A stretch of 64,000 nucleotides of DNA. It comes from Leucoraja ocellata. Lineage: Eukaryota. Location of the stretch: NCBI GenBank assembly GCA_036785375.1, contig JAWMAR010000070.1:4030001-4094000 (forward strand), in the 5' to 3' direction. Both the position numbers and the translations under genes were made by a program. This document shows, in pieces, positions 1-64,000 of the stretch (its first letter is position 1; the number at the start of each line of letters is the position of its first letter). The notes under the pieces are model-generated. The model made no database searches. It saw only the letters and a program-made list of their open reading frames with translations, and had not been told where the DNA came from.

Positions 1-216
1 ATTCTTCACCATTCACACCCACATTGGCTGGGAAGCGCTTTGGAACGACCTGTGCAGGTGGTGAGGGCCGGTGTACAGTATCTGTCTCTCATCGCAATCT
101 AGGTGGAATTCAACACAGCTAAGAAAATGAGTCGGCGGACTCCCTTGTATACTAGAATGTGTATGTTTGTGAAAGGCTAATTTTGCTCTTCAATTTATGA
201 AAGTTGTTTCCTTCAG

Positions 217-534
217 TTTCAGGCGCACTGTGGGCTGAGAGCGAAGTGCGAGGGGTTGTGGGAAGAACGATCTCAATCGATTGTCACTATGCAGCAGTGT
301 ACCGCTCACACACAAAATACTGGTGCCGTGAGACAAGCCGCCAGTGTACACATGTAGTGGAAACAAATGGGAAACGTGGACAGAGCGGAAGAGTGTCAAT
401 CACAGATAACCCGGCACGAGGAATATTTACTGTGACCGTGGAGGATATTCACTCTGGAGATACAGGATGGTACAGATGTGGAATTACTACACCTGGCGAA
501 CCAACATTTAAAGTGCATCTCCAAGTATCTGAAG
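217..534 (+). CDS. Gene A V3 exon, CD300/pIgR-like V-set Ig domain
   Basis: IDCHY..KYWC-x6-C..DTGWYRCG motif; cttcag| acceptor, GAAG|gtaggt donor; 318 nt. Confidence 0.9.
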
Positions 535-3500
535 GTAGGTTTCTCAGTGAGTGACTTGATGTCTCCACTTTGGCAACGGGCAAAATATTTGTTAGGTGGG
601 AATCTGGTGCACAGTTCTGGTCGCCGCTTTATAAAACAAAAGATGTGAAAGGTTTGTAGAGTTTACAGAAACATGTTCACCCGGATATTTAGTAATATTT
701 TACAAATGTAACATTGAAACTGATCCTGTGGCCCACAGAGTCCTCACCAACTAGCGATCACCGGTCACACTAGTTCTATGTTATTCCACTTCCCCATTCG
801 CTCCCTGCACACAATTCTACAATACCGCCATTCACACACCTCATTAGTGCAACAGTATCACTATCAACTATTTTATGCAAGGAAATTAAAAAGTTGTCGA
901 TAGTGATTCTGTTGCACTAATGAAGTGTTTGAATGTTGATATTGTAGAATTGTGGCAGAGGTTTAGATTAAAACATATTAACGGCAGATGCTGGAATTGT
1001 AAAACAAAGAGAGATGGTGCTGCTGTGTCCTGGCACAGTGGCAGACATGGTAGTTCTGGCAGCTGGGAGGATGGAGAGGCACAGAGATAATTAAATCTGG
1101 TAAATTGTGTGGAGAATGAGCAGGGAAGACTTACAAGGATGTTGCGATGACTTGAGGACCTGGCATACGGGGAGAGTTTGAGCAGATTGGGGTTTTATTT
1201 CTTGGAGCGCAGCAGGATGTGGGTTGATCTGATGGCAGGTAAAACATTATGCGAGGAATAGATCGAGTAAATACACAGAGTCTTTTACTCAGAGTAGGGG
1301 AATCCAGAACCGGAGGACATATGTTTAATATGAGGGGGGAATGATTTAACAAGAACCTAGGGAGTAATGTTTTTACATAAAGGTTGGTAGGTACATGACA
1401 TGAACTGCCGACAGAAGTAGTTATGGCAGGTACTATCGTAACATTTAAGAAAATATTGGACAGTTATATGAATATGATATGTTTAGAGGATTAAGGGCCA
1501 AGAAAGGGCAGGTGGAACTAGTGCAGATTGGGCGTGTTGGTCAGCGCGGGCAAGTTAGACCGAAGGGCCTGTGTCTACGCTGCATGACTCTATGACTCTA
1601 TGTAGATGGATGGGTTAGATTCCAACTTGGCGTCTCTGGCTAAGATACAGAGATGGCGGATATTGGCGATTTTCAGATGTTTACTCAGTGTCTGACTGTT
1701 TGCTCCTTTCCCACAGAACCCGTGTCTGTTCCTGTGCTTGGATTCCTGTCACCAGCCAATGTTTCCTGTCTCGGGGGCTCAGTGACAGTGTCCTGTGAGT
1801 CGGTCCGGGGATCGCTTCCCATTAGCTACACCTGGTATGAAAAGACCCCATCTGGGGATTCAAAGATCTCAGACAACAGAGCCCTGGATCTACATTGTCA
1901 ATCCTTCAAACACCAGCACCATCAATATTCTTGCACAGCCTCAAATAATAATGGATCAAAATCCAGTGAAATGGTCAACGTGTCCATCTCCAGCAGTGAC
2001 GTGCCCTGCAGTTTCCTAGTGAAAATCAACGGCACTGGTAAGTAGTGGAGGGAATGAGGAGAAGAAGGGGAAGTGGGGGTGGGGTGGTTCATAAGATCAC
2101 GTGATAGAAGCAGAAATAGACCATTCAATCATGGCTGATCTATCTCCCCTCTTCATCCCATTCTCCTGCCTTCTCCACATAACCCCCGACACCCTGAAAT
2201 CCATGCACGTTATTTAAATGAAGGAATTATGGCCCATTTGTCAATACTTGGTTGCTGGGCTCCAGACATAGATTCCCCAGCGCTGGTGTAGATCAGCTTC
2301 CTGGCTAGAACTTCCTCTTATGTTTACACAGCTTTAAACTGGGTTTGCAGTGACATCAGCCCAAGCACTTTCACTTTCCCGCCATCATCGCCACATGACC
2401 GACACTCAAATATGGGAAGGGAACAGAAACTAGCAGTAAATGTGGCCACAGTTAACTCGTGGACGACGGTATCAGATTTGGTCCACTGTGTTAATGTTGA
2501 CCATTCAGTGCCATCGATACAATCCCATTTACCAGCACCTCGTCCATTGTGGCAATTCAGGCACCTCAGTTTTCTGCGTTTAAAAATATGTCTTGAGACC
2601 CTTGAAACATCCTGCTCATGAACTTAACCATATGTTCTCCACATTTACACATGTCTGTCGTGCAAGTTTTTCTAAAAATACTTAATCTTTGCAGCTCACA
2701 GTTTTGCACACCTGTAATAGGTCCCCCATTCCTCACCTGTTCTGCATGGACTTTTATAAAGCCCCTTCCAACCCCTCCCCATAACTGTAATGTTTCATCC
2801 CAAGCAATATTCCTCTCAAGTGAAATTGCACTCTTTAGATTACATTATGGATACAGGTTTGAAACAGGCTCATCGGCCCACTGAGTACACACAGTCCAGT
2901 ATTCACCAATAGACTAGTTCCATAGGGACAATTTACAAAGCCAATTAACCTACACACCTGCACGACTTGGAACGCTGGGGGAAACTGGAGCACTTGAAGA
3001 AACCCACGCGATCACAGGTAGGAGGGACACATTCCGTATAGACAGCATCCGTAGTCAGGATCAAACCTGGGTCTCTGGCCCTGGAAGGCAGCAACTCCAC
3101 CGCTGCGGCACCGTGCCGTCTACAGAGCCAACGTGGTTAAAAGCATTCCTGCTTATCATGACAACATCTCCCATTTGCTGCAAATCGGAAAATCATACCT
3201 CCTTGCTCAACTGCAAGTGAAAAGCAGTGAAACTGGATTTTATTTCCTTGTTCCAACAGGTCATGAATATTCTTGTGAAAATTCGATAACATCCAATTAC
3301 TCTGCAAGGTAAACCGCTCTGTTTCCAATGAAAATTGCATGTACTAATTGCTGGTGTTTTGATTGGGAATGCTTTAATTGGGGGAAAGTTGTTCCTTCCT
3401 TTCACTGGCATTAAATGCGTGAGAGTATTGATCTGAATGCACAGTGGCAAAGCCTATAGAAACACAGTCTCGCAACGCCACGACATAGGTTTAATGGGTG

Positions 3501-6500
3501 TTGTCTGTGTGTGATCTGCATGTTTTGCCTTTAATTGTGTTGGTTTCATTCAGTTTCCTCCCAGCTCCCAAAGATGTGCCAGTTGTAAATTGTCCCATGT
3601 GTACAGGAGAGTGGCTGAATCTGTGAAGAATGGGTGGGGTGGGGGAGGGGGCAGGGGGGTGGGTGGGGGTGGGGTGGTAGTTGATGAGAAAGTGGGGGAA
3701 ATAAAAATAGGATTGACACAGGAATCATGTGAATGCAGTTGACGGAAATGGCCTGTTTCTATACTGTGTTTCTCTATGGGTCTTTGATCCAATTAACCTA
3801 AATGTCACGAAGCACAATTGTTGTACAAGTTTCAAGCCTGACACCAAATATAACGTATCTATTAAATATTATTTAATACAATAAATATAACTTGCAAACC
3901 AGTTATTAGTTAACTCATCAGAAGGGGAATCGCACTGGTTTACATCTCATTGTGTTGTGTACATGCTTGGATTATAAGAACAAGTTCCTCCATTTGATGC
4001 TTTTCAGAGAGCGCTCCCTGCAGTATTCAACATGACTGCTCCATCACTCACCTCATCCCATGCTGTGAGATTAATATAGTTCCCAAACCTTAGTCTTCCA
4101 GTTTAGCTTTGCTGTGAATTCCTCTTGTGTGGTGCTGATAGGAAAATGCTTTATGAATGATGGGCTACGCCACACTCCCCATGATATCACTTGTGGCAAC
4201 ACCTTGTCATTGATGGGACCATACACCATAAAGTCGCTGGCGCAGAATGTCAGAAAATTGTCTTGAATCAGACCGAATACAGCAAAATGAGTTAACTGAC
4301 TCTCTCTTACTTGTTGATAATTGAAACCATTAAACATTCAATCATAATGTATTCATGAAAATGAGAACACTTTGTTATTTATCTTAATACAATTGAAATA
4401 TATCTGACTTTCTATCACACTCTTGTGTTATACTTGCGTTAGCAAATGTTCATGAAAGCCACGCCGTTATGAGCGAATCTTTAACCGACTTTTCGAACAC
4501 AATTCCTCCATCCACACACCTACCGCGTTGATCCACGAAGTATCCAGGGCGTGACATTAAGCATAATCATTTTAAAATTTATTTTATTAATTGGCCTCAT
4601 CTGTTTCCATTTTTGTTGCCCATCTCCCTTCCATTATTGGAATTGATCCGTTTTTATTATTCCTATCCCAATGGATTTTATTATAAACTTCCTTGCAGCT
4701 GCATTTTATTTCTTCCAGGGTATCACACTGTTCTTTGTATCCTTCCACATCCACAGTTTCCCTCTCCCGTGACTCTCAGTCTGAAGAAGGGTCTCGACCC
4801 GGAACTTCGCGCATTCCTTCTCTCCAGAGAGATGCTGCCACTCCCGCTATTTCTCCAACATTTTGTGTCCATCTGTTTTGTATTCACTGCCCCAACTCAT
4901 TGTATTCCACTGCCCCGACTCATGACTTATTTAGTCTGAAGAAGGGTTTCGGCCCGAAACGTTGCCTATTTCCTTCGCTTCATAGATGCTGCTGCACCCG
5001 CTGAGTTTCTCCAGCTTTTTTGTGTAATCTCGTGATTTATTTATATGTCTTCTCTGAATCCATTTAACCGCGTAGTCTCTCATTCCCAGTCTTGTATCCA
5101 TGCCCCAGCAATGACGTCAACAATTGGTGATCATATGTTGTCCCCCCCCGCCTCCCCACAGTGGAACACCCGTTCTTTTACAAAGATGGTCTCCACTGAC
5201 GCTGCCGCTTCGCCCCGCTCCACTTCACCAAGATTACGAAGCAATTAACAGGTAAATGCTGCAAAGATTAACCGTCTCGTTTCCTCCCATTGACTCTGTA
5301 TTTCTTGACCTTTGCCCAGTTACATCTCATGGAAAGTGGGGCGCTGGATGTTCTTTCTCCTGCTTGTGATCTGGAGTATCTCAACCGCGGTGTTCGCAAG
5401 AGGCTCAAAGGTAGGGTTTACTGTCATCATGTTCATAAATTATAGGAGCAGAATTAGGCCATAGAAACATAGAAAATAGGTGCAGGATTAGGCCATTCGG
5501 ACCTTCGAGTCTGCACCGCCATTCAATATGACCATGGCTGATCATCCAACTCAGTATCCTGTACCTGCCTTCTCTCCATACCCCCTGATCCCTTTAGCCA
5601 CAAGGGCCACATTTAACTCCCTCTTAAATATAGCCAATGAACTGGCCCCAACTACCTTCTGCGGCAGAGAATTCCAGAGATTCACCACTCTCTGTGTGAA
5701 AAAGGTTTTCCTCATCTCAGTCATACAAGATTTCCCCCTTACCTTTAAACTGTGACCCCTTGTTCTGGACTTCCCCAACATCGGGAACAATCTTCCTGCA
5801 TCTAGCCTATCCAACCCCTTAAGAATTTTGTAAGTTTCTATAAGATCCCCCCTCAAACTTCTAAATTCTAGCGAGTACAAACCGAGTATATCCAGTCTTT
5901 CTTCATATGAAAGCCCTGACATCCCAGGAATCAGTCTGGTGAACCTTCTCTGTACTCCCTCTATGGCAAGAATGTATTTCCTCAGATTAGGAAACCAAAA
6001 CTGTACGCAATACTCCAGGTGTGGTCTCACCAAGACCCTATACAACTGCAGTAGAACCTCCCTGCTCCTATACTCAAATCCTTTTGCTATGAATGCTAAC
6101 ATACCATTCGCCTTCTTCACTGCCTGCTGCGCCTGCCTGCTTACTTTTAATGACTGGTGTACCATGACACCCAGGTCTCGTTCCATCTCTCCCTTTCCTA
6201 ATCGGCCACCATTCAGATATACGTCTACTTTCCTGTTTTTGCCACCAAAGTGGATAACCTCACATTTATCCACATTATACTGCATCTGCCATGCATTTGC
6301 CCACTCACCCAGCCTATCCAAGTCACCTTGCAGCCTCCTAGCATCCTCCTCACAGCTAACACTGCTCCCCAGCTTCGTGTCATCCGCAAACTTGGAGATG
6401 TTGCATTCAATCCGCTCGTCCAAATCAATAATATATATCGTAAATAGCTGGGGTCTCATCACTGAGCCTTGCGGTACCCCACTAGTCACTGCCTGCCATT

Positions 6501-8458
6501 GTGAAAAGGACCCGTTTACTCCTACTCTTCCTGTCTGCCAGCCAGTTCTCTATCCACATCAACTAACACATCTAATCATAGACTAACTGGTCTGTAATAC
6601 CCCGTTTTCTCTCTCCCTCCCTTTTTAAAAAGTGGGGTTACATTAGCTACCCTCCAATCCTCAGGAACTACTCCAGAATCTAAAGGGTTTGAAAAATTAT
6701 CACTAATGCATCCACTATTTCTGGGGCTACATCCTTAAGTACTCTGAGGTGCAGCCTATCTGGCCCTGGGGATTTATCGGGCTTTAATCCATTCAATTTA
6801 CCTAACACCACTTCCCGGCTATCCTGGATTTCACTCAGTTCCTCCATCTCATTTGACCCTCGGTCCCCGGCTATTTCCGGCAAATTATTTATGTCTTCCT
6901 TAGTGAAGACAGAACCAAAGTAGTTATTCAATTGGTCTGCCATGTCCTTCTTCCCCATGATCAATTCACCTGTTTCTGACTGCAAGGGACCTACTTTTGA
7001 TTTAACGAATCTTTTTCTCTTCACATATCTATAAAAGCTTTTGCAGTCAGTTTTTATGTTCCCTGCCAGTTTTCTTTCATAATCTATTTTTCCCTTTCCT
7101 AATTAAGCCGTTTGTCCTCCTCTGCTGGTCTCTGGATTTATCCCAGTCCTCTGGTAGGCTGCATTTTCTGGCTAATTTGTACGCTTCATCTTTTGTTTTG
7201 ATACGATCCCTGATTTCCCTTGTTATCCACGGATGCACTACCTTCCCTGATTTATTTTTTTGCCAAACTGAGATGAACAATTGTTGTAGTTCATCCATGC
7301 AGTCTTTAAATGCCTTCCATTGCATATCCACCGTCAACCCATTAAGAATCAATTGCCAGTCTATCTTGGCCAATTCACGTCTCGTACCCTCAAAGTTACC
7401 TTTCTTTAAGTTCATGACCTTTGTTTCTGGATTAACAATGCCACTTTCCATCCTAATGAAGAACCCAACCATATTATGGTCACTCTTGCCCAAGGGGCCA
7501 CGCACAACAAGATTTCTAACTAACCCTTCCTCATTACTCAATACCCAGTCTAGAATAGCCTGCTCTCCCGTTGGTTCCTCTACATGTTGGTTTATAAAAC
7601 TATCCCGCATACATTCCAAGAAATCCTCTCCCTCCATTGAGCTCATCATATCTAATCGGCCCCCAATCACGGCTGATCTATCCTTCTCTCTCGATCCCAT
7701 TCACCTGCCTTCTCCCCATAACCATTGACATCCTTATTTATCAAGAAAATGAAAATCTCCGCATTAAAAATATCAATTAATTTGGACAGATACAAAAATG
7801 CTGGGGTAGCTCAGCGGGACAGGCTGCATCTCCGGTGTGAATTAACTTTGCCTCCACAGCCTCCTGTGGCAATGAAATCCATAGATTTACCAGAAGGGAT
7901 TCGCCCAAAGCAATCCCGTCTCTTCGCCGAATGTGTCCAAACGGTTTCCATTAATGCTTTCATATATCCTGTCCATCGATAGAAACAGAAATCGTGCACG
8001 TTTTCATATCCTGAAGTTAAACCAAATCTCTATGTAGATGAGTTTTTAAGAGGGAACTGCAGATGCTGGAGAATCGAAGGTTACACAGAAAAGCTGGAGA
8101 AACTCAGCGGGTGCAGCAGCATCTATGGAGCGAAGGAAATAGGCTTCGCTCCATAGATGCTGCTGCACCCGCTGAGTTTCTCCAGCTTTTCTGTGTAACC
8201 CTCTATGTAGATGATATCACGAGGTTTTGTCACGTTGTACGCGTGCAGGGTGGATTTCTGTGCCCGGTGTGGGTTCGTTGGCAGTGGATTAGCTAATTCG
8301 TGGATTAGCATCTTGCAGGCAGCAATGTGTTGGGAGTGGTCGGGTCAAATAAAGCGTTGTTCCCACTGTCAGAGAGTCTTCACATTTGACTTCACATTTG
8401 TCTTTTGCAGAGACGCGATGACACAGAACCTCGCCACTCGACCCACGAATTACAATGA
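217..8458 (+). CDS. Gene A (5'-incomplete): MDIR/CD300-like Ig receptor, activating type; exons 217-534, 1717-2037, 3260-3308, 5162-5251, 5320-5410, 8411-8458
   Basis: All junctions are AG/GT with consistent phases (1-1, 1-1, 1-2, 2-2, 2-0, 0-stop); the frame is open; paralogous to gene B exon by exon. Confidence 0.75.
1125..1600 (+). mobile_element. Degenerate CR1-type LINE 3' end (also ~17815-18290 and, interrupted by L1, in genes C and E)
   Basis: Decayed RT C-terminal sequence ending in (gactctat)2-like tail; boundaries approximate. Confidence 0.6.
1717..2037 (+). CDS. Gene A C2b exon, FCRL/PECAM-like C2 Ig domain
   Basis: VSCESVRGSLPISYTW...YSCTASN; ccacag| acceptor, ACTG|gtaagt donor; 321 nt. 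Confidence 0.88.
2930..3118 (-). mobile_element. tRNA-derived HE1/V-SINE-like element (other copies ~19610-19800 -, 36180-36375 -, 38390-38670 +, 43700-43950 +, 47265-47520 +, 61940-62135 -)
   Basis: Head ggcac..cggtagagttgctgcc..gacccgggttcgatcctgactacgg plus ggagtttgtacgttctc core recurs across the window. Confidence 0.6.
3260..3308 (+). CDS. Gene A stalk exon 1 (GHEYSCENSITSNYSA)
   Basis: ttccaacag| ... CAAG|gtaaac; phase 1-2; same length and open in all four copies. Confidence 0.7.
5162..5251 (+). CDS. Gene A stalk exon 2 (Pro-rich, GTPVLLQRWSPLTLPLRPAPLHQDYEAIN)
   Basis: ccccacag| ... ACAG|gtaaat; phase 2-2; open in this frame in 3 copies. Confidence 0.62.
5320..5410 (+). CDS. Gene A transmembrane exon with Arg (YISWKVGRWMFFLLLVIWSISTAVFARGSK)
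   Basis: tttgcccag| ... AAG|gtaggg; hydrophobic helix; phase 2-0. Confidence 0.75.
5460..7637 (-). mobile_element. CR1-clade LINE, 5'-truncated, with an internal deletion; RT ORF 5551-6489
   Basis: TSGVPQGSV..LF.IY..KFADDTK RT motifs; endonuclease end (LGKSDHNMV) in ORF 7077-7700; (catagaaa)2 3' tail. Confidence 0.92.
8042..8200. repeat. Short insertion containing a perfect 57-bp inverted repeat, flanked by a 14-bp direct repeat
   Basis: Arms 8079-8135 and 8144-8200, 8-nt loop; ctctatgtagatga at 8028-8041 and 8201-8214. Confidence 0.85.
8411..8458 (+). CDS. Gene A terminal exon, short tail RRDDTEPRHSTHELQ*
   Basis: ttttgcag| acceptor, phase 0, stop followed by two AATAAA (8656, 8673). Confidence 0.6.
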   Translation, partial: RRDDTEPRHSTHELQ

Positions 8459-8655
8459 AGACTGCTAGCTTGCACCTTCTTAATTTTTGCCACCTCTTCC
8501 AAGGTTTCTTTCGTCAGCTTCGAACTATTGTTTTAACCTTTGCGTGGTTTCTGCTGCTTTAGAGTTTTATACCATGTTAAACTATATTATATGCATACAA
8601 TTTCCTGGATTTTGTTTCACAGATTAATGAATAATAATGCAACAGAATGCTTCTT

Positions 8656-8678
8656 AATAAATGGTTGTTGTCAATAAA
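8656..8678 (+). terminator. Tandem polyadenylation signals of gene A
   Basis: AATAAA at 8656 and 8673, followed by a T/GT-rich tract; same arrangement in gene B. Confidence 0.55.
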
Positions 8679-8704
8679 CGGTTTGTCTAATTTGTTTTGA
8701 TTAG

Positions 8705-8950
8705 ACTGCGATCGTTTCGCTGAACACCTCCATTGAGTCCGCCCCTACCTGATAACCCGGTCGCTAGCCACGGTAACTCCCCCCTCCCATTCCCACACTG
8801 ACATTACTGTCCTGGGCATCCTCCATTGTCAGAGTAAATTGCCGCACAAATTTGAGAAACTGCACCTCATATTTCGCTTGGGCTGGTTATACCCCAGCGG
8901 TGTGAACGTTGACTTCTCTAACTTCAAGTAACCCTTGCATTCCCTCTCAA
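8705..8950 (+). mobile_element. Penelope-like element 3' fragment (copy at ~24309-24553)
   Basis: gatcgtttcgctgaacacctc (DRFAEHL) and cacctcatatttcgcttggg (HLIFRLG), GIY-YIG C-terminal signature. Confidence 0.65.
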
Positions 8951-10874
8951 TCCAACAACCCCCCCCCCCCCCCACCCAATTGGCATGTTATAAATGTAAA
9001 TCGTCCCCAGTGTGCGTGTAATGTGCGGGGATTGCTGGTCAGTGTGGACTCGGTGGGCCGAAGGGCCTTTTCTTCGCTGTATCTCCAAACTAAGCTAAAC
9101 TAAACCAAACTAAACTAGTGGAACGTCTATTCTTGTGCAGAACAAAATGGTTGAGTTGCAGCTTGCAAAGCGCGGGGTGTGAAACTGCAAATACATTGTG
9201 TTGCTTTCCTTAGTCTGACTCGTGACTGTAGCCCCGCCCATGAAAGAACTTTGAAGGATGTTGTTTGCGAATACAAAATGGTGACCTGCAATAACGGAGT
9301 AACCGCCATAAACTTCGGAAAGATTCAAAGATTGCTAAAATGTCCCACTGACAAAGATAAATATTCTCCACACAGTAAGCGGAGAGACACGTAAATGAGA
9401 CCAGAGACTGCTTTGAACTCACAAACCCCCAGGTCAGGGAGGGGTGCTGAATAGCCAGAGATACTTGCAGATTCTGTGGTCACATTGATGCTGCCTGGCC
9501 CGTTCAAATTGAGCTTGTTAATGGTCTAATGGGAGAAATGATCTTGAGTTGGATCATTTCCCCATTGCAGGACGTCTCAAAGTGCCTCTCAGATAATGAG
9601 AGATAAATGGTCTGAGATGCCACAGATATACACAAAATACTGGAGCAACTCCGCGGGAAGGGCGGCATCACTAGAGGGAAAGAACGGGTGACATTTCGGG
9701 TCGATGCCACTGTTGTGTTTAGCGGTGAGTGCTGACTTGCAATGTACTTTAATCTAATATGATCAAACAGTCATTTCTCCCTTTACACTGAATTGTTCTG
9801 CAGTGCTGACACTTTGCTCGCGCTGCTGAAACAAGAGTGTGTAGATTCGTATCTCTGAACCGCATCTTGCGAGCAGCTCGGTGTAACACTGATTGCTGAG
9901 CAGTGTTTGCAGAAGTCATGGGTCAATGGCGAATGAAGACAGGGTTAAGTTGTTTTGCTGCATCGTCGGTTCCTCTCTGCAGTGTTTTAGTTGGGCAAGT
10001 AAACAGGAAATAGATCCCAACAAAAGATCCTTTACTGAGGGTCGCCAACGCTCAGCTAACATCAGTGGCGGACACATCAGTGTGTTACACCCATACCACG
10101 TGATACACAACAATGACACTGATGTACACAACCCGAATAAACTGCACTGTTCACCTGAAAGTAACACATCCAGAACGATAGCCCGCAGCAGATATTAGGT
10201 TATATTATAATGCAACTATAATGTGAAGAAGACAATTTAACAATTCAATTCACCGTGCATATTCTACCTTGCTTTAACTTCAATGAGTATCACTTCAGCA
10301 ATATGCGAAAACAAAAGTTCCAATGATTATATTTAGATCTGCCGATCCATTTACAAAACCATCAAGAGGGAATGATCCGGAAGTGTACACACCTTAGACG
10401 TTTACTCTTCTAAATGTCATATTTTATACAACGTATCATTGTTTACACGAAGGGTCCCGACCCGTAACGTCATCTATTCATTTTCTCCAGAGGTGCTGCC
10501 GGACCCGCAGTGTTGCTCCTGCATTTTTTTGTCTATCAATATTTCCACGATTGTTCAGTATTAACAGACTCTGAGTACAGAGATAACCGGCGCTCCATCG
10601 TTACGGATACATCACACTTGTCGAAGTGGCTGAAGCAGCTGCAATAACAACATGTAACGGCCACTTGGACAGGTCCATGGATAGGGAAGGTTTGGGGAGA
10701 TATGGGTCGAGCGTGGGCAAATTTGACTAACTTAGATGAGCATATTGGTTAAACGCGTTGGGGAGCAGGGCCTGTTTCCGTGACGTATGGCTCTGTGATC
10801 ATCTGACCCAACCATTTGCTAAATATAACCCTGAGCCTTTCACACTAAATCGTGTCGAGCTGCTGCTGGCTCGC

Positions 10875-10898
10875 TGTGGTTCACGATCTGACTTCCTG
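10875..10898 (+). promoter_or_regulatory. Candidate RUNX (TGTGGTT) + ETS (ACTTCCTG) proximal promoter element of gene B
   Basis: Motifs lie ~100-130 nt upstream of the leader ATG; no TATA box seen; motif match only. Confidence 0.35.
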
Positions 10899-11001
10899 TT
10901 CCCTTCTTAGTCATTGCTGTTTGAGAGACGCGGTTGTATCTGAGAGCTCAGAGCTGAGCGACAGACAGACAAGTGCTGGCCTTGTCACTGTGAATAAAAC
11001 A

Positions 11002-11038
11002 ATGTGGATTCCCATTCTTCTCATCGCCTCGCTGCCGG
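11002..11038 (+). CDS. Gene B leader exon MWIPILLIASLP
   Basis: aaaacaATG, hydrophobic peptide, CCGG|gtgagt; three copies in window. Confidence 0.85.
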
Positions 11039-14000
11039 GTGAGTGAAAGCCAGATCTTGATATTCCAATGTTCAATGTTAGTTGGGGTCCCGTGCACCCT
11101 TTCTACAGCACAGATGGTTAAGTGTGTGTAGACATGTAATGGGGGAGATGGAACTCAGTGCATTGTGGTGATGGATCTGAAATCACATTTGAATATCTAG
11201 ACTATGTTCGTAGTTTAACCACTGTTGACACGTGGTCTAATTGCATCCTGATGATAGATTATAGGAACAAAATAGCGAATGTATTTGGAGCAGATACTCC
11301 AAGACACCTGGACCGAAGGACAGAGGGTCTACCATCACCAGGACGTTAATTCTACACTAACAAAATGTGTTTACAACAGAGGTGGAAGTCACGATTGTGG
11401 ACTCATTGTGTCAGTTCAAATATTCCCTGCATTTGTCCATCTCAACTCTGTCGCAAACCCAACAATTCCCCGGAGTCTGAGACTGAACCACTGTCCTCGC
11501 TCTATCCACCCACTCCCAACTCTCTCTCCATCCGCTCTCGGATCCGCGGCCCAGTCGTGCTGAAATTCAAGTTCAGTTTATTGTCGCGTGTACCGAGGTA
11601 CAGAGAAAAGCTTTATGTTGCGTGCTAACCTGCCAGATACATGATTACAGTCGATCCTCTTACAGTGCATAGATACATGAATGGAAAATAGCGTTTAGTG
11701 TAAGGTAAGGCCAGCAAAGTCCGATCAAGGATAGTCCGAGGGTCACCAAAGAGGTAGATAGTTCAGCACTGCTCTCTGGTTATGGGAGGATGATTCCGAT
11801 GTCTGATAACAGCTGGGAAGAAACATTCCCCGAATCTGGCGGTGTGCGTTGTCACGCTACTACGCTCTCCGTTAATGGACCCGCTTTATTGTAACTCGTC
11901 CTCTGTCCTAAGTCAGGGCGTTGGAAAGCATTGGCGGCGGTGAATGTCTAAACACGGGTCGGCTTTCCGCGTCCGGGTGGGACTCGAGAAGGACCAGGCG
12001 CTGTCCACGGGCACCTGGGGGATTTCCGGGACATCTGGGCACCGCCTGCGGTTGAATACATCCTTGACAAGCATTGTAACATAGTTGTATAGTAGTGTAT
12101 TTAGTATATTTGTTTGTCTTGTATTATGGTGCTGGGTTCTTGTTTTATTGTAGTGTAAATATTATTTTTAATAATGGAATAAATTATTTGATAATTAAAA
12201 AAAACACGGGTCCGGCCCAGTGTCGGTTGAGAGATGAATGTTGGCAGCGTAGCCGGCGGCACCGCCAATAAAATAGCAAAGTGGGGTCTTTCTGTGGGGT
12301 GAGAGGCCGGGCACCGCCTGGGATTGTTGAAAGGCAGCTCCTGCAACACTGCCGCGCTCCCTCAGTGCCGCACTGCGATCCCAGCCCAGTTTCTGTTCAG
12401 GGATCTGGAGTGGGAATTGAACACAAATTGTACTGACCCGGGGACAGAACACCGACAGAACTGGTACAATAACATCACTGCCTGCAATTCAGACCGGAGA
12501 CATTGGGCGTGAAGCAATATGACATATCATGGAACTATTTAAGTTTTCTTTCATGTAATCTTCAAAATGTATCTATTTCCACTAAACTGTTCATTTGCTC
12601 TCCATCTGAAAGTTTCTCCCCTTCAGTTTCAGGTGCAGTGTGGGGAGAGATGTATGTAAGAGGGGTTGTGGGAAGTGCGATTACAATCGATTGTCACTAT
12701 GCAGCAGAGTACCGCTCACACACAAAATACTGGTGCCGTGTGCAGAATCGCCAATGTACAGATATGGTGGAAACAATTGGGCTACGCGGAAGGAGTGGAA
12801 GAGTGTCAATCACAGATAACCGGGCACGAGGAATATTTACTGTGACTGTGGAGGATCTTCTCTCTGGCGATACAGGATGGTACAGATGTGGAATTGCAAC
12901 ATCTAACGGCCTCCCAATGTTTCCCGTAGAACTCCTTGTATCTGACGGTACGTTTCGCAGCGATTGACTTGTCGTCTCCACTGACTCGCCACTTCCCGCC
13001 ATTCTGCAAAGGACCCGTTCACTCCTACTCTTTGCTTCCTGTCTGCCAACCAATTTTCTATCCACGTCAACACCCTTCCATGCGCTCTCAATTTAGTCAC
13101 CAGTCTCCCGTGCGGAACCTTATCAAAGGATTTCTTGAAGTCTAGATACACCACATTCACTGGCTCACCTTCGTCCATTTTACTTGCCACCTCCTCAAAA
13201 AATTCCAGAAGATAGTCAGGCATGATTTTCCTTTCATAAATCCATGCTGAATTGGACTAATTATTTTACTGGTATCCAAATGCCCCATTATTACCTCTTT
13301 AATAATTGACTCCGGCATCTTTCCCGCCACCGAAGTCAGGCTAACTGCTCTGTAATTTCCCGTTTTCTCTCTCGCTCCTTTCTTGAAAAGTGGGATTTAA
13401 CTTCACTTTTCACTTCAAGTGGAATACTCAGCGCATTTCCCTTCCTCTGAACTGTATGAAATGTCACCCGTCAGAAATTTGCATTCAGACTCAAACTAAT
13501 AATCCCAGTGAGAAACAAGTGTTGTTTGATCTGTCGTTGATCTGAAAGTTTCTCCCCTCAGTTTCAGATGCAGTGTGGGCAGAGAGGGATGTAAGAGGGG
13601 TTGTGGGAAGAGCGATCACAATCGATTGTCACTATGCAGCAGCGTACCGCTCACACACAAAATACTGGTGCCGTGGGAGGAATCACCCGTGTAGAGTTTC
13701 AGTGGAAACAAATGGGCAAAACGGACGGAGTGGAAGAGTGTCAATCACAGATATACCGGCACTAAGAATATTTGCTGTGACTGTGGAGGATCTTCACTCT
13801 GGAGATACAGGATGGTACAGCTGTGGAATTACTACACCTGGCGACCGTCCAATATTTAACGTACATCTCCAAGTATCTGACGGTACGTTTCGCAGCGATT
13901 GACTTGACGTCTCCACTGAAATGCCTGATCTATGTTCTCTCCGGGAAGGGTCAGGGCAGCACCGATATCCCGAGGCTCCGCAGCAGTGCAGAGACCTGCG

Positions 14001-17000
14001 GGGAACGGGCGGGGGTCGGGAAACCCCACTCATGTTGCTCTCACACAGTGCGGGCTCTGTTCCACTGAGCGGCCACCCACGTCAAGTGGGATGCTCAGCA
14101 CATTTCCCTGCCTCTGAACTGTATGAAATGTCACCCTGTCAGAGGTTTGCATTCCGACTCAAACTAATAACCCGACAGACTCCGCAACTCCCTGGTCAAC
14201 TCGTCCTTTCCCACCCCGTCCCCAGATACCTTCCCCTACAACTGCAGGAGATGCAACACCAGTCCCTATGTATCCCGCTTCTACTCCGTCCAAGGCTCCA
14301 ACAGTATTTCCGGGTGAGTCAGAGGTTCACTTGCATCTCTTCTAACCTCCTCTACTATATCCGCTGTTCCAGGTGTGAACAAGCGGATACAGTAGATGGG
14401 AGACCCAACGCAGGCTCGGCGATCGTTTCGCTGAACAATTCCGCACAGTGTTCCTCGGCCTACGCTACATCCCGATTGCAAAACACCTTTATTCACCCTC
14501 CCATTCCCAAACTGATCTTTCTGTCCCGGACCTCCTCCCCTGCAGAGTGAGGCCAAAAGCAAATTGGAGGAACAGCGCCTCATATTTCGCTTGGGCAGCT
14601 TACAACCCAGCGGTTTGAATATTGACTTCTCTAACTTCAAGTAACCCTTGCTTTACTCCTGTCTCCATCCCGCCCCATCCGAAGCCTCCAATTATTTTCA
14701 CTGCCCTCCAGCTTATATTTTACTGATTCTATGCCTTCCCTTCAGCTGACAATGATCCATTCTACATTTTTTTTAAACATTTTCACCTTTGATCACTTGT
14801 TTTCACACCGTACCCTTCCATTTCTCTTCTGTCTCCCTTTCTCATGATTCTCAGGCTGAAGAAGGGTCACGATTCGAAACGTCACCCATTCCTTCTCTCG
14901 AAAGATGCTGCCTAATCCGCCGAGTTACTCCTGCATTTTGTGTCTATCTTAAAGGGACGTAACATCCCAACATATGTTCTGCGGGACAACATTTTCCACA
15001 CATTGGGTGATATTTATATGGAACCTGCTGCCAGGGGAAGGTGTTAAGGCAGTTAGAATAGCAGCATTTAAAATATTTTTTTGATATTTGCGTAGATTGT
15101 GATCATTGCGAGTGATAAGGGAGAAACGTGGACATATGGAAATGGTCCAGAAAGACATGTTGATCGGCATGAATGAGCTGTTGTGATGGGCATCTTTCGG
15201 TTCTGTATAACTCTAACCTTCTCCAGTTTCTGGGCTTCGCACACTCACAGAGATGTAGATGAGCCGGTGAGATATCAACCGGACGGTTCGGGCTGAGATA
15301 AAGGGCTGCTGAGATTTAGCACGTGTTTGGTTTTTAACTGTTCATACAGGTGACTGAATGTTTGCTCCATTCCCACAGAACCCATGTCTGCTCCTGTGCT
15401 CAGATATCTGTCACCAGCAAATGCCTCACATCTCGGAAGCTCAGTGTCAGTGTCGTGTGAGTCTGTCCGTGGATCCCTTCCCATCCATTACACATGGTTT
15501 GAAAAGAACGAGCATTGGGTTTCAACGATCTTGTCTGGCAATCAACTGGATCTGAGTTGTGAAATCCTCGAAGGTCAACACCATCAATATTACTGCAGAG
15601 CCACAAATAATCATGGGACAAAATCCAGTGAAATACTCAACGTGAAAGTCTTCAAAGGAGCAGGAACGTGCAGTTATGTGACAGAAATGAACAATGCAGG
15701 TGAGTGTTATTCTCGTGTCCCTGAACCTGCTGCTATTCATTCACCTTGTGGTGATGTTCATGGATTTCTTGTTATTTGCAGACGGCATCATTGCAGCCAC
15801 CGGGAGCTCATGATGTAAAATGAGAGAGTTTGTTTGGGGGACTGGTAAATGATTGCCTGTTGCTTTGACCTGGGAGGTGTTGAGAAATTTCAGCAAATGA
15901 GAGAAATACCTGCGGGTTGAGTGCATTCCATCAAAATTATTTTCTGGCTGCCGCACTTTGAGACAGAGAAAGAAACCAAATTCATTCTGTTTGGATCCAT
16001 CGTCAGTTATAACCAAGGATGTACAATTTCATGATCATATTCATGATTTTAACTCTGTTAATTTGTGTTAAACTCCAGTAATCTCACAAAATTAAATTGG
16101 AATCTACTTGGCCGTCACTCCATCAAGTATAACCCTTACTTTTATCAAAGATAATTTTGAAAAGAACTTCCCTGTAGGTGTGGAGACGCTCATATTGGAA
16201 GTCCAGAAGAGAGTGTGAATGGTTTACATCAGCGAGGCCAATTTTATACAAGGCCAGTTCTTAATAAACTATTACAGTGTCATTCGCCCTTGAGTCTTTA
16301 TTACAAGATTTAATTCACCCTCCACTAAATGTTCTTATGTTCTTTTGGTTATTATCATCTTATTTTCCCTTGTGCATAATCTTTATAGATAATTGATTTT
16401 GTCACATGAGCAAAAAACATAAATTAACTAATTTACGCCAAAATAATTTCATTCGCCCTTGGGTGAACCATTCATCAGTTTAAGAAGCACTGGCCTAGGC
16501 CACAATTTCGCCGAACACTTATGTTTGGTTTGTCATGACCCAGAATCGCGCATGATAGACACCCCATCCTCAACCTCGCCCGCTGATGCAGAGCAGCAGC
16601 AGTTTGCACCATCTGCACGATGCACTGCAGTAACTCACCAAGACTCCCTAGACAGCGCCTTCCAATTGCAAGAGGCTCCGTGTTCAATGCATCATTCTTC
16701 ACCATTCACACCCATTGGCTGGGAAGCGCTTTGGAACGACCTGTGCAGATGGTGAGGGCCGGTGTACAGTATCTGTCTCTCATCGCAATCTAGGTGGAAT
16801 TCAACACAGCTAAGAAAATGAGTCGGCGGACTCCCTTGTATACTAGAATGTGTATGTTTGTGAAAGGCTAATTTTACTCTTCAATTTATGAAAGATTTTT
16901 CCTTCAGTTTCAGGCGCACTGTGGGCTGAGAGTAAAGTGCGAGGGGTTGTGGGAAGAGCGATCTCAATCGATTGTCACTATGCAGCAATGTACCGCTCAC

Positions 17001-20000
17001 ACACAAAATACTGGTGCCGTGAGACAAGCCGCCAGTGTACACATGTAGTGGAAACAAATGGGAAACGTGGACAGAGCGGAAGAGTGTCAATCACAGATAA
17101 CCCGGCACGAGGAATATTTACTGTGACCGTGGAGGATCTTCACTCTGGAGATACAGGATGGTACAGATGTGGAATTACTACACCTGGCGAACCAACATTT
17201 AAAGTACATCTCCAAGTATCTGAAGGTAGGTTTCTCAGTGAGTGACTTGATGTCTCCACTTTGGCAACGGGCAAAACATTTGTTAGGTGGGAATCTGGTG
17301 CACAGGTCTGGTCGCCGCTTTATAAAACAAAAGATGTGAAAGGTTTGTAGAGTTTACAGAAACATGTTCACCCGGATATTTAGTAATAGTTTACAAATGT
17401 AACATTGAAACTGATCCTGTGGCCCACAGAGTCCTCACCGACTAGCGATCACCGGTCACACTAGTTCTATGTTATTCCACTTCCCCATTCGCTCCCTGCA
17501 CACAATTCTACAATACCGCCATTCACACACCTCATTAGTGCAACAGTATCACTATCAACTATTTTATGCAAGGAAATTAAAAAGTTGTTGATAGTGATTC
17601 TGTTGCACTAATGAAGTGTTTGAATGTTGATATTGTAGAATTGTGGCAGAGGTTTAGATTAAAACATATTAACGGCAGATGCTGGAATTGTAAAACAAAG
17701 AGAGATGGTGCTGCTGTGTCCTGGCACAGTGGCAGACATGGTAGTTCTGGCATCTGGGAGGATGGAGAGGCACAGAGATAATTAAATCTGGTAAATTGTG
17801 TGGAGAATGAGCAGGGAAGACTTACAAGGATGTTGCGATGACTTGAGGGCCTGGCATACAGGGAGAGTTTGAGCAGATTGGGGCTTTATTTCTTGGAGCG
17901 CAGCAGGATGTGGGTTGATCTGATGGCAGGTAAAACATTATGCGAGGAATAGATCGAGTAAATACACAGAGTCTTTTACTCAGAGTAGGGGAATCCAGAA
18001 CCGGAGGACATATGTTTAATATGAGGGGGGAATGATTTAACAAGAACCTAGGGAGTAATGTTTTTACATAAAGGTTGGTAGGTACATGACATGAACTGCC
18101 GACAGAAATAGTTATGGCAGGTACTATCGTAACATTTAAGAAAATATTGGACAGTTATATGAATATGATATGTTTAGAGGATTAAGGGCCAAGAAAGGGC
18201 AGGTGGAACTAGTGCAGATTGGGCGTGTTGGTCAGCGCGGGCAAGTTAGACCGAAGGGCCTGTTTCTATGCTGTATGACTCTATGACTCTATGTAGATGG
18301 ATGGGTGAGATTCCAACCTGGCGGCTCTGGCTAAGATACAGAGATGGTGGATATTGGCGATTTTCAGATGTTCACTCAGTGTCTGAATGTTTGCTCTTTT
18401 CCCACAGAACCCATGTCTGTTCCTGTGCTTGGATTCCTGTCACCAGCCAATGAACCCTGTCTCGGCGGCTCAGTGTCAGTGTCCTGTGAGTCGGTCCGGG
18501 GATCCCTTCCCATTAGCTACACCTGGTATGAACAGACCCCATCTGGGGATTCAAAGATCTCAGACAACAATGCCCTGGATCTACCTTGTCAATCCTTCAA
18601 ACACCAGCACCATCAATATTATTGCACAGCCTCAAATAATAATGGATCAAAATCCAGTGAAATGGTCAACGTGTCCATCTCCAGCAGTGACGTGCCCTGT
18701 AGTTTCCTAGTGAAAATCAACGGCACTGGTAAGTAGTGGAGGGAATGAGGAGAAGAAGGGGAAAGTGGGGGTGGGGTGGTTCATAAGATCACGTGATAGA
18801 AGCAGAAATAGACCATTCAATCATGGCTGATCTATCTCCCCCTCTTCGCCCCATTCTCCTGCCTTCTCCCCAAACCCCCGACACCCTGAAATCCATGCAC
18901 GTTATTTAAATGAAGGAATTATGGCCCATTTGTCAATACTTGGTTGCTGGGCTCCAGACATAGATTCCCCAGTGCTGGTGTAGGCCAGCTTCCTGGCTAG
19001 AACTTCCTCTTATGTTTACACAGCTATAAACTGGGTTTGCAGTGACATCAGCCCAAGCATTTTCACTTTCCCGCCATCATCGCCACATGACCGACACTCA
19101 AATATGGGAAGGGAACAGAAACTAGCAGCAAATGTGGCCACAGTTAACTCGTGGACGACGGTATCAGATTTGGCCCACTGTGTTAATGTTGACCATTCAG
19201 TACCATCGATACTAATCCCATTTACCAGCACCTCGTCCATTGTGGCAATTCAGGTTCCTCAATTTTCTGCATTTAAAAATATGTCTTGAGACCCTTGAAA
19301 CATCGTGCTCCTGAACCTAACCATATGTTCTCCACATTTACACGTCTGCCGTGCAGATTTTTCTAAAAATACTTACTCTTTGCAGCTCACAGTTTTGCAC
19401 ACCTGTAATAGGTCCCCCATTCCTCACCTGTTCTGCATGAAGCCCCTCCCAACCCCTCCCCATAACTGTAATGTTTCATCCCAAGCAATATTCCTCTCAA
19501 GTGAAATTGCACTCTTTAGATTACATTATGGATACAGGTTTGAAACAGGCTCATCGGCCCACTGAGTACACACAGCCCAGTATTCACCAATAGACTAGTT
19601 CCATAGGGACAATTTACAGAAGCCAATTAACCTACAAACCTGCACGACTTTGGAACGCTGGGGAAACTGGAGCACTTGAAGAAACCCACGCGATCACAGG
19701 TAGGAGGGACAAATTCCGTATAGACAGCATCCGTAGTCAGGATCAAACCTGGGTCTCTGTCCCTGGAAGGCAGCAACTCCACCGCTGCGGCACCGTGCCG
19801 TCTACAGAGCCAACGTGGTTAAAAGCATTCCTGCTTATCATGACAACATCTCCCATTTGCTGCAAATCGGAAAATCATACCTCCTTGCTCAACTGCAAGT
19901 GAAAAGCAGTGAAACTGGATTTTATTTCCTTGTTCCAACAGGTCATGAATATTCTTGTGAAAATTCGATAACATCCAATTACTCTGCAAGGTAAACCGCT

Positions 20001-23000
20001 CTGTTTCCAATGAAAATTGCATGTACTAATTGCTGGTGTTTTGATTGGGAATGCTTTAATTGGGGGAAAGTTGTGCTTTCCTTTCACTGGCAATAAATGC
20101 GTGAGAGTATTGATCTGAATGCACAGTGGCAAAGCCTATAGAAACTCAGTCTCGCAACGCCACGACATAGGTTTAATGGGTGTTGTCTGTGTGTGATCTG
20201 CATGTTTTGCCTTTAATTGTGTTGGTTTCATTCAGTTTCCTCCCAGCTCCCAAAGATGTGCCAGTTGTAAATTGTCCCATGTGTACAGGAGAGTGGCTGA
20301 ATCTGTGAAGAATGGGTTGGGGAGGGGGCAGGGGGGTGGGTGGGGGTGGGGGTGGTAGTTGATGAGAAAGTGGGGGAAATAAAAATAGGATTGACACAGG
20401 AATCATGTGAATGCAGTTGACGGAAATGGCCTGTTTCTATACTGTGTTTCTCTATGGATCTTTGATCCAATTAACCTAAATGTCACGAAGCACAATTGTT
20501 GTACAAGTTTCAAGCCTGACACCAAATATAAACGTATCTATTAAATATTATTTAATACAATAAATATAACTGCAAACCAGTTATTAGTTAACTCATCAGA
20601 AGGGGAATCGCACTGGTTTACATCTCATTGTGTTGTGTACATGCTTGGATGATAAGAACAGGTTCCTCCATTTGATGCTTTTCAGAGAGCGCTCCCTGCA
20701 GTATTCAACATGATTGCTCCATCACTCACCTCATCCCATGCTGTGAGATTAATATAGTTCCCAAACCTTAGTCTTCCAGTTTAGCTTTGCTGTGAATTCC
20801 TCTTGTGTGGTGCTGATAGGAAAATGCTTTATGAATGATGGGCTACGCCACACTCCCCATGATATCACTTGTGGCAACACCTTGCCATTGATGGGGCCAT
20901 ACACCATAAAGTCGCTGGCGCAGAATGTCAGAAAATTGTCTTGAATCAGACCGAATACAGCAAAATGAGTTAACTGACTCTCTCTTACTCGTTGATAATT
21001 GAAACCATTAAACATTCAATCATAATATATTCATGAAAATGAGAACACTTTGTTATTTATCTTAATACAATTGAAATATATCTGACTTTCTATCACACTC
21101 TTGTGTTATACTTGCGTTAGCAAATGTTCATGAAAGCCACGCCGTTATGACCGAATCTTTAACCGATTTTTCGAACACAATTCCTCCATCCACACACTTA
21201 CCGCGTTGATGCACGAAGTATCCAGGGCGTGACATTAAGCATAATCATTTTAAAATTTATTTTATTAATTGGCCTCATCTGTTTCCATTTTTGTTGCCCA
21301 TCTCCCTTCCATTATTGGAATTGATCCGTTTTTATTATTCCTATCCCAATTGATTTTATTATAAACTTCCTTGCAGCTGCATTTTATTTCTTCCAGGGTA
21401 TCACACTGTTCTTTGTATCCTTCCACATCCACAGTTTCCCTCTCCCGTGAGTCTCAGTCTGAAGAAGGGTCTCGACCCGGAACTTCACGCATTCCTTCTC
21501 TCCAGAGAGATGCTGCCACTCCCGCTGTTTCTCCAACATTTTGTGTCCATCTGTTTTGTATTCACTGCCCCAACTCATTGTATTCCACTGCCCCGACTCA
21601 TGACTTATTTAGTCTGAAGAAGGGTTTCGGCCCGAAACGTTGCCTATTTCCTTCGCTCCATAGATGCTGCTGCACCCGCTGAGTTTCTCCAGCTTTTTTG
21701 TGTAATCTCGTGATTTATTTATATGTCTTGTCTGAATCCATTTAACCGCGTAGTCTCTCATTCCCAGTCTTGTAGCCATGCCCCAGCAATGACGTCAACA
21801 ATTGGTGATCATATGTTGTCCCCCCCCCCCCCCCCCCCGCCTCCCCACAGTCCAACACCCGTTCTTTTACAAAGATGGTCTCCACTGACGCTGCCGCTTC
21901 GCCCCGCTCCACTTCACCAAGATTATGAAGCAAATAACAGGTAAATGCTGCAAAGATTAACCGTCTCGTTTCCTCCCATTGACTCTGTATTTCATGCCGT
22001 TTGCCCAGTTACATCTCATGGGAAGTGGGGCGCTGGATGTTCTTTCTCCTGCTTGTGATCTGGAGTATCTCAACCGCGGTGTTCGCAAGAGGCTCAAAGG
22101 TAGGGTTTACTGTCATCATGTTCATAAATTATAGGAGCAGAATTAGGCCATAGAAACATAGAAAATAGGTGCAGTAGTAGGCCATTCGGACCTTCGAGTT
22201 TGCACCGCCATTCAATATGATCATGGCTGATCATCCAACTCAGTATCCTGTACCTGCCTTCTCTCCATACCCCCTGATCCCTTTAGCCACAAGGGTCACA
22301 TCTAAGTCCCTCTTAAATATAGCCAATGAACTGGCCTCAACTACCTTCTGCGGCAGAGATTTCCAGAGATTCACCAATCTCTGTGTGAAAAAGGTTTTCC
22401 TCATCTCAGTCATACAAGATTTTCCCCTTATCTTTAAACTGTGACCCCTTGTTCTGGACTTCCCCAACATCGGGAACAATCTTCCTGCATCTAGCCTATC
22501 CAACCCCTTAAGAATTTTGTAAGTTTCTATAAGATGCCCCCTCAAACTTCTAAATTCTAGCGAGTACAAACCGAGTCTATCCAGTCTTTCTTCATATGAA
22601 AGCCCTGACATCCCAGGAATCAGTCTGGTGAACCTTCTCTGTACTCCCTCTATGGCAAGAATGTCTTTCCTCAGATTAGGAAACCAAAACTGTACGCAAT
22701 ACTCCAGGTGTGGTCTCACCAAGACCCTGTACAACTGCAGTAGAACCTCCCTGCTCCTATACTCAAATCCTTTTGCTATGAATGCTAACATACCATTCGC
22801 CTTCTTCACTGCCTGCTGCACCTGCATGCCTACTTTTAATGACTGGTGTACCATGACACCCAGGTCTCGTTCCATCTCCCCCTTTCCTAATCGGCCACCA
22901 TTCAGATATAAGTCTACTTTCCTGTTTTTGCCACCAAAGTGGATAACCTCACATTTATCCACATTATACTGCATCTGCCATGCATTTGCCCACTCACCCA

Positions 23001-24062
23001 GCCTATCCAAGCCACCTTGCAGCCTCCTAGCATCCTCCTCACAGCTAACACTGCCCCCCAGCTTCGTGTCATCCGCAAACCTGGAGATGTTGCATTCAAT
23101 CCGCTCGTCCAAATCATTAATATATATCGTAAATAGCTGGGGTCCCATCACTGAGCCTTGCGGTACCCCACTAGTCACTGCCTGCCATTGTGAAAAGGAC
23201 CCGTTTACTCCTACTCTTCCTGTCTGCCAGCCAGTTCTCTATCCACATCAATACTGATCCCCCAATGCGTGTGCTTTAAGTTTGTATGCTAATCTCTTTT
23301 GTGGTACATTGTCGAAAGCCTTCTGAAAGTCCAGATATAACACATCCTCTCCCTTATCCACTCTACTAATTACATCCTCGAAAAATTCTATAAGATTTGT
23401 CAGACATGATTTACCTTTCATAAATCCATGCTGACTTTGTCCAATGATTTCACCACTTTCCAAATGTGCTGCTATCCCATCTTTAATAACTGATTCTAGC
23501 AGTTTCCCCACTACCGACGTTAGACTAACTGGTCTGTAATACCCCGTTTTCTCTCTCCCTCCCTTTTTAAAAAGTGGGGTTACATTAGCTACCCTCCAAT
23601 CCTCAGGAACTACTCCAGAATCTAAAGGGTTTGAAAAATTATCACTAATGCATCCACTATTTCTGGGGCTACTTCCTTAAGTACTCTGAGGTGCAGCCTA
23701 TCTGGCCCTGGGGATTTATCGGGCTTTAATCCATTCAATTTACCTAACACCACTTCCCGGCTGACCTGGATTTCACTCAGTTCCTTCATTTGACCCCGGT
23801 CCCCTGCTATTTCCGGCAAATTATTTATGTCTTCCTTAGGATACGCGTGCAGGGTGGATTTCTGTGCCCGGTGTGGGTTCGTTGGCATTGGATTAGCTAA
23901 TTCGTGGATTAGCATCTTGCAGACAGCAATGTGTTGGGAGTGGTCGGGTCAAATAAAGCGTGGTTCCCACTGTCAGAGAGTCTTCACATTTGACTTCACA
24001 TTTGTCTTTTGCAGAGACGCGATGACACAGAACCTCGCCACTCGACCCACGAATTACAATGA
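11002..24062 (+). CDS. Gene B (complete, 638 aa): MDIR/CD300-like receptor L-V-V-C2-V-C2-stalk-TM(Arg)-short tail, activating type
   Basis: Exons 11002-11038, 12627-12947, 13562-13882, 15379-15699, 16908-17225, 18408-18728, 19942-19990, 21851-21940, 22009-22099, 24015-24062 sum to 1917 nt in one open frame. Confidence 0.78.
11565..12200. mobile_element. Rex1/Babar-like LINE 3' fragment (-) followed by a Tx1-like 3' fragment (+); paralogous at ~27020-27540 and ~51265-51885
   Basis: Minus-strand ..TARFGECFFPAVIR..; plus-strand RVRVGLEKDQALSTGT followed by AT-rich tail and AATAAA. Confidence 0.45.
12627..12947 (+). CDS. Gene B V1 exon (V-set Ig)
   Basis: VSGAVWGEMYVRG..YWCRVQNRQC..DTGWYRCG; GACG|gtacgt; 321 nt. 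Confidence 0.9.
12990..13397 (-). mobile_element. CR1 RT fragment (paralogues ~29495-29778, ~54258-54660)
   Basis: VVYLDFKKSFDKVPH..WIENWLADRKQRV. Confidence 0.85.
13562..13882 (+). CDS. Gene B V2 exon (V-set Ig)
   Basis: VSDAVWAERDVRG..YWCRGRNHPC..DTGWYSCG; 321 nt, phase 1-1. Confidence 0.9.
14180..14950 (+). mobile_element. Penelope-like element fragment with GIY-YIG region and 3' terminus (paralogue ~55445-56210; tail only at ~29780-30130)
   Basis: FRVSQRFTCISSNLLYYIRCSRC..RRLGDRFAE; terminal CTGAAGA..GAAAC motif. Confidence 0.75.
15379..15699 (+). CDS. Gene B C2a exon
   Basis: VSCESVRGSLPIHYTWF..YYCRATNNHG; GCAG|gtgagt; 321 nt. Confidence 0.88.
16908..17225 (+). CDS. Gene B V3 exon
   Basis: Near-identical to 217-534; 318 nt. 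Confidence 0.9.
18408..18728 (+). CDS. Gene B C2b exon
   Basis: Paralogue of 1717-2037; 321 nt. Confidence 0.88.
19942..19990 (+). CDS. Gene B stalk exon 1
   Basis: Same as 3260-3308. Confidence 0.7.
21851..21940 (+). CDS. Gene B stalk exon 2
   Basis: PTPVLLQRWSPLTLPLRPAPLHQDYEANN; phase 2-2. Confidence 0.62.
22009..22099 (+). CDS. Gene B TM exon with Arg (YISWEVGRWMFFLLLVIWSISTAVFARGSK)
   Basis: AG/GT bounded, hydrophobic, phase 2-0. Confidence 0.75.
22149..23839 (-). mobile_element. CR1-clade LINE, at the same site as in gene A; RT ORF 22240-23178
   Basis: RT motifs SGVPQGSV, FADDTK, YLDFQKAFD; same insertion site as 5460. Confidence 0.92.
24015..24062 (+). CDS. Gene B terminal exon RRDDTEPRHSTHELQ*
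   Basis: Phase-0 acceptor; AATAAA at 24260 and 24277. Confidence 0.6.
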   Translation, partial: RRDDTEPRHSTHELQ

Positions 24063-26788
24063 AGACTGCTAGCTTGCACCTTCTTAATTTTTGCCACCTC
24101 TTCAAAGGTTTCTTTCGTCAGCTTCGAACTATTGTTTTAACCTTTGCGTGGTTTCTGCTGCTTTAGAGTTTTATACCATGTTAAACTATATTATATGCAT
24201 ACAATTTCCTGGACTTTGTTTCACAGATTAATGAATAATAATGCAACAGAATGCTTCTTAATAAATGGTTGTTGTCAATAAACGGTTTGTCTAATTTGTT
24301 TTGATTAGACTGCGATCGTTTCGCTGAACACCTCCATTGAGTCCGCCCCTACCTGATAACCCGGTCGGTAGCCACGGTAACTCCCCCCTCCCATTCCCAC
24401 ACTGACATTACTGTCCTGGGCATCCTCCATTGTCAGAGTAAGTTGCCGCACAAATTTGAGAACTGCACCTCATATTTCGCTTGGGCTGGTTATACCCCAG
24501 CGGTGTGAACGTTGACTTCTCTAACTTCAAGTAACCCTTGCATTCCCTCTCAATCCAACAAGCCCCCCCCCCCCCCCCCCCCCCACCCAATTGGCATGTT
24601 ATAAATGTAAATCGTCCCCAGTGTGCGTGGGGCAGTGTAATGTGCGGGGATTGCTGGTCAGTGTGGACTCGGTGGGCCGAAGGGCCGTTTTCTTCGCTGT
24701 ATCTCCAAACTAAGCTAAACTAAACCAAACTAAACTAGAGGAAAGTCTATTCTTGTGCAGAACAAAATGGTTGAGTTGCAGCTTGCAAAGCGCGGGGTGT
24801 GAAACTGCAAATACATTGTGTTGCTTTCCTTAGTCTGACTCGTGACTGTAACCCCGCCCATGAAGGAACTATGAAGGATGTTGTTTGCGAATACAAAATG
24901 GTGACCTGCAATAACGGAGTAACCGCCATAAAGTTCGGAAAGATTCAAAGATTGCTAAAATGTCCCACTGACAAAGATAAATATTCTCCACACAGTAAGC
25001 GGGGAGACGCGGACATGAGACCAGAGACTGCTGTGAACTCACAAACCCCCAGGTCAGGGATATCAGAGGGGTGCTGAATAGCCAGAGATACTTGCAGATT
25101 CTGTGGACACATTGATGCTGCCTGGCCCGTTCAAATTGAGCGTGTTAATGGTCTAATGGAGGAATGATCTTGCGTTGGATCATTTCCCCACTGCAGGACA
25201 TCCCAAAGTGCCTCTCAGATAATGAGAGATAAACGGTCTGAGATGCCACAGATATACACAAAATACTGGAGCAATTCCGCGGGAAGGGCGGCATCACTCG
25301 AGGGAAAGAACGGGTGACATTTCGGGTGATGCCACTGTTGTGTTTAGCGGTGGGAGCTGACTTGCAATGTACTTGAATCTAATATGGTCAAACAGTAATT
25401 TCTCCCTTTATACTGAATTGTTCTGCAGTGCTGACACTTTGCTCGCGCTGCTGAAACAAGAGTGTGTAGATTCGTATATCTGAACCGCATCTTGCGAGCA
25501 GCTCGCTGTAACACTGATTGCTGAGCAGTGTTTGCAGAAGTCATGGGTCAATGGTGAATGAAGACAGGATTAAATTGTTTTACTGCATCGTCGGTTCCTC
25601 TCTGCAGTGTTTTTAGTTGGGCAAGTAAACAGGAAATAACTCCGAACAAAATATCCTTTACTGAGGGTCGCCAACGCTCAGCTAACATCAGTGACGGACA
25701 CATCAGTGTGTTACACCTATACCACGTGATACACAACAATGCCACTGACGAACACAATCCGAATAAACTGTACTGTTCCCCTGAAAGTAACACATCCAGA
25801 ACGATAGCCCACAGCAGATATTAAGTCATATTATAATGCAACTAGTTGACTACAGAATGAAATCGTTGCAAGCAGATGTACAAAATCAACCAATGGAATG
25901 TACATGACCACAACTCTGATAATTTATTAGCACTTGTGAAGAAGACAAGTTAACAATTCAATTCACCGTGCATATTCTACCTTGCTTTAACTTCACTAAG
26001 TGTATCACTTCAGCAATATTCCAAAACAAAAGTTCCATGTGTTTGGTCTGCCGGTCCACTTACAAAATCATCAAATGGGAATGATCCGGAAGTGTACACA
26101 TCTTAGACGTTTTTACTCTTTTTTTTTTGTTTTTGTTTATTTTATTAGAAGTTAATACAGTACAAAACAGTGCAGTGGAACCTAATTTTTACTCTTGTAA
26201 ATGTCATATTATATACAACGTATCATTGTTTACATGAAGGGTCCCGACCCGAAACGTCATCTATCCATTTTCTCCAGAGGTGCTGACGGGCCCACAGTGT
26301 TGCTCCTGCATTTTTTTTGTCTGTCAATATTTCCACCACAGTTCAGTGTTAACAGACTCTGAGTACAGAGATAACCGGCGCTCCATCCTTACGGATACAT
26401 CACACTTGACGAAGTGGCTGAAGCAGCTGCAATAACAACGTGGAACGGGCACTTGGACAGGTCTACGGATAGGGAAGGTTTGGGGAGATATGGGTCGAGC
26501 GTGGGCAAATTTGACTAACTTAGATGAGCATATTGGTCTAACGATTTGGGGAGAAGGGCCTGTTTCCGTGACGTATGACTCTGTGATCATCTGACCCAAC
26601 CATTTGCTAATATAACCCTGAACCTTTCACACTACATCGTGTCGAGCTGCTGCTGGCTCGCTGTGGTTCACGATCTGACGTCCTGTTCCCTTCTAAGTCA
26701 TTGCTATTTGAGAGATGCGATTGTATCTGAGAGCTCAGACCTGAGCGACAGACAGACAAGTGCTGGTCTCGTCACTGCGGATAAAACA

Positions 26789-26825
26789 ATGTGGATTCCC
26801 ATTCTTATCATCGCCTCGCTGCCGG
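26789..26825 (+). CDS. Gene C leader exon MWIPILIIASLP
   Basis: Paralogue of 11002-11038. Confidence 0.85.
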
Positions 26826-29800
26826 GTGAGTGAAAGCCAGATCCTGATATTCCAATGATCAATGTTAGTTGGGGTCCCGTGCACCCTTTCCACAGCAGAG
26901 ATGGTTAAGTGTGTGTAGACATGTAATGGGGGAAATGGAACTCAGTGCATTGTGGTGATGGATCTGAAATCACATTTGAATATCTAGACTATGTTCGTAG
27001 TTTAACCACCGCTAACCACCGTTTAGTGTAAGGTAAGGCCAGCAAAGTCCGATCAAGGGTAGTCCGAGGGTCACCAAAGAGGTAGATAGTTGAGCACTGC
27101 TCTCTGGTTATGGGAGGATGATTCCGATGTCTGATAACAGCTGGGAAGAAACATCCCCCGAATCTGGCGGTGTGCGTTGTCACGCTACTAACGCTCTCCG
27201 TTAATGGACCCGCTCTCCGTAAATGGACCCGTAACTCGTCCGTCCTCTGTCCTCAGTCAAGGCGTTGGAAAGCATTGGCGGCGGTGAATGTCTAAACACG
27301 GGTCGGCTTTCCGCGTCCGGGTGGGACTCGAGAAGGACCAGGCGCTGTCCACGGGCACCTGGGGGATTTCCGGGACATCTGGGCACCGCCTGTGGTTGAA
27401 TACATCCTTGACAAGTATTGTAACATCGTTGTATAGTAGTTTATTTAGTATATTTGGTTGTCTTGTATTATGGTGCTGGGTTCTTGTTTTATTGTAGTGT
27501 AAATATTATTTTTAATAATTGAATAAATTATTTGATAATTTTAAAAAACACGGATCCGGCCCAGTGTCGGTTGAGAGATGAATGTTGGCAGCGTAGCCGG
27601 CGGCACCGCCAATTAAATAGCAAAGTGGGGTCTTTCTGTGAGGTGAGAGGCCGGGCGCCGCCTGGGATTGTTGAAAGGCAGCTCCTGCAACACTGCCGCG
27701 CTCCCTCAGTACCGCACTGCGATCCCAGTCCTGTGTCTGCTCAGGGATCTGGAGTGGGAAGTGAACCCAAATTGTACTGACCCGGGGACAGAACACTGAC
27801 ACAAATGGTACAATAACAGCACTGCCTGCACTTCAGACCGGAGACATTGGCCGTGAAGCAATATGACACATCATGGAACGNNNNNNNNNNNNNNNNNNNN
27901 NNNNNNNNNNNNNNNNNNNNNNNNNNNNNNNNNNNNNNNNNNNNNNNNNNNNNNNNNNNNNNNNNNNNNNNNNNNNNNNNNNNNNNNNNNNNNNNNNNNN
28001 NNNNNNNNNNNNNNNNNNNNNNNNNNNNNNNNNNNCTCTGGACACCCAAGGACACCTTACAGGACATAAAATCGCAATACAATTATCAATATTAAAATTA
28101 AGTTGCCAAAAACCAAAAAACAAATAAATACACAAAATATTTTGTCATTAAAATCAGGGTGAACATGGTGGAAGTTATGTCGGGTATGCTAATCTAAACA
28201 GGTGTGTTTTGAGTTGTGATTTGAATTGATCGATAGTGTCCAGGTGACGGAAGGGAGGTGGGAGAGTGTTCCAGAGACGTGGGGCAGAGCAGCTGAAGGC
28301 TCTGGCACCCATAGATAGATATAGATATGCCATTTATTGTCACTATACATGTACAGTGAAACTGAAAGCTGCTCGTACTCAGTGCATACATACAATTTTA
28401 GCACAAAAAACAAGAAACAGAAAAAACAAAAAACAGAAGGGAGATGGGGGGGGGGGGGGGGGGGGAATAGGTGCACAAATTCTGCGGCGTTACATACATA
28501 TATACATATATACAGATGGAAGTCCGTGTTGGGCGGTGTAGTCAGTGCATGTGTGAATTTGAATTTATAGCTTTCATGGTGCTGAGTTTATAGCTCCCAT
28601 GGTGCTGAGTCTAAATGTGGGGACAGTTAAAATTACAGCTGAGGAGGAACGAAGTGACCGGGAAGGAGTGTATGGTAGCAGCAGGTCAGAGAGCTATTGG
28701 GGAGCAAGGTGCGGTAGTTCTTTGAAGGTCAGCAATAAAATCTTGTAGTTAATCCGGTGGTGCACAGGGAGCCAGTGGAGCTGAGTGAGGATGGGTGTGA
28801 TGTGGTCAGATGATCTGGTGCGGGTGATGATCCGGGCTGCAGAGCTCCTGCAACACCGCCACGCTCCCTCACTACCGCACTGCGATCCCAGCCCAGTTTC
28901 TGTTCAGGGATCTGGAGTGGGAAGTGAACACAAATTGTACTGACCCGGGGACAGAACACTGACACAACTGGTACAATAACAGCACTGCCTGCACTTCAGA
29001 CCGGAGACATTGGCCGTGAAGCAATATGACACATCATGGAACTATTTAAGTTTTCTTTCATGTAATCTTCAAAATGTATCTATTTCCACTAAACTGTTCA
29101 TTTGCTCTCCATCTGAAAGTTTCTCCCCTTCAGTTTCAGGTGCAGTGTGGGGAGAGATGTATGTAAGAGGAGTTGTGGGAAGTGCGATTACAATCGATTG
29201 TCACTATGCAGCAGAGTACCGCTCACACACAAAATACTGGTGCCGTGTGCAGAATCGCCAATGTACAGATATGGTGGAAACAATTGGGCTACGCGGAAGG
29301 AGAGGAAGAATGTCAATCACAGATAGCCCGGAACGAGGAATATTTACTGTGACTGTGGAGGATTTTCTCTCTGGCGATACAGGCTGGTACAGATGTGGAA
29401 TTACAACATCTAACGGCCTCCCAATGTTTACCGTAGAACTCGTTGTATCTGACGGTACGTTTCGCAGCGATTGACGTGTCGTCTCCACTGACTCGCCACT
29501 TCCCGCCATTCTGAAAAGGACCCGTTCACTCCTACTCTTTGCTTCCTGTCTGCCAACCAATTTCCTATCCACGTCAACACCCTTCCATGCGCTCTCATTT
29601 TAGTCACCAGTCTGCCGTGCGGAACCTTATCAAAGGATTTCTTGAAGTCTAGATACACTACATTCACTGGCTCACCTTCGTCCATTTTACTTGCCACCTC
29701 CTCGAAAAATTCCAGAAGATAGTCAGGCATGATTTTCCTTTCATAAATCCATGCTGACTTGGACTAATTATTTTACTGTAAACTTACAACCCAGCGGTTT

Positions 29801-32800
29801 GAATGTTGACTTCTCTAACTTCAAGTAATACTTGCTTCACTCCTGTCTCCATCCCGCCCCATCCGAAGCCTCCAATTATTTTCACTGCCCTCCAGGTTAT
29901 ATTTTACTGATTGTATGCCTTCCCTTCAGCTGACAATAATCCATTCTACATTTTTAAAAACATTTTCACCTTTGATCACTTGTTTTCACACCGTACCCTT
30001 CCATTTCTCACCTGTCTCCCTTTCTCATGATTCTCAGACTGAAGAAGGGTCACGATTCGAAACGTCACCTACGCCTTCTCTCGAAAGATGCTGCCTAATC
30101 CGCCGAGTTGCTCCTGCATTTTGTGTCTATCTTAAAGGGACGTAACATCCCAACATATGTTCTGAGGGACAGCATTTTCCACACATTGGCTGATATTTAT
30201 ATGGAACCTGCTGCCAGGGGAAGGTGTTAAGGCAGTTAGAATAGCAGCATTTAAAATATTTTTTTGATATTTGCGTAGATTGGGATCATTGCGAGTGATA
30301 AGGGAGAAACGTGGACATATGGAAATGGTCCAGAAAGACATGTTGGTCGGCATGAATGAGCTGTTGTGATGGGCATCTTTCGGTTCTGTATAACTCTAAC
30401 CTTCTTCAGTTTCTGTGCTTCGCACACTCACAGAGATGTAGATGAGCCGGTGAGATATCAACCGGACGGTTCGGGCTGAGATAAAGGGCTGCTGAGATTT
30501 AGCACGTGTTTGGTTTTGAACTGTTCATACAGGTGACTGGATGTTTGTTCCATTCCCACAGAACCCGTGTCTGCTCCTGTACTCAGATATCTGTCACCAG
30601 CAAATGCCTCACGTCTCGGAGGCTCAGTGTCAGTGTCGTGTGAGTCTGTCCGTGGATCCCTTCCCATCCATTACACATGGTTTGAGAAGAACGAGGATGG
30701 GTGTTCAACGACCTTGTCTGGCAATCAACTGGATCTGAGTTGTGAAATCCTCGAAGGCCAACAGCGTCAATATTACTGCCGAGCCACAAATAATCATGGG
30801 ACAAAATCCAGTGAAATACTCAACGTGAAAGTCTTCAAAGGAGCAGGAACGTGCAGTTATGTGACAGAAATGAACAATGCAGGTGAGTGTTTTTCTCGTG
30901 TCCCTGAACCTGCTGCTATTCATTCACCTTGTGGTGATGTTCATGGATTTCTTGTTATTTGCAGACGGCATCATTGCAGCCATCGGGAGCTCATGGTGTA
31001 AAATGCGAGTTTGTTTGGGGGACTGGTAAATGATTGCCTGTTGCTTTCACCTGGGAGGTGTTGAGAAATGTCAGCAAATGAGAGAAATACCTGCGGGTTC
31101 AGTGCATTCCATCAAAATTATTTTCTGGCTGCCGCACTTTGAGACAGAGAAATAAACCAAATTCATTCTGTTTGGATCCATCATCAGTTATAACCAAGGA
31201 TGCACAATTTTATGATCATGTTCATGATTTTAACTCTGTTAATTTGTGTTAAACTCCAGTAATCTCACAAAATTAAATTGGAATCTACTTGGCCGTCACT
31301 CCATCAAGTATAACCCTTACTTTTGTCAAAGATAATTTTGAAAAGAACTTCCCTGTAGGTGTGGAGACGCTCAGATTGGAAGTCCAGAAGAGGGTGTGAA
31401 TGGTTTACATCAGCGAGACCAATTTTATACAAGGCCAGTTCTTCTTAAACTATTACAGTGTCATTCGCCCTTGAGTCTTTATTACAAAATTTAATTCACC
31501 CTCCACAAAATGTTCTTATGTTCTTTTGGTTATTATCATCGTATTTTCCTTTGTGCATAATTTTATAGATAATTGATTTTATCACATGAGCAAAAAACGT
31601 AAATTAAGTAATTTACCCCAAAATAATTATATTCGCCCTTGGGTGAACCATTCATCAGTTTAAGAAGCACTGGCCTAGGCTACAATTTCGCCGAACACTT
31701 GTGTTTGGTTTGTCATGACCCAGAGTCGCGCTTGATAGACACCCCATCCTCAACCTCCCCCGCTGATGCAGAGCAGCAGCAGTTTACACCATCTGCACGA
31801 TGCACTGCAGCAACTCACCAAGACTCCCTAGACAGCGCCTTCCAATTGCAACAGGCTCCATGTTCAGTGCATCATTCTTCACCATTCACACCCACATTGG
31901 CTGGGAAGCGCTTTGGAACGACCTGTGCAGATGGTGAGGGACGGTGTACAGTATCTGTCTCTCATCGCAATCTAGGTGGAATTCAACACAGTTAAGAAAA
32001 TGATTGGGCGGACTCCCCTGTACACATTGATGTATACTCTAATGTATATGTTCGTGAAAGGATAATTTTGCTCTTCAATTTATGAAAGATTGTTCCTTCA
32101 GTTTCAGGTGCACTGTGGGCAGAGAGCGAAGTGCGAGGGGTTGTGGGAAGAGCGATCACAATCGATTGTCACTATGCAGCAGTGTACCGCTCACACACAA
32201 AATACTGGTGCTCTGGGACAAGTCGCCAGTGTACACATGTAGGTGAAACAAATGGGAAACATGGACGGAGCCGAAGAGTGTCAATCACAGATAACCCGGC
32301 ACGAGGAATATTTACTGTGACTGTGGAGGATCTTCACTCTGGAGATACAGGATGGTACAGATGTGGAATTACTGCACCTGGCGAACCAACATTTAAAGTA
32401 TATCTCCAAGTATATGAAGGTAGGTTTCTCAGTGAGTGACTTGATGTCCACTTTGGCAACGGGCAAAATATTTGTTACGTGGGAGTCTGGTGCACAGGTC
32501 TGGTCACCGCTTTATAAAACAAAAGATGTGAACGGTTTGTAGAGTTTACAGAAAAAATGTACACCCGGAATATTACAAATGTAACATGGAAACGGATCCT
32601 TCGGCCCACCGAGTCCTCACCACCTAGCGATCACCGGTCACACTAGTTCTATGTTATTCCACTTTCCCATTCGCTCCCTACACACTATTCTACAATACCG
32701 CAAATCACACACCTCATTAGTACAACAGTATCACTATCAACAATTTTATGCAAGGAAATTAAAAAGTTGTTGATACTGTTGCACTAATGAAGTGTTTGAA

Positions 32801-35800
32801 AGTTCAGCTTAAAAGCACAGTTTCAGATTAAAAGAAGATTAACTGCAGATGCTGGAATTGTAAAACAAAGAGAGATGGTGCAGCTGTGTACTGGTACAGT
32901 GGCAGACATGGTAGTTCTGGCGGCTGGGAGGATGGAGAGACACAGAGATGTCTAAATCTGGTAAGTGGATTGTGAGGAGAAGGAGCAGAGAAGATTTACA
33001 AGGATGTTGCGATGACTTGAGGGCCTGGTATGCAGGGAGGGGTTGAGCAGATTAGGGCTTTATTCCTTGGAACGCAGGAGGATGAGGGGTGATTTTATTG
33101 CAGGTAAACAAATCCTGCGAGTTTAAAATAAAATTGGACCCCAACACAGAATTGATTATTTTTGGAACAATGGAAGCCGGGTCTAAGGTGATTTCGTTCC
33201 AAAATTCTCTCCTTAACCATGGCTTGATAACAGCAAAAAAAAAACGTATACTCAAATTCTGGAAGAACGAACCCACCCCCACGCTTAAAATGTGGATTTC
33301 AAGCATGTCTGAAATGTTACACCTCGAAGATATGAGATTCGTCCTAGCATGTAAAGCAGACCAATTCCTATAGATTTGGTCTCCTTTTATCGACTTATTC
33401 CAAGTACATGGTGCAACATAACCCTGGAAATTAACTGTTTCAGAACTAGGGGAGGGGTGTGGAAAGACATGAAGCAGGTATATCCCTTCTCCCTTTTATT
33501 CTTTTTCTGTTTTGTTTTATTATTATTTTATTTTATTTTCTATTTTTTATTTCTATTTACTAATTTATGTATTTATTTTTCGGGGGGGGGGGGGGGGTTC
33601 ACGTTTTTTTTTGCGGCTTTATATCTTTACGGTGTGGCGGCTCCTAAGGGTCGTGCCATTATACTGCCGAACCCCTCGGCACAGGAGTGGCGCAGTCCGG
33701 AGGCGGTCCTTAGCCGGAGGGTATAAAAGGCAGGGTTTGGGTGCCATCTTAACCTGGTTTCGTCTTCCCCTGAACCGGGAGGAATTAAAGTAAAGTGCTT
33801 CTCAAACTTCAGACTACTTGCCTCATTTTGAGACCCACGCACTACAACGGGTTCTTTCTATCTATTCTTTCACGAACTATCAATATCACTACTTTACTTA
33901 ACTTTCTCTCTCCTATTTTTTGCTTCTGTTACTTTTCTATTAATAAATTAAAAACAAGAAGTTTTACACTAAATGTAATATGTAAAACACGGTTTATACT
34001 ACTGTACATTGATTCAAATAAAAATATTTATTAATTTTTTTTTTTAAATCACAAAAATCACGCGAGGAATAGATCGAGTAAATACACAGTCTTTTGCCCA
34101 GAGTAGGGGAATAGGGAACCAGAGGACATAGTTTTCATATCAGGCGGGAATGATTTAACAGGAACCTGGCGAGTAACGTGTTTACACAAAGGTTGGTAGG
34201 TCCATGAAACGAAATGCTGACGGAAGTAGTTATGGCAGGTACTATCGTAACATTTCAGAAAATATTGGACAGTTACATGAATAGGATATGTTTAGAGGGT
34301 TAAGGGCCAAGAAAGGACAGGTGGAACTAGTGTAGATTGGGCGTGTTGGTCAGCGCGGGCAAGTTAGGCCGAGGTTTCTACTGTATGACTCTACGAATCT
34401 ACGTAGATGGGATGGGTCCGACAGTTATATAAACAATGCTCCCTTTTTCCTGCTGGCAATTCCTGAAATGTAAACGAGAATCGAAGATTGTCTGATGATA
34501 TGTCTGCTCTGTGGTCAGTATTCATCACCATGTTATAGGAAAGATGCTATCAAGTAAGATTGGGTGCAGAGAAGATTTACAAGGCTGCTGCCATGACTTG
34601 AGTGCCTGAACTCCAGGGAGGGATTGAGCGGACTAGGACTTTATTTCTGGGAGAGCAGGAGGATGAGGGATGATCTTATGGCAGCTACAAAATCACGCGA
34701 CGAATAGATCGAGTAAATGCAGTCTCTTGCGTTTGGAAGCTTATGGGCTAAGCAAGGGCAGGTGGAACTAGTGTGGATGGACATGTTGGTCAGCGTGGGC
34801 AAATTAGATCGAAGGGCCTGCTTCTACACTGTATGCCTCTATGACTCTGTACAGGTGGATGGGTGAGATTCCAACCTGGCGGCTCTAGCGAAGATACAGA
34901 AATGGTGGAGATTGGCGAGTGTTTGATTTTAAGATGTTCACCCATTGTCTGACTGTTTGCTCCTTTCCCACAGAACCCGTGTCTGTTCCTGTGCTTGGAT
35001 TTCTGTCACCAGCCGATGTCTCCTGTCTCGGGGGCTCAGTGACAGTGTCCTGTGAGTCGGTCCGGGGATCCCTTCCCATTAACTACAGCTGGTATGAAAA
35101 GACCCCATCTGGGGATTCAAAGATCTCAGACAACAATGCCCTGGATCTACATTGTCAATCCTTCAAACACCAGCACCATCAATATTATTGCACAGCCTCA
35201 AATCAACATGGATCAAAATCCAATGAAATGGTCAACGTGTCCATCTCCAGCAGTGACGTGCCCTGTAGTTTCCTGGTGAAAATCAACGGCACTGGTAAGC
35301 AGTGAAGGGAATGAGGAGAAGAAGGGGCAGTGCGGTGGGGTGGTTCATAAGATTAAGTGATAGAAGCAGAAATAGACCATTCAATCATGACTGATCTATC
35401 TTCTCCTCTTCACCCCATTCTCCTGCCTTCTCCCCATAACCCCCGACACCCTGAAATCCATGCACGTTATTTAATTAACATATCAAGATTAATATGGTGG
35501 AATTATGGCCCATTTGTCAATACTTGGTTGCTGGGCTCCAGAAACAGATTCCCCAGTGCTGGTGTAGGCCAGCTTCCGGGCTAGAACTTCCTCTTATGTT
35601 TACACAGCTTTGGTTTGCAGTGACATCAGTCCAAGCACTTTCAGTTTCCGTCATCTCCACATGACCGACACTCAAATATGGGAAGGGAACAGAAATTATC
35701 AGTAAATGTGGCCGCAGTTACCTCATAGAATTAACTCCTATCAGCTTTGGTCCACTGTGTTAATGTTGACCATTCAGTACCATGGATACTAATCCATTTT

Positions 35801-38800
35801 ACCAGCCCCTCATCCACAATCTTCTCAGAGTTGACAATCCAAGTGCCTCCACTATCTAAGCTTAAAAATACATCTTGCTCAGATACCCTCCAAATATTCT
35901 ACTCCTTAACCCAACCCTATGTTCTCCACATCTTCGTACATCTGCTGTGCTGATTTCCCACAGAATACCCTATCTATGTTCCTCGTAGCTTTACACACCG
36001 GTAATAGGTCCCCCCTTCTTTTCCTATATGGATTAAAATCCCCATCTATCCAGCCTTCTTCGAACTGTAATGTTTCATCCCAGGCACTATCCCTCGCATG
36101 AAATCACCTCATTTAGTTTGGTTTAGAAATCCAGGTGGAAGCAACTGCCTTTAACCGGTGCACCAATTCCATCCTACTCACTAGGGACAATTTACAGAAG
36201 GCAGTTAACCTCAAAACCTGCACGTCTTTAGAATGTGGGAGAAAACCGGAGCATTTGAATAAAACCCACGCGGTCACAGGGAGAACATACGAACTCTGTG
36301 CAGATTGTACCCGTAGTCAGGATTGAACCCGGGTCTCTGGCGCTGCAAGGCAGCAACTCTACCGCTGTGCCGCCCTAATGTCGGCGACCTGAGTTCTACC
36401 TGAGTTGTGCAAGCATCTCCCATTTGCTGCAAATTACACTGGAGAAACATTGCCCTGTCTATTAAATATATAAACGCCTTACATCGGACAAGCATGCTCT
36501 CTTCTTCAACTGCAAGTGAAAATCAGTGAAACTGATTTATATTTCCTTGTTCCAACAGGACTTGAATATTCTTGTGAAACTTCGAAAGGATCCAATGATT
36601 CATCAAGGTAAAATACTCTGTGTCCAATGAAAGGTGCCATGTACTAATTGCTGGTGTTTTGATTGGGATTGCTTCAATTGGGAGAAAGTTGGTTCCTCCG
36701 TTCACTGGCATTAAAGGCCCATGAGATTATTGATCTGAATGCACAGACACAGCCAGTGGAACCACAGCCTCACAACGCCAAGACCCTGAACTTAGGTGCC
36801 ATCTATGTGCGTTCTGCAAATTTCGCCTTTCATTGTGTTGGAAGGAACTGCAGATGCTGGTTTAAACTGAATATAGATACAAACAACTGGAGTAACTCGT
36901 CGGGTCAGACAGCGTCTCTGGAGAAAAGGTATAGGTGACGTTTTAGGTTGAGATCCCTCTTCAGATTGAGAGTCAGGGGAAAGGGAAACGAGAGCGATAT
37001 CGACGGTGATATAGAAAGATATAAAACATTGAATGAAAGATATGCAACAAAAGTAACGATGATGAATGAAACGATCCATAGTTAGCTGTGGGCTAGGTGA
37101 AAACGAGTTGTACAGACAATGAAACACTACAAGACAACAGTGAAATTCGTACAATGACTAGGGTGGGGGAGGGACGGAGAGAGAGGGGATGCAAGGGTGA
37201 TTTGAAGTTATAGAAATCAATATTCATGCTGCTTGGCTGTAAGATGCCCAAGCGAAATGTGTGGTGCTGTTCCTCCAAGTTCCATTTGGCCTCATTCTGG
37301 CAATGGAGAAAGCCCAGAATAGAACAGTCAGTGTAGGAATAGGGGGGGGGGGGGGGAGTTAAATAGTTTAGCAACTGGGAGATCATATAGTCCCAGGCGG
37401 ACTGAGCGTATGTGTTCAGTGAAACGATCGTCCAGTCACCATTTTGTCTTGCTGATGTGGAGGGGCGGTCCCACCAGCATGCGACCTACATGCGGCAAGC
37501 GCGACCAAACTGGACGCGGGGGCTGCGCGGAGGTCGAGTGAGTGACGTGAAGTTCGAGCGAAGTCCGCGGGCAGTTCGCGCGTGACGTACGGCGTCAAGT
37601 ATCTAACCCTCTCTTGTTAGATAGAGCTCTAGGGGCTGGTGGAATCAAGGGATATGGGGAGAAGGCAGGCAGGGGTTATTGATTGGGGACGATCAGCCAT
37701 TATCACAATGTATGGCGGAGCTGACTCAAAGGGCCGAATGGCATCCTCCTGCACCTATTTTCCATGTTTCCATGTTTCTATAGGGCGTTCTCTGTGGTTT
37801 CACCATGAGTTCTCCATCACTAACCTCATCCCATGGTGTGAGATGAGCATAGTTGCCAAACACAACTATTGCTGCGTTGCCTTGCTGTGACCTGCTCTGG
37901 TGTGGTACTGATAGGAAAATGCATAGTGAATTATGGGCTAAAACACCAACTTGCGGAGTTTGTCAAAGTCTCAATGTCAGTCACTCCAACAGCAGGAAGT
38001 GTCTCCACCTAGAACGTGACCCTGTGTGGTAGGCACGTTAGGTCACACTGCTGACCTTGAGATGGTCAAGGTGAGCCGCCTTCTGGATATGTTGTAGATG
38101 TTCCATATTCCAGACAGCCCTAAACGAACAGTCACTGTCCAAACCAATGTTGGTGGAGATGGAGATGTAAATGGCATTGGGGTGAGATTTGTTGAAAGAA
38201 GTGCATTGTTTTCTCTTTGGCATAGTGTTCTCTCCGCCGAGGTTGGAACAGGGTTGTAGAACCGTGTTCACAAAGTGGTGGTTTCAAGGATAGCTGCAAA
38301 TATTAGGGTAAATCGGGTACCACACCTTTGCAGTACTGGGGGAGGGTAGCGTGCTATCTGTCAGATATGAAAACTGCAATAACTGTGGCATGGTGGGACA
38401 GCGATGTAGTTGCTGCCTTACTGCCCCAGAGATTGTGATCGATCCTGACTACGGTTGCTGCTTGTACAGAGTTTGTTCGTTCTCTCAGTGACCACGTGGG
38501 TGTTCTCCAGATGTTCCCGTTTTTTCCCGCATTCCAAAGACGTGCAGGTTTGTAGGTTAATTGGCTTCTGTAAATTGTCTCTAATGTTTCGGGTAGATAT
38601 AATATATGGTGATTGCTGGTCGACGCAGATTTGGTGGTCGGAAAGTCCTGTTTCCATGTTGTATCTTTAAAATAAAATAAATTAAACTAACTTAAACTAA
38701 ACTAAACTAAACCAAACTCAGCTGAACTCAACTCAACTAATCATTGCTATAAAAGTGTAACATTTCCCATGCATTTTTAGTGAAGGAGAAGGGAGGGTTC

Positions 38801-41800
38801 CTTAATGGTTGGACCCAATTGCTCTTCAACCAGTTGCACGATCGTTGGTCAATGTCACCTTACTGTGAGCAGATTAGCTGCTGCATTGCCCACTGAAACA
38901 GACTCTACACCTCATTTCCTTTGCTGCACACTTCATAAAAATCATGAAAGGTGCCATATAAATGTTTGACTTTTGTTCTTTACTGAAGGCCAAGAATCAA
39001 TGATGAGCCATGTCTCACCCTTCCCTATTTTCTGTCCAACAGGATCATTTACATAGTTGCGTCTGGTGTCACTGTGCTTTTCCTGATTCTCATCATTGCC
39101 TTCTTTTGGTACCAAAAGCGTAAAACCAAGGGTGAGTTTCTGATTTATCTTAAATAATTTCAAAATACATGTCTCAGCTCCTTACAGAATGTCAAGAGAT
39201 TTTATCCTGTTCTAATCAACAAATGCCCTGCATTAAAGTAATAAAGAGTAGGAGGAAGCATGAATGATCAATAATGCTATCATGTTTGATGCTATCATGG
39301 TGACTCGGTGACATAAAATGTTATTTTAACATAATTGTACAGAAACTGAGTGTGAAATAGCAGAGATGCATGAGAACTAAGAGGTTAGGTAGAAGTAAGA
39401 TTTACATAGATACTCTCATCCTCTCAGCTGTTAGAATATGCTTTTGTGTTTTGCTATTGTATTTCGAATCAGGTTAAGTCGTGCTAATTGTCAAATGAAC
39501 AAGCACGTTGAAGTACAGTTACAATGAAGATCACGCCTGCAGCCTCACAGGGACATAGAAAACGTACGACATACCTGCATCACACAGAGGGCGGTGGGTA
39601 TATGGCAGGAGCTGCCAGAGGAGGTAGTTGAGGCCGGGCAAGTCTAGCCTGGGCAGGTAATCCAAGATGTGAACGCCCATGAACTTGAAGCTGCCAACTA
39701 TCTCCGCTGCCGATGAAAACTTGAAGGCTCACAGAGCTGAAATCAGGGATAGTATCAAAACAAAAGAATAAGCATACCAAGTAGCCAGAAAAAGCAGCAT
39801 ACAAGAGGAGAGGGAGAAATTCAGAGTCCACAGAGGAGGACAAAGGGCTTAATTAGGAAAGGGAAAATAGATTATGAAAGAAAACTGGCAGGGAACATAA
39901 AAACTGACCGCAAAAGTGTTTATAGATATGTGAAGAGAAAAAGATTAGTTAAAACAAATGTAGGTCCCTTGCAGTCAGAAACAGGTGAATTGATCATGGG
40001 GAACAAGGACATGGCAGACCAATTGAATAACTACTTTGGTTCTGTCTTCACTAAGGAAGACATAAATAATCTGCCGGAAATAGCAGGGGACCAGAGGTCA
40101 AATGGGATGGAGGAACTGAGTGAAATCCAGATTAGCCGGGAAGTGGTGTTTGGTAAATTGAATGGATTAAAGGCCGATAAATTCCCTGGGCAAGATAGGA
40201 GGCTGCATGCCAGAGTACTTAAGGAAGTAGCCCAAGAAATTGTGGATGCATTAGTGATAATTTTTCAAAACTCTTTAGATTCTGGAGTAGTTACTGAGGA
40301 TTGGAGGGTAGCTAATGTAACCCCACTTTTTAAAAAGAGAGCGAGAGAGAAAACGGGGAATTACAGACCAGTTAGTCTAACATCCGGATGAGGCCCAGGA
40401 CAGAATAGTTAGTGTGGGAATGGGAGGTGGAGTTAAAGTGTTGAGCAACAGGGAGACCAGGTAGGTTTAGGTAGCTTTAGGGTGGAATGGGTAGAGCACA
40501 GGGAATATGATCCATTCTGAACATTACGTAGAGTAACCAGAACAAGAGGGCATACACTTACTCTGTACGTGCAAATATACTGAAGTACTTTTGGGGTTCT
40601 CCTAAATATAAAGTCTTGCACAAAACATGTAGATGTTTGTGTGTTGGAAGGAACTGCACATGGTGGCTAATACTGAAGATAAACATTAAATGCTCTAGCA
40701 ATTAGCGGGTCAGAAGCGACATTTTGCCAGCAGCGCAACAGAAAATCATCAAATATAGTAGTTCTCAGCTTAGCTGGATAAAATAAACAGATTGAGTATG
40801 TGTGTATGTGTATATATACACACTGAACTTTTTTTTCTCTCCCGTTATGTACTATGTTTACATATTCTATTGTGCTGCAGCAAGTAAGATTGTCATTGTT
40901 CTATCTGGGACATATGACAATAAAACTCCCTTGATTCTTGAAAAGGAACAGGTGACGTTTCGAGTCGAGACCCTTCTTCAGACTGAGAGTCAGGGGAAAG
41001 GGGAACACGAGATATAGAAGGTACATGGAACACATGAATGGAATATATGAATGAATGATGTTTAAACCTGTTCCTGATATGGCTCTATCGACAATATATT
41101 TTCCAGAATCCAAGTACAATACATCACACGATGAAGACAACGATGAAACCCAGGTAACAATGTGAAATATACATTTTCTGAGTGATGAAGAATATATAAT
41201 ATTGAATTATCTGTGTTTACACAGGCCGTTTAGCAACACCAGTCCACTCCAGTTGAGAGATCCAGCGCAGAAACACGCCCTTTGGCCCACCGAGCCCACG
41301 CCGACGGGTGACCTCGCACACGAACACTTTCCTACACACACTAGGGGAAATTTGCAATTAAACCAAACCAATTAACCTAAAATACAAACCTGTTGTAGGC
41401 GCTGTCAGGCAGCAACTCTACCGCTGCTCCACCGTGCTGCGCTATCTTTGTGTTGTAAACAGCAGCCATGGCTTGTTCTGTACACTGAACAGTTTGAGAC
41501 CTACTTTGTAATAGACATCTGTTGAGGACCTGTCAAATCTATTAGGTTGTAAAATGGGATTTTGTTATATTTCAGGAAATTGCAGTGTTGGAAGGGAACC
41601 ACGTTGATTCAAATCTGGAAAACAACAGGGCAGGTGACCATTTGGATAACAATGAAGGTGGAATCACGTATGCAGTGGTGAATTGTCAAAGGAAGTCAAG
41701 ATCAATGCAGCATGCGGCTGAAAACGCTGTCGTGTACGCAGATGTCAATTTTCACAGCAACTGCCCAAAGGGCATTCGGAAACACCACTCTACTGTGACT

Positions 41801-41842
41801 CCAGAGAACACTGAGTCAATCTATGCCTCTGTCGTTTCTTAG
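26789..41842 (+). CDS. Gene C (complete, 589 aa): MDIR/CD300-like receptor L-V-C2-V-C2-stalk-TM-ITIM tail, inhibitory type
   Basis: Exons 26789-26825, 29134-29454, 30562-30882, 32102-32419, 34974-35294, 36559-36607, 39043-39131, 41107-41153, 41576-41842 sum to 1770 nt in one open frame. Confidence 0.8.
27881..28035. other. Assembly gap (155 N)
   Basis: N run. Confidence 1.
28036..28842 (-). mobile_element. L2-clade LINE 3' fragment, interrupted by a further insertion at ~28312-28590
   Basis: Paralogous to 52340-52880, which reads HITPILTQLHWLPV..YKILLLTFKAL. Confidence 0.7.
29134..29454 (+). CDS. Gene C V1 exon
   Basis: Paralogue of 12627-12947; 321 nt. Confidence 0.9.
30562..30882 (+). 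CDS. Gene C C2a exon
   Basis: Paralogue of 15379-15699; 321 nt. Confidence 0.88.
32102..32419 (+). CDS. Gene C V3 exon
   Basis: YWCSGTSRQC..DTGWYRCG; 318 nt. Confidence 0.9.
33122..34052 (+). mobile_element. L1-clade LINE 3' end with TSD (degenerate left copy 33108-33121, right 34053-34066)
   Basis: ORF2 C-terminus AKKRILKFWK..PT...W...LE..F..W.PF, T-rich 3'UTR, AATAAA; site is empty in genes A/B. Confidence 0.78.
33633..33846 (+). mobile_element. Solo LTR, 214 bp, nested in the L1 3'UTR
   Basis: TG...CA ends, 4-bp TSD ACGG (33629-33632 / 33847-33850), internal TATAAAAG and ATTAAA; absent from the gene E copy. Confidence 0.85.
34974..35294 (+). CDS. Gene C C2b exon
   Basis: Paralogue of 1717-2037; 321 nt. 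Confidence 0.88.
36559..36607 (+). CDS. Gene C stalk exon 1 (GLEYSCETSKGSNDSS)
   Basis: 49 nt, phase 1-2; EYSCE conserved while flanks diverge. Confidence 0.72.
36838..37460 (-). mobile_element. Penelope-like element 3' portion
   Basis: Minus strand SILGFLHCQNEAKWNLEEQHHTFRLG..QP and terminal repeat. Confidence 0.65.
39043..39131 (+). CDS. Gene C uncharged TM exon (IIYIVASGVTVLFLILIIAFFWYQKRKTK)
   Basis: Strong polypyrimidine tract..aacag|, AAGG|gtgagt; phase 2-1; basic stop-transfer residues. Confidence 0.85.
39720..40385 (+). mobile_element. CR1 ORF2 fragment
   Basis: LNNYFGSVFTKED..EDWRVANVTPLFKK..GNYRPVSLTS. Confidence 0.88.
41107..41153 (+). CDS. Gene C cytoplasmic exon 1 (ESKYNTSHDEDNDETQ)
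   Basis: ttttccag| ... CAG|gtaaca; phase 1-0 bridges the TM and last exons exactly. Confidence 0.7.
41576..41842 (+). CDS. Gene C terminal exon with three ITIM-type motifs
   Basis: ITYAVV (41663-41680), VVYADV (41729-41746), SIYASV (41816-41833); tttcag| phase-0 acceptor. Confidence 0.88.
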   Translation, partial: EIAVLEGNHVDSNLENNRAGDHLDNNEGGITYAVVNCQRKSRSMQHAAENAVVYADVNFHSNCPKGIRKHHSTVTPENTESIYASVVS

Positions 41843-44344
41843 GGGAGATTTTTAATTCGGTGTGAGTTTTTGGCAACACTTGCTTTACCACTCTGTTCAG
41901 ATTACATTGCTTTAATATGTCCTATACGTTTTCAATGATGAACACAAAATGCTGGAGTAACTCAACAGGTCAGGCAGCATCTCTGGAGAAAATAGACAGG
42001 TGATGTTTGAAGTTGGGACCCATGTTCAGATGGTCTGTAGAAAGGTCCTGACCCAAAATGTTACCCATCAATTTTCACCAGAGATATTTCTTGACCATGT
42101 GAGTTACTCCAGCATTTTGGGTTCGTCTTTGGATAAACCGGCATCTTTTTATAGCTTTAGTTTGTCAAACACCTTCTGAGCGGTTTCGTTCAATTCATCA
42201 TGAATAAGGGGTGATGGGGAGAAGGCAGGGGAGTGGTGTTAGGAGGGAGAGGTAAATCAGCGACGATTCAATGGTGGAGTAGCCTTGATGGGTCAAATTG
42301 TCTGCTCCTATCACTAATGACCTTACGAATTACACTCACGTGTACGATCTCTTTCATCCGCTAGTATAATGAGTGAGCCTAGATCATGCATTGGTTCCCA
42401 TTCGTGTCATATCCACCCTCATTCCCCCCACCCAAAAATTCCCCAACCCTCCCATCATCATTCCTTGGAAGGGTCAGCCTAAACACATCACACCCCATTG
42501 TCTCTGGGCCAAAATATTGTGGGTTCAAGTCCGTAAAAGGGCAATGGATCAAGCAAGAAATGGATTCAAGTGGATAGTGGGCCAAAGCAGATAAGCCCAA
42601 GATGAAGCAGAAGTAAGTTCAATTGGAAATGCTACAGCACGTCTTCTCAACTCTAGAGGAGGTACTCTGTTCGAAATATACAAAGTTCTTACAGAGCAGG
42701 AGAGTGCAGGTGAAGGGATTAGGTTTTCCATGGCTCGCACTGAGGAGGGGTAATTTGGGCCAAAGGGCCTGTTTCTTCGTTGTATGGATCAATGACTCGA
42801 ATACAATCTAGCCTGGGAACAATTGTTTCTTAAATATTAAAGGATTCACGGAAATAAAACTAGTACTGGATATTGACATGATAAAAGATAAGCTATGATT
42901 TTAATGCATCGTGTAGTGGTGGGGCCTGACATATTTGTTCATTAAGTTGATCACCCAACAATACATATTAAGTTGTTTTGAACACATTTCCAGTCAATGT
43001 ACAAACACATCAAAGGCCATCGTGCGATGGAAAGAAATGTTGTGGTCTGCGTCAAATGTGTGAGCTGCATCTTGCTGTGGTCAACGTGCTTCCTGTTAAT
43101 ATGAGCAGTTGAGCAAAACAAAAAAAAAACACTTCAGTGGGTCAAGCAACACCTCTGAATGGAAATGGGCAGATGTCATTTCAGGTCAGGACCCTACTTC
43201 AGATAGGTGTTACTTTTCTCAGAATATGACTGTCGCTGAAACCCACAAACATACAATATGCATAGGTTAGTAAGTTTTTAGTGCAGAATTAGAACTTTCG
43301 GCCATTCAAGTCTACTCCACAATTCAATCATGGCTGATCTATCTTTCCCTCCCATCCCCATTCTCCTGCCTTCTAGCCCCTGACATCCACACTGATCAGG
43401 AATTGTCAATCTCTGTCTCAGATATATCCATTGGATTGGCTTCCACAACCGTCTGTTAAAATAAATTCCACAGATTCACCAGACGAAAGAAATTTGGCCC
43501 ATATCACTGTTAATCTATCCTGTCCAGGTTCCCTCAGGTTGCTATTAAATCTGCCCCCCTCACCTTAAACCCATGTCCTCTGGTTCTTAAACTATGTCCT
43601 CTGGTCCTCAAACATTCAGCAAGAACATGTAGAGTATAAAAATGTTAGCTCAGGGAGAGCACCTCACCCTGGCAGGTCAGTGGGTTTCATATAGAACACA
43701 GTGGCACAGCGGTAGAGTTGCTGTCTTACAGTGCCGTAGACCCAAGTTTGATGCTGACCTCGGGTGCTGTCTGTATGGAGTTTGTACATTCCCCCTGTGT
43801 CAGCAAGAGTTTTCACTGGGTGCTCCAATTTCCTCCCACGCTCCAAAGACATACAGGTTTGTAGGTTAATTTGCACACTAAAGTGTATACCGGTGAACAC
43901 TGGTTGGCGCGGTCAAGGTGGGCCGAAGAACCCGTTTCCATGCTGTATCCATAAAATGTTCTTGTCAATTGCGCTCAGCAGAAGGAGATGGATAATGGTC
44001 TTGTCCAGGGCACATCTGCCTTGTGGAACTCCGTGGTTGTGCAACACACGCAACGCTAATAGGATCTGACTGGGCAGCCCTTCACACCAACTTGATGGGG
44101 CTCTTAAAGATAGCAGAGTTAGGGGATATGGGGAGAAGGTAGGAACATGGTACTGATTGGGGATGATCAGCCATGATCGCATTGTATGGCGGTGCTGGCT
44201 CGAAGGGCGAAAGGTCTACTCCTACACATATTGTCTTTTGTTTATAACACCCAAGGAAGGATGTTCACAGTCGGCTTGCAAAACCATCAGGGAGGAAGTA
44301 CCATAGACTTAAGTCAGTAGTTTGCTTGCCGGTTTGTAAACATG

Positions 44345-44790
44345 TGCTGATGAGGATGGGGGTTTAAGAGTCAATGTGCACATAACAGATTGCTTGTTGC
44401 ACGTGGTGAGCCTGCTTTACTTACTTAGAATTGCTAACTAATGAATGGTTTTGCAGAACTGCAAAAGGTATTGTGACTAAAAAGTGAAGAGTCCCGATAC
44501 CAAGTTGTACTGCAGAGAAAAACACATCTGTTCTAAACAATCAGAACCGGTGCAGAAATGTGTTGATTGTGTGATTAGCTAGACCCGTGCTACTCATGTA
44601 TAAGTATACTGCCTGTGCAAAGAATAATTGAGTGGGACCGCGAGGGCAACTGTAATGTAACCAAACTCGTGGACGCTCTCCCATTCCCGCATGCGTAATA
44701 AAGAGGAATTGTTACATTCTTAAAGTGACCAATGGGGTTTGTTGTTTGATAGCGCGGATAGAAATTTAACATTGGCGTAGTCGGCAGGAT
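44345..44790 (+). mobile_element. LTR (5' boundary uncertain) ending ..TTAACA at 44771, followed by a tRNA-Ser primer-binding site at 44773-44790
   Basis: TGGCGTAGTCGGCAGGAT is the reverse complement of the vertebrate tRNA-Ser(AGA/TGA) 3' end; AATAAA at 44697. Confidence 0.75.
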
Positions 44791-46539
44791 CTCACTGGGA
44801 CCATCTCCTTCGACTGAGTAAGCGGCTGCTGTCTGGCCGGTACCTCGAGGGGAGTGAAAAGTGCACTAACGGATCCATTAAGTCTGAACTCCCGATAGAG
44901 TTCCCAGGAAACCCCTCGACTGAGGATATTCTGGTTCCTTGCCGAGATCCACAAGAGTCAGAGGTAAGAGAAACATCGTTATAATCGACAAAGGGTAGGT
45001 TAATTGAACATTCAGACGAAGAAGAGTGTAAATTAAGATAATAATTGAACATTCCCATCGTAATTCCTTGCAAGCGTCTGTCTAAGCACACCACAACTCA
45101 TTGTCTTTGGGTCAAAATATTGTGGGTACAAGTCCGTAAAGGGGCAATGGGTCAAGCAAGAACATGGGTTCAAGTGGATAGTGGACTAAGGCAGATAAGC
45201 CCAAGATGTAAAATAATCCTCAAGCCTGGGTAAGGGGTCTCACTGAAACTTGATCTAGACTGGATTTTACCTGCCTCAGTGACCAGTTGCAAAGAAAATG
45301 ACCCTAAGTGAGCCCATCCCTAGATACTGCACAGCCAAGTGGAGATGGAGGGGAGTAATGTAGCGTGGAACTGCAGAAATATTCACAGATTGTATAGCCT
45401 ATTAGAAGGCAACAAGTGAGTCAAGTGTGTTTTATTGTCATGCAGTATGTACTTGCAGCACCACAACAGAGTAATATACATGAATTCCTTTATATTTTCT
45501 ACTCACTGAGAATGCAAGGTAAAGTTAGGGAAGGAAGGTAATGCAGATGTGGTTGTGTAAAAGGCAATGAATGTTTTGTATCTGAGGGCATCTTCCCCAT
45601 GACATGTGTAAACAAAGTTGGCCAATTCGTAATAAAACATTTTTTTCTGAAAACAAGCCCGGAGTCCACGTGAAAATTTCCCGTCTACAACGTCCCTCCC
45701 CAGTACATGAGCACATGACCTACGAGCACCTCAGTGCCAACTGGTAGAGTACATCACTGCCTGAACTGCAAATTTCTGGGTGAGATCCTAAACCAAGAAG
45801 GTTCAACTGTCATGACCACAGAAACCCTTCCAAAAATTACAATTTCTGTAGGAGAAGAAAGTTCGATTTGGAAATTCTGGTCTTAGCAGCATTGCTACAG
45901 GACCTCTTCTCAACTATAGCGGTACTTTGTTCAAAATATGCAAAGTTCTTACTGAGCAGGAGAGTGCAGGTGAAGGGATGAGGTTTTCCTTGGCTCAATT
46001 GTCCAGACGCAGTGAGGAGGGGTAAGTTTGGCCGAAGGGCCTGTTCCTGCATTCTATGACTCCAATGCAATCTAGCCTGGGAACAATTGTTTTTTAGATA
46101 TTACGGGATTTATGGAAATATAAATAGTACTGGATATTGATATGAAGGATAAGCTATGAGTTTAATGCATAGTGTAGTTATGAAGGCCTGAATGGGGCCT
46201 GACATATTTGTACATTAATTTGTGCACCCTACAATACACATTTATTTGTTTTTAACACATTTCCAGTCAATGTACAAACACATCAAAGGCCAACGTGTGA
46301 TGGAAATAACTATTGTGGCCTGAGTCAAATGTGTGAGCAGCATATTGCTGTGGTCAACGTGCTTCCTGTTAATATGAGCAGTTGAGCAAAACAAAAAAAA
46401 CCCCACTATAGTGGGTCAAACATCATCTCTGAAACGAGATGGGCAAGCGACATTTCAGGTCAGGAACTTACTTCGGGCTGGTGTTACTTTTCTCAGAATA
46501 TGACTGCAGCAGAAACCCACAAACCATCAATGTTCATAA

Positions 46540-46755
46540 CCTCACAAAAATGCTGGAGAAGCTCAGCGGGTGCAGCAGCATCTATGGAGCGAAGGAAATA
46601 GGCAACGTTTCGGGCCTAAACCCTTCTTCAGACTGATCTGAATAAACCCTTCTTCAGACTGATCTGAAGAAGGGTTTTGGCCCGAAAAGTTGCCTATTTT
46701 CTTTGCTCCATAGATACTGCCGCACCCATTGAGTTTCTCCAGCATTTTTGAGTAC
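46540..46755. repeat. Imperfect palindrome of Penelope-type terminal repeats
   Basis: caaaaatgctggagaagctcagcgggtgc.. vs ..gcacccattgagtttctccagcatttttg, with CTGAAGA cores on both strands. Confidence 0.75.
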
Positions 46756-48616
46756 CTCCGATTTTCCAGCATCTGCAATTCCTTCTTAAACACAATGTTT
46801 ATAGGTTCATAAGTTCTAAGTGCAGAATTTGGCCTTTCGGCGCATCAACTCTACTCCGCCATTCAATCGTGGCTGATCTACATTCACCTCCATTTACCTG
46901 CCTTCTCCCCATAGCCCCTGACTCCCACACTAATCAGGAATCTGCCAATCTCTGCCTAAAAAATATCCATCGAATAGGCTTCCACAGTTGCTTGTTGAAA
47001 TAAATTCCACAAACTCCCCACCCTCTGACTAAAGACATTTGGCTCATATCTCTGTAAACCTATCATGTTCAGCTTCCCTCAGGTTCCTATTAAATCTTTT
47101 CCCCTCACCTTAAACATATGTCCTCTGGTTCTCAAGAATTCAGCAAGAACATGCAGAGTATAAGAATGTTTAAGAAGGAACTGCAGATGCTGGAAAATAT
47201 GAAGATATAAGAATGTTAGCTCAGGGGGAACACATTGCCCTGGCAAGTCAGTAGGTGGAACAAAGTGGTACAGCTGTAGTGTTGCTGTCTAACAGCGCCT
47301 GAGACCCAGGTTCAATGCTGATCTCGGCTGCTGTCTATATGGAGTTTGTACGTTCTCATTGTGTCCGCGTGGGTTTTCTCGCGGTGTTCCGGTTTCCTCC
47401 CACACACCAAAGTCAGACAGGTTTGTAGGTTAAATTGCACAGTAAATTGTATCCGGGGTGAACACTGGTTGGCGCAGATTCGGTGAGCCGAAGAGCCTGT
47501 TTCCATGTTGTATCTATAACGTTTCCTTGCCAATTGCACACTGCAGAAGTAGATGGATAACAGTTTTGTCCAGAGCACAGCTGCCTTGTGGAGCTCTGTG
47601 GTTGTGCAACAAAACGCAACGAAAAAAGTATCTGACCGGGGAGCCCTTATCACCAACACACAAGAAAGGGTGTTCACAGTCGGCTTGCAAAACCATCGGG
47701 GAGGAAGTACCATAGACGTAACTCTGCACTTAGCTTGCCGGTTTGCAAGCATGCAGCTCCCATGCTGCTAACCAGGGTTCAATCCGTGTTCTTGCCTGCA
47801 AGGAAAGTTGAAAGATATCTGAGACAATCACACATTGGCACAACAGGTAGAGCCGCTGCCTCACAGCATCCGAGTCCCGGGTTCGATCCTGACCTTGGGT
47901 GCTGTCTGTATGGAGTTTGTACGGTCTGCTTGTGTACGCATGGGTTTCATGATCATGGCAGGATTAAAAACAATTTCACGATCATGGCAGGATTAAAAAC
48001 TTATTAATTTGTGTGAATCTCTGGAGGAACCTGAATAATCTCTCAAAATTAAAGTGAATCGGCCTCCCCGTCACTCCATAAAGTAAACCCGTTACTTTTG
48101 TCAAAGTGAGTTTTGAAATGTAGCTCCCAGTAGGTGTGGAGACGGGGAAGTCCAGAAGCGAGTGTGAATGGTTTACATCAGCGAGGCCAAGCAAAGCCTA
48201 GGCCACAGTTTCGCTGAACACTTGTGCTCGTCTGTCATGACCCAGAATCGCGCTTGATAGACACCCCATCCTCAACCTCCCCCGCTGATGCAGAGCAGCA
48301 GCAGTTTGCACCATCTGCACGATGCACTGCAGCAACTCACCAAGACTCCCTAGACAGCGCCTTCCAATTGCAACAGGCTCCATTTTCAATGCATCATTTT
48401 TCACCATTCACACCCACATTGGCTGGGGAGCGCTTTGGAAGCAGGTGGTAAGGGACGGTGTACAGTATCTGTCGCTCATCGCAATCTAGGTGGAATTCAA
48501 CACAGGTTACGAAAATGATTGGGCGGATTCCCCTGTACACATTGATGTATACTATAATGTATATATTTGTGAAAGGTTAATTTTGCTCTTCAATTGATGA
48601 AATATGTTTCCTTCAG

Positions 48617-48825
48617 TTTCAGGTGCACTGTGGGCTGAGAGCAAAGTAAGAGGGGTTGTGGGAAGAGCGATCAAAATCGATTGTCACTATGCAGCAGTGT
48701 ACCGCTCACACACAAAATACTGGTGCCCTGGGACAAGTCGCCAGTGTACACATGTAATAGAAACAAATGGGGAACATGGACTGAGCGGAAGAGTGTCAAT
48801 CACAGATAACCCGGCACGAGGAATA
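48617..48825 (+). pseudogene. Relic D: 3'-truncated V3 exon lacking the second canonical Cys and the splice donor
   Basis: VSGALW..DNPARGI, then a poly-C junction into sequence matching 9314 onward; no leader, C2 or TM exon seen nearby. Confidence 0.88.
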
Positions 48826-50698
48826 GGGTCAGGGCACCCCCCCCCCCCCCCCCCCTTCGGAAAGATTCAAAGATTGCTGAAATGTCCCACTGACAAAGAT
48901 AAATATTATCCACACAGTAAGCGGGGAGACGCGGGAATGAGACCAGAGGCGGCTTTGAACTCACAAACCCCCAGGTCAGGGAGGGGTGCTGAATAGCCAG
49001 AGATACTTGCAGATTCTGTGGTCACATTGATGCTGCCTGGCCCGTTCAAATAGAGCTTGTTCATGGTCTAATGGGAGGAATGATCTTGAGTTGGATCATT
49101 TCCCCACTGCAGGACATCCCAAAGTGCCTCTCAGATAATGAGAGATAAATGGTCTGAGATGCCACAGATATACACAAAATACTGGAGCAACTCCGCGGGA
49201 AGGGCGGCATCACTCGAGGGAAAGAACGGGTGACATTTCGGGTCGATGCCACTGTTGTGTTTAGCGGTGAGTGCTGACTTGCAATGTACTTGAATCTAAT
49301 ATGATCAAACAGTCATTTCTCCCTTTACACTGAATTGTTCTGCAGTGCTGACACTTTGCTCGCGCTGCTGAAACAAGAGTCTGTAGATTCGTATCTCTGA
49401 ACCGCATCTTGCGAGCAGCTCGGTGTAACACTGATTGCTGAGCAGTGTTTGCAGAAGTCATGGGTCAATGGCGAATGAAGACAGGATTAAATTGTTTTGC
49501 TGCATCGTCGGTTCCCCTCTGCAGTGTTTTTAGTTGGGCAAGTAAACAGGAAATAGCTCCGAACAAAAGATAATTTACTGAGGGTTGCCAGCGCTCAGCT
49601 AACATCAGTGGCGGACACATCAGTGTGTTACACCCATACCACGTGATACACAACAATGCCACTGACGGACACAACCCGAATAAACTGCACTGTTCCCCTG
49701 AAAGTAACACACCCAGAACGATAGCCCGCAGCAGATATTAAGTCATATTATAATACAACTAGTTGCCTACAGAATGAAATCGTTGCAAGCAGATGTACAA
49801 AATCAACCAATGGAATGTACATGACCACAACTCTGATAATTTATTAGCACTTGTGAAGAAGACAAGTTAACAATTCAATTCACCGTGCATATTCTACCTT
49901 GCCTTAACTTCACTAAGTGTATCACTTCAGCAATATTCCAAAACAAAAGTTCCATGTTTTTGGTCTGCCGGTCCACTTACAAAATCATCAAGAGGGAATG
50001 ATCCGGAAGTGTACACATCTTAGACGTTTTTACTCTTTTTTTTTTGTTTATTTTATTAGAAGTTAATACAGTACAAAACGGCGCAGTGGAACCTAATTTT
50101 TACTCTTGTAAATGTCATATTTTATACAACGTATCATTGTTTACATGAAGGGTCCCGACCCGAAACGCCATCTATCCATTTTCTCCAGAGGTGCTGACGG
50201 GCCCGCAGAGTTGCTCCTGCATTTTTTTTGTCTATCAATATTTCCACCACAGTTCAGTGTTAACAGACTCTGAGTACAGAGATAACCGGCGCTCCATCCT
50301 TACGGACACAGCACACTTGACGAAGTGGCTGAAGCAGCTGCAATAACAACATGGAACGGGCATTTGGCCAGGTCCATGGATAGGGAAGGTTTGGGGAGAT
50401 ATGGGTCGAGCGTGGGCAAATTTGACTAACTTAGATGAGCATATTGGTCTAACGAGTTGGGGAGAAGGGCCTGTTTCCGTGGTATGACTCTGTGATCATC
50501 TGACCCAACCATTTGCTAAATATACCCCTGAGCCTTTCACACTACATCGTGTCGAGCTGCTACTGGCTCGCTGTGGTTCACGATCTTACTTCCTGTTCCC
50601 TTCGAAGTCATTGCTATTTGAGAGACGCGGTTGTATCTGAGAGCTCAGAGCTGAGTGACAGACAGAAAAGTGCTGGCCTTGTCACTGTGGATAAAACA

Positions 50699-50735
50699 AT
50701 GTGGATTCCCATTCTTCTCATCGCCTCGCTACCCG
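50699..50735 (+). CDS. Gene E leader exon
   Basis: MWIPILLIASLP, G|gtgagt. Confidence 0.85.
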
Positions 50736-53700
50736 GTGAGTGAAAGCCAGTTCCTGATATTCCAATGATCAATGTTAGTTGGGGTCCCGTGCACCCTTTC
50801 CACAGCAGAGATGGTTAAGTGTGTGTAGACATGTAATGGGCGAGATGGAACTCAGTGCATTGAGGTGATGGATCTGAAATCACATTTGAATATCTAGACT
50901 TTGTTCGTAGTTTGACCACCGTTAACACGTGATCTAATTGCATCCTGATGATAGATTATAGGCATAAATAGCGAATGTATTTGGAGCAGATACTCCAAGA
51001 CACCTGGACCGAAGGATAGAGGTTCCAACATCACCAGGAAGTTAATTCTACACTAACAAAATGTGTTTACAACAGAGGTGGAAGTCACGATTGTGGTCTC
51101 ATTGTGTCAGTTCAAATATTCCCTGCATTTGTCCATCTCAACTCTGTCGCAAACTCAACAATTCCCCGGAGTCTGGGACTGAACCACTGTCCTCGCTCTA
51201 TCCACCCACTCCCAACTCTCTCTCCATCCGCTCTCGGATCCGCGGCCCAGTCGTGCTGAAATCCAAGTTCAGTTTATTGTCGCTTGTACCGAGGTACAGA
51301 GAAAAGCTTTTTGTTGCATGCTAACCTGCCAGATACATGATTACAATTGATCCTCTTACAGCGCATAGATACATGAATGGGAAATAGCGTTTAGTGTAAA
51401 GTAAGGCCAGCAAAGTCCGAGCAAGGGTAGTCCGAGGGTCACAAAGAGGTAGATAGTTGAGCACTGCTCTCTGGTTATGGGAGGATGATTCCGATGTCTG
51501 ATAACAGCTGGGAAGAAACATTCCCCGAATCTGGCGGTGTGCGCTGTCACGCTAGTAACGCTCTCCGTTAATGGACCCGAATTATTGTAACTCGTCCGAC
51601 CTCTGTCCTCAGTCAGGGCGTTGGAAAGCATTGGCGGCGGTGAATGTCTAAACACGGGTCGGCTTTCGGCGTCCGGGTGGGACTCGAGAAGGACCAGGCG
51701 CTGTCCACGGGCACCTGGGGGATTTCCGGGACATCTGGGCACCGCCTGCGGTTGAATACACCCTTGACAAGTATTGTAACATAGTTGTATAGTAGTTTAT
51801 TTAGTATATTTGTTTGTATTGTATTATGGTGTTGGGTTCTTGTTTTATTGTAGTGTAAATATTATTTTTAATAATTGAATAAATTATTCAGATGCCTGAT
51901 AACTGCTGTGAAGAAATTGTCACCGCCAATGAAATAGCAAAGTGGGGTCTTTCGTGGGGTGAGAGGCCGGGCACCGCCTGGGATTGTTGAAAGGCAGCTC
52001 CTGCAACACTGCCGCGCTCCCTCAGTACCGCACTGCGATCCCAGCCCAGTTTCTGCTCAGGGATCTGGAGTGGGAAGTGAACCCAAATTGTACTGAACCG
52101 GGGACAGAACACTGACACAACTGGTACAATAACAGCACTGCCTGCACTTAAGACGGGAGACATTGGCCGTGAAGCAATATGACACATCATTGAACGNNNN
52201 NNNNNNNNNNNNNNNNNNNNNNNNNNNNNNNNNNNNNNNNNNNNNNNNNNNNNNNNNNNNNNNNNNNNNNNNNNNNNNNNNNNNNNNNNNNNNNNNNNNN
52301 NNNNNNNNNNNNNNNNNNNNNNNNNNNNNNNNNNNNNNNCTCTGGACACCCAAGGACACCTTACAGGACATAAAATCACAATACAATTATCAATATTAAA
52401 ATTAAGTTGCCAAAAAACAAAAAACAAAAAAATACACAAAATATTTTAAGTCATTAAAATCAGGGTGAACATGGTGGAAGTTATGTCGGGTATGCTAATC
52501 TAAACAGGTGTGTTTTGAGTTGTGATTTGAATTGATCGATAGTGTCCAGGTGACGGAAGGGAGGTGGGAGAGTGTTCCAGAGACGTGGGGCAGAGCAGCT
52601 GAAGGCTCTGGCACCCATGGTGCTGAGTCTAAATGTGGGGACAGTTAAAATTGCAGCTGAGGAGGAACGAAGTGACCGGGAAGGAGTGTATGGTGGCAGC
52701 AGGTCAGAGAGGTATTGGGGAGCAAGGTGCGGTAGGGCTTTGAAGGTCAGCAGTAAAATCTTGTAGTTAATCCGGTGGTGCACAGGGAGCCAGTGGAGCT
52801 GAGTGAGGATGGGTGTGATGTGGTCCAATTATCTGGTGCGGGTGATGATCCGGGCTGCAGAGTTCTGAATGCATTGGAGGCGATGAAGTAGTTTATATGA
52901 AGAAGTAATCTTACAAAATTTCCATTAAACAGTTCATTTTCTCTCCATCTGAAAGTTTCTCCCCTCAGTTTCAGGTGCAGTGTGGGCAAAGTGGGATGTA
53001 AGAGGAGTTGTGGGAACAGCGACCACAATCGATTGTTACTATGCAGCAGAGTACCGCTCACACACAAAATACTGGTGCCGTGGGAGGAATAACCAATGTA
53101 CAGTTTTGGTGGAAACAAATGAGCAACACGGACGGAGTGGAAGAGTGTCAATCACAGATAACCCGGCACGAGGAATATTTACTGTGACTGTGGACGATCT
53201 TCAGGATGGAGATACAGGATGGTACAGATGTGGAATTACAACATCTGCCGACCATCCAATATTTAACGTTCATCTCGGAGTATCTGACGGTACGTTTCGC
53301 AGCGATTGATTGACGTCTCCAGCAGAAAGACAATACAGGATTACAATCGATTATCCTACAGTGCATAGATACATGAAAAATAAATCACGTTTAGTGTAAG
53401 GTAAAGGCAGCAAAGTACGATCAAGGGTGGTCCGAGGGTCGTCAAAGAGGTAGATGGGAGTTCAGGACAGATCTCTGGGCGTGGTAGGATGATTCAGATG
53501 CCTGATAACTGCTGTGAAGAAATTGTCACCGCCAATGAAATAGCAAAGTGGGGTCTTTCGTGGGGTGAGAGGCCGGGCACCGCCTGGGATTGTTGAAAGG
53601 CAGCTCCTGCAACACTGCCGCGCTCCCTCAGTACCGCACTGCGATCCCAGCCCAGTTTCTGCTCAGGGATCTGGAGTGGGAAGTGAACCCTAATTGTACT

Positions 53701-56700
53701 GACCCGGGGACAGAACACTGACACAACTGCTACAATAACAGCACTGCCTGCACTTCAGACCGGAGACATTGGCCGTGAAGCAATATGACACATCATGGAA
53801 CTATTTAAGTTTTCTTTCATGGAATCTTGAAAATGTATCTATTTCCACTAAACTGTTCATTTGCTCTCCATCTGAAAGTTTCTCCCCTTCAGTTTCAGGT
53901 GCAGTGTGGGGAGAGATGTATGTAAGAGGAGTTGTGGGAAGTGCGTTTACAATCGATTGTCACTATGCAGCAGAGTATCACTCACACACAAAATACTGGT
54001 GCCGTGTGCAGTATCGCCAATGTGCAGATATGGTGGAAACAATTGGGCTACGCGGAAGGAGTGGAAGAGTGTCAATCACAGATAACCGGGCACGAGGAAT
54101 ATTTACTGTGACTGTGGAGGATCTTCTCTCTGGCGATACAGGCTGGTACAGATGTGGAATTGCAACATCTAACGGCCTCCCAATGTTTACCGTAGAACTC
54201 CTTGTATCTGACGGTACGTTTCGCAGCGATTGACTTGTCGTCTCCACTGACTCGCCACTTCCCGCCATTCTGAAAAGGACCCGTTCACTCCTACTCTTTG
54301 CTTCCTGTCTGCCAACCAATTTCCTATCCACGTCAACACCCTTCCATGCGCTTTCAATTTAGTCACCAGTCTCCCGTGCGGAACCTTAACAAAGGATTTC
54401 TTGAAGTCTAGATACACTACATTCACTGGCTCACCTTCGTCCATTTTACTTGCCACATCCTCAAAAAATTCCCGAAGATTAGTCAGGCATGATTTTCCTT
54501 TCATAAATCCATGCTGACTTGGACTAATTATTTTACTGCTATCCAAATGCCCCATTATTACCTCTTTAATAATTGACTCCGGCATCTTTCCCGCACCGAA
54601 GTCAGGCTAACTGGTCTGTAATTTCCCGTTTTCTCTCGCTCCTTTCTTGAAAAGTGGGATTTAACTTCACTTTTCACTTCAAGTGGAATACTCAGCGCAT
54701 TTCCCTTCCTCTGAACTGTATGAAATGTCACCCGTCAGAAATTTGCATTCAGACTCAAACTAATAATCCCAGTGAGGAACAAGTGTTGTTTGATCTGTGG
54801 TTGATCTGAAAGTTTCTCCCCTCAGTTTCAGATGCAGTGTGGGCAGAGAGGGATGTAAGTGGAGTTGTGGGAAGAGCGATCACAATCGATTGTCACTATG
54901 CAGCAGAGTACCGCTCACACACAAAATACTGGTGCCGTGGGAGGAATCGCCCATGTAGAGTTTCAGTGGAAACAAATGGGCAAAACGGACGGAGTGGAAG
55001 AGTGTCAATCACAGATATACCGGCACTAAGAATATTTGCTGTGACTGTGGAGGATCTTCACTCTGGAGATACAGGATGGTACAGCTGTGGAATTACTACA
55101 CCTGGCGACCGTCCAATATTTAACGTACATCTCCAAGTATCTGACGGTACGTTTCGCAGCGATTGACTTGACGTCTCCACTGAAATGCCTTATCTATGTT
55201 CTCTCCGGGAAGGGTCAGGGCAGCACCGATATCCCGAGGCTCCGCAGCAGTGCAGAGACCTGCGGGGAACGGGCGGGGGTCGGGAAACCCCACTCATGTT
55301 GCTCTCACCCAGTGCGGGCTCTGTCCCACTGAGCGGCCACCCACTTCAAGTGGGAAGCTCAGCACATTTCCCTGCCTCTGAACTGTATGAAATGTCACCC
55401 TGTCAGAGGTTTGCATTCCGACTCAAACTAATAACCCGACAGACTCCGCAACTCCCTGGTCAACTCGTCCTTTCCCACCCCGTCCCCAGATACCTTCCCC
55501 TACAACTGCAGGAGATGCAACACCAGTCCCTATATATCCCGCTTCTACTCCGTCCAAGGCTCCAACAGTATTTCCGGGTGAGTCGGAGGTTCACTTACAT
55601 CTCTTCTAACCTCCTCTACTATATCCGCTGTTCCAGGTGTGAACAAGCGGATACAGTAGATGGGAGACCCAACGCAGGCTCGGCGATCGTTTCGCTGAAC
55701 AATTCCGCACAGTGTTCCTCGGCCTACGCTACATCCCGATTGCAAAACACCTTTATTCCCCCTCCCATTCCCAAACTGATCTTTCTGTCCCGGATCTCCT
55801 CCCCTGCAGAGTGAGGCCAAAAGCAAATTGGAGGAACAGTGCCTCATATTTCGCTTGGGCAGCTTACAACCCAGCGGTTTGAATATTGACTTCTCTAACT
55901 TCAAGTAACCCTTGCTTTACTCCTGTCTCCATCCCGCCCCATCCGAAGCCTCCAATTATTTTCACTGCCCTCCAGATTATATTTTACTGATTCTATGCCT
56001 TCCCTTCAGTTGACAATGATCCATTCTACATTTTTGAAAAACATTTTCACCTTTGATCACTTGTTTTCACACCGTACCCTTCCATTTCTCTTCTGTCTCC
56101 CTTTCTCATGATTCTCAGGCTGAAGAAGGGTCACGATTCGAAACGTCACCCATTCCTTCTCTCGAAAGATGCTGCCTAATCCGCCGAGTTACTCCTGCAT
56201 TTTGTGTCTATCTTAAAGGGACGTAACATCCCAACATATGTTCTGAGGGACAGCGTTTTCCACACATTGGGTGATATTTATATGGAAGCTGCTGCCAGGG
56301 TAAGGTGTTAAGGCAGTTAGAATAGCAGCATTTAAAATATTTTTTTTGATATTTGCGTAGATTGGGATCATTGCCAGTGATGAGGGAGAAACGTGGACAT
56401 ATGGAAATGGCCCAGAAAGACATGTTGGTCGGCATGAATGAGCTGTTGTGATGGGCATCTTTCGGTTCTCTATAACTCTAACCTTCTTCAGTTTCTGGGC
56501 TTCGCACACTCACAGAGATGTAGATGAGCCGATGAGATGTCAACCGGACGGTTCGGGCTGAGATAAAAGGCTGCTGAGATTTAGCATGTGTTTGGTTTTG
56601 AACTGTTCATACAGGTGACTGAATGTTTGCTCCATTCCCACAGAACCCATGTCTGCTCCTGTGCTCAGATATCTGTCACCAGCAAATGCCTCACGTCTCG

Positions 56701-59700
56701 GAGGCTCAGTGTCGGTGTCGTGTGAGTCTGTCCGTGGATCCCTTCCCATCAATTACACATGGTTTGAGAAGAACGAGCATTGGGTTTCAACGATCGTGTC
56801 TGGCAATCAACTGGATCTGAGTTGTGAAATCCTCGAAGGTCAACACCGTCAATATTACTGCAGAGCCTCAAATAATCGTGGGATAAAATCCAGTGAAATA
56901 CTCAACGTGAAAGTCTTTAAAGGAGCAGGAACGTGCAGTTATGTGACAGAAATCAACAATGCAGGTGAGTGTTCTTCTCGTGTCCCTGAACCTGCTGCTA
57001 TTCGCCTTGAGGGGATGTTCATGGATTTCTTGTTATTTGCAGACGGCATCATTGCAGCCACCGGGAGCTCATGGTGTAAAATGCGAGAGTTTGTTTGGGG
57101 GACTGGTAAATGATTGCCTGTTGCTTTCACCTGGGAGGTGTTGAGAAATGTCAGCAAATGAGAGAAATACCTGCGGGTTCAGTGCATTCCATCAAAATTA
57201 TTTTCTGGCTGCCGCACTTTGAGACAGAGAAAGAAACCAAATTCATTCTGTTTGGATCCATCATCAGTTATAACCAATGATGTACAATTTCATGATCATG
57301 TTCATGATTTTAACTCTGTTAATTTGTGTAAAACTCCAGTAATCTCAGAAAATTAAATTGGAATCTACTTGGCCGTCACTCCATCAAGTATAACCCTTAC
57401 TTTTGTCAAAGATAATTTTGAAAAGAACTTCCCTGTAGGTGTGGAGACGCTCATATTGGAAGTCCAGAAGAGAGTGTGAATGGTTTACATCAGCGAGACC
57501 AATTTTATACAAGGCCAGTTCTTCTTAAACTATTACAGTGTAATTCGCCCTTGAGTCTTTATTACAAGATATTCACCCTCCACTAAATGTTCTTATGTTC
57601 TTTTGGTTATTATCATCGCATTTTCCCTTGTGCATAATTTTATAGATAATTGATTTTGTCACATGAGCAAAAAACATAAATTAACTAATTTACGCCAAAA
57701 TAATTTTATTCGCCCTTGGGTGAACCATTCATCAGTTTAAGAAGCACTGGTCTATGCTACAATTTCGCCGAACACTTGTGTTTGGTTTGTCATGACCCAG
57801 AATCGCGCATGATAGACACCCCATCCTCAACCTCCCCCGCTGATGCAGAGCAGCAGCAGTTTGCACCATCTGCACGATGCACTGCAGCAACTGACCAAGA
57901 CTCCCTAGACAGCGCCTTCCAATTGCAAGAGGCTCCGTGTTCAATACATCATTCTTCACCATTCACACCCACATTGGCTGGGAAGCGCTTTGGAACGACC
58001 TGTGCAGGTGGTGAGGGACGGTGTATAGTATCTGTCTCTCATCGCAATCTAGGTGGAATTCAACAGAGTTAAGAAATTGAGTGGGCAGACTCCCCTGTAC
58101 ATTATGCTCTAATGTATATGTTTGTGAAAGGCTAATTTTGCTCTTCAATTTATGAAAGATTTTTGCTTCAGTTGCAGGTGCACTGTGGGCAGAGAGCGAA
58201 GTGCGAGGGGTTGTGGGAAGAGCGATCACAATCGATTGTCACTATGCAGCAGTGTACCGCCCACACACAAAATACTGGTGCCGTGAGACAAGTCGCCAGT
58301 GTACACATGTAGTGGAAACAAATGGGAAACATGGACAGAACGGAACAGTGTCAATCACAGATAACCCGGAACGAGGAATATTTACTGTGACTGTGGAGGA
58401 TCTTCACTCTGCTGATACAGGATGGTACAGATGTGGAATTACTGCACCTGGCGAACCAACATTTAAAGTATATCTCCAAGTATCTGAAGGTAGGTTTCTC
58501 AGTGAGTGACTTGATGTCCCCACTTTGGCAACGGGAAAACATTTGTTAGGTGGGAGTCTGGTTCACAGGTCTGGTCGCCGCTTTATAAAACAAAAGATGT
58601 GAACGGTTTGTAGAGTTTACAGAAAATGTTCACCCGGATATTTAGTAATAGTTTATAAATGTAACATGGAAACGGATCCTTCGGCCCACCGAGTTCTCAC
58701 CACCTAGCGATCACCGGTCACACTAGTTCTATGTTATCCACTTTCCCATTCGCTCCCTACACACAATTCTACAATACCGCCATTCACACACCTCATTAGT
58801 GCAACAGTATCACCATCAACAATGTTATGCAAGGAAATAAAAAAGTTGTTGATAGTGATACTGTTGCACTAATGAGGTGTTTGAATGTTCAGATTAAAGT
58901 AAAATAAACTGCAGATGCTGGAATTGTAAAACAAAGAGAGATGGTGCTGCTGTGTACTGGTACAGTGGCAGACATGGTAGTTCTGGCGGCTGGGATGGTG
59001 GAGAGACACAGAGATGTCTAAATCTGGTAAATTGATTGTGAGGAGAAGGAGCAGAGAAGACTTACAAGCATGTTGCGATGACTTGAGGGCCTGGTATACA
59101 GGGAGGGGTTGCGCAGATTAGGGCTTTATTCCTTGGAGCGCAGGAGGATGAGGGGTGATTTTATTGCAGGTAAAAAAATCACGCGAGTTTAAAATAAAAT
59201 TGGACCCCAACACTGAATTGATTATTTTTGGAACAATGGAAGCCGGCTCTAAGCTGATTTCATTCCAAAATTCTCTCCTTAACCATGGCTTGATAACAGC
59301 AAAAAAACGTATACTCAAATTCTTGAACAACGAACCCACCCCCACGCTTAAAATGTGGATTTCAAGCATGTCTGAAATGTTACACCTCGAAGATATGAGA
59401 TTCGTCCTTGCAGGTAAAGCAGACCAATTCCTAAAGATTTGGTCTCCTTTTATCGACATTCCAAGTACATGGTGCAACATAACCCTGGAAATTAACTGTT
59501 TCAGAACTGGGTGAGGGGTGTGGAAAGACATGAAGCAGGTATATCCCTTCTCCCTTTTATTCTTTTTCTGTTTTGTTTTCTTATTATTGTATTTTATTCT
59601 CTATTTTTTATTTCTATTTACTAATTTATGTATTTATTTTTCGGGGGGGGGTTCACGTTTTTTTTGCGGCTTTATATCTTTACGGGTTCTTTCTATCTAT

Positions 59701-62700
59701 TCTTTCACGAACTATCAATATCACTACTTTACTTAACTTTCTCTCTCCTTCTCTTTTTTGCTTCTGTTACTTTTCTATTAATAAATTAAAAACAAGAAGT
59801 TTTACACTAAATGTAATATGTAAAACACGGTTTATACTACTGTACATTGATTCAAATAAAAATATTTATTAAATTTTTTTTAAAAATCACAAAAATCACG
59901 CGAGGAATAGATCGAGTAAATACACAGTCTTTTGCCCAGAGTAGGGGAATAGGGAACTGGAGGACATAGTTTTCATATCAGGGGGGAATGATTTAACAGG
60001 AACCTGGCGAGTAACGTGTTTACACAAAGGTTGGTAGGTCCATGAAACGAACTGCCGACGGAAGTAGTTATGGCTGGTACTAACGTACCGTTTCAGACAA
60101 TATTGGACAGTTACATGAATAGGATATGTTTAGAGGGTTAAGGGCCAAGAAAGGACAGGTGGAACTAGTGTAGATTGGGCGTGTTGGTCAGCGCGGGCAA
60201 GTTAGGTCGAAGTTTCTACTGTATGACTCTACGAATCTATGCAGATGGGATGGGTCCGACAGTTATATAAACAATGCTCCCTTTTTCCTGCTGGCAATTC
60301 CTGAAATGTAAAAGAGAATCGAAGATTGTCTGATGATATGTCCGCTCTGTGGTCAGTATTCATCACCATGTTATAGGAAAGATGCTATCAAGTAAGATTG
60401 GGTGCAGAAAAGATTTACAATGATGCTGCCATGACTTGAGTGCCTGAACTCCAGGGAGGGATTGAGCGGACTAGGACTTTATTTCTGGGAGAGCAGGAGG
60501 ATGAGGGATGATCTTACGGCAGCTACAAAATCACGCGACGAATAGATCGAGTAAATGCACAGTCTCTTCCGTTTGGAAGCTTATGGGCTAAGCAAGGGCA
60601 GGTGGAACTAGTGCGGATGGACATGTTGGCCTGCTTCTACACTGTATGCCTCTATGACTCCGTGCAGATGGATGGGTCCGATTCCAACCTGGCGGCTCTG
60701 GCGAAGATCCAGAAATGGTGGATATTGGCGAGTGTTTGATTTTCAGATGTTCACTCAGTATCTGACTGTTTGCTCCTTTCCCACAGAACCCGTGTCTGTT
60801 CCTGTGCTCGGGTGTCTGTCACCAGCCAATGTCTATTGTCTCGGGGGCTCAGTGACAGTGTCCTGTGAGTCGGTCCGGGGATCCCTTCCCATTAGCTATA
60901 CCTGGTATGAAAATACCCCATCTGGGGATTCAAAGATCTCAGACAACAATATCCTGGATCTACATTGCCAATCCTTCAAACACCAGCACCATCAATATTA
61001 TTGCACAGCCTCAAATCAACATGGATCAAAATCCAGTGAAATGGTCAACGTGTCCATCTCCAGCAATGACGCGTCCTGTAGTTTCCTGGTGAAAATCAAC
61101 GGCACTGGTAAGTAGTGGAGGGAATGGGGAGAAGAAGGGGAAGTGGGGGTGGGGTGGTTCATAAAATCACATGTGATAGAAGCAGAAATAGACCATTCAA
61201 TCATGGCTGATCTATCTTCCCCTCTTCACCCCATAATTCATGATGGAATTATGGCCCATTTGTCAATACTTGGTTGCTGGGCTCCATAAATAGATTTCCC
61301 AGTGCTGGTGTAGACCAGCTTCCCGGCTAGAATTGCCTCTTATGTTTACACAGCTTTAAACTAGGTTTGTAGTGACATCAGTCCAAGCATTTTCACTTTT
61401 CATCATCTGCACATGACCGACACTCAAATATGTGAAGGGATCAGAAATTATCAGTAAATGTGGCCACAGTTAACTCCTAGACGACGGTATCGCATTTGGG
61501 TCACTGTGTTAATGTTGTCCATTCAGTACTATCAATACTCATCCCACTTACCAGCACCTCGTCCATTGAGGCAATTCAGGTACCTCTATCTTCTCGGTTT
61601 AAAAATATTTATTTATACCCTTCAAACATCCTGCTCCTTAACTTACCCATATGTTCTCCACTTTTACACATATCTGTCATGTAAAATGTTCCAAAATTAC
61701 CCTGTCTATGCTGCTCATAGTTTTGTACACCTGTAATAGGTCCCTCCTTCCTCACCTGTTCTGCATGGAATTTTATAAAACCCCTATCCAACCCCTCCCC
61801 ATCACTGTAATGTTTCATCCCAAGCAATACTCCTCTCAAATGAAATTGGACCCTTTTGATTAATTTGTGGATACATCGTGGAAGCAGGTTCTTCGTCCCA
61901 CTGAGTACACAACGTCCAGTAATCACCAGTATACTAGTTCCATGGGGACAATTTACAGAAGCCAATTAACCAACACACTTGCAAGAGTTCAGACTGTGGG
62001 GAAACTGGAGCACTTGTAGAAACCCCACGCGGTCACAGGGAGGAGTTACAAATTCCGTGCAGACAGCATCCGTGGTCAGGATCGAACCCGTGCCTCTGGC
62101 TGTAAGGCAGCAACGCTACCGCTGCGCCATCGTGCCATCTACACCTGGAGCCAGAGTTGTTACCAGCACTCCTGCTTGTCATGATAACATCTCCCATTTG
62201 CTGCAAATCACACAGAAGAAGCATTGCCCCGTCTGCTAAGCCTATCAACTCCTTGCATCGGAAAATCATAGCTACTTGTTAAACTGCAAGTGAAAAGCAG
62301 TGAAACTGACTTTTATTTCCTTGTTCCAACAGGTCTTGAATGTTATTGTGAAAATTCGATACCATCCAATTACTCTGCAAGGTAAAATGCTCTGTTTCCA
62401 ATGAAAGTTACAATGTACTAATTGCTGGTGTTTTGATTGGGGAATGCTTTAATTGGGAGAAACTGGCATTAAATGCGTGAGAGTGTTGAGCCACAGTCTC
62501 ACAACGCCACGCCATTGGTTCATTAGGAGCTGTCTGTGCGTGGTCTGCATGTTTTGCCTTTAATTGTGTTGGTTTCATTCAAGTGCTCCAGTTTCCTCCC
62601 AGCTCCCAAAGATGAACCAGTTGTAAATTGCCCCATGTGTACAGGAGAGTGGCTGAATCTGTGAAGAATGGGTGGGGTGGGGGTGGGGGTGATAGCTGAT

Positions 62701-64000
62701 GAGCAAGTGGGGGAAATAAAAATAGGATTGACACAGAAATCATGTGAATGCAGTTGACGGAAACGGCCTGTTTCTATACTGTGTTTCTCTATGGGTCTTT
62801 GATCCAATGAACCTAAATGTCATGAAGCATAACCAATTGTTGTACAAGTTTCAAGCCTGACACCAAATATAAACGTATCTATTAAATATTATTTAATACA
62901 ATAAATATACCTTACAAACCAGTTATTAGTTAACTCATCAGAGGGGGAATCGCACTGGTTTACATCTCATTGTGTTGTGTACATGCTTGGATGATAAGAA
63001 CAAGTTCCTCCATTTGATGCTTTTCAGAGAGCGCTCCCTGTAGTATTCAACATGACTGCTCCATCACTCACCTCATCCGAATACAGCAAAATGAGTTATC
63101 TGACTCTCTCTTACTCGTTGATACTTGAAACTTGAATTAAATATTCAATCATAATATAGTCATGAAAGTGGGAACATTTTGTTGTTTATCTTATCACAAT
63201 TGAAATAGATCTGACTTTCTATCACACTCTTGTGTTATACTTGCGTTAGCAAATGTTCATGAAAGCCACGCCGTTATGAGCGAACCTTAAACCGATTTTT
63301 CGAGCACAATTCCTCCATCCACACACCTACCGCGTTGATCCACGAAGTATCCAGGGTGTGAGATTAAGTATAATCATTTTTTAATTAATTTTATTAATTG
63401 GCCTCATCTGTTTCCATTTTTATTGCCCATCTCCCTTCCATTATTGGAATTGATCCGTTTTTATTATTCCTGTCTATCCAAATGGATTTTATTATAATCT
63501 TCCTTGCAGCTGCATTTTCTTTCTTCCAGGGTATCACACTGTTCTTTGTATCCTTCCACATCCACAGTTCCCTCTCCCGTGACTCTTGGTCTGAAGAAGG
63601 GTCTCGACCCGGAACTTCACGCATTCCTTCTCTCCAGAGAGATGCTGCCTCTCCCGCTGTGTTTCTCCAACATTTTGTGTCCATCTGTTTTGTATTCACT
63701 GTCCCAACTCATGACTTATTTATCTGTATTCTCTAAATCCATTTAACCGTGTAGTCTCTCATTCCCAGTCTTGTAGCCATGCCCCAGCAATGAGGTCAAC
63801 AATTGGTGATCATATGTTGTCCCCCCCCGCCTCCCCCCAGTCCAACACCCGTTCTTTTACAAAGATGGTCTCCACTGACGCTGCCGCTTCGCCGCGCTCC
63901 GCGTCACCAAGATTATGAAGCAAATAACAGGTAAATGCTCCAAAGATTAACCGTCTCGTTTCCTCCCATTGACTCCGTATTTCTTGCCCTTTGCCCAGTT
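50699..64000 (+). CDS. Gene E (3'-incomplete): L-V-V-V-C2-V-C2-stalk-stalk-[TM], predicted activating type
   Basis: Exons 50699-50735, 52969-53289, 53893-54213, 54826-55146, 56644-56964, 58172-58489, 60787-61107, 62333-62381, 63841-63930; A/B-type TM acceptor ttgcccag| ends at 63998. Confidence 0.75.
52197..52339. other. Assembly gap (143 N)
   Basis: N run. Confidence 1.
52340..52880 (-). mobile_element. L2-clade LINE 3' fragment
   Basis: DHITPILTQLHWLPV..APQYLSDLL..GARAFSCSAPRLWNTLP..FKSQLKTHLF. Confidence 0.85.
52969..53289 (+). CDS. Gene E V0 exon (unique in window)
   Basis: VSGAVWAKWDVRG..YWCRGRNNQC..DTGWYRCG; 321 nt, AG/GT bounded. Confidence 0.88.
53893..54213 (+). CDS. Gene E V1 exon
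   Basis: Paralogue of 12627-12947. Confidence 0.9.
54826..55146 (+). CDS. Gene E V2 exon
   Basis: Paralogue of 13562-13882. Confidence 0.9.
56644..56964 (+). CDS. Gene E C2a exon
   Basis: Paralogue of 15379-15699. Confidence 0.88.
58172..58489 (+). CDS. Gene E V3 exon
   Basis: VAGALW..YWCRETSRQC..DTGWYRCG; 318 nt. Confidence 0.9.
59188..59890 (+). mobile_element. L1-clade 3' end with perfect 14-bp TSD aaaaatcacgcgag (59174-59187 / 59891-59904)
   Basis: Same insertion as 33122-34052 but without the solo LTR. Confidence 0.82.
60787..61107 (+). CDS. Gene E C2b exon
   Basis: Paralogue of 1717-2037; 321 nt. Confidence 0.88.
62333..62381 (+). CDS. Gene E stalk exon 1 (GLECYCENSIPSNYSA)
   Basis: 49 nt, phase 1-2. 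Confidence 0.7.
63841..63930 (+). CDS. Gene E stalk exon 2
   Basis: PTPVLLQRWSPLTLPLRRAPRHQDYEANN; phase 2-2. Confidence 0.62.

Follow-up and report, generated by a model that had tools for sequence, protein, structure and literature searches.

A skate MDIR locus in which near-identical V and C2 exons are joined to predicted activating or inhibitory tails, in an assembly that likely holds two gene-content haplotypes

The window considered here is a stretch of 64,000 nucleotides from Leucoraja ocellata (contig JAWMAR010000070.1, positions 4,030,001 to 4,094,000). Its receptor genes are A (3' half only), B, C and E; these and a half-V relic all lie on the plus strand with AG/GT exon ends and open frames (Table 1). 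All 19 of the 19 Ig ORFs submitted to Pfam were assigned to V-set or Ig/C2 families, and the ORF of the ITIM exon matched no Pfam family. Genes A and B end in YISW(K/E)VGRWMFFLLLV... followed by a Tyr-free tail, RRDDTEPRHSTHELQ. Gene C ends in a neutral transmembrane segment (TM) followed by ITYAVV, VVYADV and SIYASV. These models bear out the initial annotation, which had proposed common leader, V and C2 exon types with two kinds of tail, and the ectodomain layouts V-C2-V-C2 (C), V-V-C2-V-C2 (B) and V-V-V-C2-V-C2 (E). An Arg-containing TM had been thought probable in gene E, which is now placed in the activating type because its Arg-TM and tail were found just past the window end. The claim that each gene has a different domain count fails: read into the adjacent DNA, gene A reaches six Ig exons, as many as E. 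In relic D, a run of C joins the truncated V exon to intergenic DNA, and leader, C2 and TM are missing; two more such half exons lie in the other copy of the cluster.

Table 1. Features of the window (window numbering unless marked C70, the scaffold).
Feature	Position	Strand	Details
Gene A leader and V-V-V-C2	C70:4022314-4029009		upstream of window
Gene A (G12), 3' half of 6-Ig activating-type MDIR	217..8458	+	V 217-534, C2 1717-2037, link 3260-3308, Arg-TM 5320-5410, Tyr-free tail 8411-8458; TM/tail like MDIR5
Open 66-nt AG..GT stretch	5186..5251 (A); also 21875-21940, 63865-63930	+	68 nt before Arg-TM exon
LINE-type reverse-transcriptase fragments	5551..7700	-	last intron of A; RVT_1, E 1.2e-10
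Putative promoter motifs	10875..10898	+	upstream of B leader
Gene B (G13), 5-Ig activating-type MDIR	11002..24062	+	about 602-608 aa; leader 11002-11038, V 12627-12947, V 13562-13882, C2 15379-15699, V 16908-17225, C2 18408-18728, link 19942-19990, Arg-TM 22009-22099, tail 24015-24062
Gene C (G14), 4-Ig inhibitory-type MDIR	26789..41842	+	aligned to MDIR3; leader 26789-26825, V 29134-29454, C2 30562-30882, V 32102-32419, C2 34974-35294, link 36559-36607, neutral TM 39043-39131, cytoplasmic 41107-41153, three-ITIM 41576-41842
Relic D, first two-thirds of membrane-proximal-type V exon	48617..48825	+	
Gene E (G16), 6-Ig activating-type MDIR	50699..64000	+	runs beyond window end; leader 50699-50735, V 52969-53289, V 53893-54213, V 54826-55146, C2 56644-56964, V 58172-58489, C2 60787-61107, link 62333-62381, Arg-TM from 63999
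Gene E Arg-TM and tail	63999-64089, 64735-64782	+	tail just beyond window end

The exon boundaries were corrected against named MDIR proteins, which place the V exon acceptor at the AG 6 nt upstream (giving …SLPVSGALW…) and the TM of gene C at 39043; a start at 38989, from an upstream acceptor, was rejected. The 66-nt stretch before each Arg-TM was first modelled as a stalk exon and then dropped, and RefSeq model P0001 also lacks it. It is probably no constitutive exon, because it is absent from MDIR5 and carries a stop codon in five paralogues. N stretches in the first introns of C (27881-28035) and E (52197-52339) leave no room for a hidden V exon. LINE-type inserts similar to that in gene A lie at about 22240-23950 and 39753-40391. 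Upstream of the B leader, TGTGGT, which we take to be a putative RUNX-type motif, lies at -127 and a dimorphic ACTTCCTG / ACGTCCTG site at -111, a layout repeated in genes C and E. TGTGGT precedes 36 of 42 leaders versus 5% of random 200-mers, and ACTTCC(T/G) precedes 19 of 42 versus 3%.

Judged by its sequence, the window is part of the skate MDIR gene cluster, and its genes are real members of a known immune-receptor family. Modular domain immune-type receptors (MDIR) of the clearnose skate were reportedly described by Cannon et al. in 2006. This work is discussed in a section of PMC3031540. A window V exon is 91% identical to MDIR3 (ABC86797.1), 86% to MDIR5 (ABC86800.1) and 65% to MDIR2 (ABC86796.1), and the window genes are 74-80% identical to named MDIR proteins across the shared length (454 of 584 aligned residues for gene C against MDIR3). 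In the activating window genes, the Arg-TM is 90% and the Tyr-free tail 78% identical to MDIR5. At the cluster edge, G43/G08 best matches MDIR2 (75% over 224 aa). The leader, the V and C2 exon types and the link exon are common to MDIRs, as are the Arg-TM and short tail in MDIR5. Gene C shares the order V-C2-V-C2 with MDIR5 and the same three ITIM motifs and neutral TM with MDIR3, which in turn shares V-V-C2-V-C2 with gene B. Through these V identities, domain orders, TMs and tails, the paired MDIR-like cluster first proposed is raised to membership in the MDIR family. The suggestion that forms with four to six domains may be undescribed was largely wrong: MDIR5 has four Ig domains and MDIR3 five, and RefSeq predictions with six or more exist (P0011, P0003, P0001).

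In X4, a sequencing run whose RNA status is a guess, one contig (record 17, depth 2.9) runs from the last base of a V exon straight into the first base of a C2 exon. This single V-C2 join is the only spliced contig seen in this species; the junctions from Ig exons to TM and tail are taken from clearnose-skate MDIR proteins and RefSeq models. Among the matches listed between X4/X5 contigs and window positions 10801-30800, none falls on TM or tail exons, which is no evidence either way.

The window sits in a cluster of about 1.1 Mb with 150 V exons, flanked by CCDC48/EFCC1 and by genes of the G-alpha-i and AHCYL families; the flank screens covered 150 of 882 and 124 of 765 ORFs. Probes for IL10 and STRIP synteny matched nowhere and are uninformative. 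The cluster yields 23 intact gene models with 4-10 Ig domains, 14 activating and 9 inhibitory. Six domains are commonest (13/23), and both types occur at 4, 5, 6 and 8 Ig. This count leaves out G26, which has two 1-nt indels next to a gap; G43/G08, whose TM exon was not found; G07/G19, a single gene split across two contig ends; G03 and G23, which lack Ig exons; the broken genes G02, G09, G22, G28, G29, G33, G39 and G46; distal genes with a single V or V-C2; and solitary V relics.

The two signalling modules have well-studied counterparts. Recruitment of SHP-type phosphatases by ITIMs and pairing of a TM Arg with FcR-gamma are known from LILR, PIR, GPVI, FcaRI and CD300. By the same logic, receptors with a neutral TM and three ITIM-type motifs are predicted to be inhibitory and would recruit SHP-type phosphatases in leukocytes. 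Those with an Arg-TM and a Tyr-free tail are predicted to be activating, likely via FcR-gamma, the Arg pairing with the Asp of the FcR-gamma dimer. All 24 of the 24 Arg-TM relatives compared, which were picked for carrying that TM, have W460, R464 and W465 (W-x3-RW). The genome holds an FcR-gamma TM exon with the Asp (92% to annotated skate FCER1G), and proteins of several sharks and one skate are named FcR-gamma in RefSeq. Complex prediction for the TM of MDIR5 and a dimer of FcR-gamma TMs scored 0.10, which counts neither for nor against the pairing. The AlphaFold model of MDIR5 has four Ig domains and a TM helix at a low mean pLDDT of 59.5.

The likeliest function would be that of a paired system resembling CD300: the inhibitory receptors would recognise a putative self ligand, and look-alike activating receptors would counter microbes that exploit them. 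Alternatively, the receptors could be cartilaginous-fish counterparts of pIgR, the Fc-alpha-mu receptor and FCRL, binding IgM or other antibody and not lipids, self proteins or microbes. Structural matches of the V domains include CD300a/c/f, pIgR, NKp44, FcmuR and TREM2, and the C2 domains best match FCRL5, which favors this alternative. However, the best single-domain PDB scores are those of CD300 proteins (72.8 bits for CD300a/c, then 66), above pIgR D1 (48-60 bits), and the CDR1-like loop of the window domains is shorter in alignment than that of pIgR D1 and lacks the VNRH stretch. In mammals, PIGR, FCMR and FCAMR lie between MAPKAPK2 and PFKFB2. Part of PMC6509151 gives their linkage at 1q32.2, and a passage in PMC4016189 states that no PIGR or FCRL was found in sharks. 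The skate scaffold bears MAPKAPK2- and PFKFB2-type genes, and the interval between them (C70:8.23-8.43 Mb) contains no pIgR-type V exon (best E 0.41). These points count for the alternative too, yet the MDIR cluster lies 3.3 Mb from this slot. In addition, dozens of recombining on/off copies that vary between likely haplotypes (below) would be easier to square with a variable ligand than with a constant Fc. An antibody-binding role is thus unlikely, and the CD300-like system is preferred.

The core cluster is present twice on the scaffold, with eight activating and two inhibitory intact genes in one copy versus six and four in the other. The two copies are likely two haplotypes differing in gene content, because copy differences segregate in another individual. 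Four contigs of run X2 pass without a break through 12 sites of copy difference, one of these contigs mixing both states, and in another tract 5 of 7 copy-2 letters occur at 10.9 of 34.2 depth. Copy 2 consists of three contigs joined over gaps, which leaves some doubt about the order and number of its genes.

A real, fixed segmental duplication of about 350 kb on one chromosome, with some 20 intact core genes in every haploid genome, is an improbable alternative. The copies do stand in tandem on one scaffold, and their flanks differ by 14 mismatches/kb versus 7.5 and 1.6/kb at two other doubled loci (about 2x and 9x), as a young true duplication would. Two low-repeat doubled bins have X2 depths of 35.1, which agrees with single-copy sequence (21-33), and 45.8, which is 1.4-2.1 times that of single-copy bins but comes from a bin with a repeat sliver; depth, moreover, is not copy number. 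However, both copies terminate at scaffold gaps and yield no junction sequence, the differences are not fixed in X2, and the assembly doubles other loci; the flank of the cluster, with the G-alpha-i gene, is itself present twice. A separate small scaffold, C1141, moreover carries a second version of the distal cluster. It is more improbable still that copy number and mixed architectures are largely artefacts of collapsed or mis-joined repeats, with hybrids and 8-10-domain genes unreal: the region does have 200-N gaps, an inverted contig, an error-rich contig end, where G07 = G19 shows 2 mismatches against 110 gap openings over 8,160 nt, and paralogues 94-98% alike, yet exons of different genes keep open frames and intact splice sites while diverging by about 4-5%, the window genes lie inside one 204-kb contig with no assembly-type 200-N gap, and other skates and rays have named or annotated proteins with either tail type and with 4-6 and more domains.

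The exons of the ectodomain are not grouped according to signalling type. The distance between types equals that within types in six of six exon classes (permutation p 0.22-0.80). The nearest neighbor of an inhibitory-gene Ig exon is an exon of an activating gene in 23 of 28 comparable cases, and the five exceptions are all membrane-proximal C2 exons. Chance alone, given 14 activating and 5 further inhibitory genes, would give about 21 of 28, so the observed 23 points to free mixing and not to specific pairing. Neighbor-site incompatibility across 18 genes is 0.306 versus 0.402 in shuffled data (p 0.0005). The clearest case is G11 (activating) and G31 (inhibitory), which are 99.4-100% identical over 13 consecutive 800-nt windows (about 10 kb) spanning V-C2-V, differ by 1-5 amino acids per shared domain and diverge from the last C2 onward.

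These patterns show that recombination has occurred, and the arrangement suggests how such pairs could arise. Among tandem genes of 13-20 kb, unequal crossing-over and conversion would add or drop V or V-C2 units, and a crossover could re-wire an ectodomain to the opposite tail. Neither event would break the frame, because all Ig exons are flanked by phase-1 introns. The initial annotation had called this a rapidly evolving locus, which holds for recombination and gene-content change. As a claim of positive selection it does not stand: pairwise pN/pS ranges from 0.57 to 1.32, with 1 inside each of the 95% intervals, and diversifying selection is therefore not demonstrated in the genes compared, from which the distal genes and the divergent V exons G42, G27 and G25 were left out.

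It is thus quite probable that, at the skate MDIR locus, near-identical V and C2 exons are joined to an "on" or an "off" tail and that the assembly holds two gene-content haplotypes. The family and its on/off design were already known and the genes alone would be ordinary; the added value lies in the cluster map. What goes beyond the named clearnose-skate MDIRs is the set of 6-, 8- and 10-domain forms, the occurrence of either tail on shared ectodomain layouts, the genomic arrangement and the two likely haplotypes with differing gene sets. No paper on the genomic organisation or haplotypes of MDIRs came up in a literature search, and the initial suggestion that the organisation may be undescribed is not refuted, although Cannon 2006, Cannon 2010 and Kortum 2014 may already cover part of it. 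If the copies are haplotypes, KIR-style gene-content polymorphism and tail-swapping also occur in the oldest living lineage with adaptive immunity. G11 and G31 form a ready matched pair for ligand and signalling tests. According to an excerpt of PMC4016189, PIGR, FCRL and FcR-gamma start with bony fish. The cluster's position on the scaffold that bears MAPKAPK2 and PFKFB2 and the presence of FcR-gamma bear on this view as stated there, although RefSeq names for shark and skate FcR-gamma already exist. More tentatively, the skate may have a KIR-like, haplotype-variable MDIR complex that differs between the two chromosomes of one animal in gene number, domains (4-10) and on/off ratio, with one ectodomain set to "on" on one chromosome and to "off" on the other (G11/G31). 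Perhaps this complex represents, in cartilaginous fish, the gene pool that gave rise to the chromosome-1 Fc and poly-Ig receptors, since it joins pIgR/CD300-type V to FCRL-type C2 domains on the chromosome with the empty PIGR slot.

Among known systems, the cluster works like primate KIR/LILR and rodent PIR, with likely gene-content haplotypes and hybrid genes that swap an ectodomain to the opposite tail. The Arg-TM is likewise found in LILRA and PIR-A. As a family, however, MDIRs are unrelated to KIR, LILR and PIR, whose ectodomains contain C2 domains only. Another likeness is to CD300 (a/c/f), in the paired on/off logic and in the second (C-C') cysteine pair (YWC-x5-9-C) of all complete window V exons. 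CD300 proteins proper consist of a single V domain on a stalk, and those that activate carry Lys or Glu in the TM, whereas the window genes have 4-6 Ig domains including FCRL-type C2. The human CD300 neighborhood at 17q25 includes TTYH2, RAB37 and OTOP2/3; in this fragmented assembly, Tweety and Otopetrin matches fall on C20, C48, C2644 and C4, and none on C70. Features in common with PIGR, FCAMR, FCMR and FCRL5 are the pIgR-type V, the FCRL5-type C2 and the MAPKAPK2- and PFKFB2-type genes of the scaffold. PIGR, FCAMR and FCMR have all-V ectodomains with a long Ig-binding CDR1 loop in domain 1; unlike these, MDIRs combine mixed V/C2 chains and a short CDR1-like loop with many paired copies.

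The genes of the window, located at C70:4,030,001-4,094,000 (C70, contig JAWMAR010000070.1) in the 3.44-Gb Leucoraja ocellata assembly GCA_036785375.1, belong to the known MDIR family (modular domain immune-type receptors). One window V exon used as query recovered, among 122 candidates, 95 proteins that with few exceptions come from skates, rays and sharks; the exon is 91%, 86% and 65% identical to clearnose skate MDIR3, MDIR5 and MDIR2, proteins which reportedly derive from cDNA. The V domains are of the CD300/pIgR/TREM type; the C2 domains match FCRL5 best. MDIR3 is already V-V-C2-V-C2, with three ITIM motifs identical to those of gene C, and MDIR5 already V-C2-V-C2, with the W-x3-RW membrane segment and tail of genes A, B and E, so the initial annotation was mostly wrong in regarding such domain numbers as possibly new. 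Guided by the named MDIR proteins, V acceptors were set 6 nt upstream, the link exon was joined directly to the transmembrane (TM) exon, and the TM exon start of gene C was fixed.

Self-comparison resolves the window into tandem units of 13-20 kb, 94-97% alike, and Pfam assigns V-set or C2-type to 19 Ig-like ORFs. The paired activating/inhibitory design proposed for the cluster is real. Adjoining DNA bears out the prediction that E terminates in the Arg-TM module and gives A six Ig exons, equal to E, which contradicts a different domain count in each gene. The sole transcript-level sign in L. ocellata is one contig from a possibly-RNA run in which a V and a C2 exon are joined. Half-V exons truncated at one identical point occur three times, each immediately 3′ of an inhibitory gene; three other inhibitory genes have full solitary V exons on that side.

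Features of the window and of related loci
Feature	Location	Content	Basis or remark
Gene A		3′ half only inside window	Exon mapping
Gene B		V-V-C2-V-C2, Arg-TM, Tyr-free tail	Intact, spliceable model by exon mapping
Gene C	TM exon start, window 39043	V-C2-V-C2, neutral TM, three ITIM-type motifs	Intact, spliceable model by exon mapping
Gene E		V-V-V-C2-V-C2	Intact, spliceable model by exon mapping
Relic D	Window 48617-48825	Half V exon	Exon mapping
Other half-V exons	C70:4310388; C70:4407091	Same truncation point	
Promoter motifs	Window 10875-10898; equivalent position upstream of C and E		Motif survey of 42 leaders
Window contig	C70:3944111-4148178	Placement apparently inverted; gap at 3943911	G07 = G19
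Inhibitory gene	C70:4602151-4618786	10 Ig domains, repeated V-C2 units	Intact-looking
Inhibitory gene	C70:4578249-4595966	8 Ig domains, repeated V-C2 units	Intact-looking
Divergent V exons	C70:4.78-4.92 Mb (L107-L121)	About 21, in pairs to quartets	
ITIM-like exons	C70:4.748, 4.923, 4.942 Mb		
FcR-gamma TM exon	L183:1489-1581 (C201)	Contains Asp	
Open frame	L159:1160-10000 (C70:8411160-8420000, - strand)	At least 2,947 aa	No Pfam match

The hexamer TGTGGT lies upstream of 36 of the 42 core MDIR leaders (C70:3.85-4.71 Mb). A dimorphic site 16 nt beyond it reads ACTTCCTG, with an ETS-type core, in 19 of the 42, including A, B and E, and ACGTCCTG in most others, including C. Both forms occur among activating and among inhibitory genes, and the site could tune expression gene by gene.

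Mapping of C70:3.65-5.01 Mb with a V profile placed 150 V exons in 3.86-4.94 Mb, most of which (124) lie below 4.70 Mb; in two genome-wide searches, every match that was scored (150 among 223 candidates in one, 150 among 198 in the other) fell on C70 or on C1141, which holds a second version of the distal part. The divergent V exons of the distal part carry LWSKG or LWRKG in place of YWC and are devoid of the C-C′ cysteines. The 53 exon groups of the interval 3.85-4.71 Mb yield 23 intact models with at least four Ig domains: 14 activating (one with four domains, two with five, ten with six, one with eight) and 9 inhibitory (three with four, one with five, three with six, one each with eight and ten). 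Given these distributions, tail type and domain count are independent.

Ectodomains have been exchanged between the two types. Activating and inhibitory genes interleave in V and C2 exon trees, and between-type equals within-type mean distance in all six exon classes (p 0.22-0.80). Of 28 comparable Ig exons in inhibitory genes, 23 have their closest neighbour in an activating gene (about 21 expected from gene numbers), the five exceptions all being the TM-adjoining C2. Clonal descent is rejected for the C2-V-C2 block of 18 genes (neighbour incompatibility 0.306 vs 0.402, p 0.0005). The most clear-cut example is a pair: activating G11 and inhibitory G31 share 13 consecutive 800-nt windows at 99.4-100% identity, including a long intron insert matched in no other gene, and diverge from the last C2; their common domains differ by 1, 1, 2 and 5 residues. 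Between the second V of gene C and its counterpart in activating G17 there are 2 nt differences. Positive selection on the Ig exons is unsupported, since all pN/pS intervals (estimates 0.57-1.32) include 1.

C70:3.813-3.89 Mb is repeated at 4.148-4.235 Mb with 97-98% identity, and a G-alpha-i exon occurs twice, 100% identical, within the repeated flank. Models G07 and G19 differ by 2 mismatches over 8,160 nt; they represent a single gene present at the ends of two contigs, and the contig of the window is therefore apparently inverted. Read accordingly, copy 1 (3.81-4.15 Mb) and copy 2 (4.15-4.53 Mb) both extend from one common flank to one common MDIR2-like gene, and a gap terminates each. These copies are very probably two haplotypes. 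In X2, a public read run from another individual, four unbroken contigs cross 12 copy-differing sites, though rare variants can be lost from contigs, and one contig mixes copy-2 letters at two sites with copy-1 letters at five. Such differences behave as alleles: if they were fixed between paralogues, no contig would run through them unbroken. Another tract holds 5 of 7 copy-2 letters at 10.9 of 34.2 depth; overall depth is mixed (doubled bins 35.1 and 45.8 vs single bins 21-33). Mismatches per kb number 14 here vs 7.5 and 1.6 at two other doubled loci. Tweety and G-alpha loci are doubled at 98.3-99.7% identity (C48 vs C2644; C86:0.70 vs 1.70 Mb), which suggests that haplotigs were retained across the assembly. 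Among intact genes, 8 in copy 1 are activating and 2 inhibitory (G07/G19 comes in addition), as against 6 and 4 in copy 2. In the distal cluster, C1141:210001-363823 has nine V genes, of which six precede an Arg-TM and three an ITIM exon, vs three V genes at C70:4.63-4.72 Mb.

On its left side the cluster adjoins CCDC48/EFCC1 and G-alpha-i, on its right an AHCYL gene. MAPKAPK2 lies at 8.23 Mb on C70 and a PFKFB2-type gene at 8.33 Mb (106 bits vs 99, 87 and 85 for other PFKFB entries), genes which bracket FCMR, PIGR and FCAMR in mammals; the V profile found no V exon between them (best E 0.41). Tweety and Otopetrin genes, neighbours of CD300 in human, are on other scaffolds. L184 (C175) carries a CD3-zeta-like exon whose frame is broken in the present assembly. 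FCMR, PIGR and FCAMR are described as linked at 1q32.2 (PMC6509151), and another source reports PIGR, FCRL and FcR-gamma absent from sharks (PMC4016189). An FcR-gamma TM exon with Asp is present in L. ocellata, and several elasmobranchs already have FcR-gamma named in RefSeq. Little skate has annotated FCER1G and MDIR-like genes on contigs of identical size (33,952,483).

The evidence establishes two kinds of tail module, Ig exons that are phase-1 and interchangeable, recombination and, in the genome, an FcR-gamma exon. A cluster map, on/off hybrids and likely gene-content haplotypes are added to the known MDIR family; a literature search, the text of Cannon 2006 apart, found no published account of them. 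By analogy with the established biology of LILR, PIR, GPVI, FcaRI and CD300, the Arg near the outer membrane face would pair with the FcR-gamma Asp for activation, and the ITIMs would recruit SHP-1/2 for inhibition. The cluster may act as a putative CD300-like paired sensor, whose repertoire unequal crossing-over would reshuffle.

Follow-up and report, generated by a model that had tools for sequence, protein, structure and literature searches.

Does the single leader exon of a skate receptor gene splice to any of its several V exons, or did the signal-peptide-like starts of the internal V exons simply come with copying? The question concerns gene B, in a window of 64,000 nt of Leucoraja ocellata DNA (contig JAWMAR010000070.1, 4,030,001-4,094,000, forward strand; coordinates are relative to this stretch), where a first-pass annotation had taken the retained starts as a sign of a cassette system for combinatorial splicing.

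Gene B and its cluster

The Ig exons of gene B (Table 1) have AG/GT ends, open frames and phase 1-1, which bears out the earlier description of a leader exon followed by phase 1-1 Ig exons with lengths in multiples of three. Symmetric whole-domain exons of this kind occur in gene B and across the cluster; phase 1-1 is usual for Ig exons throughout the IgSF, as is a leader divided between two exons. Pfam assigned V1-V3 to the V-set and Ca and Cb to Ig_2/Ig_3-like domains, and introns in gene B measured 614-1588 nt. The candidate terminal exon at 21851-21940 was dropped, the true transmembrane (TM) exon being found downstream of it.

Table 1. Features of gene B and of the other genes in the window.
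Feature	Position	Strand	Description
Gene B leader exon, coding part	11002..11038	+	37 nt (12 codons + 1 nt), phase 1, donor GTGAGT
Gene B V1 exon	12627..12947	+	pIgR/CD300-like V-set, 321 nt, phase 1-1; first V of gene B
Gene B second in-frame acceptor AG	12631..12632	+	6 nt inside V1; equivalent AG in V2 and V3; use, as suggested by RefSeq models of relatives, would drop V-S
Gene B V2 exon	13562..13882	+	V-set, 321 nt, phase 1-1, begins VSDA
Gene B Ca exon	15379..15699	+	C2/I-type Ig domain, 321 nt, phase 1-1
Gene B V3 exon	16908..17225	+	V-set, 318 nt, phase 1-1; in always-internal skate clade
Gene B Cb exon	18408..18728	+	C2/I-type Ig domain, 321 nt, phase 1-1
Gene B stalk exon	19942..19990	+	49 nt, phase 1-2; MDIR5 stalk 87% identical
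Gene B TM exon, MDIR5 type	22009..22099	+	91 nt, phase 2-0; helix begins with Arg; MDIR5 87% identical
Gene B last coding exon	24015..24062	+	short cytoplasmic tail and stop; MDIR5 tail 69% identical
Gene A, 3' part	217..8455	+	V3, Cb, stalk, TM, tail; gene B 3' part 97% identical
Gene C	26789..41839	+	L-V1-Ca-V3-Cb, stalk; MDIR3-type TM ~39035-39133; tyrosine-motif tail ~41573-41839
Truncated V3 fragment (gene relic)	48617..48825	+	without donor
Gene E	50699..64000	+	L-V0-V1-V2-Ca-V3-Cb, stalk; TM exon starts at window end

Judged by sequence, gene B is a member of the known skate MDIR family (pIgR/CD300-like). Domain types are 73-91% and tails 69-88% identical to those of the deposited MDIR3 (ABC86797.1) and MDIR5 (ABC86800.1), which we take to be cDNA-derived (Cannon 2006). 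The gene B leader has the same start as both, and its string, L-V-V-Ca-V3-Cb, is that of MDIR3, MDIR5 being L-V-Ca-V3-Cb. pIgR and CD300 were the top matches, with E values of 5e-53 to 3e-19 for the best solved structures; MDIR1 and MDIR4 were not found among the protein-search matches. PMC3031540 describes MDIR as a multigene family whose tails are of activating or inhibitory type. The locus holds a large family (31 genes in 864 kb) with both tail types and joins V and C2/I-type Ig domains in varying numbers. Its charged TM segment and short tail would make gene B a receptor of activating type, paired with neighbours of inhibitory type, gene C among them.

Gene B lies in a cluster of about 800 kb, and the 31 leader-V-C genes counted in 864 kb fall into 13 domain strings as parsed, one of them a grouping artefact. 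Six-domain genes are the commonest form (13 of 31), V-(C-V)n-C arrays reach eight domains, and MDIR5-, MDIR3- and MDIR2-type tails are all present. Short forms that had been expected from splicing, L-V-Ca-V3-Cb and L-V0-V1-V2-Cb, exist as genes. Gene E, credited with six cassettes, does have six Ig exons (V0 from 52969, V1 53893, V2 54826, Ca 56644, V3 58172, Cb 60787), but just four of them are V exons; dN/dS between its V classes is 1.0-3.3.

The start of the V exons

Within the window, each of the 11 V exons or fragments starts with (V)SGA, SDA or AGA followed by [VL]W. The annotated cleavage region at the start of every V exon holds as a motif, but [VL]W lies outside the signal peptide, in strand A of the Ig fold. 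The AlphaFold2 model of MDIR5, which is reliable in the V domains only (C domains, pLDDT <50), has L-W-A as the first beta strand of the first V (17-19) and also of the internal one (231-233), and query residue 6 aligned to residue 6 of pIgR chains. Only some four residues, V-S-G-A, can therefore belong to the signal-peptide tail, with cleavage after G or A predicted by the -3,-1 rule. Across the cluster (n=97), position -3 is Ser in 92 and Ala in 5, position -1 is Ala in 95 and Ser in 2, and position -2 is Gly in 75, Asp in 18, Val in 3 and Glu in 1. Any V exon would likely give a cleavable N-terminus after the leader.

Between V classes, the first 11 nt differ at 0-2 sites, the synonymous rate (dS 0.04-0.24) predicting 0.4-2.3, and P(<=observed) was 0.31-0.94 in all nine pairs, which are non-independent and give the test low power. 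Within these limits, no excess conservation of the signal-tail codons was found on internal V exons. The VSGA codons vary to the degree expected of neutral drift and so call for no special selection, and because whole-exon duplication with little synonymous divergence explains the motif, its retention is no evidence for a cassette system. Within V classes, the dN/dS comparison showed few changes in the first three codons. One gene (C70:3,936,616-3,943,736), with indels in six of six exons and beside an assembly gap, was left out of the synonymous-site census.

Among elasmobranchs, internal V starts (n=128) carry Ser in 116, Gly in 118 and Ala in 108, and first V starts (n=98) in 88, 81 and 90, respectively; decayed internal starts were seen in some sharks. 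Passive inheritance alone may not explain this equal conservation for the old V3 lineage. Downstream of the donor, V0, V1 and V2 have in common an element of 33-37 nt, while the rest of their introns do not align; the V2-type downstream flank occurs on three V0 copies in the cluster.

A separate observation concerns a second in-frame acceptor, 6 nt within nearly every V exon, the use of which would drop V-S. In the cluster census, this AG was kept in 118 of 119 V exons, the sole loss being in an exon with a stop, versus loss of the first AG in seven (about five events). As six of these seven are open from the second AG, V-S appears dispensable, and the second acceptor likely rescues V exons that lost the first. 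V-S is absent from 10 of 98 first-V and six internal V models of relatives.

Splicing in relatives and competing explanations

Our literature search found MDIRs mentioned in one paper, PMC3031540, and no account of their splicing, though exon structure or splice variants may already be covered in Cannon 2006 and Cannon 2010. In deposited MDIR3 and MDIR5, every internal V exon is present in a single chain; MDIR3 reads V-V-C-V-C, with both internal V starts included and the internal VSGA as a linker, and Amblyraja models likewise hold tandem V exons in one chain. V3-class domains were internal in 29 of 29 cases among relatives, none following a leader, and in the tree V3 forms a starred clade (99/94) of 23 rows, none of them first. 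On these placements V3 is an old, always-internal lineage. Only 4 of 295 distinct V cores occur both first and internally: two are identical repeats within one protein and the remaining two are explainable by read-through between neighbouring genes.

The earlier claim that any Ig exon could be skipped in frame is allowed by phase, and RefSeq isoform models of relatives do include skipped forms. Ray models from Mobula, Rhinoraja, Pristis, Leucoraja and Hemitrygon omit individual V or C exons in frame, although such models may mis-assign reads of near-identical paralogues. Model X4 of Mobula birostris joins the leader to a C exon, which has no signal tail, and models X1 and X2 of the shark Heptranchias join a leader to a V that is second in X3 of the same locus. 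Some in-frame skipping of V or C exons is therefore likely, to judge from the models. RNA reads of a relative (four runs, most <90% alike, tissue unspecified) mapped on 10950-18740 gave 0-3.7x in exon bins and 0 in two repeat-free intron bins; repeats in the introns, covered up to thousands-fold, dominate the table of joints. No exon-exon joint occurred among the 15 listed (114 more are unlisted), a depth too shallow for junction counts.

That V exons were copied whole from a leader-adjacent V, leaving VSGA-like starts, is the probable explanation. The main transcript would then include every Ig exon, with the internal VSGA as an inter-domain linker. Most of the ectodomain repertoire would arise in the DNA, where V (and V-C) exons of many genes would recombine through unequal crossing-over and conversion; splicing that leaves out one V or C exon in frame, an ordinary event, would contribute minor isoforms. 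Recent, undecayed exon duplication, the simpler alternative offered by the annotation, comes close, but V3 is old and always internal, and exon-centred recombination likely keeps the V exons alike. Counting against copying are the Heptranchias joint, the real V or C skipping in several rays' models, internal starts as conserved as first ones, and the shared element at V0/V1/V2. The equal conservation would fit a start actively kept for reasons other than leader choice, namely the second acceptor within the first six bases together with a small flexible linker. The retention of the second AG, the models lacking V-S and the conservation of S-G-A in internal V across elasmobranchs favour this reading, which we regard as unlikely: the first 11 nt show no excess conservation, 11 of 34 four-fold sites in V exons are invariant, so that an invariant Ser codon is not significant, and the use of the second AG is read from gene models.

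A regulated cassette, in which a single leader can be joined to any one of as many as four V exons and the internal VSGA is kept for signal-peptide cleavage, is improbable on present evidence. Helped by the intronic element and the tandem acceptor, it would let cells choose the N-terminal ligand-binding domain and give each gene or cell its own ectodomain repertoire. The phase and lengths of the Ig exons, the small residues kept at -3 and -1 while -2 varies, the joining of a leader in Heptranchias X1/X2 to the V that comes second in X3, and the shared element beside weak-looking ACG/GTACGT donors of V0-V2 would all suit it. However, the neutral expectation already covers motif retention, the variation at -2 amounts to about three events, no V3-class domain follows a leader, almost no V cores occupy both positions, and the leader-to-C joint shows that skipping does not track the signal tail. 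With internal V exons fully included in MDIR3 and MDIR5 besides, the cassette system inferred from the retained motif was not borne out. Still further from likely is a Dscam-like choice in which V0, V1 and V2 are mutually exclusive, as had also been proposed. Three similar tandem V exons of equal length and phase would invite it, but MDIR3 and the Amblyraja models, all from relatives, carry two tandem V domains in one chain, double inclusion keeps the frame, and the introns, at least 600 nt, are not sterically short. Docking/selector duplexes of the leader intron (first 400 nt) with the 250 nt before each acceptor stayed at shuffle level (z -2.4 to +1.6, 11 tests, no consistent site), as did duplexes of the two flanks of each V exon with one another.

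As matters stand, the locus offers a useful map, at the genomic level, of a paired-receptor family, the MDIRs, that has been little studied; it shows domain strings rebuilt by V-exon recombination and V domains that diversify fast. Abundant, regulated leader-to-any-V splicing, if true, would be a splice-generated receptor repertoire in cartilaginous fish, of interest to comparative immunologists: a splice-made innate-receptor repertoire of a vertebrate atop a 30-gene cluster.

Comparison with known systems

The clearnose skate MDIR3, MDIR5 and MDIR2 (ABC86796.1) resemble the genes described here in leader, in V and C2/I types and in internal VSGA starts, gene B having the MDIR5-type TM and tail and gene C the MDIR3-type tail; the present genes come from another skate, with the genomic cluster seen whole. 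Arthropod Dscam1 uses mutually exclusive tandem Ig exons. It resembles the MDIR genes in its tandem duplicated Ig exons within one gene; unlike Dscam1, MDIR3 lacks mutual exclusion, the intron regions scanned gave no docking/selector signal, exons encode whole domains and each gene has only 2-4 V copies. Mammalian pIgR and CD300/CMRF35 have in common with MDIRs a V-set domain with an extra C-C' cysteine pair, but pIgR is a single gene with V domains only, whereas MDIRs mix V with C2/I domains in a large paired-receptor cluster. According to PMC9321927, pIgR D2-D3 are lost by alternative splicing in rabbit and cattle. In Ig and TCR V genes, as PMC7555362 sets out (IMGT L-PART1 and L-PART2), two exons code for the signal peptide, the leader exon for its initial part and the V exon for its last few residues, the same division as in MDIR genes. 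Every Ig or TCR V is served by a leader exon of its own and selected through DNA rearrangement, whereas an MDIR gene has one leader for several V exons.

Gene anatomy and the V-exon start motif

The window lies at C70:4,030,001-4,094,000 (contig JAWMAR010000070.1, C70) in a genome of 3.44 Gb. The Ig exons of gene B are 318 or 321 nt apiece with AG/GT borders, phase 1-1 and an open frame, bearing out the first-pass annotation, and the start motif that it had described recurred at all 11 V exons or V-exon fragments of the window. The six cassettes ascribed to gene E correspond to six Ig exons, four V and two C. A truncated V3 relic (48617-48825) sits directly upstream of the gene E leader, with two like relics elsewhere in the cluster.

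Exons of gene B, with second acceptor AG sites and shared elements downstream of V donors in genes B and E
Gene	Exon	Position	Second AG	Downstream element
B	Leader, coding (37 nt)	11002-11038		
B	V1	12627-12947	12631-12632	12948-12984
B	V2	13562-13882	13566-13567	13883-13919
B	Ca	15379-15699		
B	V3	16908-17225	16912-16913	
B	Cb	18408-18728		
B	Stalk (49 nt)	19942-19990		
B	Transmembrane	22009-22099		
B	Last, short	24015-24062		
E	V0			53290-53326
E	V1			54214-54250
E	V2			55147-55183

In an AlphaFold2 model of MDIR5, a clearnose skate modular domain immune-type receptor (36-row alignment; pLDDT about 60-90 in V domains, <50 in C domains), the first strand consists of L-W-A in the first V (17-19) as well as in the internal V (231-233), and the residues preceding L-W-A are low-confidence coil. 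The signal tail is therefore at most V-S-G-A, with cleavage presumably after G or A by the -3,-1 rule; to that extent the reading of the motif as a signal-peptide C-terminus held, whereas its [VL]W part is modelled as domain. PMC7555362 describes a leader divided between leader exon and V exon as standard in V genes, so when a first V is copied as a whole exon, the tail goes with it. We consider it probable that the receptors are mostly full-length, that the inherited exon starts act as linkers in them, and that diversity arises chiefly in the DNA, supplemented to some extent by ordinary in-frame skipping. A regulated form of the first-proposed splicing of a single leader to any V exon seems improbable to us.

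V starts and exon usage in relatives

Both internal V starts are present in the MDIR3 chain, which reads leader-V-V-Ca-V3-Cb like gene B, and MDIR5 reads leader-V-Ca-V3-Cb; these database entries reportedly derive from cDNA clones (Cannon 2006). Among 209 proteins, V3-class domains were internal in 29 of 29 cases. In the V-domain tree (86 rows from 29 selected proteins, 84 columns), they group in a starred clade (99/94) whose 23 rows come from this genome and four named skate genera and include zero first-position members, while V0-V2 intermingle with first-position domains.

Distinct V cores (n = 295) comprised 103 found first only, 130 internal only and 4 in both positions, the remainder not being classed. 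Two of the four are identical repeats inside one protein, the third is a Heptranchias set with a leader joined to the V that another model places second, and in the fourth, from Hemitrygon, a first V is entered by way of a fragment lying upstream. RefSeq isoform sets, with members read for 30 clusters, include models that skip an internal V (both Mobula species), the first C (Rhinoraja), the third V (Hemitrygon) or several exons (Pristis and Leucoraja); a Mobula birostris model skips the first V, and its leader is joined to a C exon that lacks a signal tail. Such models and the dual-position cores may reflect read-through or mis-mapping, as they are short-read models of near-identical paralogues. 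Raw reads of a relative covered the exon bins of gene B at 0-3.7x, with zero exon-exon joints among those listed.

Constraint on the V start from a tandem acceptor or from linker function is a less doubtful alternative than regulated leader choice, though still unlikely. V-S is dispensable. A second acceptor AG, in frame and 6 nt into the V exon, is kept in 118/119 cluster V exons; the first is missing from its expected place in 9/119, in two of them through a one-base shift, and six of the seven truly without it are open from the second. In RefSeq gene models of relatives, V-S is absent from 16 V domains (10/98 first, 6 internal). V classes of this genome are separated by a dS of 0.04-0.24, and in the first 11 nt of the V exon 0.4-2.3 differences would be expected; 0-2 were observed (9/9 non-independent pairs). 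By this low-power comparison, the tail appears to be under no special selection within the genome. First V starts (S 88/98, G 81/98, A 90/98) and internal V starts (S 116/128, G 118/128, A 108/128) are equally conserved across elasmobranch proteins, though some internal starts of sharks have decayed.

Intron flanks and the origin of V diversity

Dscam-like mutual exclusion of V exons is highly improbable. Introns of 614-1588 nt are too long for steric exclusion, and duplexes between the leader intron and acceptor-side introns reached shuffle level only, for V and C exons alike. The V0, V1 and V2 flanks are >90% identical for only ~20-50 nt upstream and about 32-38 nt downstream of the exon, and the remainder of each intron is unalignable and partly repeat-filled. 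The 33-37-nt element following the donors is 94-97% identical between these classes and ~80% identical in V3, and in three V0 copies the downstream flank is of V2 type. This pattern would fit exon-centred conversion and unequal crossing-over, processes that would keep V starts alike and would also yield the shorter genes of the cluster. Alternatively, the shared downstream flank is a candidate splicing element rather than a conversion tract.

Between the V classes of gene E (52969-58489), dN/dS is 0.8-3.3 with changes mostly at loop positions (V0 versus V2: dN 0.126, dS 0.038), suggesting that these domains are likely under diversifying selection for ligand binding.

An MDIR gene cluster

The 864 kb around the window hold 119 V exons and 31 leader-V-C genes, and the cluster may extend further. 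The L-V0-V1-V2-Ca-V3-Cb string occurs in 13 of the 31, the others lacking some domains or carrying repeats. Two genes at C70:4,578,207-4,614,859 are built as V-(Ca-V3)x3-Cb and V-(Ca-V3)x4-Cb and show tandem growth of the Ca-V3 unit. Another (C70:3,936,616-3,943,736), with indels in six of six Ig exons and adjoining a run of N, is likely an assembly error rather than a pseudogene. A 96% identical V3 copy on a separate contig (C1141:362101-362426) represents an unplaced part of the cluster or a second haplotype.

The V exons match Pfam V-set, and their best structure matches are pIgR and CD300. A protein search returned 94 elasmobranch relatives, including clearnose skate MDIR2, MDIR3 and MDIR5, and the domain types of the window are 73-91% identical to MDIR3/MDIR5 domains. 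Gene B has an MDIR5-type membrane segment with Arg, plus a short tail; the adjacent gene C has an MDIR3-type tyrosine-motif tail (transmembrane segment and tail within 39035-41839) and a near-identical ectodomain. Short-tail genes outnumber long-tail genes in the cluster. A 90-nt open segment with AG...GT borders (21851-21940), 68 nt upstream of the gene B transmembrane exon, would keep the reading frame if used as an optional stalk exon; the majority of the cluster's MDIR5-type genes have its like, and MDIR5 is without it. The locus is a new genomic member of the already known MDIR family, characterized in PMC3031540 as multigenic activating/inhibitory receptors and kin of CD300, TREM and pIgR.
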